Part shown: positions 1-22,918 of the stretch, one piece after another | Layout of the letters: each line of letters starts with the position of its first letter | Position numbering within the stretch: the stretch's first letter is position 1 | Position numbers and translations under genes: made by a program | The notes under the pieces: model-generated | Databases searched by the model: none | Told to the model about the DNA's origin: nothing | The model's input: the letters and a program-made list of their open reading frames with translations, nothing else | Assembly: GCA_008632985.1 (NCBI GenBank) | Contig: QPGO01000145.1 | Coordinates: forward strand, 186,001 to 208,918 | Origin: Psammoneis japonica | Lineage: Eukaryota | Direction: 5' to 3' | DNA length: 22,918 nt

Positions 1-1240
1 CCACCAGTGCACACCACATGCAAATGTGGGAGGGCACTCATTGTCCTTGAGTGCCTTGGCAAGTTTGGCTTTGCGGCGCTGTTGACTTTTTTTCTCTTGC
101 TTGAGCATTTGCAAAACACAAGCGCAAATCACACGTTTTGCCTGTGCGCTGCCTTTGTCCTTGCTGCCAGTCCAGTGATGAGGAAGGGCCAGTAGATTCT
201 CTTGGGCATTTCTTGCTGTTTTCATGGTCTCCCTCTTGTTTGAAGGTGCAGGAGCAAAAACAATGGCAGCAGCTGGGTTCTGCCAAAAGAAAGAGTTGAA
301 ATTGGGTCAGCTGATGAGTTGCACCACATGAAACTCATGTTGTCATTTTGACCACAATGAGAGCAATCAGAAAACAAGCAGTTTGAAGCAAGGTTTGCAT
401 GTGACAGGATTGGCCCTCCACAAGCAGCAACAATGTTGTCAACTTGCAACTCAGTTCAACTTGTGGTCAAGAATCTCCTCTCAGCATCATCCAAAGTGAG
501 CGACAGTCATGTGTTGCAATTGCAGAGCTTGCGCCACATCAAGGTTAATTGGGCTGTGAGAACTTGTCCCTGCATGTGTCCAGCACCTGCTCTGTGTGGC
601 AGCTTGCACTCTCTGACATGCTTGCAAACCCCCTTGGCTGTGTGTGAGTGGAGTTGCAGAAGGAGCGCCCATCTGTGCAAGGTTTCTAGCTGCACCTTTT
701 TTCTTCTGCTGTGTTCTCACTGTCAGTTGCTGCCAGCACCAGCCTGACCAAGTCTGTTCCCTCTGTCTGTTTGGTGGGCCATGCTCTTCAATCAGGCTGA
801 TGCTGGTGGTGACAACAGATGAGTGGCCCAGTGGAGAAAGTTCATAGAGTCATCAGACAGATGGGAAAAGTGGCTGAGTTCTCCTTTGCCAATCCCACAA
901 ATGACTGGGGGGAGAGTGACTGCTGGGCTTGTGGGACATGAAGCTGACTCTGAAGTTGCCAAACTCTGAAGTCTTTGACTGCTTTCAAAAACATCCAAGT
1001 GTGCTCTTGTCACATCTGAATCTTGGTGCAGAGGGGAGCCATTCTCCTTTTTTTGTGCACTTGCCAGAGAGCATTGCACTTCATGCTGGCTGTTCAAGTC
1101 CAAAGGCTGCTGCTCCTTCTTCTTCATTGTGGCAAAACAAGAAGTGTCACTCACAGTTTTTCCTTGTCTGTGCAACACCGCAAGTGAGACCACATGCCCC
1201 ATCTGCATGATCCTTGAACGGCTGCACTTCTTGATGGGAG
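1..1240. other. TpA/CpG-depleted, TpG/CpA-rich degenerate block (left, truncated by window edge)
   Basis: Only about 4 TpA counted in 1-1240 and few CpG. Normal TA/CG content resumes abruptly at ~1245 (ttctaggacatcgcccgtagggtgtagtagg). ORFs here are short, Cys/His-rich and Tyr-free. Confidence 0.85.
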
Positions 1241-1588
1241 ATTTCTAGGACATCGCCCGTAGGGTGTAGTAGGATGGTCCCCAAGGACACTCTACCGGAA
1301 ACGGCATCCGGAACACGGATGAAAATTATGGTAAATGCGCTAATGCGGTGGATTTCATGGTCATTGACATGGCGGCTGCCACCACTCCCATTATTTTTAC
1401 CATGAAACTGTGTCCCACTGCTTGCTTGGGAGGAAAAAGGTACAATATTGCTATAGTTGCCAGTTATTAAACGCTTGGTTCTTACAATGCTGCCACTAAC
1501 CACCTTTCTGAAGCGTGGACGACAAACGCACTGTAGTGCTTGTGTCTCTACCTTGCCTCTCTCTTGTAGTCTATGTCTGCGATACTGT

Positions 1589-2575
1589 CTAGTCGCTTTC
1601 GACTTTCTTTTCGGTTTCAACATTTACTGATAGCTTTTCTGCCATCGACTTTTCCACCTGGGCGACACCATTGTCAGAGTTGTCGGAAGTGGCATTATCG
1701 CCCTCTGCAACTGCATCATTTTTTGATTCTGTCTCTTGAAGATACCTTTCATACTGCTTGATCATCATATCGGCCCAATAGCGGGCAATCAATAAACGAA
1801 CGATTCGCCGGTCTCCTCTAAAGCTCGGTCCAGTCGCCGTGGCATCATCCGGATCGCGTTCTTGACCAGCATCCGCATCACCCGCTTGTTCCTCTTCGTC
1901 GTCGTCGTTGTTGGACGCAGAAGTCGACGGACCACGCTCTAACAGTTTGGGTCCTCCCAGTGTTTTCAATCGTTCCAGCCATACGGCAAGCACTTGTTCA
2001 TTTACGCTTCCGTCAGAATTTGCTATGTCCAGAGTAAAGCCTCCTCGTCGATCAAACAAGAGCGCTTCTTCAAAGTCCACCTCGGCTTTTCCTCGTGCGT
2101 CTGTTTTGTATTCCGTCATTTTAAACTTGGATACTTGCTCCACCACCGTGCACAACACTACCGCATAAGCCGAATGGATTCCATACTGTGAGTTGAGACG
2201 TTCTCTAATTCCAGATCGCGGCATTTGAAAAATCTTTCTCAGCACAACGCCGCCTTGCTGTCGACACCATTTCTCCAATGCTTCGCTGTGCTTTTCCCAA
2301 AATTCCTTGTACGTCTTCATTTCCTTTTTCATCTTGTATCGCAGCCGAACGCGATCACCCCACACCTGATCACGCATATCCGGTGGCCACGGGCTCTGTT
2401 GCAGGGCTGACACTTCGGCTTGAGCCGCGTCGGTTTCAAAGTCCGAAATCGAATTGATAAGACCCGTAATGCCGTCTGGATACAAATGTGGAAAGCCACA
2501 GCAGGCGCAAGATCCACCACTCACATACTCAAACATGGTCTTGTCCACCACCCAGTTGTCCTGAAAACGAGGCAT
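1589..2575 (-). CDS. Hypothetical protein, ~328 aa, apparently single exon (MPRFQDNWVVDK...KKVESD)
   Basis: Long ORF in normal-composition DNA with natural amino-acid usage including Tyr, an N-terminal CACCGFPH motif and acidic linkers. Start chosen at ATG 2575 because the upstream extension to 2728 runs into the repeat beginning at 2682. No family recognised. Confidence 0.8.
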   Translation of the reverse strand: MPRFQDNWVVDKTMFEYVSGGSCACCGFPHLYPDGITGLINSISDFETDAAQAEVSALQQSPWPPDMRDQVWGDRVRLRYKMKKEMKTYKEFWEKHSEALEKWCRQQGGVVLRKIFQMPRSGIRERLNSQYGIHSAYAVVLCTVVEQVSKFKMTEYKTDARGKAEVDFEEALLFDRRGGFTLDIANSDGSVNEQVLAVWLERLKTLGGPKLLERGPSTSASNNDDDEEEQAGDADAGQERDPDDATATGPSFRGDRRIVRLLIARYWADMMIKQYERYLQETESKNDAVAEGDNATSDNSDNGVAQVEKSMAEKLSVNVETEKKVESD

Positions 2576-2681
2576 GTTGTACAACAGTGCTTGACTTTCC
2601 TTCTTTTTTATGAACAGTGCACCTGCTACCACAATCAGAAAAAATTGCCAGTTACGAGTTAACGAGTGCTGCGTGGGTGAA

Positions 2682-5625
2682 CGGTGAATTGTGCTCAGCA
2701 CCCATTTCAACCACACCTGACCCCTCATCTATCATGAGCTTGTTGATGCCGAACAACAACAGAACAGGCTAACAGAATGCCAAACGTTTGTTTCTCGCCA
2801 CATCATTTACTTTGTAGCAGCAGCAACAACAGTAATTGGGTGTGGCAGAGGAGGCAGAAGAAGGAGGCTTGTCATTGAGGCCGAGTCGATTCCAAACTGC
2901 GCAAGGAAGGGCAGAGGCGCCGATGTGTGGGGTGGTGGTGAAGAAGCATCTCCAAAAGCGGGTTCACACAAGAGACCCCAGCAGAGCCCAACAAACAGGG
3001 AGACAGTGGCAACAGTGACATGGAAGATGATGTGACCAATGACCCCATGCTGATGCCCACTCGTGGATGCTGTGAGAGAGCCAGATTGGCGCAGCAGAGG
3101 TCTCTCACTGGGTGAGACCATGATCATCATGCCCACATGGGTGCTGTGAGAGCCAGGTTGGCACAGGTCTTGCTGGGTGAAGACAACAAAGACAACTGAG
3201 GGCATGCAGTGGGTGAGTCACCACATGCTAAGATGGCCTCACAATGACAGTTTTCCAGCTCCAAAACCTGCCTCACATTTGGGGCAGGAAACAGAGTTCG
3301 GAAAAGTTGACAACCCCAGCCAGAAGAGCCCACTCACAACCTGCCAAGCAGAGTTTTAGAGCTCTGGCTCAAAGCAACACAAGTGCCACTCTCTGATGAC
3401 AGGCATGACTCCTGTGCTGGTTGATGCAGGTGGCAGCAAGCAAGTGACTGGTGATTGGCCTTTCTGGCCACTGTGCAGGTTGGGACAAAAGTTGGAGAAC
3501 AAGGAGCAAGATTTGGGGGACATCTTCAGAAGTGAGACTGTAAAAGAAAGTCACATGGAATTTGTGCTAAAACAGTCTGTCAATCATTGCAATTGGGGCA
3601 TTTGGGAAAATGCTGGAAAGATCCTGCGTGTTTTCTTGTGTGCACAAATTGCACTGGGAAAACCCCCAAGTGCACTGGCAATCAGACCGCCTTTGACAAT
3701 CTCACTTCCAAAGATGCCCCCCAGATTGGAGCTTCAGAGGCAGCAGGCAAGGAGTTGGCAAAAGAAGTGGCATCTTGTCCCAAGAAAGCCAGCGCGAGAA
3801 TTTGGTTGTTGGTGTGCTGTGATGAAGCTGGAGATGTCCAAGGAGCATCTCCAAAAAATGCTCCCTCTTTTTCTTTCAGCTGTGGTGGCTTGCTGACCTT
3901 CTTCAGGAAAAGCCCAGGCAGACTTTGGCATGGGGAGTTTCTTGCTCTTTCCCAAGTGTGATGTTGAACCATCTGGCATGGATGGCATGGGCATCAGAGT
4001 TTTGAAAAACATGCTTGCTTGACAACTTGATTGTTCTAGCTTCCTTGACTTGGGTCCAATGCCGTGGCTCCATCTGGTGTCATTTGGATGGCTGGGAATG
4101 CCAGCATCCACGTGCAAAAATAAAGTCCGCATGATTGTGTTGCAAACAGTTTGATCAAGACTTTTGTCTGCTCTGCCATGAGTGTTGTCAAAGCAAAAGA
4201 CTTGCTTGTTGAAGAAGAATGCAGACAATGCCGAAATGTTGCCTGCTTGCTTGAGGCAACATCCAGAACTCAGAACTGCCCACGCATTCTGAACACATCA
4301 GCCATTCCAACGCATGCAATGGGCTTCTTAGATTCAACATGAACCCCCAGTTTTTCTACCCCATTCGAGTCTCGCAACTTCACAGCACCAGCACTGACAG
4401 CGGGAACAGGATGGACCGTGCAAAAGCATGTCTGCAATTTTTGCTGCAGGAAGGAAACCCCAACTTCGACTCTAGACTGTTGCAAGTTCACAGGATCAAC
4501 GACCAGGAGGAATGTGAGCTTGTCGAGAGGAGGCAAAATCGTTCCGAGTCCACGTCAATGGTGATGCACTGAGCTGTGGTGAAAGGGGCGTGTGTTCTTG
4601 AATGTCTTCATTGGCGGGGGGCAAAGAAGAGACTTCAATCACAACAATGTCCTTTTCTGCTGGGAGTGGATTTTTAAACTCTGCATCATGAGGATTCACC
4701 AAGTGCACCCCGACAACACCCAATTGGAGAATCGATTCCGGAAGTTTGATGAGTGCGCAATGTTTGTCCGTCGGTGAATTTGTCGACACCAACAGAGCGC
4801 ATTGAGCAGTGCCAACGATGGTGTTCTTTGCTCCACCAAAATGGTCAAACCATGTGTGTGTTGCTTGTTTGTTGGGGTCATGCAAGTTGTGATTGTTGGC
4901 ACCAATCACGGGAACTTCACAAATTAGATTCGATGACAGAGGATCAGCAGCAAGCTGCAGATCCATCACTGCCGCTTCGATTTGGTTGACGGACTCAACC
5001 ATCCATTGTTCAAACCATGTCATTGGCTTGTTGTGTGGAATTGTCGGCATGTTCATTGCTGTGGCAGCCAGCTGCCGTTGATGAAGACTGCAGAAAAGAG
5101 TGATGCAGGGATCATAGAAACTTGAGGTTTTGAGGTTCTCAGAAGAGAGGCAGTGTGCATTCTTGTGCAAGAGATTCAAGCTGGTTGCGGAGCAAACGAC
5201 TCCATGCTACAGTGTCGTGCATTGACAGAGCTGCCTTGAAGGCTTTGTTGGACAACGTCGTGGCAATGATCAGAGCATGATGAAAGATGGAAATTGCAAC
5301 ACGGCCATGCGGCGTTCTCTTCAAGTCTTGAGTCTGTGCAAGACTGTGACCTGTGAAATGCGCTTGTCAGTTTTCGCACACAAGTTTGCTTCATGGCAAT
5401 TTTGTGCATCTGCACCACATAATTTACAGCGACATGCGTCTTGCTGCTTTCCGACTCTCGCCTGTGACCTCCGTCCGACAAAAACACGGTGAAGCACGGG
5501 AATGCATCCAACAATGGCGGTGCCAATCATCATTGATTCTGCCATTTTTCACCATTCTCCCATGTTTCAGTGAGCTCTTGATGGCAATGAAAGAGGGCTT
5601 TGGTGCTTGCATTGTTTCTGTTGGC
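2682..5625. repeat. Repeat copy A (long form) of a locally duplicated degenerate element
   Basis: 2682-3883 aligns with 6061-6947 (with gaps) and 5365-5625 aligns with 6945-7223, e.g. tgtgctcagcacccatttcaac and aagcacgggaatgcatc..acaatggcggtgccaat occur in both. Confidence 0.85.
4270..5179 (-). pseudogene. Decayed coding sequence of unknown family inside repeat copy A
   Basis: Overlapping minus-strand ORFs 4496-5179 (227 aa) and 4270-4536 read as protein-like (WFEQWMVESVNQIEAAVMDLQL, DIVVIEVSSLPP, LLVVDPVNLQQSRVEVGVSFLQ) but are frameshifted and nearly Tyr-free. No domain recognised. Confidence 0.4.
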
Positions 5626-6060
5626 ACCACCCATCTGCCAAGGGGGGCACCCGCTGTTTGCTGCAAAGACTTTGAACAATGGTGTCAATGGCTGAACTGA
5701 TCAAACTCAGAGGAAACCCACAAATTCAGACATGATCCAGTGTGGGATGAGATGATTCTTTCATGCTTTCAAACAATTCAAGGATTGACTGGAGACAATG
5801 TGAAGGAAATCAACAAATGTTGTGCAAGACTGTGTGCAGAGGCCTCTGGTGCAACACTGGACCAAAAAGGAAAGTGCCATCCCAGCAAGCAGCGCAACCT
5901 GTGCTGTTGCCACCAATCTTGACAGGAATGCTGTCAATGATGGCATTTTCAAGAAGATGCCAGAGAGAAAACACTCAAAATCTCTTGCACAGCCACCCCG
6001 TAAACCCACATGCCGGGTGGACACAGCGGTCAGATTGCCGGTGTCATTTTTCAAGTTGAT

Positions 6061-7223
6061 CGGTGAGTTGTGCTCAGCACCCATTTCAACTGCACATCAT
6101 GAGCTTGTTGATGCTGAACAACAACAGAGCAGGCCAACAGAATGCCAAACGTTTGTTTCTCATCACATCATTCACTTTGCAGCAACAACAGCAATTGGGT
6201 GTGGCAGAGGAGGCAGAAGGAGGAGGCTTGTCATTGAGGCCAAGTCTTCCAAGCTGCATGGGATCGCGGCTAAAAGAAGCATTTCCAAAAGCGGGTTTTG
6301 CACAAGAGGCCCCAGAAGAGGCCAAGGAACAGGGAGACAGTGGCAACAGTGACACAGAAGATGATGTGGCCAATGACGACCATGATGATGCCCACTCATG
6401 GATGCTGTGAGAGCCAGGTTGGTGCAGGTCTTCTTGCTGGGGTGAGACCATGATGATGCCCAAATGGGTGCTGTGAGAGCCAGGTTGGCACAGGTCTTGC
6501 TGAGTGAAGACAACAAAGACTGCTGAGTGCCTGCAGTTGGTGAGTCACCACATGCCAAGATGGCCTGACAATGACAGTTTCCCAGCTCCAAAAACTCACT
6601 TGTGGCAGGAGCCAGAATTCAGAAAAGTTGACAACCCCAGCCATTGAGGTGCCCGCTCACCTGCCAAGCAGAGTTTGAGAGCTCTTTTTCAAAGCAACAG
6701 AAATGCCACTCTCTGTTGACAGACACAGCTTCTGTGCTGGTCATTGCAGGCAGTGACGGGCAAAAAGTTGGAGAACAAGGAAGCAAGATTGGAGCTTCAA
6801 AGGCACCAGCAGGCAAAGAGTTTGCGAAAGAAGTGGCACCTTGTTCCCAGAAAGCCAGCTTGGGAATTTGGTTGTTGGTGTGTTGTGAAGAAGCCAGGGA
6901 TGTCCAAGGGGCATTTCCAAAACAAATGCACCCTTTTTTTCAGCTGTCAGTTTTCACACACAAAATGTGCTGCCTCCATTTGCGTTGTTGCAATTTTGCA
7001 GTGCCAGCATCATGTGCAGCAGAAATTTGCAGCATTGAGTCTTGCTGCTTTTGAACTGCCGCCTCCAACATCCAACAAAAAAACATGGCAAAGCACGGGA
7101 ATGCATCTGACAATGGCGGTGCCAATTGTCATTGATTTTGCCACTTTCATCACTCTCTCATGTTTCAGCGAGCTTCCAATGGCAATGAGACAGAGCTTTG
7201 GTGCTTGCATTGTTTCCTTTGGC
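6061..7223. repeat. Repeat copy B (internally deleted form of copy A), same orientation
   Basis: Collinear with copy A but lacks ~214 bp (A 3509-3722) and ~1.48 kb (A 3884-5367). Confidence 0.85.
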
Positions 7224-7557
7224 TGCACTTTCACTCACATTTTTTTCTCTGTCTGTGCCATTTTGACATTCCAGCAGGCATGTCACACAGTGTGTTTGCT
7301 TTTGTAGAGTGCCGTTGCAGCTCAAGTTGTCTTTCATCAACCAAAGCTCATGAAAGTGGTTCAAACATTGAACATTTGATGGTGTTGCAGTGTGGACATT
7401 CAAGGTGATGGGAGGGTCACAAATGGCTTGCACTCAAGAGAAATTGAGCTCACAACATTTGTCTCTCTCATGAGTTGGATTTTGAACCAGGTGTTGCAGC
7501 CCATTGAGTGAAATGTTGCACGACAGACATGCCAGAAGGCAGAGTTGAATGTGAGCA

Positions 7558-9423
7558 ATGAAGAGATTGAATTTGTGGTGCACAGAAGGGCAACATCAAC
7601 TTCTGTCTGTTGGCAAAGGGAGTGACTTGAATGGAGTGACTTGCTCTCAACTTGTGCCAATGCTGGCACAAAGCAAAGAAGAGAGCAGAAGCTTGGACAC
7701 AATTTCAAAGGAACTGCATGTGAGAATGAAGGCAGCATTGTTGAATGATCAACCAGAATGCTCACCATTGACAGATGAATGACATCCACTCAGCCATTGC
7801 TGTGCTTCATCCTGCAACTCCTTGTTGTCAAACAAAGTGTTGGCTTGGGCAAAGCGCCGGGCATTCTAAATGACTGAGTTGATTGTTCAAGCAATGAGAC
7901 AGCTGCAGCAAATCCACAAGATGCCAGTGTCAACAAATTGGCTTTTGATGGCTGCACACCTTTCCAAGAAAAGCACAAGCATGGCAGCACAGCACCTGTT
8001 CCAACAAGAAGTGCTGTTGGCACTGATGCTTGCTGTGGCATGCCTGGCTCAACAGATGACCAATCCTCCACCAGCAGCAAAAAAGATGTCAAAGCAAATG
8101 GGGGCTGGGTGTCATGATGTGAAAGCCAATTGCAAGAAGGCTGGTGACCAGGAGAGTGGGAGTCAATCATTTGAACTTTGGAAAAGGAAGAAACAGAGTG
8201 ACCACATCATCAAGTTCTGCCAACACTCAAAAGAAGGACTCAGAGTTGGTGCTGAGTCAAACAGGGTTTGCAAAGTTGAGGATCTGGCAACAGGGACATT
8301 TTTTATTCACCCAGCTAGAGTGTGGAGCAGTGCAACTCTTGAGAGTCAACGCAATGCACCCAAACAACCAGGCATCTGCAAGATGTGTTTGCCCGTGCAC
8401 CAAGGGCCCGTCTGAGCATGTTTCTGTGTGGATTTTCCAAAAACTGGGCCAGAAGAGCCCATGAGTGAGCTGAACAAAGCACTGGCCAACAATCCAGTCA
8501 TGTGGGAAAAAGCAAAAAAGAACTGCCCTTGTGGTTGTGTGTTAGAGTTTTTTGACTTTGTTTTGTGGCAAGGAAGCATCAGTTGGTGGAGAGCCAAGCC
8601 ACAGTTTTGAGTGCCACAAGCAAACAAAAGATGCTTCTTGTGTTGCTTAGAACTGACCAAATGACTTGCTGTGTTTGGACAGCATCATTTCAGCTTCAGC
8701 ATTTGTGTGGGTTCTGCATGCCACAACCGCAACTTGTTGAGGCTCAAAACCTGTCCAAGTGCTGTTGTGAAACTTTGGCATGCTTGTTCAACTTGATTTG
8801 TTGTGGTTCAATCAGTTGCAAGCACAAAACTTTTGTGCACATTCCATGAGAACTTTCCCGACATCTGCCATGACACATGCTTTTTGCAAGTTGTTGAAAC
8901 AATGACAACACACAACAGCTCAAAACTTCAAGCTTTTGCAAAAACTTGTTGCCCCATCATGACTGATCTCCTCACCTTGTCCGCAAAACAAACATGGCAT
9001 CCACAAGAGCACTGGAACAAATTGCCCACATGTGTCCCTGGCACATCATCTGTCTGCATTCTCTGACAATCCATGAGGTGACTGGGTGTGCAAAGTGTGT
9101 GTGCATTGGCTGACACACAGACTCATGACAGAGAGCAAAATGACACCGCAGACTGCACAGGTGGAGTAAGCAGGAAAGTTAAAACAGACAGTTTTGACCA
9201 CAGGCACCAGCACAAAAAAATCTGCATGAAGAAACAAAACATCTGTAAAGATGAAGAAGATCTTGAAAACATTGAACTCTGCAAAAATCCTCCAAGCAAG
9301 TCAAAAATGCTGTTTCAACCATGGCACATTTTTGACACGGCAAGCACACCTTGCAGAGATCCAATTGTTGAGGCATCAACTTCGTTGAACAAAAACAATG
9401 CACAGTTGTGTTCACATTTTTAG
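7558..9423 (+). pseudogene. Possible decayed coding sequence of unknown family
   Basis: A chain of plus-strand ORF fragments (7558-7782, 7870-8415, 8428-8610, 8803-9066, 9088-9423) with charged, protein-like stretches (ESRSLDTISKELHVRMKAALLND, RVCKVEDLATGTFFI). No motif identified, and ORF length is inflated by loss of TAA/TAG. Confidence 0.3.
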
Positions 9424-9471
9424 CTGTTTGTTTGTTTTTGGTGCTGTGGAGGTTGCTTTGTCATTGACAAA

Positions 9472-10988
9472 ATGATGGCATGCAACAAATTTTCAACTTG
9501 TCCAAACCCTTGTTGGGGACAAAATGATGATCTGGGGATGCTGTTGCATTGCAAATCATTCACACACTGCAGAGCATTGTGATCACTGTGGACATTGTGT
9601 CTTCTTGACATCAGTTTGCTCCTGAAGTCAGTCACAAGAACACAATGAGACGGCAAACATCACACCATTTTATGAACATTTCAGTGACCCAACAAATGAA
9701 GGGTCATTTTCACTTTGAAAGGCTCTGCTGTTTGACAAACATTTAGCCTCATGGCTTGCCAGCAATGATTGCACATTTCACTCATCACACACTGTGATGA
9801 AGCCACTGAAATGGACGTTTGAACACCACAGTGTTCACAAGGAGGCTCATCATTGAGTCTTCCAAGCTGCATCATCAATCAATCCATGCGTTCACACCTG
9901 TTGCACCCTTTCCACTCTCTTTGTCATCCAGCCACCAACCAGCAGTCCAGTGGCACAATGTCCAGTTGGTGCAGTCCAACTGCAAGGCAACCGATGCTTG
10001 ATTGAACAGAATCACCAACACTGCACCCAATGCTTGATCCAACAAAAAAAATCACCAACACTGCACCCCCAACACATGATGCATGATGCCAATGCTGTCT
10101 CCAGCTCTGTTTCTTCCCTGCTGAAAAACCAACCCCACAGCCAACATTGGAGCCAATCTTAACTTGCGGTGGAGAGTGCAGCCAGACATTGCAGATGTGC
10201 TGGTGCATTGTTCAGGTGTGCATCACGACCATTGTCATGATGGCATCATGCAAGAAATTTTCAAATTGTCCAAACCCTTGTTGGGGAAAAAATGATGATC
10301 TGTTGATGCCGTTGCATTGCAAATCATTCACACACTGCAGAGCATTGTGATCACTGTGGACATTGTGTCTTCTTGACATCAGCTCACTCCCAAAGTCAGT
10401 CACAATGCAATGACGGCAAACATCACACCATTTTGTGAACACCTCAGTGACCCAAATGAAGGGTCATTTTTACTTTGAAAGGCTCTGCTGTTTGACAAAC
10501 ATTTGGCCTTGTGGCTTGCCAGCAATGGCTGCACATTTCACTCATCACACTTTGTGATGACGTCACTGAAATTGACATTTGAGCACCATCATCATGTTCA
10601 CAAGGAGGCTCATCATTGAGTCTTCCAAGCTGCATCATCAATCAATCCATGCACTCACACACCTGTTGCACCCTTTCCACTCTCTTTGTCATCCAGCCAC
10701 CAACCAGCGGTCCAATGACACAATGTCCAGTTGGTGCGGTCCAACCGCAAGGCAACCAATGCTTGATCCAACAGAATTGCCAACACTGCAACCAATGCTT
10801 GATCCAACAAAATCACCAACACTGCACCCCCAACACATGATGCATGATGCCAATGCTGTCTCTGGCTCTGTTTCTCCCCAGCTGAAAAATCAATTGGAGC
10901 CCATCTTGACCAGCAATGGAGAGTGCGACCAGACATTGCAGACTGCACTGGTGCATTGTTCAGGTGTGCATCATGACCGTTGTCATGA
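9472..10988. repeat. Tandem duplication, two copies of a ~765 bp unit (9472-10236, 10237-10988)
   Basis: Both units start atgatggca..tgcaa.aaattttcaa.ttgtccaaacccttgttgggga and end ggtgcattgttcaggtgtgcatca.gacc.ttgtc, with high identity throughout. Confidence 0.92.
10741..10830 (+). pseudogene. Remnant of a Pro/Thr (PTxxPT) repeat coding region; second copy at ~9976-10069
   Basis: Translates PTARQPMLDPTELPTLQPMLDPTKSPTLHP from a 36-bp internal repeat. PMLD fits ancestral PTLD (ACG->ATG). Confidence 0.5.
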
Positions 10989-11678
10989 GACAGACCTTCT
11001 TGGCATCATGTCTTCATGCTCTGACACATGTGCTCCTGCAGGCTGAAAGACAAAAGAGCAATGCCGGATGAATGTTGGACTGAGGGATGCTGGAGGGATG
11101 CTGAACAATGCTCTCTGGCTTGTTGCTGGACATCACCTGGTTGACTCATCTTTCTGCTGTCAGCTTTGAAATGTCTTGGGTTTGGATGCAACCACCATGT
11201 GGTTGAACAGTGTTGCTGACTTTGAAATGAGGCAACACACTTGAGGGAGTTTGTGTGTTGGATTTTTGACACTCAAGCCTCTTTCAGTGCATTCCCACCC
11301 AAGATGCTGATGGCTGATGATGGGGTGGGTGCTGCCTCTCAGCATGACCTGACCAATCCACTGCACTGCTGTTTCAGAGAAGCCTTGGTGCTCAACAAGG
11401 CAGGGCACAGTGCTGCACTTTTTCAAGATGCAGCCTGGCAAGACTCATGGCTGGCTTGACAAATGTGATGGGTCAGCTGCCCCATGTGCAGAGCATGGTG
11501 CAAAGCCAGGGGTGGTTGACTCTCATTGCCTTCAGAGGAGACAACAAGGAAAACTGCCATGTGCAGCTCACATGAAAGGACAAGTCAGTTGGTGGTGCCA
11601 GGACTGGCAATTGTGACATCATCAAGCATGCTGATGTCAAAACAATCTGGTCCTTTCTTGCCCTCCTCCAGGGTTGGA

Positions 11679-13110
11679 TCAACAGGAATGCAGATGGTTT
11701 GTTGAGTGGAGCAAGTGCACATGTGCAGCACTTGCACATTTGTGCAACACCTCAAGGAAAAACAGTGTGAAGAAAAAGCTGAGACACGGTCCTGGTGAGG
11801 AATGTGGGTGGCACAAATGGAAGGGCTCATCAAGAATGGCATCATGATGGATTTGTTGAGTGCTGGCCTCATCCCTTGGATCCCAAAAGTCATCTGCTTG
11901 CACTGCTGCTGTCATCTCATTGGAGCTGTGGCTGTGCTTCCACACAACATTGCCAGATGGGTGGCACATGGTCATGCTGCTGGAAGCAGGGCAGAAGCTC
12001 TCATTGAGCACCAAAGCAAAAAACTGCAAGAAGGCATCTGCTCTTGCTCTGCAAACCATCATGCGCTCAGGTCAAAGCTGTGCATGTGCACCTTCAAGAT
12101 GCTGCAGACAGAAGGTGATGCCACCTGAGGCTGCACATGACCCACCATGAGATGAGCCAAAGAGCCTTGAGGATGAAGTGGGCCAGGGCAAGGTTGCCAT
12201 TGAAAGTGCCACATTGCTCCTTTGGCTTTCATGACACAGGACAGTCAAGTTGTCTGGAAAATGACCTGCACCATTCTCACAACTTGAGCTCATGAATTGT
12301 TGAAGGAGCAGCACCAAAGGCTGCCAGCATGGAAAAGATCAAGAAGGCTTTGTGGAGGTCTCAGGCAGGCAGTTGAAACCCAGATGAGAAAGTGGGCATG
12401 GTCATTGCCAAAGTGCTCACCTCCCAGCTGGGCATGGATTGGTTGTTCCTGCCCACCACATTTGTCATTTAAAGCCACACCCAACTCCCATTGTGACACA
12501 CCAGTGCACACCTCCTGCTGGCAGGAGCTGCTTCACTCACTCCCTGCTTTTCATTTGCATGTGCATTGACTTGCTGCAGGGGGCAAGCTGACATGAAAAA
12601 TGTGTCATGAAAAGTTGGGCTCTTGCACCACATGACTGTGGAAGAAAAGAGCTGGGTGTCATGGGTCTTGGGCAGATTTGCCATTTGGTCATCCAGCCCT
12701 GCAAAACTGTCATGACTGAGCTGGATCCCAGACAGAGTTTGCTCACCTTGAGGTCATTGAACAGCCCAGGAGATTTGCTGAAGAACCCACTTGATTCTGG
12801 ACTGGCAGTGTGGACTTGGGGGGCACTTGAAACAACATTTTTTGAGACAGAAGGAGAAGGACAAGTCAAATGGAAAAGTTCAATGGAAAAGAAAAAGGAA
12901 TTGGCCACACAACCTGTGGAAGAAACAACGCAAGAATGATTAAAGTCAATGTTCAATGCACAGTGGAAACAATTGCTTTCGCCCCCCTTGCTTTCCCCAG
13001 CAGACGTGATGCAGGTTGCATGTGCAATCAGCACGGCCATGCTGTCATTGTCGATGAAGGAAATGCAGAAAGGCTGTTTGGTGCCCCAGGTGCCAAAGTT
13101 CTGAAATTGA
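11679..13110 (-). pseudogene. Heavily mutated former protein-coding gene of unknown family
   Basis: Successive minus-strand fragments (12469-12684, 12290-12511, 12072-12317, 11679-12062) read as globular protein with His/Cys where Tyr would be natural (GSSHGGSCAASGG, NDKCGGQEQPIHAQLGGEHFGNDHAHFLIW). Possible relic intron at 12914-12991. Confidence 0.45.
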
Positions 13111-13302
13111 TCAAGTCGTTGGATGAAAATGGTTTAAAAATGCCAGGTTCGGGAGTTGGGCAAAATACAATCTAGAGCTAGTCGCACCGGCGCAGGCTTT
13201 CAAGCTTTTCGCTACTCATACTTGTCATCAGGACTTACTTAATTATGTACATGAAAAAGATAACACCTCCATTGAAACAGAAAATTCTTACAGCAGAGTC
13301 CT

Positions 13303-14669
13303 CTAGATCTTGCCACTGATTATCAATTCCTCGACATACGTCTTGACGTCGGCGGGAACATCGTTCCTATGCAACTGCAAAAGAATTTTTTGGACTAATT
13401 GAAGAGAGATGTTGAATTCCAGCATACTCAAGAACGGCACTGAGATGAATTTGATCCAGTTCGGGCATGTCATCAATTGCTTAACCCCGTACTCATGTGC
13501 CCTTGCCTCTGCATTGGTTATGAGGCTCACAATTTCAGCTGCCACCCAATAGTTATATTCCGGTGGATCGCACAGTGGCGGCAAAATAACTTCCAAATCA
13601 CCAACAACAAGGTTGTGTCTCCCTATAAGATCAAAGAGAGGTTCTAGAATCTCTTTGAAAGAAGTGAATGGCGGATGCAACAGATCGGGCAGGAACAGAT
13701 GATGTATCGTTTTCATGTCCACCTCCCTGTTGCGGAAGGGTGACAGCAAGTCCTCCACAAACTCCTTTAGGGATCCGCTATGATGACTATGTTCTGCTGC
13801 GTGCACAAAAACCTGAAACAGGCGATGGTATGCAGGACGCTCAGCCGCAAGCTCGGCAAACGCGCGTATCCATGGTCTAGCCCCTTTCTTGAGTTTATAA
13901 TCGCCATATCCACGTCTGTAGAACCAACAGTTGGTACTAGTAGAAAGCTCTTTTGAAACAAGGAGGACCTCCTCCGCCGATCGTCCAGCTACACACAACC
14001 AATCATATAGAACTTTGACTTGAACCTCACATATGTCCTGGTTTGTAGCGGACGCAATAGCACGTGCCAGCTTCTTTGCGGAGTCGACGTCCATTGATTC
14101 CACGAGCCTCCCCCCTCCCCTGTGAGCGATGGCGACAATTCTTCAATCCTTGAAGTGGGAATCGACTTTAGCAGATCGACATCTTCCATCGATGCAACAT
14201 GGTTTTTGCACAGGCTCACGATTTCCGGGACCCGGTCCTCCAGAAGCAAAAAGTCTGCTGTGCGCAGCAGCGCCACTGCCTCATCCATGTCTGATGCAAC
14301 AAGCCTTGAGCGGACAAACGACTTCTCTTCCACAAGAGACAGCAGCGCATTAAGAGCGTCAATGCTGCATCATTGGGGCAGCATGATGTGGCTGCGGTCA
14401 GCGCAGTTGTCTCTGTCTCCAATGTTGGTTGAGATCTTGCGGTCGAGAAAAGGAATCCTCTGGCACACTTCATGGCTCACTGCAAATTTCCGTCTTTCAC
14501 CACTTGAATCTGCGACCTTGAAGGTATAAAAGGTGTCGTCTCCACGAAATCGCTTCTGAGGCGACTGAGCCACACCTTCGCTGCTATCCATAGACCGTTT
14601 CTGAGATGCTGGTGGTTCTCCCCGCTTTGGAGGCGCTGTGCCTTGGGACTGGCGACCCTGACTGCTCAT
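13303..14669 (-). pseudogene. BTB/POZ-like domain protein gene disrupted by an in-frame TGA (14370-14372) and a frameshift in a G-run (~14110-14120)
   Basis: ATG 14669 runs ...KFAVSHEVCQRIPFLDRKIST...HIMLPQ*CSIDALNALLSLV...AVALLRTADFLLLEDRV in one frame, a pattern typical of BTB/SKP1-like folds. Coding continues in a shifted frame (RLVESMDVDSAKKLARAI...IISGKI, stop 13303). No GT-AG intron covers either lesion. Confidence 0.65.
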
Positions 14670-14962
14670 TCTGGATTCTTTCAAGGCGCGGCTAAAAGAC
14701 GAAGGTTAAGCGTCTTTGCGATAATGCAGTGAACCTCTTGTTTGTGCCTTTCTTCACACTTACTGTACAACGCCAACATTCTTTGCGGCTTCGACAGAGT
14801 GCTGAAGTTGAAATTGCCCCCTGCGCGGCGCGACTTGGCTTCAACTATCCTGCCCGCCGCCATCGCCATTGTTTTCTTGCTCGCGCTTACTGTATTTTCT
14901 CTCACGCACAGGCGCGAGCATGCGTTGAATTTTTAATTCTAGTTAATTCAGTACTGTAGAAG

Positions 14963-14970
14963 TATAAAAG
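14963..14970 (+). promoter_or_regulatory. TATA-like box (TATAAAAG) in the 483-bp divergent intergenic region
   Basis: Consensus match ~185 bp upstream of ATG 15153 in an AT-rich spacer between divergent genes. Motif only. Confidence 0.25.
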
Positions 14971-15152
14971 GAGACTTATGTGTATGGATGATTACGGTAT
15001 CAATATCGTGCAATTAATTTCTATTGCCTGACTATTGCCCTCGCAAAATCGCTCATCACCATCATCAGATTGAAGATGCGACATCACACATCACGCTTCA
15101 ATCGGCTTGAACTTCTCTCATAAACTCCAAAGGAACGAGAGGCAACAACACG

Positions 15153-17051
15153 ATGGCGTTGCAAGCTCGACATTGTAGCAGGGATTTCGCTAGTGCATCG
15201 GATTATTTAGACGATGATTGGGTTAATCTGAATAACACACGCTTTCTTGGTGGAGCAACTACGAGAAGTCGCCAAGCTCGAGATGATTCCGCTGACGACA
15301 TTCTGTTTGGAACCACAAGCGCATCAATGAGCACCGTTGAGAGCATAGAAGACACGACATCGCCAGCGATTGTATCAGATGATGAAGATAGTGGGTGGGT
15401 GGACGAGCTTTATCAGAGTAACGGCTCCCGACGTCCTACGCGGCACCGCGCTCCTTCAGAGAACTATTCAACCGTGGCCAGAAACGTCTCTCCCATAGCA
15501 GAGCATCAAGAGCAAGAGAGAATCGTGCTTGGAACGAGCGTCACCATCTTTGGAAGCAGCAAGCACTCTGGAAAGATTGGCACCTTTGTCAAATTTACAG
15601 AGAAGAGAGTTTGTGTGCAACTCGATGTCGGATCGCGGTACTTTGCGTTCAAGAATGTACGAACCGCAGACGGTCAAGCTGTTGTGCCACCTCAAGACCG
15701 CATGGCACGTATGACAACAGTGGTTGGTCATGAGAACAACTCGGTTGCTACGAATGATTCAAGACCTCCCGTCCAAGCCAGGGTCAGGATTGTTGGTGCC
15801 ACCCATCGAAACAAGACCGGTATTGTAATTAAGAACACCGAACATCGGGTCTGCGTTCAATTGGAACCAGAAATGATTCAACGATACTTTGCTCCGAAAA
15901 ATGTGCAAGTACTTGCCACTCCAAGCAATGAAGAATCTACTCGTGAACATACTGGAAATACGAGCACAATTCGAGCTGCTGTGCCACCTCATGACCGCAT
16001 CGCGCGTACTACAACTGCTGCTGCTCAAGACGAGAGTAACTCGGCTGCTACGAATGATTCACGACCTCCTGTCCAAGCTAGGGTCAGGATTGTTGGTGTC
16101 ACCCATCGAAACAAGACCGGTGTTGTAATTAAGAACACCGAACACCGGGTCTGTGTTCAATTGGAACCAGAAATGATTCAGCGATACTTTGCTCCGAAAA
16201 ATGTACAAATACTGGCCCCTCCAAGTAGTGAAGAATCTACTCGTGAAGATACTGGAAATATGAGCACAAGCAGTCGTCGGTACTCGTCTCCAAGCACCAC
16301 CGCTCCTCAGCCTCATGCAAGGCGCTCCACTTTGTCAACGACGTTGGCACCAAGAATCACCATCTCCTCCCGCCAACCTCGGAGTGTTTTATCATCAAAC
16401 CAGAACCATCACTTTCAGCTAGAGCCTACTAGTAGGCGCCCTGTTGTCATCACCAACGAGACAAGGACGAGGAATCGTCCGTCCTCGTCGACAAGCAGTG
16501 CCACTCCTCCAGTGGCGGTCATAGAAGAAGCACAGACAAGCCGATCAATCCGTCCATTGACTGCTTCTGCAACAAGAACCACCCCTCCTTCAATCGACGC
16601 GCCGAGGGTTCCCTCGTCAAGCCCAAACAATCGTTTTGATGCGGGACCTCCTGCGCAACGAAGGCAACAGTCATTTAGAAGAATTCCTGTCACCATGAGC
16701 GCCGAGAGAGTTTCGCCACCCACGTTTGCCCAGTCAAACTTGACCCGCGATATTCTTGCTGCATAAGGTGGCTTTTCTACTTTTCAACAACATGCGTTCA
16801 TGGCACGCTCTCAAGACCGCGCTCGCATTGTGGCGGATCGCGAGAGACGCATCCAAGAACTTCCCGTAGCAGTCATTGATGATCCAACGAAGTTGCCACA
16901 CAATCATCGGTCGTGTGCCGTTTGTCTCTGCACCTATAGCGCTGGAGATGAGCGACGAATGTTGCCGTGTTTTCATGGCTTTCATCGTTCCTGTGTCGAC
17001 CAATGGTTGCGAAGAAGCACGCAATGCCCCACTTGCCGGCAACACATTTAG
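15153..17051 (+). CDS. Protein with three KOW-like motifs and a C-terminal RING-H2 finger (putative E3 ubiquitin ligase), interrupted by in-frame TAA at 16764-16766
   Basis: KOW-like: GTSVTIFGSSKHSGKIGTFVKFTEKRVCVQL and 2x ARVRIVG.THRNKTG.VIKNTEHRVCVQLE. RING-H2: CAVC..LPCFHGFHRSCVDQWL..QCPTC. The 33 nt after the TAA keep the frame (GGFSTFQQHAF-MARSQ). Confidence 0.75.
15678..16269 (+). repeat. In-frame ~300 bp (100 aa) tandem duplication duplicating one KOW-like module
   Basis: 15781-15969 matches 16081-16269 at an offset of exactly 300, with looser similarity back to 15678/15975. Confidence 0.95.
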
Positions 17052-17610
17052 GTTACTATACAGAAAAAAGTCAGGGCTGCAAGAGGAGTTGGCGGATGTT
17101 CTTTTCCAAATATAGTTTCTCCCTTGTTGGCATCGAGTGTCCTCGGTCCTCTCCACAAAGCCTTTCTCGCAGTTGACTCCTGCTCTTGTTTCCTTCTTTT
17201 CGGTTTCTTCTAAAGAGCGCAATTTTGCGCACGGAAAAACGAACAAGATAGAGCTAAGTCACATGAATTACCATTAAGCAGTGCATAATCATGTGAAAGG
17301 CAGTGAACTTGTCGCTCTAGACTCTACAATACTCTATGGTGGCTTAGAAGTAAGTGTCCCGGGATGATCCCATGTCTGGGGGGTCGCGTCCGTCAGTTGA
17401 CCGTACGACTCTTCTGTCCTTCGTACGAGAGGTGTCATGCCCCTCGTCCCTCTGAAAAAAAAACGAGAAACGAAAACGGCCGCAACAGGCAATGACGAAC
17501 GCACATTCTTGCACATTGGGTGTTTCTCTATCTCGACTCTCTGTGTCTCTCTCTCTCCCTCTGCTTGAAACCCGTTCATCTTACGCTATTCTGATTCTGC
17601 TTAGGCTGCG

Positions 17611-18926
17611 ATGAAGCGTAGTCTAAGACGCTGTCTCTGTGTGACTGTTGTTGCAGCCGGATTGTTGTTGGTGCCAACCTTGGCATTTTCCTCGACTCGT
17701 GTCAACTTGCAGCAAAAACAACGCTTGGCTTCACCACATCATGTTGTGCGGAGGGCCAAACAAAAGAGTTCTTTTTGTATTCAAAAGGCGTCGGCTGTTT
17801 CCATGGAACCATCATCAGCCGAGAATCGCAGCATGAACGGTCTGATTGGCAAGCTCAAGTCAACTATTGTCAAGGTACGCATAGTAAGCGAGAACATGCG
17901 CACATCGTCGTGTAAGAATCTAATCTGATACTCACGACATGCGGATCGTTCTTTATTTATAATCAGGTTGGGATGATTGCTTTTATTGCCGGAATGTGTG
18001 TTTCACTTCCAATCACGTTGTTTCCCATTGAAGCTTTGCACCGCTTTAGATTGATCTCCAGGTTGCAACGAGAACGACTTAGTCTTAGAATGGGAACGTT
18101 TTGCGCTCGTTGGATGTTACGATTGTTTCCCTTTGTAAGATTGGATGTAAAGACAACGTCCTCGAAAGACCTTGAGCAACCAAGTGTATGGGTGTGCAAT
18201 CATCAATCCATGTTGGATGTGTTCATCATGTTGGCGGCAGACAAAAAGATGAGAGGCAAAAACAAACGGCCCATTAAGATTGTTTATGTAAGAAAAACAC
18301 GAATCATTGGTCCATATCACTGCAATACATTCTCCGATTGATGCGGGTATTCTCACATTTGTTGGTATTGCTTCTTTCAAACACAGTGGAAGGGACTGGA
18401 AGACAATCCCATTACAAACCTATTATTCACGCAGTGCGGTTTCATTTCAGTCGATATGGCTCCCAACAAGCCGGGAGAAGAAAATAAGTACGATCGAAAG
18501 TCCTTCAAGGCACTGTTGCAATCGACAAAGCAAGCCTTTGAGGAGGGTTTCGATGTTGGTTTGCTACCGGAAGGCCAGCCCAATCCGACGCCGGAAAAGG
18601 GACTCTTGCCGGTCTTTTCGGGAGCCTTTACGCTTGCCAAAATGAGTCGTCGACCCATTCAGCTCATGGCGCTGTGGGGAGCAAATCATGTATGGCATCC
18701 TCATGATGGACTCAAGGAGGCGAAGCCTACCGGACGACACGTCAAGGTTCGAGTGTACGGGAGCAGGGCGTTTGAGACGAGCCAAGAATTTGTAGAAACA
18801 TTCTCTACCATTGTAGGGTACTTTGGAAAGACTGGGTATGATTTGCCACGTTGGAAACAATGGATGGATGGGACGGAATGGAAGAAAAGGAATCTGAAAA
18901 CAGACGTTGCCGCTTCAGATGAGTGA
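17611..18926 (+). CDS. Plastid-targeted 1-acyl-sn-glycerol-3-phosphate acyltransferase (LPAAT, PlsC family), 3 exons: 17611-17874, 17967-18287, 18387-18926 (~374 aa)
   Basis: Catalytic NHQSMLD (NHxxxxD) and LPEG motifs. Two phase-0 GT-AG introns (17875-17966 gtacgc..tcag; 18288-18386 gtaaga..acag) join the frames. Signal peptide ending TLA|FSS followed by a basic Ser-rich transit peptide. Confidence 0.92.
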
Positions 18927-18943
18927 AACGCAGTTGTCAGGAA

Positions 18944-18960
18944 AGAGAGAGAGAGAGAGA
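18944..18960. repeat. (AG)8 microsatellite in the 3' region between convergent genes
   Basis: agagagagagagagaga seen directly. Confidence 0.8.
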
Positions 18961-19105
18961 TGCGTTCCGGTAATGATTCTGGAACAAGATATCTGCGAGC
19001 TAGAGACTATTCATACCGCGCTAGTAAATGGCAACAATTGTGTCTGTAAGTTGCGAAGGACATTCACAGTTTTCATAAAAAAAAAAGCACGAGGTCATAC
19101 TTTTG

Positions 19106-20072
19106 CTATGATACAAACTTCTTTCCGTATTCAAATGCAATGAAACCTATTGCACTTGGAATAAATGCTAGTATGGTTGGTCGAAGAGCTGGACCTGCCA
19201 CAGCGAGTCGCCTCGTGCGCTTCCCATTTGTTCTGTATGGTTCAGACAGCCCAAGTAGCTGCTCGGTGTAGTGACTGGCGACATGCTGTGCTTGACCTGC
19301 CAACCCACCGGCAATCCCAAAGCTCACAAGATACTCTCCACCGTAAAAATGTTCCACAGTGTCATGTTCCAACAAGACACGCTTCATGCCCTCATAAGTC
19401 CCAAACAACAGTGAATGTGCGACGGCATGGTGAGCCGTCATGTTTGGCAGTGATCGCAGCATGTTCTTTTTGGATCCTTTTACTTCTATCGCGGTCGAAG
19501 CTACTCCATGGACTATTCCAGCTACCGCACCGGCAGTAAAGTGAGACCCCAACGACGCTCGTGCGAACTCGTCTTCTTGGTCAAGTTCAACGTGTATCCG
19601 CCCATCATCGTCCTCCACCTCCACGTGACGTTTTGTTGCAGTTGCTTCCAACGGAGCTAATTTGTATATGATATATCCATAAGTTTCAAAGACTGCAGCT
19701 CCCAGCAACGTATTCTTTAAGAGTGCTATAAAAACGGTGAAGTAAGTAATTGATTACCGGGTAGAAGAACGAACTCAAAACACTCTTACATGTCGCAAAG
19801 GCCGCCACTCGTTTTGACAATGATTTGACTGTTGTTCGCTCTGCCGTTTCTACAGCCGTTTGAAACCAATCGAGACCTGTCGAAAGACGATCCGAGACTC
19901 GCGCTACTTGCCGCACTGGCAAACGTCGTTTGAAAATGGCTCGTCGAGGCAAAGATCCAATGGGAATGCGAGCAATGGATCGTCCTAAGCTTCGAGCCAA
20001 TCCGCGTACAAATCCGGCAGCTTCGGCAGATGCATTGTGCCTACTTTCATCGTCACTACTACTTGAGCTCAT
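19106..20072 (-). CDS. Divergent mitochondrial-carrier-like membrane protein, 2 exons: 20072-19790, 19725-19106 (~300 aa)
   Basis: A 64-nt phase-1 intron 19789-19726 (gtaaga..ttatag) joins AFAT-S-LLKNTLLGAAVFETY. Carrier-like helices: HFTAGAVAGIVHG, SLLFGTYEGMKRVL, GIAGGLAG, AFIPSAIGFIAFEYGK. The canonical PxD/ExxK/R signature is not evident. Confidence 0.7.
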
Positions 20073-20082
20073 GAAATGCTCT

Positions 20083-20164
20083 CTACTAGGGCCCTAGTAG
20101 CTATCGGTATGAGAAACAACCCCAGTCGTATCAATGTTAGTTGCTCAACACCGGTAGCTACTAG
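20083..20164. repeat. Perfect 18-bp palindrome (20083-20100) overlapping an imperfect inverted repeat (20094-20113 / 20144-20164)
   Basis: ctactagggccctagtag is self-complementary. ctagtagctatcggtatgag pairs with ctcaacaccggtagctactag. Confidence 0.8.
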
Positions 20165-20506
20165 CTGTGGCACGCATCGGCGTTGTGCTGAGTTCACCGC
20201 AGTGCTGATGATGTGCGAATGCATTTTCCAGTTTAGGCTAATGGACTAGCCCAAAATTGTGGGACGACGCACGACGACGACTCTTCTTTGAAAGAGCCAT
20301 GCAAAGAACAAGTGCGGCAGTGTGGTGTGTCATTGGTGGGAATGTCCGGCACAGAAAACTGACAAGCTCTGATGTTGAACGTGTGGAGCTTTTGATTCTC
20401 TCGTTTCTGTGGTGGGAGGTGCTCTCAGTGCCGCGGCCGCTCCATGTGCCGATTTCTTTGTGGCGGGAGATGGGAGAGAGCATCGCCGGAAATGAAGGAG
20501 GAAGGC

Positions 20507-20902
20507 ATGTCTTCTTCATCTGATGCACCTTATTTTTGTGTCATCTGGAAAGAGGGCACTGATGCATCACATTGCCTTGGCACCATTGGTGGTGGCACCA
20601 TGTTCTGCCTCAAAAGGGGCACCAAGTGCAAGGTCAAGCATGAGGGGCCCAAAAGAAGGATCTCTTGCCGCCCCAACGGCATGCCGGCCATCCTCAAGTT
20701 GCTGGACACGGGGTTCTGTCAACCCATTTTAGATGGACATTTCACACTTGCCATTGCATTGGTCAAGTGGGAAGCTGCCGCTGACACTTTGGCTGGATGG
20801 TGTGCCAGAAGCTCCTGGCACTGGGAAACAGTGAGTCCCAGTGCCCTGCTGAGGACAAGTGCAGAGCATCTCTCAAGCAGCACAAGGAGGCTGTGGGGTT
20901 GA
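20507..20902 (+). mobile_element. Truncated transposon ORF1/gag-like fragment with a Cys/His knuckle-like motif
   Basis: HCLGTIGGGTMFCLKRGTKCKVKH followed by FCQPILD..W..TLAGW. From memory this resembles N-termini of repetitive diatom retroelement-associated ORFs (possibly the tyrosine-recombinase/DIRS class). No RT or recombinase is visible in the window. Confidence 0.4.
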
Positions 20903-21609
20903 AGAACCCCACAAGGTCCAATGCAGCCTCTGACATCCCCAGCTTTCCTGGGGCTCTGTTTGGTTGGCACTCCCCTTGCCTTCGGGTTGTCACTGCTGCT
21001 CCCACCCAGTTCTTGGTGTGGCCGACAAGTCCCCATCAGCATTGGCCCGGGTGGCTCAGTCTGCAGAAACAAATTTGGTGCACATTGAACCTGTTGCTCT
21101 CTCTCCTTCCTCCTCCTCCTTTTCTTCTTTTTTTCATGAATGGGTCATGGGACTTTGAAAAAGTGGGCGCACAGATTTCCAGCCCATCCGCCCAAAATCA
21201 ATTGCTGGCCAACAATCGCACAGCGCACCTTCTGGTGCTTTTCCAATGATGAGCACACAAATTCAAAAATCATCAATGGCAAAAATGCCGTTCATCTCTG
21301 CAGTGCTTGTTTCTAAAACAATTGTCTCAACACCGCTGAACCCCCTGTCACATGAATCACATGCATGACTTGTGGCACTGTGGCAAGAAAACAAAGTGTG
21401 TTGGGTTGCAGTTGTGCATCTTGTGGTGCACTGTCATGTTTTGGTGTTTTTGGGGTGCTGTTTGCCTGCCCTTGTCTTGCTCACAGTTGTTTGTTTCATC
21501 TCATGTTCTGGAGCAAGGTGATGGTGCTCTGTCATTTGCATCATTGATGCTTTGCGAGTGACATGGTTGAGCTTTGGATTGTGGGATCAACCTTGATGAT
21601 TGGTGTGGC

Positions 21610-22405
21610 TGACATCAATCTGGGGTGCATCAGAAGCCGGAAGCTGCCTTTGTGTCAATTGTGCACAACAGCTGGACTTCTTGAAAGTCAACAAAAACAC
21701 CTGGACTGGCTTGCATGCAACAATTTTGGCTGATGTTGTGTGTCTGGTTCATTTGGAAACATGTCTTCACAGTTGAGCATTGTCAATCTTGTGCTCATCC
21801 TTGTTGTTGGGGACTTGGGCATGCCAAAACCGCCAATGCATCATTTGTGTACAATGACTGGACTTGGAAATCAACAAAAACACCTGGGTTTGCTTTGCTG
21901 CAACAATGCTGGGTCATTGTTGTGTGCTCAATTTGTTTGGTCATGCATCCTTGGAGCTGAGCGTGATCAATCTTGCGCTCATCCTTGTTGCTGGGCATGC
22001 TGGGACCGCTTTTGTGTTGTTTGCACACAACATCTGGACTGGAAACTTGACAAACACTGTGCCTGGATTGGCTTTTGTGCAACTCTCACTGGTCATCATT
22101 GCACGTCTCATTTCATTTGCTTTGTGTGCCTTTGTGTGAGCGTGGTCAATCTGGTGCTCATCCTTGTTTTGGGGGTGCTGGGTGCTGGGGGGCCGCTTTT
22201 GCATCATTTGCACATGATGTCTGGACTGGGAACTCAACAAATGACACACCTGGATTGACTTTTGTGCAACTCTCACTGGCCATTGTTGCACGTTTTATTT
22301 TTTATTTTTTGTCTTAACGTGAGCATGACCAATCTGGTGCTCATCCTCCTCATTGCTCATTGTTGGGGGTGCTGGGACCGCTTTTGCGCCATTTGTGCAT
22401 GACAG
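21610..22405. repeat. Diverged tandem repeat, ~180 bp unit, about 4.5 copies
   Basis: Unit starts gagc.tg..caatct.g.gctcatcct at 21775, 21959, 22138 and 22321 (spacing 184, 179, 183), plus a more diverged copy from ~21610. Confidence 0.85.
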
Positions 22406-22918
22406 GCAAGGGGGCACTTCCATTGCCCAAATTTGTTCTTCTGCATGGGAGAGTGTCATCAATGTGCAACTTTGTCAATGTTGCTTGACTGCTTCTTTTG
22501 AACAGTGCACCAACTTCACTCTGCATTTTCACTCCAAAATCCGCCCCATGCCCCACCCTCTCCCACTCAAAAACACTTGGCTGATCGCATTGCAGTTGCA
22601 TTGGAAAGTCTTTAAAAATGTTTGACAGAAATTGAAGGCAAATGGCAAGAATTCAAACAATGGCTCCTTGCTGCTGTCTAAACAGCAGATGAGTCTCCGC
22701 TCAGAGACCGTCACAGGAGCCAAAAGACGTGCAAGTCGGCACAATCGGGCTGCTGTCATTGTTCTTGTGAGCCTTGTGGCTCGAAAGCAAACTGCATCGC
22801 GTGCGAACGCACGGAGCCAAAGCACACAAAACTGTGCGCGGCAAACTAAACAGCGCGCGACATTTCGCGCGCACCCAAATCCTGTTCAAATCCTGTCACT
22901 CCCCAGTTTGCTTGAGGA

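Follow-up and report, generated by a model that had tools for sequence, protein, structure and literature searches.

Flank-dependent loss of TpA, separable from CpG loss, in repeat-bearing domains of diatom nuclear DNA

Introduction

The closest described counterpart of the DNA analyzed here is found in Bigelowiella natans, where, of the 302 single-nucleotide mutations that arose de novo in mutation-accumulation lines, 231 lay in two integrated viral regions, and 230 of these 231 were A-to-G or T-to-C changes, all stated to fall on TpA (Mettrop et al., bioRxiv 10.64898/2026.01.13.699255, 2026). The preprint also describes 124 clusters depleted in TpA and enriched in CpA and TpG, and its authors put forward a DNA adenine deaminase resembling ADAT2. 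The words "CpG", "context", "flank" and "trinucleotide" do not occur in its main text, which mentions no diatom, and its supplementary list of mutated sites may contain flank information. The window studied here, a 22,918-nt stretch of Psammoneis japonica contig QPGO01000145.1, resembles B. natans in that A:T-to-G:C change occurs only at TpA and yields TpG or CpA according to strand, in discrete regions beside normal DNA. Long-term clustered TpA depletion with CpA and TpG enrichment, silent or foreign-looking targets and the proposal of an adenine deaminase are also common to both. However, B. natans is a chlorarachniophyte (rhizarian) and the diatom a stramenopile, and the depletion is far deeper in the diatom (TA O/E 0.05 vs a Rho of 0.45 in the NCLDV region). 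Furthermore, the diatom window shows coincident CpG loss, a defined flank rule and no recognizable viral or transposon domain, and its signature is read from sequence alone, whereas de novo events were seen in B. natans.

A second comparison is RIP of filamentous fungi, with which the diatom blocks share a hypermutation by transitions that affects repeated, silent DNA domain by domain, a dinucleotide preference, sharp borders beside genes and independent mutation of paralogues. RIP changes C to T chiefly at CpA, creating TpA and destroying CpA/TpG, and the RIP-like mutation of basidiomycetes reportedly targets TCG. The direction in the diatom is opposite, because its blocks destroy TpA and create CpA/TpG, and their composition shows no drift toward AT. 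C-to-T mutation of repeats is the described action of RIP (PMC7296669), and RIP-like mutation has been reported for basidiomycetes (PMC3318451). Cytosine methylation is present on transposable elements of the diatoms studied, and DNMT4 enzymes, which are related to fungal RID, occur in many diatoms (PMC9998398).

Results

The window is diatom nuclear DNA. Block borders were set from TA and CG maps, giving depleted blocks at 1-1240, 2840-13130 and 20250-22918 (14,200 bp) and, for comparison, normal parts at 1241-2839 and 13131-20249 (8,718 bp). Block A (1-1240) is nearly devoid of TpA and CpG (O/E 0.03-0.10 and 0.09-0.18, respectively, in 500-bp windows), with TpG/CpA at about twofold. The adjacent island of normal composition (1241-2839; TA O/E 0.36-0.57, CG as high as 1.23) consists of a minus-strand ORF of 379 codons at 1589-2728, which matched no Pfam family, and its untranslated flanks (1241-1588 and 2729-2839), in which TA and CG are retained. 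The second normal part (13131-20249) is a gene cluster that includes a spliced acyltransferase gene (PF01553), the best named relatives of which, at 50-65% identity, all come from diatoms; introns at 17873-17964 and 18288-18386 appear as GT..AG skips in X2 contigs. Within both gene islands, TA and CG are normal in introns, UTR-like flanks and spacers. Block B (2840-13130; 10.3 kb) is repeat-bearing, with word depth peaks of 1158 and 327 (vs about 60) at 3336-4002 and 5337-6003, and block C (20250-22918) contains a tandem repeat of about 184 bp (21655-22402). When 38 ORFs were scanned against Pfam, those in block B gave no family above the cut-off, and none of the blocks yielded a protein domain of viral or transposon type; thus, targeting of foreign DNA as in B. 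natans would be conjectural for this window. The layout is best explained as expressed-looking gene islands of normal composition interspersed with repeat-bearing hypermutated domains.

Among the 16 dinucleotides, only TA (O/E 0.05 in blocks vs 0.56 in normal parts) and CG (0.24 vs 0.96) drop in the blocks and TG and CA alone increase (1.8 vs 1.2), while the remaining 12 shift by at most 0.17 and base composition is the same in blocks and normal parts. TG and CA each reach O/E 1.5-2.4 in all 500-bp block windows. YR steps number 3,450 in the 14,200 bp of blocks (243/kb) and 2,133 in the 8,718 bp of normal parts (245/kb), and about 1,084 TA and CG are missing from the blocks against about 1,060 TG and CA gained. 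Because YR-step density is constant and loss approximately equals gain, the changes are transitions only. In contigs of run X1, word depth was about 58-62 across depleted and normal parts alike; a piece of 2,489 nt over 10833-13321 agreed with the window except for 13 letters, and one of 648 nt over 6473-7120 agreed without exception. Differences between X1 contigs and the window comprised 127 transitions and 27 transversions, with adjacent CA/TG swaps among them. Since independent contigs at about 60x carry the same block letters, the depletion is not an assembly artefact. In other diatoms, TA O/E fell below 0.2 in just 1 of 1,462 500-bp windows, and comparable depleted domains were absent from these 80 environmental loci (395 kb), which are gene-rich contigs and may simply lack repeats. 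As both these loci and the introns, flanks and spacers of the gene islands are normal, the depletion is restricted to domains and is not a genome-wide bias.

Paralogues inside the blocks date the process. A segment at 2678-3873, of which the first ~160 bp lie in normal DNA, is duplicated in the same (plus) orientation at 6057-6941, entirely within block B, with about 80% identity. Their alignment contains three sites at which a TA of the normal part is matched by CA in the depleted copy, as well as TG-versus-CA steps where both copies are depleted. A plus-strand tandem duplication of about 765 bp in block B (9472-10988; 88% identity) shows 7 CA-versus-TG, 11 CG-versus-TG/CA and 4 TA-versus-TG/CA steps. 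Block paralogues were aligned over 1,668 positions, at which transitions numbered 141 and transversions 52; CA stood against TG at 21 steps, and TA never stood against CG. The CA-versus-TG steps between copies, together with the pairs of normal TA and depleted CA, indicate that the mutations postdate the duplications. The depletion is therefore real, of mutational origin and later than the duplications.

A manual tally in the earlier note had put the residual TpA at about 28 YTAR, about 18 mixed (RTAR/YTAY) and 1 RTAY; counting the 47 sites in the depleted blocks of this single window confirmed the tally with 27, 19 and 1, the sole RTAY being GTAC at 21849-21852 (TA at 21850). The YTAR survivors were TTAA (8), TTAG (8), CTAA (7) and CTAG (4). 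Five baselines were either close to 1:2:1, the ratio expected in the earlier note without a context effect, or richer in RTAY than in YTAR. The normal parts gave 65/174/91 for YTAR/mixed/RTAY (n = 330), which differed from the blocks with chi-square p = 1.4e-8 (Fisher p = 2.7e-8 for YTAR vs RTAY), and 21,747 TpA in the 80 environmental diatom loci (395 kb) gave.173/.518/.309 (p = 3e-13). Within the blocks, the first-order Markov expectation was.313/.493/.194, TG and CA steps gave about.24/.52/.24, and TAs newly made by context-free substitution of block sequence gave.24-.27/.51-.58/.19-.25 (rejected at p <= 4.4e-6). The surviving TAs are not copies of each other, since their positions do not correspond between the internal repeats.

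A model with separate rates for TAR and TAY half-sites predicted 28.0/17.0/2.0, close to the observed 27/19/1, in agreement with the proposal of flank-dependent loss by independent hits on each strand. Assuming that the blocks once had the tetranucleotide content of the gene islands or of other diatom DNA, per-strand survival was 0.51 for TAR and 0.12 for TAY (TAY/TAR rate ratio 3.2; LRT p = 1e-10), and an estimated 80% of converted TAs in the Y-TA-Y orientation became TG (bootstrap CI 53-108%; the value was 50% or less in 1.3% of resamples). TG arises when the A of TAY is the base that is hit, so that this bias agrees with the independent-strand model. TAC and TAT were equally lost, so that a tRNA-like U-A-C-G context was not specifically recovered. 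No deaminase gene was found in the window.

Although the loss is flank-dependent as the earlier note had it, its preference for TAY over TAR described the rule incompletely, because the base at +2 after the A counts as much as the purine or pyrimidine at +1. The +2 base was A at 54 of the 94 half-sites that survived, against 180 of the 660 half-sites used for comparison, and a three-class model outperformed the purine/pyrimidine model (p = 6e-8 to 6e-9). In survivors vs comparison half-sites, TAAA (28 vs 45) and TAGA (19 vs 50) were retained, TAAG stood at 7 vs 38, and TAGG (0 vs 22) and TAGT (1 vs 42) were lost as TAY is. Under the above assumption, fitted per-strand survival was about 0.93-1.1 for TA-R-A, 0.29 for TA-R-[C/G/T] and 0.11-0.12 for TA-Y. 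Relative to the purine/pyrimidine skeleton, which is invariant, TA survival fell from 0.55 through 0.41, 0.18, 0.065 and 0.022 to 0.006 between sites with two TA-R-A and sites with two TA-Y half-sites, whereas CG survival across these flank classes was flat (0.18-0.28). Thus, TA-R-A is almost immune and TA-Y is lost fastest. In terms of tracts, purines and pyrimidines alternate in RTAY, and in TYTARA a run of pyrimidines meets a run of purines.

The counterpart count at NCGN, suggested in the earlier note as a check for a shared flank preference, gave CpG a different rule with no purine/pyrimidine effect: relative survival was 0.16 for TCG, 0.22 for ACG, 0.31 for GCG and 0.33 for CCG (TCG vs SCG, p = 1e-5). 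The two losses also differ in extent. Four edge fringes (792 bp) hold 2 TA vs 30.0 expected and 47 CG vs 44.1 expected, namely 2840-2960 (TA 0, CG 6 in 121 bp, a normal CpG density), 12925-13130 (TA 1, CG 6 in 206 bp), 20250-20490 (TA 0, CG 16 in 241 bp) and 22695-22918 (TA 1, CG 19 in 224 bp), the last of which is a fringe or the start of the next normal part, as the window ends there. In the sub-block 4400-5600, TA is lost but most CpG is kept (0.15 and 0.67 of normal density, respectively), compared with 0.08 and 0.15 elsewhere in the blocks. As the fringes lack TA but keep CpG, CpG loss needs a second determinant, and TA loss is separable from CG loss. Decay of 5-methylcytosine and the basidiomycete TCG mutation likewise turn CpG into TpG/CpA in repeat-bearing silent DNA, and TCG is the most depleted in the diatom blocks; however, CpG decay alone leaves TpA untouched, and methylation of these blocks is presumptive.

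Discussion

We favor, with a probability of about 0.68, a strand-symmetric, transition-only hypermutation that reads flanking bases, is restricted to repeat-bearing domains of diatom nuclear DNA and is separate from the CpG loss. The main process converts TpA to TpG or CpA, through A:T-to-G:C change where A follows T in either strand, which is the signature that arose de novo in B. natans, and the surviving TpAs would be sites slow to be hit. On each strand, TA-R-A is nearly immune, TA-R-[C/G/T] intermediate and TA-Y fastest, and independence of the two strands leaves YTAR far above mixed sites and these far above RTAY. The activity would read T, A and the next two bases, about four bases in all, as a nucleic-acid-modifying enzyme would, and a DNA adenine deaminase appears to be the most economical candidate; a defence function is conceivable. 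CpG loss, with its other flank rule and its end short of the TA-loss borders, would most simply reflect cytosine methylation followed by deamination. Amphioxus ADAT2 acting on DNA in E. coli prefers 5'-GAA, not 5'-TA, for adenine, which speaks against this explanation (PMC10354150).

A single bifunctional ADAT2/TadA-like deaminase with 5'-T preference might act on A in T-A and on C in T-C-G, CpG loss being a slower or methylation-dependent side activity. It would account for the common domains of the two losses and for the greatest loss of CpG with 5' T, and precedents exist in amphioxus ADAT2, which deaminates both of these bases in DNA with 5'-TCG as its favored context for C, and in ABE-type TadA domains, which prefer 5'-TCN for C (PMC10354150). 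We nevertheless regard it as unlikely, because no fixed rate ratio under one exposure produces the fringes and the sub-block 4400-5600, and because the purine/pyrimidine and +2 A rules of TA have no counterpart at CG. Moreover, C is lost only at CpG, whereas a TC-directed enzyme should also deplete TCA, TCC and TCT, and TC O/E moves just from 1.12 to 0.95. Somewhat less probable still is an attack on T in 5'-R-T-A, for example methyl oxidation leading to mispairing with G and T-to-C change. Oxidized thymine is mutagenic, and since A-to-G on one strand is T-to-C on the other, all counts fit equally and the sequence does not distinguish the attacked base; T and 5-methyl-C would also both be 5-methylpyrimidines 5' of a purine in the two lost palindromic steps. 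However, the T of TpG is not lost, no result here favors thymine over adenine deamination, and the B. natans authors favor the latter (bioRxiv 10.64898/2026.01.13.699255).

The gradient from alternating RTAY (survival 0.006) to the tract junction TYTARA (0.55) would suit local DNA mechanics or repair efficiency in place of enzyme recognition. This is improbable, as the +2 effect is specific to A and not purine-wide (TAAG and TAGG against TAAA and TAGA), CG survival is flat across these flank classes, and the YTAY product asymmetry points to per-strand reading of the 3' base. Finally, the residual TAs might have arisen anew or been kept by selection for a function, or the whole pattern might be an artefact that modified bases caused in sequencing or assembly. 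Many residual TAs do stand next to A-runs or T-runs, where a transversion origin is possible, but this reading is already largely refuted and we give it very little weight: the context-free expectation for new TAs was rejected, 5 of 15 plus-strand TAAA sites (a list read by eye) have a 5' T and are not derivable from an A-run without an earlier TA, the independent contigs carry the same TG/CA letters, and no function is known for 47 scattered non-coding sites.

The favored flank-reading hypermutation shares with TadA, ADAT2-ADAT3 and derived DNA editors an absolute requirement for T(U) 5' of the target A, as in U33-A34 of tRNA. The natural context of TadA is U-A-C-G, whereas the diatom blocks lose TAC and TAT alike and their strongest signal is the immunity of TA-R-A. 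ADAR hyperediting of dsRNA and retroelements also leaves A-to-G clusters with a 5' U preference, but as RNA-level editing it marks only a single strand of a retro-copy with A-to-G, while in the blocks TG and CA are both raised in every window and the same site can read TG in one copy but CA in its paralogue. Furthermore, ADAR favors a 3' G, whereas TAG is among the better survivors in the diatom blocks.

Depleted blocks and normal parts

From base composition in 500-bp and 200-bp bins, the window was divided into five parts: three depleted blocks, A (1-1240), B (2840-13130), and C (20250-22918), in which TpA is almost absent and CpG mostly lost, and two normal parts of ordinary composition (1241-2839 and 13131-20249). 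Judged from the positions of TA and CG, the borders between them are sharp, within tens of bases. The observed/expected (O/E) ratios of TA and CG were 0.05 and 0.24 in the blocks (14,200 bp in total) versus 0.56 and 0.96 in the normal parts (8,718 bp), whereas TG and CA rose to 1.8 from 1.2. The remaining 12 of the 16 dinucleotides shifted by 0.17 at most, base composition was equal, and TA was the only NA dinucleotide to be depleted, with AA, GA, and CA kept. YR steps were equally frequent, with 3,450 in the blocks (243/kb) and 2,133 in the normal parts (245/kb), and the approximately 1,084 TA and CG lost from the blocks were balanced by approximately 1,060 TG and CA gained. The changes in the blocks are transitions only, within YR steps.

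The contigs of X1, a public sequencing run, concur with the window, which rules out miscalled modified bases in a single assembly as the cause. Their word depth was about 58-62 over depleted and normal parts alike, and they matched the block sequence across kilobases with few or zero differences. A genome-wide neutral mutation bias was rejected since the introns, UTR-like flanks, and synonymous sites of the adjoining genes retain TA and CG; the same retention led us to reject selection against UpA and CpG in RNA. Within the gene islands, as we call the normal parts, TA and CG were unaffected in two introns, untranslated flanks, and spacers.

When paralogues inside the blocks were compared at 1,668 aligned positions, 141 of the differences were transitions and 52 were transversions. 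CA in one paralogue stood against TG in the other at 21 steps, and TA stood against CG at none. Adjacent transitions, at the transition rate of the same paralogues, are estimated to yield no more than one or two of these CA/TG steps by chance; the 21 steps mean that an ancestral TA or CG was struck independently in each copy. The mutations are younger than the duplications inside the blocks. One paralogue extends about 160 bp into normal DNA, and there the depleted copy has CA opposite its TAs, although this pair has only three aligned TA sites and hence no statistical power for the fate of TA. ADAR-type RNA hyperediting fixed by retro-copying would leave A-to-G changes on one strand of an element; it was rejected because TG and CA are both enriched in every block window and because, at the 21 steps, a single ancestral site had gone to TG in one of the copies but to CA in its partner.

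Between the window and the X1 contigs we counted 127 transitions and 27 transversions; CG/TG and CG/CA pairs were frequent, and adjacent CA/TG swaps against near-identical contigs occurred at 419-420, 600-601, 4075-4078, 7256-7257, and 9211-9212. The swaps suggest independent mutation of alleles, strains, or very similar copies, and the differences as a whole hint at recent hypermutation activity.

Flanking sequence of the residual TpA

The blocks retain 47 TpA, which were sorted by flanks into YTAR (27), mixed (RTAR or YTAY; 19), and RTAY, the only example of which is GTAC at 21850 in block C. This recount lies close to the hand tally of about 28/18/1 in the earlier note, and the skew is far beyond chance even in so small a sample (47 sites in a single window, as for all survivor statistics below). 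The 330 TpA of the normal parts were distributed 65/174/91 over YTAR, mixed, and RTAY (p = 1.4e-8 against 27/19/1). Within the blocks, a first-order Markov expectation gave.31/.49/.19, and the TG and CA steps lay in flanks of the three types at about.24/.52/.24. As a further baseline, and for this purpose only, we used 80 environmental diatom loci from metagenomes (395 kb), which surround relatives of the acyltransferase encoded in the window; their 21,747 TpA gave.17/.52/.31 (p = 3e-13 against 27/19/1). Every baseline built was thus approximately 1:2:1 or had more RTAY than YTAR. None of these 80 loci contained a depleted domain: TA O/E fell below 0.2 in one of 1,462 windows, where CG was normal.

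If the residual TAs were new mutations arising regardless of context, the three classes would be expected at.24-.27/.51-.58/.19-.25, and all eight models of this kind were rejected (p ≤ 4.4e-6). Numerous residual TAs abut runs of A or T. Inspected by eye, the 15 TAAA sites on the plus strand include five that are preceded by T, and these five could not have originated from an A-run without an earlier TA. A removal rate that depends on the flanks is needed both for a completed process and for one at equilibrium.

Since TA is self-complementary, every site can be divided into two half-sites, one on either strand, which we read as T-A-(+1)-(+2). At +1, the 94 half-sites of the survivors had A, G, C, and T in 44, 29, 12, and 9 cases, versus 143, 161, 187, and 169 among 660 half-sites in normal DNA (p = 2e-8). 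Position +2 was A in 54 of 94 versus 180 of 660 (p = 8e-8), and among the 94 no effect was seen at +3 or further out. A model with independent strands and two rates, one for TAR and one for TAY, put survival per strand at 0.51 for TAR and 0.12 for TAY, which corresponds to a 3.2-fold difference in rate, and its expected classes of 28.0/17.0/2.0 were close to those found. This fit, together with the products described below, supports the earlier proposal that the two strands are struck separately and TAY more quickly than TAR. However, purine or pyrimidine at +1 is not the full rule, as TA followed by R-A escapes. Adding +2 improved the model at p = 6e-8 with normal DNA of the window as prior and at p = 6e-9 with environmental diatom DNA. 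The fitted per-strand survival was 0.93-1.1 for TA-R-A, which is almost immune, 0.29 for TA-R-[C/G/T], and 0.11-0.12 for TA-Y; these estimates reach as far as 47 sites in one window and an assumed ancestral composition of the blocks. Thus TAAA (28 in blocks versus 45 in normal DNA) and TAGA (19 versus 50) survive, whereas TAGG (0 versus 22), TAGT (1 versus 42), TATC (0 versus 44), TATA (0 versus 28), and TACG (1 versus 35) are lost; TAC (12 versus 187) and TAT (9 versus 169) survive equally poorly.

Because transitions leave the purine/pyrimidine skeleton intact, the flank classes of YR steps are conserved, and survival can be normalized without guessing past context frequencies. Normalized in this way, TA survival fell from two TA-R-A half-sites to two TA-Y half-sites through 0.55, 0.41, 0.18, 0.065, 0.022, and 0.006. 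The per-strand model also predicts that Y-TA-Y turns mainly into Y-TG-Y. Taking CG conversions as evenly split and the initial YR composition of the blocks as that of the normal parts, we estimated 197 conversions of Y-TA-Y to TG and 50 to CA, a TG share of 0.80 (0.53-1.08 by bootstrap over 250-bp chunks, with 1.3% of resamples at or below 0.5). Under these assumptions on composition, the asymmetry of the products agrees with the rate ratio obtained from the survivors.

Loss of CpG

The NCGN contexts, whose comparison with NTAN had been suggested in the earlier note, showed a different flank preference, in which the 5' base matters and the purine/pyrimidine class does not. Residual CpG fell into the corresponding R/Y classes at 38/106/52 of 196 in the blocks versus 111/262/112 of 485 in normal DNA (p = 0.48, no effect), and skeleton-normalized CG survival stayed at 0.18-0.28 across all R/Y flank classes, where that of TA falls steeply. 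By 5' base, relative survival was 0.16 for TCG, 0.22 for ACG, 0.31 for GCG, and 0.33 for CCG (TCG versus G/C-CG, p = 1e-5). The two losses also differ in extent. Four fringes at the block edges (2840-2960, 12925-13130, 20250-20490, and 22695-22918; 792 bp together) contained 2 TA against 30.0 expected but 47 CG against 44.1 expected, and TA loss exceeds CpG loss by 120-240 bp at each inner border. Likewise, 4400-5600 kept 67% of CG density and 15% of TA, compared with 15% and 8% for the remaining block sequence.

A single exposure in which the two rates stand in constant proportion cannot account for the fringes and 4400-5600. These results suggest that TpA loss and CpG loss are separable and that CpG loss requires an added determinant, which would most simply be cytosine methylation over a slightly smaller domain. 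Decay of 5-methylcytosine may account for the CpG loss seen here (O/E 0.24), provided that the blocks are methylated. According to a study of diatom methylation, cytosines are methylated in transposable elements of the diatoms examined, and DNMT4 enzymes, which are related to fungal RID, are encoded by many diatoms (PMC9998398).

Comparison with known hypermutation systems

Fungal RIP converts C to T at CpA (or other CpN) and leaves an excess of TpA and a deficit of CpA/TpG. The shift in the blocks is the opposite (TpA 0.05, CpA/TpG 1.8), and RIP itself was rejected. A closer parallel is found in mutation-accumulation lines of Bigelowiella natans, in which 231 of 302 new single-nucleotide mutations were located in two integrated viral regions, and 230 of the 231 were A-to-G or T-to-C changes, stated to be all on TpA (Mettrop et al., bioRxiv 10.64898/2026.01.13.699255). 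In these regions mutation was about 1000-fold faster than elsewhere in the genome, in some lines only, and the authors proposed an ADAT2-like DNA adenine deaminase as the agent (bioRxiv 10.64898/2026.01.13.699255). On TpA depletion, this 2026 preprint was the only directly relevant paper that our literature search found; the search returned no report of TpA hypermutation in diatoms or of domains depleted jointly in TpA and CpG. The main text of the preprint does not contain the words 'CpG', 'context', 'flank', 'trinucleotide', or 'diatom', and its supplementary tables may record flanks.

The hypermutation in the window apparently belongs with the TpA hypermutation newly described in this chlorarachniophyte. 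Both consist of A:T-to-G:C transitions that are limited to TpA and yield TpG or CpA, and both occupy discrete regions next to ordinary DNA. In B. natans the mutations were observed de novo, whereas here they are read from standing sequence; the targets there are integrated viral DNA, whereas the blocks hold repeats and none of the 38 ORFs scanned from them reaches a Pfam cut-off. The window suggests that the TpA process also acts, far more thoroughly, in a diatom, where a separable CpG loss accompanies it and where it follows a defined four-base reading frame: T-A, then not R-A.

The most economical explanation of this frame would be a putative enzyme that reads the T-A-(+1)-(+2) context, the attacked base being A or T. 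The TadA/ADAT2 type of target, an A after T as in U33-A34, matches the loss of TA alone among NA dinucleotides. The anticodon-like 3' context of TadA (A-C-G) does not match, as TAC equals TAT in survival and TATC and TAGG are fully lost. Amphioxus ADAT2 deaminates both A and C in DNA, A preferably in 5'-GAA and C preferably in 5'-TCG, and ABE-type TadA domains prefer 5'-TCN for C, according to one report (PMC10354150). The TCG bias of CpG loss in the blocks resembles this preference for C, but the adenine preference does not, GA and AA being unchanged in O/E. The window contains no deaminase gene.

To our knowledge, no enzyme has been identified in nature whose dedicated role is the mutation of genomic adenine. 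We give a probability of roughly one in four to the reading that diatoms have a RIP-like genome defence, in which a sequence-reading DNA adenine deaminase strikes 5'-T-A unless R-A comes next and wipes TpA from silenced repeats, beside or within a 5'-T-biased deamination of CpG cytosine. On this reading the system would be old in the SAR supergroup, since a rhizarian alga bears the same TpA signature, and the flank rule would be a fingerprint for identifying the enzyme. The rule is concrete and falsifiable, and could also be used as the read-out in assays of candidate deaminases.

Contents of the blocks and gene islands

The blocks contain internal duplications and two segments of high-copy repeats, 3336-4002 and 5337-6003, with summed X1 contig depths of 1158 and 327, respectively, versus about 60 elsewhere. 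In the consensus of the loose ends after 3607, positions that are TG in the window read TA and CG in other copies, showing that less-mutated copies are present elsewhere in the genome. Block C includes about four copies of a tandem repeat of about 184 bp (21655-22402; 62-83% alike), whose divergence lies largely at CG/TG/CA positions. Self-comparison after purine/pyrimidine collapse revealed no added paralogy; the gene at 1589-2728 and the stretch 4400-5600, for instance, did not match each other.

As TAA and TAG are gone from the blocks, ORFs of 100-236 codons are open there in all six frames; the stop-to-stop list for the whole window has 67 ORFs of at least 100 codons. A Pfam scan of the 38 block ORFs of at least 100 codons gave none above the family cut-off; weak matches to PsbX, PT repeat, and Fer4_18 were all far below it, and 4496-5206 on the minus strand had no usable Atlas match. 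Gene callers would over-predict in such domains, where long ORFs are spurious.

Long ORFs lie in the normal parts, as does a spliced acyltransferase gene, the named relatives of which are diatom proteins throughout (50-65% identity). The DNA is therefore that of a diatom, one lacking a close sequenced relative in the collection compared. Inside the acyltransferase gene, contigs of the second sequencing run, X2, skip 17873-17964 (92 bases) and 18288-18386 (99 bases), both with GT..AG ends; given these cDNA-like skips, X2, labelled 'DNA?', may be a transcriptome. Its contigs lie on the normal parts only, and their lack over the blocks is no evidence of silence. A plus-strand ORF of 551 codons (15111-16766) had no homologue among 8,000 candidates scored in a word-indexed search. 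It is rich in serine/threonine and proline and has an internal coding repeat of 300 bp (15674-15969 and 15971-16269, 88%).

What the first reader, a model, noticed from the sequence alone, without database searches (positions are those of the whole stretch)
2840..13165. Candidate RIP-like genome-defence system: repeat domains are stripped of both TpA and CpG, converging on TpG/CpA
Seen: 11041-12900 has about 1 TpA and 3 CpG in 1860 bp, where base composition predicts on the order of 100 each. Gene islands a few hundred bases away have both in plenty. The same signature appears at 1-1240 and 20250-22918, and the duplicated or decayed sequence I could identify lies in these blocks. Established: CpG loss in repeats follows from 5mC deamination (diatoms methylate transposon CpG via DNMT5), and fungal RIP turns CpA into TpA, creating TpA. 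Neither removes TpA. Inference: a second targeted process converts TpA to TpG/CpA (A->G on either strand) in silenced repeat domains. Candidates are a DNA adenine deaminase or context-specific error-prone repair coupled to methylated chromatin. I know of no described eukaryotic system with this spectrum, but cannot search the literature.
Basis: partly seen in the sequence, partly recalled or inferred. Interest (0 to 1): 0.95.

Follow-up and report, generated by a model that had tools for sequence, protein, structure and literature searches.

The report
TpA- and CpG-erased silent DNA in a diatom
In this diatom, the DNA outside active gene islands has had nearly every TA and CG step converted to TG or CA, the footprint of a regional TA-directed hypermutation that has so far been described only in one 2026 preprint on a distantly related alga.

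Summary
In 2840-13165, TpA is 34 observed against 700 expected and CpG is 123 against 590. In 11041-12900 the counts are 1 against 116 and 3 against 115. CpA and TpG are about doubled. TpA borders are sharp, at 1246, 2833, 13135 and 20247. Contigs built from reads of a DNA run carry the same sequence.

The pattern is mutational and arose in place:
- Pyrimidine-purine step density is the same in domains and islands, 0.2433 against 0.2441.
- A tandem copy of a gene's promoter that lies inside the domain lost all 3 aligned TpA.
- A trypsin-like protease gene relic at 4273-5032 changed all 5 conserved Tyr codons to His or Cys.

TpA loss is wider and more complete than CpG loss, so two processes are at work. 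It follows position rather than duplication, so it is not RIP.

A 2026 bioRxiv preprint shows TpA-only A:T>G:C hypermutation of silent viral inserts in Bigelowiella natans. This window is a diatom version that is saturated, hits non-viral DNA and is combined with CpG decay. The enzyme is unknown.

The parts
1..1245 (.). Converted domain 1, cut by the window edge. It is TpA- and CpG-poor.
   Evidence: TA 4 observed against 79 expected and CG 10 against 75 in 1-1240. The first dense TA is at 1246.
1246..2833 (-). Gene island 1. It holds one gene (ORF 1592-2728, minus strand, a diatom family of unknown function) with about 100-350 nt of flanks, and its TA and CG are normal.
   Evidence: Bins. There are 254 homologues; the best named is Seminavis robusta at 58%. 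Flanks keep TA: 24 against 23.8 expected in 1246-1591.
2834..13134 (.). Converted domain 2, the finding itself. It is 10.3 kb in which nearly all TA and most CG steps now read TG or CA.
   Evidence: No Pfam family reaches its threshold in any scanned frame.
2834..2960 (.). Left margin of domain 2. TpA is gone but CpG is kept.
   Evidence: TA 0 against 5.6 expected; CG 6 against 8.4 expected.
2678..6056 (+). Unit 1 of a tandem duplication. Its first 156 nt (2678-2833) lie in island 1 and keep TA and CG.
   Evidence: Alignment 2678-3513 against 6057-6790: 725 aligned positions, 89% identical. Repeat families D4, D8, D9, D11, D12 and D15.
6057..7228 (+). Unit 2 of the tandem duplication, wholly inside the domain. 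The copy of the promoter and the first codons of the gene has CA where unit 1 has TA, and TG or CA where unit 1 has CG.
   Evidence: TA at 2770, 2808 and 2833 reads CA in unit 2 (3 of 3 aligned TA in 2678-2833). CG at 2750, 2796 and 2882 reads TG or CA. 5407-5630 matches 7011-7228.
3584..3699 (.). Short high-copy element inside the domain.
   Evidence: Summed contig depth is 1158 in bin 3336-4002, against about 60 elsewhere. There is a joint skipping 3583-3700 and an opposite-strand joint at 3612/3691. A loose end from another copy reads TA and CG where the window reads TG.
4273..5032 (-). Relic of a trypsin-like serine protease gene of a diatom family. It has a frameshift, an in-frame TGA and an internal deletion of about 80 aa. 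It lies in a sub-block (about 4250-5500) that has lost TpA but keeps most CpG.
   Evidence: 16 homologues, best E 3e-32. P0133 is a Seminavis robusta protein. tblastn gives two segments in frames -1 and -2. All 5 conserved Tyr columns are changed (His CAC, CAT, CAT; Cys TGC; a further His at a column with 4 of 7 Tyr). There are 0 Tyr in 255 aa against 6-16 in the full-length homologues. The sub-block has TA 9 against 82 expected and CG 48 against 74 expected.
9439..10942 (+). Tandem duplication of about 760 nt inside the domain.
   Evidence: 728 aligned positions, 91% identical. 6 CA/TG double differences and 0 conserved TA.
11041..12900 (.). The most completely converted core.
   Evidence: TA 1 against 116 expected and CG 3 against 115. 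A TA-free run of 1998 nt spans 10472-12469.
12942..13134 (.). Right margin of domain 2. It is TpA-free and CpG is partly kept.
   Evidence: TA 0 against 13.2 expected; CG 5 against 10.9 expected.
13135..20247 (.). Gene island 2, several close-packed genes with normal TA and CG. They include an acyltransferase with two GT..AG introns and a mitochondrial-carrier-like gene.
   Evidence: (joints 17872/17965 and 18287/18387).
20248..22918 (.). Converted domain 3, cut by the window edge. It has a CpG-retaining margin at 20248-20487 and a tandem array of about 184 nt at 21680-22418.
   Evidence: TA 10 against 167 expected. The margin has TA 0 against 12.5 expected and CG 15 against 16.9. The four array units show CA/TG flips.

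Best explanation
The window comes from a diatom whose genome is split into active gene islands and silent spacer domains. In the domains, two context-specific transition processes act on the DNA in place.

1. A regional hypermutation turns TpA into TpG or CpA (A:T>G:C on either strand). It is the same signature that was measured directly in Bigelowiella natans mutation-accumulation lines.
2. The usual decay of CpG to TpG or CpA occurs, presumably through methylated cytosine.

Both end at the same product, so all pyrimidine-purine steps converge on TG/CA while base composition stays near 48% G+C.

Shown:
- The changes are transitions at YR steps.
- They arise in place, on both strands, in whatever DNA sits in a domain (a copied host promoter, a host gene relic, tandem repeats).
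- TpA loss reaches further and is more complete than CpG loss.

Inferred:
- Targeting goes by chromatin or transcription state rather than by repetition or foreign origin.
- The TpA step is enzymatic, most likely an adenine deaminase acting on DNA (ADAT2/TadA-like). I put about 0.35 on that specific enzyme class.
For: Composition:
- YR steps are 0.2433 of all steps in the domains and 0.2441 in the islands.
- Converting every island TA and CG to TG or CA in silico gives CA+TG of 0.2441. The domain has 0.2265 plus residual CG 0.0134 and TA 0.0034.
- G+C is 0.482 in both.

Polarity, first case:
- Unit 1 of a tandem duplication keeps TA at 2770, 2808 and 2833 where it lies in the island.
- The copy inside the domain reads CA at all 3 aligned sites. 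A fourth TA to CA change is at 3229.
- CG is lost at 2750, 2796 and 2882 and kept at 2682 and 2785.

Polarity, second case, with outgroups:
- In the protease relic, 58 of 76 conserved columns are unchanged.
- All 5 columns with conserved Tyr are changed, to His (CAY) or Cys (TGY). Comparing Tyr columns with the other conserved columns, Fisher p = 4.6e-4.
- A conserved Arg reads TGA.
- Both TA>CA and TA>TG occur within the one relic, so the process acts on DNA and on both strands.

Evidence of independent resolution after duplication: CA/TG double differences number 6, 6 and 5 in three domain pairs (1671 aligned nt). Conserved TA is 0 of 329 conserved YR steps, against 9 of 57 in the island repeat, p = 2e-8.

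Evidence for two separable processes:
- TA-free margins of 127-240 nt keep CpG.
- The relic sub-block has TA 9 against 82 expected but CG 48 against 74.

Not explained by coding selection: island introns, UTRs and spacers keep TA and CG.

Present in reads.

Precedent:
- In B. natans, 230 of 231 mutations in two silent viral inserts are A>G or T>C, all at TpA, at about 6e-7 per site per generation.
- That genome has 124 TpA-poor, CpA+TpG-rich clusters (abstract plus sections 6 and 12 and passages read).
- CG methylation of silent transposons depends on DNMT5 in the diatom P. tricornutum (passages).
Against: - This is one window only. No genome is held, so the genome-wide extent, the enzyme and the methylation state are all untested.
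- Polarised TpA events are few: 4 in the duplication, 5 in the relic and 1 from a loose end.
- The read support may come from the same sample as the assembly.
- About 118 kb around homologues in 13 metagenome loci of other diatoms shows no such domain. The lowest 500-nt TA observed/expected ratio there is 0.36. The process is therefore not general in diatoms, or those contigs simply lack silent DNA.
- The excess of CA/TG doubles over the small island control is not significant (17 in 1671 nt against 0 in 296 nt, p = 0.09).
- The flank bias of surviving TA is strong: YTAR is 27 of 47, against 63 of 325 in islands, p = 4e-8. But the simple reading (the A is hit best when followed by a pyrimidine) is not borne out by the polarised events. 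Three of 4 YTAY sites went to CA and not TG.
- No strand-coordinated runs were seen (z = -1.3, the same as in islands). A processive single-strand deaminase might leave such runs.
Confidence: 0.75

Rival explanations
1. A single dual-specificity DNA deaminase of the ADAT2/TadA type, with a preference for a 5' T, removes both TpA (A>I) and CpG (C>U at TCG). Cytosine methylation would then not be needed.
For: Amphioxus ADAT2 deaminates both A and C in DNA and prefers TCG for C (passages). The B. natans preprint cites Trypanosoma ADAT2 likewise. In this window, TCG is the CpG context that survives least: symmetrised survival is CGA (the reverse complement of TCG) 0.15, CGT 0.22, CGC 0.30 and CGG 0.32.
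Against: CpG loss is nested 70-240 nt inside the TpA borders and is weak in the relic sub-block, where TpA is almost gone. That fits two processes with different reach better than one enzyme. The CpG context effect is only two-fold. BjADAT2's preferred A context was GAA, not TA. The B. natans spectrum has almost no C>T.
Confidence: 0.1
2. There is no dedicated mutator. Instead a base modification or lesion at TpA in silent chromatin mispairs, or it goes unrepaired where there is no transcription-coupled repair. Examples are oxidised thymine from a TET/JBP-type enzyme or a modified adenine. Alternatively, a T:G-directed repair enzyme drives T>C, as very-short-patch repair is thought to deplete CTAG in E. 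coli (recalled, not checked).
For: The TA-retaining islands match transcription units plus about 100-250 nt. A repair-coupled model predicts this as well as a chromatin-targeted mutator does. T>C and A>G cannot be told apart from double-stranded sequence.
Against: Depletion is almost total and specific to TpA; AA/TT and AT are barely changed. No UV-type loss of dipyrimidines is seen; CC/GG is slightly up. In B. natans the process is switched on in only 11 of 15 lines, which suggests a regulated activity. No such modification is documented for diatoms in the searches made.
Confidence: 0.12
3. The domains are inserted DNA that was TpA- and CpG-free before arrival (a mobile element or virus with that composition), or selection removes TA and CG.
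For: The borders are very sharp, as insertion borders would be.
Against: The TpA border at 2833 lies inside a duplicated segment, not at its end. The 156 nt of ordinary island DNA copied into the domain lost its TA there. Homologues of the relic carry Tyr at the changed sites. No viral or transposon domain appears in 149 scanned frames. No selective reason is known for removing every TA from non-coding DNA.
Confidence: 0.02
4. The pattern is an artefact of sequencing, base-calling of modified bases, or polishing.
For: Systematic miscalls at modified motifs are known for some long-read data (recalled).
Against: Contigs assembled from a public run reproduce the domain at normal depth with 13 differences in 2489 nt. 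The pattern obeys biological borders and is written into the codons of a gene relic.
Confidence: 0.01

Closest known systems
TpA-targeted hypermutation of silent integrated viral DNA in Bigelowiella natans (Mettrop et al., bioRxiv 10.64898/2026.01.13.699255, 2026; abstract, sections 6 and 12 and passages read)
   Same: The product spectrum is the same: TpA to TpG or CpA, on both strands, confined to regions. The long-term footprint is the same: clustered 1-kb windows with low Rho_TpA and high Rho_CpA+TpG, and this window passes their cut-offs in 13 of 23 windows. In both cases the targets are silent DNA.
   Different: - The lineage differs: diatom (stramenopile) against chlorarachniophyte (rhizarian).
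- Depletion here is near-complete, with Rho_TpA 0.00-0.10 over 10 kb, against 0.45 for their giant-virus insert.
- The DNA hit here is not recognisably viral or transposon-derived. It includes a copied host promoter and a host-family gene relic.
- CpG is lost as well here; their text never mentions CpG (0 occurrences).
- Rates were measured directly there and are only inferred here.
Fungal repeat-induced point mutation (RIP)
   Same: It causes regional hypermutation by transitions that disables the DNA it hits, and the affected blocks have sharp edges.
   Different: RIP makes C:G>T:A, mostly CpA>TpA, so it creates TpA and lowers G+C (abstract of PMC2621366 in the listing, plus recalled knowledge). 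Here TpA is destroyed and G+C is unchanged. RIP hits both copies of a duplication; here only the copy lying in a domain is hit.
Methyl-CpG decay in DNMT5-methylated silent DNA of diatoms (Hoguin et al. 2023, PMC9998398, passages read)
   Same: It accounts for the CpG>TpG/CpA half of the pattern. CG methylation in P. tricornutum sits on transposons and heterochromatin and depends on DNMT5a.
   Different: It cannot remove TpA. Methylation of this locus was not measured. The CpG-depleted zone is smaller than the TpA-depleted zone.
DNA deamination by tRNA adenosine deaminases ADAT2/3 (amphioxus BjADAT2, PMC10354150, passages read)
   Same: It is a natural eukaryotic enzyme that deaminates A and C in DNA. 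It is the candidate class named for B. natans.
   Different: The reported context preferences are GAA and TCG, not TpA. No role in regional genome silencing has been shown. No such gene could be looked for here.
ADAR hyper-editing of repeat RNA, with a 5' U preference
   Same: It gives A>G next to a 5' U/T (as cited in the preprint).
   Different: It acts on RNA. A genomic footprint would need a retrocopy and would mark one strand only. The relic here carries both TA>CA and TA>TG, and a promoter copy is also hit.

Membership tests
TpA-targeted regional hypermutation (B. natans type) | Mutations are A:T>G:C transitions confined to TpA, giving TpG or CpA. | tested here: met
   Ten polarised events, all TA>CA or TA>TG. 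YR-step density is conserved and the composition is reproduced by in-silico conversion. A few other A/G differences also occur in the duplicates.
TpA-targeted regional hypermutation (B. natans type) | [quoted passage not shown] | tested here: met
   13 of 23 windows pass, ten of them consecutive.
TpA-targeted regional hypermutation (B. natans type) | The targets are integrated viral or other foreign sequences. | tested here: not met
   No viral or transposon Pfam family in 149 domain frames. The relic belongs to a family with a Seminavis robusta member. It has no close relative in viral contigs. A copied host promoter is also hit.
TpA-targeted regional hypermutation (B. natans type) | A de novo rate about 1000-fold above background, active in some lines only. 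| not testable with these tools
   This needs mutation-accumulation lines or population data.
TpA-targeted regional hypermutation (B. natans type) | A candidate ADAT2-like deaminase with HxE-PCxxC and the DNA-editing Asn. | not testable with these tools
   No genome is held for this window.
Fungal RIP | C:G>T:A transitions, chiefly CpA>TpA, which raise TpA and A+T. | tested here: not met
   TpA is removed, CpA and TpG are doubled, and G+C is 0.482 in both domains and islands.
Fungal RIP | Triggered by duplication, with both copies mutated. | tested here: not met
   The island part of unit 1 keeps its TA and CG while unit 2 lost them. The 300-nt island repeat keeps 9 TA and 11 CG.
Methyl-CpG decay | CpG>TpG/CpA with no other dinucleotide affected. 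| tested here: not met
   The CpG part is met. But TpA is depleted more strongly and over a wider span, so this alone does not explain the locus.
Methyl-CpG decay | The depleted DNA is cytosine-methylated. | not testable with these tools
   No bisulfite or signal-level data are available.
RNA editing footprint through retrocopies | A>G on the sense strand of a transcribed, reverse-transcribed element only. | tested here: not met
   Within one relic, Tyr became His four times (T>C on the sense strand) and Cys once (A>G). TG and CA counts are equal over the domain, 1140 against 1152.

The most novel reading that the evidence does not exclude
Diatoms, and perhaps the whole stramenopile-alveolate-rhizarian group, may have a chromatin-guided base-conversion system. 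It would rewrite any DNA that falls outside an active transcription unit by erasing every TpA, faster than methylation erases CpG. Because the A:T>G:C and G:C>A:T changes balance, G+C stays constant. Silent DNA would thereby be stripped of TAA and TAG stop codons, TATA-like signals and Tyr codons. It would also avoid the A+T-rich product that RIP makes. The target would be the chromatin state rather than foreignness or repetition, and the enzyme would be a DNA adenine deaminase shared with Bigelowiella.
Probability: 0.2. Interest if true: 0.9.

Novelty: new variant of a known kind. Interest (0 to 1): 0.72.

Why it matters
- TpA-directed DNA hypermutation was found in these searches only in a single 2026 preprint, on one rhizarian alga.
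- A saturated footprint in a diatom would show that the process is not a curiosity of that species.
- It would show that the process can reshape most of a genome's non-genic DNA, and that it acts on host-derived silent DNA as well as on viruses.
- The razor-sharp borders and the nested CpG zone give a ready natural map for finding what guides it (transcription, histone marks or methylation).
- Diatoms can be genetically manipulated, so the enzyme could be hunted by knockout.
- It also matters in practice. Such domains distort repeat annotation, gene prediction (only TGA stops remain) and divergence dating.

Tried and rejected
- **Whole genome.** None is held, so no genome-wide scan or deaminase search was possible.
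- **Earlier notes of this scan.** Nothing for this genome, its relatives or the key words.
- **RNA evidence.**
  - No listed holder is on record as RNA.
  - Run X2 behaves like RNA, with GT..AG joints in the acyltransferase gene.
  - Its contigs lie only on 1335-2668 and from about 13298 onward, with none on the domains.
  - A part without cover cannot count as evidence of silence.
- **Strand-coordinated runs of TG against CA.** None beyond what the islands show.
- **Purine/pyrimidine-coded self-comparison for older duplicates.** Nothing beyond the repeats already found.
- **Pfam on domain frames.**
  - 31 frames of 100 aa or more were scanned and 118 frames of 55-99 aa.
  - The only hits were two sub-threshold chance-level ones (PT repeat, DUF5391).
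- **Rfam.** No match.
- **Shared motif at the four borders.** None seen by eye.
- **Relic family in viral contigs.**
  - The single-protein query found no relative.
- **The 537-aa island ORF.** No homologues.
- **Literature.**
  - Ten full-text searches were run.
  - Only one search found a description of TpA-directed hypermutation, the B. natans preprint; one search returned the same preprint again.
  - None found it in diatoms.
  - Supplements of that preprint are closed. Its tables of mutated sites and flanks, which might settle the flank preference, were not seen.
  - The lead PMC4081816 was irrelevant.
- **Simple reading of the flank bias (A hit best before a pyrimidine).** Rejected as unproven, because the polarised events do not follow it.

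Full report
**1.

| Region | TA obs/exp | CG obs/exp | CA obs/exp | TG obs/exp |
|---|---|---|---|---|
| 11041-12900 | 1/116 | 3/115 | 200/110 | 235/121 |
| 2840-13165 | 34/700 | 123/590 | 1182/654 | 1172/631 |
| 1-1240 | 4/79 | 10/75 | not tabulated here | not tabulated here |
| 20250-22918 | 10/167 | 64/164 | not tabulated here | not tabulated here |

In 250-nt bins the window falls into three converted domains (1-1245, 2834-13134, 20248-22918) and two islands with ordinary counts. The TpA borders are abrupt. There are ten TA in 20102-20247 and then none for 283 nt. The other borders, at 1246, 2833 and 13135, are similar.

By the criteria of the one paper that describes such regions, 13 of 23 1-kb windows qualify, ten of them in a row.

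**2. It is in reads**

One public DNA run (X1, coded) holds 83% of the sampled words of 9001-19000. Its contigs cover domains and islands at the same depth. One contig spans 10833-13321 with 13 differing letters.

X1 may be the sample the window was assembled from. It therefore rules out an assembly or polishing artefact but is not independent biological replication.

**3. Organism and genes**

The 379-aa ORF at 1592-2728 (minus strand) has 254 homologues. The named ones are all from diatoms: Seminavis robusta 58%, Phaeodactylum 51%, Nitzschia, Mayamaea, Amphora and Odontella. The top unnamed hit is 62% identical.

Island 2 holds an acyltransferase split by two GT..AG introns and a mitochondrial-carrier-like gene.

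Non-coding parts of the islands keep TA and CG. The introns have 9 and 5 TA in 92 and 99 nt. The stretch 1246-1591 downstream of the ORF has 24 TA against 23.8 expected. The upstream stretch 20094-20247 has 11 against 10.1. The contrast is therefore regional, not coding against non-coding.

**4. The pattern is the product of transitions at YR steps**

Pyrimidine-purine steps make up 0.2441 of all steps in the islands and 0.2433 in the domains. Turning every island TA and CG into TG or CA in silico gives CA+TG of 0.2441. The domains have 0.2265, plus residual CG 0.0134 and TA 0.0034. The other dinucleotide classes agree within about 0.01, and G+C is 0.482 in both.

**5. It arises in place: the duplication**

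A tandem duplication has unit 1 at 2678-6056 and unit 2 from 6057 onward. 725 positions align at 89% identity.

Unit 1 starts inside island 1, covering the first codons and the promoter of the gene. Up to the border at 2833 it carries TA at 2770, 2808 and 2833, and CG at 2682, 2750, 2785, 2796 and 2882.

Unit 2 lies wholly in the domain.
- It reads CA at all three aligned TA.
- It reads TG or CA at three of the five CG.
- A fourth TA to CA change is at 3229.

The border sits inside the duplicated segment, not at its end. Ordinary DNA copied into the domain was therefore converted there, while the original stayed intact. This speaks against pre-formed TA-free inserts and against a RIP-type rule that hits both copies.

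**6. It arises in place: a gene relic with outgroups**

The ORF at 4499-5206 (minus strand) has 16 homologues in a search of 1.84 billion representatives, best E 3e-32. One is a Seminavis robusta protein.

The family looks like a trypsin-like serine protease. This rests on leads only:
- AAHC and GDSG-type motifs in the alignment;
- a Pfam Trypsin hit at E 0.0056, below the cut-off;
- Atlas matches by features and by fold.

tblastn maps a relic at 5032-4574 (frame -1) and 4578-4273 (frame -2). About 80 residues are missing between the two segments, and there is an in-frame TGA where 5 of 6 homologues have Arg.

Of 76 conserved alignment columns, 58 are unchanged. All 5 columns with conserved Tyr are changed: His (CAC, CAT, CAT), Cys (TGC), and a further His at a column where 4 of 7 homologues have Tyr. 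The relic has no Tyr in 255 residues, against 6-16 in the six full-length homologues. Comparing Tyr columns with the other conserved columns gives Fisher p = 4.6e-4.

Both TA>CA and TA>TG occur in one relic, and a promoter copy is hit too. Editing of a sense RNA followed by retrocopying therefore does not fit.

**7. Further signs of conversion after duplication**

Three domain pairs show 6, 6 and 5 sites where one copy has CA and the other TG. They hold no conserved TA among 329 conserved YR steps. The 300-nt repeat inside an island ORF has no such doubles and keeps 9 TA and 11 CG.
- The TA contrast is strong, p = 2e-8.
- The doubles contrast is not significant, p = 0.09, because the control is small.

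The four units of the tandem array of about 184 nt at 21680-22418 also flip between CA and TG at many columns.

38 of the 40 listed differences between the window and the X1 contigs lie in the domains. Of those:
- 17 are CG against TG or CA;
- 10 form five CA/TG doubles;
- 1 is TA against TG.

126 further rows were not shown.

**8. Two processes, not one**

CpG depletion starts 70-240 nt inside each TpA border. The margins 2834-2960, 12942-13134 and 20248-20487 have no TA but 6, 5 and 15 CG.

The relic sub-block at 4250-5500 has 9 TA against 82 expected but 48 CG against 74 expected. In the duplication, 3 of 3 TA were lost against 3 of 5 CG.

TpA loss is therefore wider and, in younger DNA, more advanced than CpG loss.

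**9. Context**

Surviving TA are mostly YTAR, 27 of 47, and RTAY is almost gone, 1 of 47. In the islands the figures are 63 and 91 of 325, p = 4e-8.

Symmetrised survival by context:

| Context | Survival |
|---|---|
| TAA | 0.20 |
| TAG | 0.12 |
| TAC | 0.04 |
| TAT | 0.03 |
| CGA (= TCG) | 0.15 |
| CGT | 0.22 |
| CGC | 0.30 |
| CGG | 0.32 |

The few polarised events do not follow the simple rule that the A is hit best before a pyrimidine. I report the bias and leave its meaning open. No strand-coordinated runs were found.

**10. What the domains are made of**

They hold no recognisable transposon or viral gene (149 frames scanned). At 90% likeness they are mostly single-copy, apart from short high-copy pieces near 3584-3699 and 5693-5902. 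They do contain local tandem duplications, a host-family gene relic and a copied host promoter.

'Repeat domain' is thus only partly apt. 'Silent spacer outside transcription units' fits better. The silence itself is inferred from position, not shown.

**11. Comparison with what is known**

Fungal RIP works in the opposite direction: it creates TpA and A+T richness and hits both copies. Membership fails on the features tested.

Methyl-CpG decay explains the CpG half. In P. tricornutum, CG methylation of transposons in heterochromatin depends on DNMT5a. It cannot explain TpA.

The closest match is a 2026 preprint on Bigelowiella natans.
- In mutation-accumulation lines, 231 of 302 nuclear mutations fell in two integrated viral regions.
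- 230 of those were A>G or T>C and all were at TpA, at about 6e-7 per site per generation.
- This happened in only 11 of 15 lines.
- The genome has 124 TpA-poor, CpA+TpG-rich clusters.
- An ADAT2-like protein is proposed as the enzyme.

That text mentions neither CpG nor diatoms. Amphioxus ADAT2 can deaminate both A and C in DNA, with TCG and GAA preferences. About 118 kb from 13 loci of other diatoms shows no such domain.

**12. Verdict**

The finding is real and striking.

It is not without precedent and it is not RIP-like in its trigger. I file it as a new variant of a just-described kind:
- a diatom case, saturated over 10-kb domains;
- acting on host-derived silent DNA;
- coupled with a narrower zone of CpG decay.

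The guide and the enzyme remain unknown. An adenine deaminase acting on DNA is my leading guess, at about one in three.

Noticed in passing
window 4273-5032 (-): Relic of a diatom protein family of about 350 aa with a trypsin-like fold (AAHC and GDSG-type motifs). It is broken by a frameshift, an in-frame TGA and a deletion of about 80 aa. The homologous stretch is absent from unit 2 of the tandem duplication: 3882-5406 corresponds to only 6948-7010. The relic was therefore either inserted into unit 1 after the duplication or deleted from unit 2.
   Followed up: yes
window 15674-16270 (+), inside ORF 15153-16766: A tandem coding repeat of about 300 nt, 89% identical, inside a 537-aa ORF that has no detectable homologues in the near-length search. 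It keeps normal TA and CG.
   Followed up: partly
window 14170-14524: A 355-nt stretch inside island 2 that is coding and covered by an RNA-like contig. It holds a single TA, where about 13 are expected at island density (Poisson 2.5e-5 before correction for multiple testing). CA+TG is raised and CpG is normal. It could be chance plus codon usage, or an old converted patch now within a gene.
   Followed up: partly
window 3584-3699 and about 5693-5902: Short pieces with summed contig depth of 1158 and 327, against about 60 elsewhere. Some contigs skip them, and there is an opposite-strand joint at 3612/3691. These are possibly miniature mobile elements. Another copy reads TA and CG where this copy reads TG.
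   Followed up: partly
window 15259, 14112, 19086-19091: Small insertions and deletions between the window and the run contigs. One example is six extra letters after 15259 in both the DNA-like and the RNA-like run. These may be allelic or assembly differences.
   Followed up: no
window 19109-20093 (-): A mitochondrial-carrier-like gene that matches Pfam Mito_carr only weakly (E about 0.01-0.02). Its best homologue is 59% identical and unnamed; the best named hit is Fragilaria crotonensis at 35%.
   Followed up: no

What the first reader, a model, noticed from the sequence alone, without database searches (positions are those of the whole stretch)
2682..2890. Internal before/after control: the gene-proximal edge of copy A keeps TA and CG where copy B has CA/TG
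Aligning A with B gives TA vs CA at 2770/6135, 2808/6173, 2815/6180 and 2833/6192. It gives CG vs TG at 2750/6115 and CG vs CA at 2796/6161 and 2882/6241. These are a large share of the point differences in this stretch. This part of A lies ~110-300 bp upstream of the ATG at 2575. The same sequence is therefore spared next to a gene and altered deep in the block, which suggests chromatin or position dependence, not sequence alone.
Basis: partly seen in the sequence, partly recalled or inferred. Interest (0 to 1): 0.85.

Follow-up and report, generated by a model that had tools for sequence, protein, structure and literature searches.

The report
Diatom DNA blocks stripped of TA/CG
The two repeat copies do differ as described, and the cause appears to be that this diatom's non-coding DNA lies in long blocks where nearly every TA and CG has been mutated to CA or TG, while genes and their edges are spared.

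Summary
Six of the seven named sites are robust; 2815 depends on where a 6-nt gap is placed. Copy A holds the TA or CG at all 6-7 sites and copy B at none (binomial p 0.03-0.016).

The pair alone is weak evidence:
- There is no outgroup.
- CA/TA differences are no commoner per CA site than other C/T differences (12%).
- The edge does not differ significantly from the deep part of the duplicate (p 0.19).

The context is what stands out. The window is diatom DNA. It holds gene islands with normal dinucleotide content, and blocks (1-1200, ~2900-13100, ~20400-end) where TA o/e is 0.05 and CG 0.20, CA/TG is 1.85, and GC is unchanged.

Two tests show that mutation caused this:
- A MITE inserted in copy A has TG/CA at 10 sites where most of its ~100 genomic copies have TA (5) or CG (5).
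- In-block duplicates carry 33 CA-versus-TG discordant dinucleotides against 5.8 expected.

RIP is excluded, because it runs in the opposite direction and belongs to fungi. The closest known case is TpA-to-TpG/CpA hypermutation in Bigelowiella natans (2026 preprint). Copy A's edge lies in the 5' transition zone beside a gene. Position dependence is supported; the direction of change at the seven sites is not settled.

The parts
1589..2575 (-). Conserved diatom gene of unknown function. Its start codon is at 2575 and its dinucleotide content is normal (TA o/e 0.47, CG 1.18).
   Evidence: 271 homologues at E<=0.001; the best named ones are diatoms at 50-62% identity. The N-terminus MPRF is shared by 6 of 6 aligned homologues. 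No Pfam family. Composition.
2678..2900 (+). Copy A, gene-proximal edge. This is the transition zone of the block border: 5 TA, 6 CG, 44 CA+TG, and 0.20 of YpR steps are TA or CG.
2901..3873 (+). Copy A, deep part, with block-type composition (2 TA and 6 CG in 2901-3441). It is interrupted by a MITE.
3512..3726 (.). MITE-like element of about 215 bp with 36-nt terminal inverted repeats and about 100-fold depth. Copy B has the empty site at 6788/6789. This copy has TG/CA at 10 sites where most genomic copies have TA (5 sites) or CG (5 sites).
   Evidence: Inverted repeat 3511-3546 / 3691-3726, 83% complementary. Depth 834-6386 against about 59. Empty site. Variant contexts.
6057..6941 (+). Copy B, deep in the block: 0 TA and 2 CG in 6057-6257, 1 TA and 7 CG in 6258-6941. 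It is 81-90% identical to A, in direct orientation, about 3.38 kb downstream.
2900..13100 (.). Main TA/CG-erased block. For 3001-12800, TA o/e is 0.05 (32 observed, 666 expected from base composition), CG 0.20, CA 1.82 and TG 1.87; the other 12 dinucleotides lie between 0.86 and 1.24; GC is about 0.48. No recognisable coding content.
   Evidence: Of the 61 ORFs of 90 aa or more from all three blocks, 0 reach a Pfam cut-off.
1..1200 (.). A second erased block. It ends sharply at about 1200, on the 3' side of the gene 1589-2575.
   Evidence: share 0.04 at 1100-1199, 0.39 at 1200-1299.
20400..22918 (.). A third erased block, holding a 184-187 bp tandem array (about 21655-22400) rich in CA-versus-TG discordances.
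4401..5500 (.). Sub-block where TA is nearly absent (6 TA in 1100 bp) while CG is only half depleted (o/e 0.56-0.69). The two losses are partly uncoupled here.
13100..20400 (.). Gene island with normal dinucleotide content (for 13201-20400: TA 0.55, CG 0.96, CA/TG 1.22), used as the internal control.

Best explanation
The window is nuclear DNA of a diatom. It is built of gene islands with ordinary dinucleotide content and of long non-coding blocks. In the blocks the two self-complementary pyrimidine-purine steps, TpA and CpG, have been converted almost completely to CpA/TpG by transitions, with no change in GC content.

Copy B lies deep in such a block. The first ~220 bp of copy A lie in the roughly 500-bp transition zone between the block and the 5' side of the gene 1589-2575. 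The seven TA/CG-versus-CA/TG differences are the local trace of this domain-limited mutation.

Shown here:
- the composition of the blocks;
- their borders at gene ends;
- the direction TA/CG to TG/CA in a MITE copy;
- independent decay of such sites in both members of in-block duplicates, after duplication.

Inferred:
- Two separate context-specific processes work in silent chromatin and are kept out of transcription units.
- One is deamination of 5-methylcytosine at CpG.
- The other is an A-to-G (T-to-C) change at TpA of the kind seen directly in Bigelowiella natans mutation-accumulation lines, possibly enzymatic adenine deamination.
- At the seven sites, A probably keeps the older state at most of them.
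For: Composition and borders
- Block 3001-12800 has TA o/e 0.05, CG 0.20, CA 1.82 and TG 1.87. The gene island 13201-20400 has 0.55, 0.96, 1.19 and 1.25. All other dinucleotides and GC are alike in the two.
- TA count in the block is 32 against 666 expected from base composition.
- Borders: the share of YpR steps that are TA or CG jumps from 0.04 to 0.39 at 1200 and from 0.11 to 0.41 at 13100. It falls gradually over 2500-3000.
- The gradient across the finding is 0.41, 0.31, 0.20, 0.06; copy B's homologous stretch has 0.04.

Direction of change
- In the MITE 3512-3726, table 3 lists 16 multi-contig variant sites. At 10 of them the window has TG/CA where 62-94% of read depth has TA (3557, 3566, 3626, 3643, 3652) or CG (3591, 3641, 3671, 3680, 3698). 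None runs the other way.
- Ten of the 13 majority differences fall on 28 TA/CG bases; 3 fall on the other 188 bases (odds ratio 34, p 6e-8).
- The MITE is absent from B, so these changes came after the A/B duplication.

Decay after duplication
- CA-versus-TG discordant dinucleotides number 33 in seven in-block pairwise alignments against 5.8 simulated; 0 of 2000 simulations reach 33. A/B contributes 8. The genic duplicate D has 0.

At the finding itself
- A holds TA/CG at 6-7 sites and B at none.

Precedent and a second case
- In B. natans, 230 of 231 de novo mutations in two silent viral inserts were A-to-G or T-to-C, and the authors state that all of these fell on TpA. That genome has 124 TpA-depleted, CpA+TpG-enriched clusters (10.64898/2026.01.13.699255; abstract, Results and Discussion read).
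- L007, a contig of another diatom, has a 1-kb island with 2 TA.
Against: - No outgroup for 2682-2890 could be read. Depth there is 59-68, the single-copy level.
- Per CA site, CA/TA differences are as frequent as CC- and CT-type differences.
- At non-CpG transitions in the edge, A holds the T/A at 8 of 10 (p 0.11). This fits ordinary C-to-T change in A as well as T-to-C change in B.
- The TA at 2815 sits in an A-only hexamer that looks like a copy of the neighbouring GCAGCA, which would make it a gain in A.
- Edge against deep asymmetry is not significant (p 0.19).
- Only 40 of 157 variant rows were shown, so the MITE counts come from the best-supported rows only.
- CA/TG discordances cannot tell CG ancestors from TA ancestors.
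- Methylation, chromatin, transcription and present-day mutation were not tested.
- Run X1 may be the data behind the assembly, so it is not independent proof of the sequence.
Confidence: 0.6

Rival explanations
1. Reversed direction at the seven sites. The common ancestor of A and B was already block-type DNA without these TA/CG. Copy A's edge lies outside the domain and has since gained TA (ordinary C-to-T at CA/TG) and a few CG, while any such gains in B were erased again. Position dependence still holds, but A is not a 'before' state.
For: - CA/TA differences occur at the same per-site rate as CC- and CT-type differences (12%).
- A holds T/A at 8 of 10 non-CpG transitions.
- The A-only hexamer with the TA at 2815 looks like a mutated copy of GCAGCA.
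- A's edge still has CA/TG o/e 1.57, closer to the block than to genes.
- My rough expectation is 2.5 TA gains and 1.2 CG gains, from about 41 CA/TG sites at 6% and 3% per lineage (an inference). This is not rejected: P 0.24 and 0.12.
Against: - The 8 CA/TG discordances in A/B show that the ancestor had further TA/CG sites, lost independently in both copies.
- The MITE shows losses in copy A after the duplication.
- Three CG gains in 220 bp would need the rarer T-to-C/A-to-G changes.
Confidence: 0.25
2. Ordinary neutral divergence of two old duplicates, with no position effect at these sites. Transitions and CpG decay are common everywhere, and the 6-7:0 asymmetry is a small-sample accident.
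For: - Transitions outnumber transversions in all seven duplicate comparisons of the window (ts:tv from 38:24 to 13:1).
- CpG sites differ more often in the pooled duplicates (30 of 70 against 159 of 914).
- Edge against deep: Fisher p 0.19.
Against: - The asymmetry has p 0.016-0.031.
- It falls exactly where the window-wide composition switches.
- B has 0 TA in 201 bp and 1 in the next 684 bp, which ordinary divergence does not produce.
Confidence: 0.08
3. Purifying selection on promoter elements of the gene 1589-2575 keeps TA- and CG-containing motifs in A's edge. B, which has no gene beside it, is free to decay.
For: - The stretch lies 107-315 bp upstream of a conserved gene's start codon.
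- A and B diverge less here (7.7%) than further in (14%).
Against: - Selection on A cannot explain why B lost every TA.
- It cannot explain the sharp switches at the 3' sides of genes.
- It cannot explain 10 kb almost without TA.
- No promoter motif was identified.
Confidence: 0.05
4. Fungal-type repeat-induced point mutation (RIP) of the duplicated copies.
For: The sequences are duplicated and differ mainly by transitions.
Against: - The organism is a diatom.
- TpA is erased (o/e 0.05), whereas RIP produces it.
- GC is unchanged.
- Stretches at single-copy depth in the block are affected like the repeats.
- A search for 'repeat-induced point mutation' plus 'diatom' listed 11 of 13 papers. None reports RIP in a diatom, judged by title and abstract only.
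Confidence: 0.01
5. Technical artefact: modified bases in methylated blocks were misread during sequencing or polishing.
For: The pattern follows the gene/non-gene split, as methylation would. The only read support, run X1, may be the assembly's own data.
Against: - Read-derived contigs at about 59-fold depth reproduce block stretches with 0 differences (6473-7120, 5928-6346).
- Misreading of a palindromic site would give a TG/CA mixture, not one fixed letter (an inference).
- An unrelated metagenome contig, L007, shows the same kind of island.
- The MITE family keeps TA/CG in most of its copies in the same data.
Confidence: 0.03

Closest known systems
TpA-targeted A:T-to-G:C hypermutation of integrated viral DNA in Bigelowiella natans (Mettrop et al., bioRxiv 10.64898/2026.01.13.699255; abstract, Results and Discussion read)
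   Same: TpA goes to TpG/CpA and to nothing else. It is confined to particular silent regions. The long-term signature is TpA depletion with CpA+TpG enrichment in clusters. GC does not fall.
   Different: - There, the change was seen as de novo mutations in two viral inserts, whose depletion is still mild (rho TpA 0.45 for the NCLDV insert). [quoted passage not shown]
- Here, only the end state and its direction in one MITE are seen.
- Here the depletion is near saturation (0.05) over blocks of 10 kb or more that make up over half of the window.
- No viral or transposase domains were found here.
- CpG is lost here too. A search of the preprint's main text finds 'CpG' and 'diatom' 0 times.
- The host is a stramenopile, not a rhizarian.
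Methylation-driven CpG decay (5-methylcytosine deamination) in silenced repeats, as in vertebrates, plants and methylated diatom transposons
   Same: CpG is depleted with a TpG/CpA excess, limited to non-genic DNA. CpG-type changes make up 12 of the 17 single-contig variants listed in the block.
   Different: It does not touch TpA. Here TpA loss is stronger than CpG loss, and it extends into 4401-5500 where CpG is only half depleted.
Repeat-induced point mutation (RIP) of ascomycete fungi
   Same: Transition mutation of non-genic or repeated DNA in a dinucleotide context, leaving compositionally distinct blocks beside genes.
   Different: RIP turns CpA into TpA, raises AT content and needs duplicated DNA in a fungal sexual cycle (recalled knowledge). 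Here TpA is destroyed, GC is constant and the host is a diatom.
ADAR-type A-to-I hyper-editing (prefers a 5' U)
   Same: An A preceded by T/U is read as G afterwards.
   Different: ADAR acts on double-stranded RNA in animals (recalled, and cited in the preprint's Discussion). Here the change is fixed in genomic DNA on both strands, with no strand clustering (runs test z -1.56).

Membership tests
RIP (fungal repeat-induced point mutation) | C-to-T at CpA produces an excess of TpA and AT enrichment in the affected DNA | tested here: not met
   TA o/e 0.05 in the block. GC is 0.42-0.53 in the blocks, as in the gene islands.
RIP (fungal repeat-induced point mutation) | The host is a fungus with the RID/DIM-2 machinery | tested here: not met
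   The neighbouring gene's named homologues are diatoms at 50-62% identity. The machinery itself could not be searched because no genome is held.
RIP (fungal repeat-induced point mutation) | Restricted to duplicated sequence | tested here: not met
   Stretches at single-copy depth (about 58-65; 3736-4236, 6575-7075) are as depleted as the repeats.
TpA-directed hypermutation (Bigelowiella natans type) | [quoted passage not shown] | tested here: met
   TA 0.05 and CA/TG 1.85 over 9.8 kb; three blocks in 22.9 kb.
TpA-directed hypermutation (Bigelowiella natans type) | The direction of change is TpA to TpG/CpA | tested here: met
   In the MITE copy, 5 sites have TG/CA where 62-92% of depth has TA, and none runs the other way. 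The same holds at 5770 in a second repeat. This rests on the 40 rows shown of 157.
TpA-directed hypermutation (Bigelowiella natans type) | A raised de novo mutation rate in the region, occurring in episodes | not testable with these tools
   Needs mutation-accumulation lines or population data.
TpA-directed hypermutation (Bigelowiella natans type) | The targets are foreign DNA (viral or transposon) | tested here: inconclusive
   One MITE and other high-copy stretches lie in the block. However, 0 of 61 block ORFs reach a Pfam cut-off, and ORF 4499-5206 has no homologue.
Methylation-driven CpG decay | CpG depletion with TpG/CpA excess, limited to part of the genome | tested here: met
   CG o/e 0.20 in the block against 0.96 in the gene island. 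In the MITE, 5 sites have TG/CA where the majority has CG.
Methylation-driven CpG decay | The depleted DNA carries 5-methylcytosine | not testable with these tools
   No methylation data. Only DNA contigs were laid.

The most novel reading that the evidence does not exclude
This diatom runs a chromatin-domain-limited mutator that erases both self-complementary pyrimidine-purine steps from all silent DNA: TpA by A-to-G/T-to-C and CpG by C-to-T. It works to near saturation and stops within about 100 bp of transcript ends. Most of the non-coding genome is therefore TA-free and CG-poor. If so, TpA-directed DNA editing, seen so far only on two viral inserts of a chlorarachniophyte, would be a general and old genome-defence or heterochromatin process within the SAR group (stramenopiles, alveolates, rhizarians). 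Border-straddling duplicates such as A/B would serve as natural before/after controls for it.
Probability: 0.45. Interest if true: 0.9.

Novelty: new variant of a known kind. Interest (0 to 1): 0.8.

Why it matters
A:T-to-G:C hypermutation at TpA has one report so far, a 2026 preprint on two viral inserts in one alga, and its enzyme is unknown.

- Ten-kilobase stretches almost without TA in a diatom, bounded by gene ends, would show that the process is not confined to one lineage or to viral DNA.
- It would also show that the process can reshape most of a genome's non-coding DNA without changing GC content.
- That gives a sequence-only marker (TA and CG low, CA/TG high) for silent domains in diatoms.
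- It is also a warning for annotation. Because TAA and TAG are missing, the blocks are full of long false ORFs: 61 of 90 aa or more in the blocks of this window.
- It makes the question directly testable: which deaminase or repair pathway does this, and what keeps it out of transcription units?

Tried and rejected
- Whole genome: none is held. Genome-wide copies, block statistics and deaminase genes could not be examined.
- Earlier notes of this scan: nothing by place or by sequence.
- Outgroup inside the window: the 765-bp tandem family at 9479-10988 shares only 39 bp with B (E 0.005). It is unusable.
- Outgroup from reads: depth over 2567-2900 is 59-68, the single-copy level. The bin 6074-6240 has 99.9 against 55.8 for B's own contig, so one more B-like piece may exist, but it was not among the listed rows.
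- Coding reading of A/B: B has an open frame (6060-6407) where A has three stops at the TA sites. With only 50 TAA/TAG against 554 TGA in six frames of the block, open frames there mean nothing. No reading frame shows synonymous-biased differences, by inspection.
- Pfam on 61 block ORFs: 0 at the cut-off.
- Homologue search of ORF 4499-5206: none.
- Rfam: 0 matches. tRNA scan: 0 genes.
- RNA runs: no RNA holder listed.
- Strand-coordinated editing clusters: the order of CA and TG along the block is random (z -1.56, as in the gene island).
- Polymerase-eta-like WA-to-WG mutation, considered from recalled knowledge: AA/TT are not depleted (AA 1.16, TT 1.24), so rejected.
- Literature: eight paper runs were made (24, 25, 30, 31, 37, 38, 52 among them). 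None listed a report of TpA-erased regions or RIP-like mutation in a diatom, judged by titles and abstracts. 'TpA' + 'hypermutation' + 'diatom' returned 0 papers.
- Supplements of the bioRxiv preprint are closed. Its tables S2 and S6-S11 were not seen.
Full report
**1. What the window is**

The ORF 1589-2575 (minus strand) has 271 homologues at E<=0.001. The named ones are diatoms (Seminavis, Fistulifera, Phaeodactylum, Mayamaea, Amphora, Odontella) at about 50-62% identity. All 6 aligned homologues start at the Met encoded at 2575. The window is diatom nuclear DNA, not fungal. No whole genome is held, and the scan has no earlier notes on it.

**2. The observation**

A (2678-3873) and B (6057-6941) are direct duplicates, 81-90% identical. 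In 2682-2890 against 6061-6249 there are 189 aligned columns and 15 differences, 13 of them transitions.

- The seventh, 2815, sits in an A-only hexamer if the 6-nt gap is placed as MAFFT places it.
- Contigs built from the reads of run X1 reproduce both copies without a difference (2400-2986 and 5928-6346). That run may be the assembly's own data.

**3. Is the pair more than chance?**

- A holds the TA or CG at 6 of 6 (or 7 of 7) one-sided sites (p 0.031 or 0.016).
- Normalised per target site, CA/TA-type differences (5 of 41, 12%) are no more frequent than CC- and CT-type ones (12.5%). Only CpG is raised (3 of 7).
- In the deep part of the same duplicate the split is 4 (A) to 3 (B). The contrast of edge against deep gives Fisher p 0.19.
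- At non-CpG transitions in the edge, A holds the T/A at 8 of 10 (p 0.11). This fits C-to-T change in A as well as T-to-C change in B.

Taken alone, the pair is suggestive and cannot give the direction of change.

**4. What lies around it**

Sliding windows show that TA and CG are almost absent from three blocks (1-1200, about 2900-13100, about 20400 to the end) and normal in two gene islands.

| Region | TA o/e | CG o/e | CA o/e | TG o/e |
|---|---|---|---|---|
| Block 3001-12800 | 0.05 | 0.20 | 1.82 | 1.87 |
| Gene island 13201-20400 | 0.55 | 0.96 | 1.19 | 1.25 |

- In the block, 32 TA are observed against 666 expected from base composition.
- The other twelve dinucleotides lie between 0.86 and 1.24 in the block, and GC is the same in both.
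- Only the two self-complementary YpR steps are missing, and the two other YpR steps have taken their place.
- Other diatom contigs carrying orthologues of the neighbouring gene have whole-contig TA 0.52-0.90 and CG 0.69-1.13. This holds for 23 of the 24 contigs of 3 kb or more; L035, with GC 0.62, is left out of this range.
- With TAA and TAG nearly gone (50 against 554 TGA in six frames), the blocks are full of long ORFs. The window's three blocks yield 61 of 90 aa or more, and none reaches a Pfam cut-off. ORF 4499-5206 has no homologue.

**5. Borders**

- The share of YpR steps that are TA or CG jumps from 0.04 to 0.39 between 1100-1199 and 1200-1299. It jumps from 0.11 to 0.41 at 13100. 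Both places lie a few hundred bp past the stop codons of minus-strand genes, so on their 3' sides.
- On the 5' side of gene 1589-2575 the share declines over about 500 bp (0.15-0.30 for 2500-2999, then 0.07).
- Across the finding the series is 0.41 (CDS), 0.31 (2576-2677), 0.20 (A's edge), 0.06 (A deep). B's homologous stretch has 0.04.
- A's edge is therefore a half-depleted transition zone, not an untouched control.

**6. Direction of change**

The ~215-bp segment 3512-3726 of copy A has 36-nt terminal inverted repeats and depth 834-6386 against about 59. B has a clean empty site for it. It is a MITE that inserted into A after the duplication.

- Table 3 lists 16 multi-contig variant sites in it.
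- At 10 of them the window has TG/CA where 62-94% of the depth has TA (5 sites) or CG (5 sites). None runs the other way.
- Of the 13 sites where the majority differs from the window, 10 fall on the 28 TA/CG bases and 3 on the other 188 bases (odds ratio 34, p 6e-8).
- In a second repeat, the window has CA at 5770 where 92% of depth has TA. At 5893 it has CG where the others have TG, which is one case the other way.
- Caveat: only 40 of 157 variant rows were shown.

**7. Decay after duplication**

- Aligned dinucleotides that read CA in one copy and TG in the other are the commonest adjacent double difference in every in-block duplicate. The genic repeat D has none.
- Simulating independent substitutions gives 5.8 such discordances for seven in-block alignments; 33 are observed, and 0 of 2000 simulations reach that number. 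A/B has 8 (6 of them in 2941-3441, P<0.0005).
- Each discordance marks an ancestral CG or TA that was resolved independently in the two copies. The A/B ancestor was therefore richer in such sites than either copy is now.
- This favours 'A keeps' over 'A gained' but does not prove it site by site.
- The order of CA and TG along the block is random (z -1.56), so there is no sign of strand-coordinated clusters.

**8. One process or two?**

In 4401-5500, TA is almost absent (6 in 1100 bp) while CG o/e is 0.56-0.69. The two losses are therefore partly uncoupled. Of the 17 single-contig variants listed in the block, 12 are CpG-type and one is TA-type. CpG decay is thus still going on, and few TA targets remain.

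**9. Comparison with what is known**

- RIP fails on direction, composition and host (membership table).
- CpG decay by 5-methylcytosine deamination accounts for the CG half of the pattern.
- For the TA half, the one precedent I found is a 2026 preprint on Bigelowiella natans (10.64898/2026.01.13.699255). I read its abstract, Results and Discussion and searched its main text.
  - In 15 mutation-accumulation lines, 231 of 302 nuclear point mutations fell in two integrated viral regions.
  - 230 of those were A-to-G or T-to-C, and the authors state that all of these GC-biased mutations fell on TpA.
  - 124 TpA-depleted, CpA+TpG-enriched clusters are reported.
  - An ADAT2-like deaminase is proposed.
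  - The main text mentions neither CpG nor diatoms (0 occurrences each).
- None of my literature searches listed a diatom report, judged by titles and abstracts.

**10. Elsewhere**

Of 24 metagenome contigs of 3 kb or more that carry an orthologue, one (L007, 47% identical orthologue) has a 1-kb island with 2 TA, 22 CG and 214 CA+TG, where the rest of the contig has about 35 TA per kb. L009 has a CG-poor stretch with only mildly lowered TA. The other 22 show nothing of the kind. The contigs are short and gene-dense, so this says little about how common the pattern is.

**11. Verdict**

- The direction of the process (TA/CG to CA/TG) is supported by the MITE and by the discordances.
- For the seven sites themselves the direction remains open; I put it at roughly 2:1 in favour of retention in A.
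- The RIP frame should be dropped.
- The mechanism is inferred, not shown: 5mC deamination plus TpA-directed A-to-G change in silent chromatin, kept out of transcription units.

Noticed in passing
L007:6001-7000: A metagenome contig from another diatom (its orthologue of gene 1589-2575 is 47% identical) has a 1-kb island with 2 TA, 22 CG and 214 CA+TG. The rest of the contig has about 35 TA per kb. This is the same kind of erased island in a different organism and data set.
   Followed up: partly
window 3512-3726: A MITE-like element of about 215 bp with 36-nt terminal inverted repeats and about 100-fold read depth. It is present in copy A and absent from copy B (empty site at 6788/6789, flanked by AGAT).
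   Followed up: yes
window 4401-5500: TA is nearly absent (6 in 1100 bp) but CG is only half depleted (o/e 0.56-0.69). TA loss and CG loss are therefore partly independent. The ORF 4499-5206 in this stretch has no homologue.
   Followed up: partly
window 1100-1300 and 13000-13200: The composition switches within 100 bp on the 3' sides of two minus-strand genes (share of TA+CG among YpR steps: 0.04 to 0.39, and 0.11 to 0.41). On the 5' side (2500-3000) the change is gradual. The borders may follow transcript ends.
   Followed up: partly
window 5407-5630 and 7011-7228: Direct repeats about 79% identical flank copy B on both sides, like the terminal repeats of a small degenerate retroelement. The stretch 5406-6073 is itself high-copy (depth up to 1642).
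   Followed up: no
window 9479-10988 and 21655-22400: Two tandem arrays lie inside the blocks: 2 units of about 765 bp at 88% identity, and about 4 units of 184-187 bp at about 74%. Both are rich in CA-versus-TG discordances (6, and 7 per unit pair).
   Followed up: partly
window 15153-16766: A 537-aa ORF in the gene island holds an internal 300-bp coding repeat (15674-15969 / 15971-16269, 89% identical). Its differences include ordinary TA and CG changes and no CA/TG discordance, so it served as the genic control.
   Followed up: partly
window 6074-6240: Read-contig depth is 99.9 where B's own contig has 55.8. One more B-like piece may therefore exist in the genome and could serve as an outgroup. 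It was not among the listed rows.
   Followed up: no
window 3000-13000 (whole block): Because TAA and TAG are almost absent (50 against 554 TGA in six frames), the blocks carry many long ORFs in all frames (61 of 90 aa or more across the window's three blocks). By my inspection of the translations these almost lack tyrosine. Gene finders would over-call here.
   Followed up: yes
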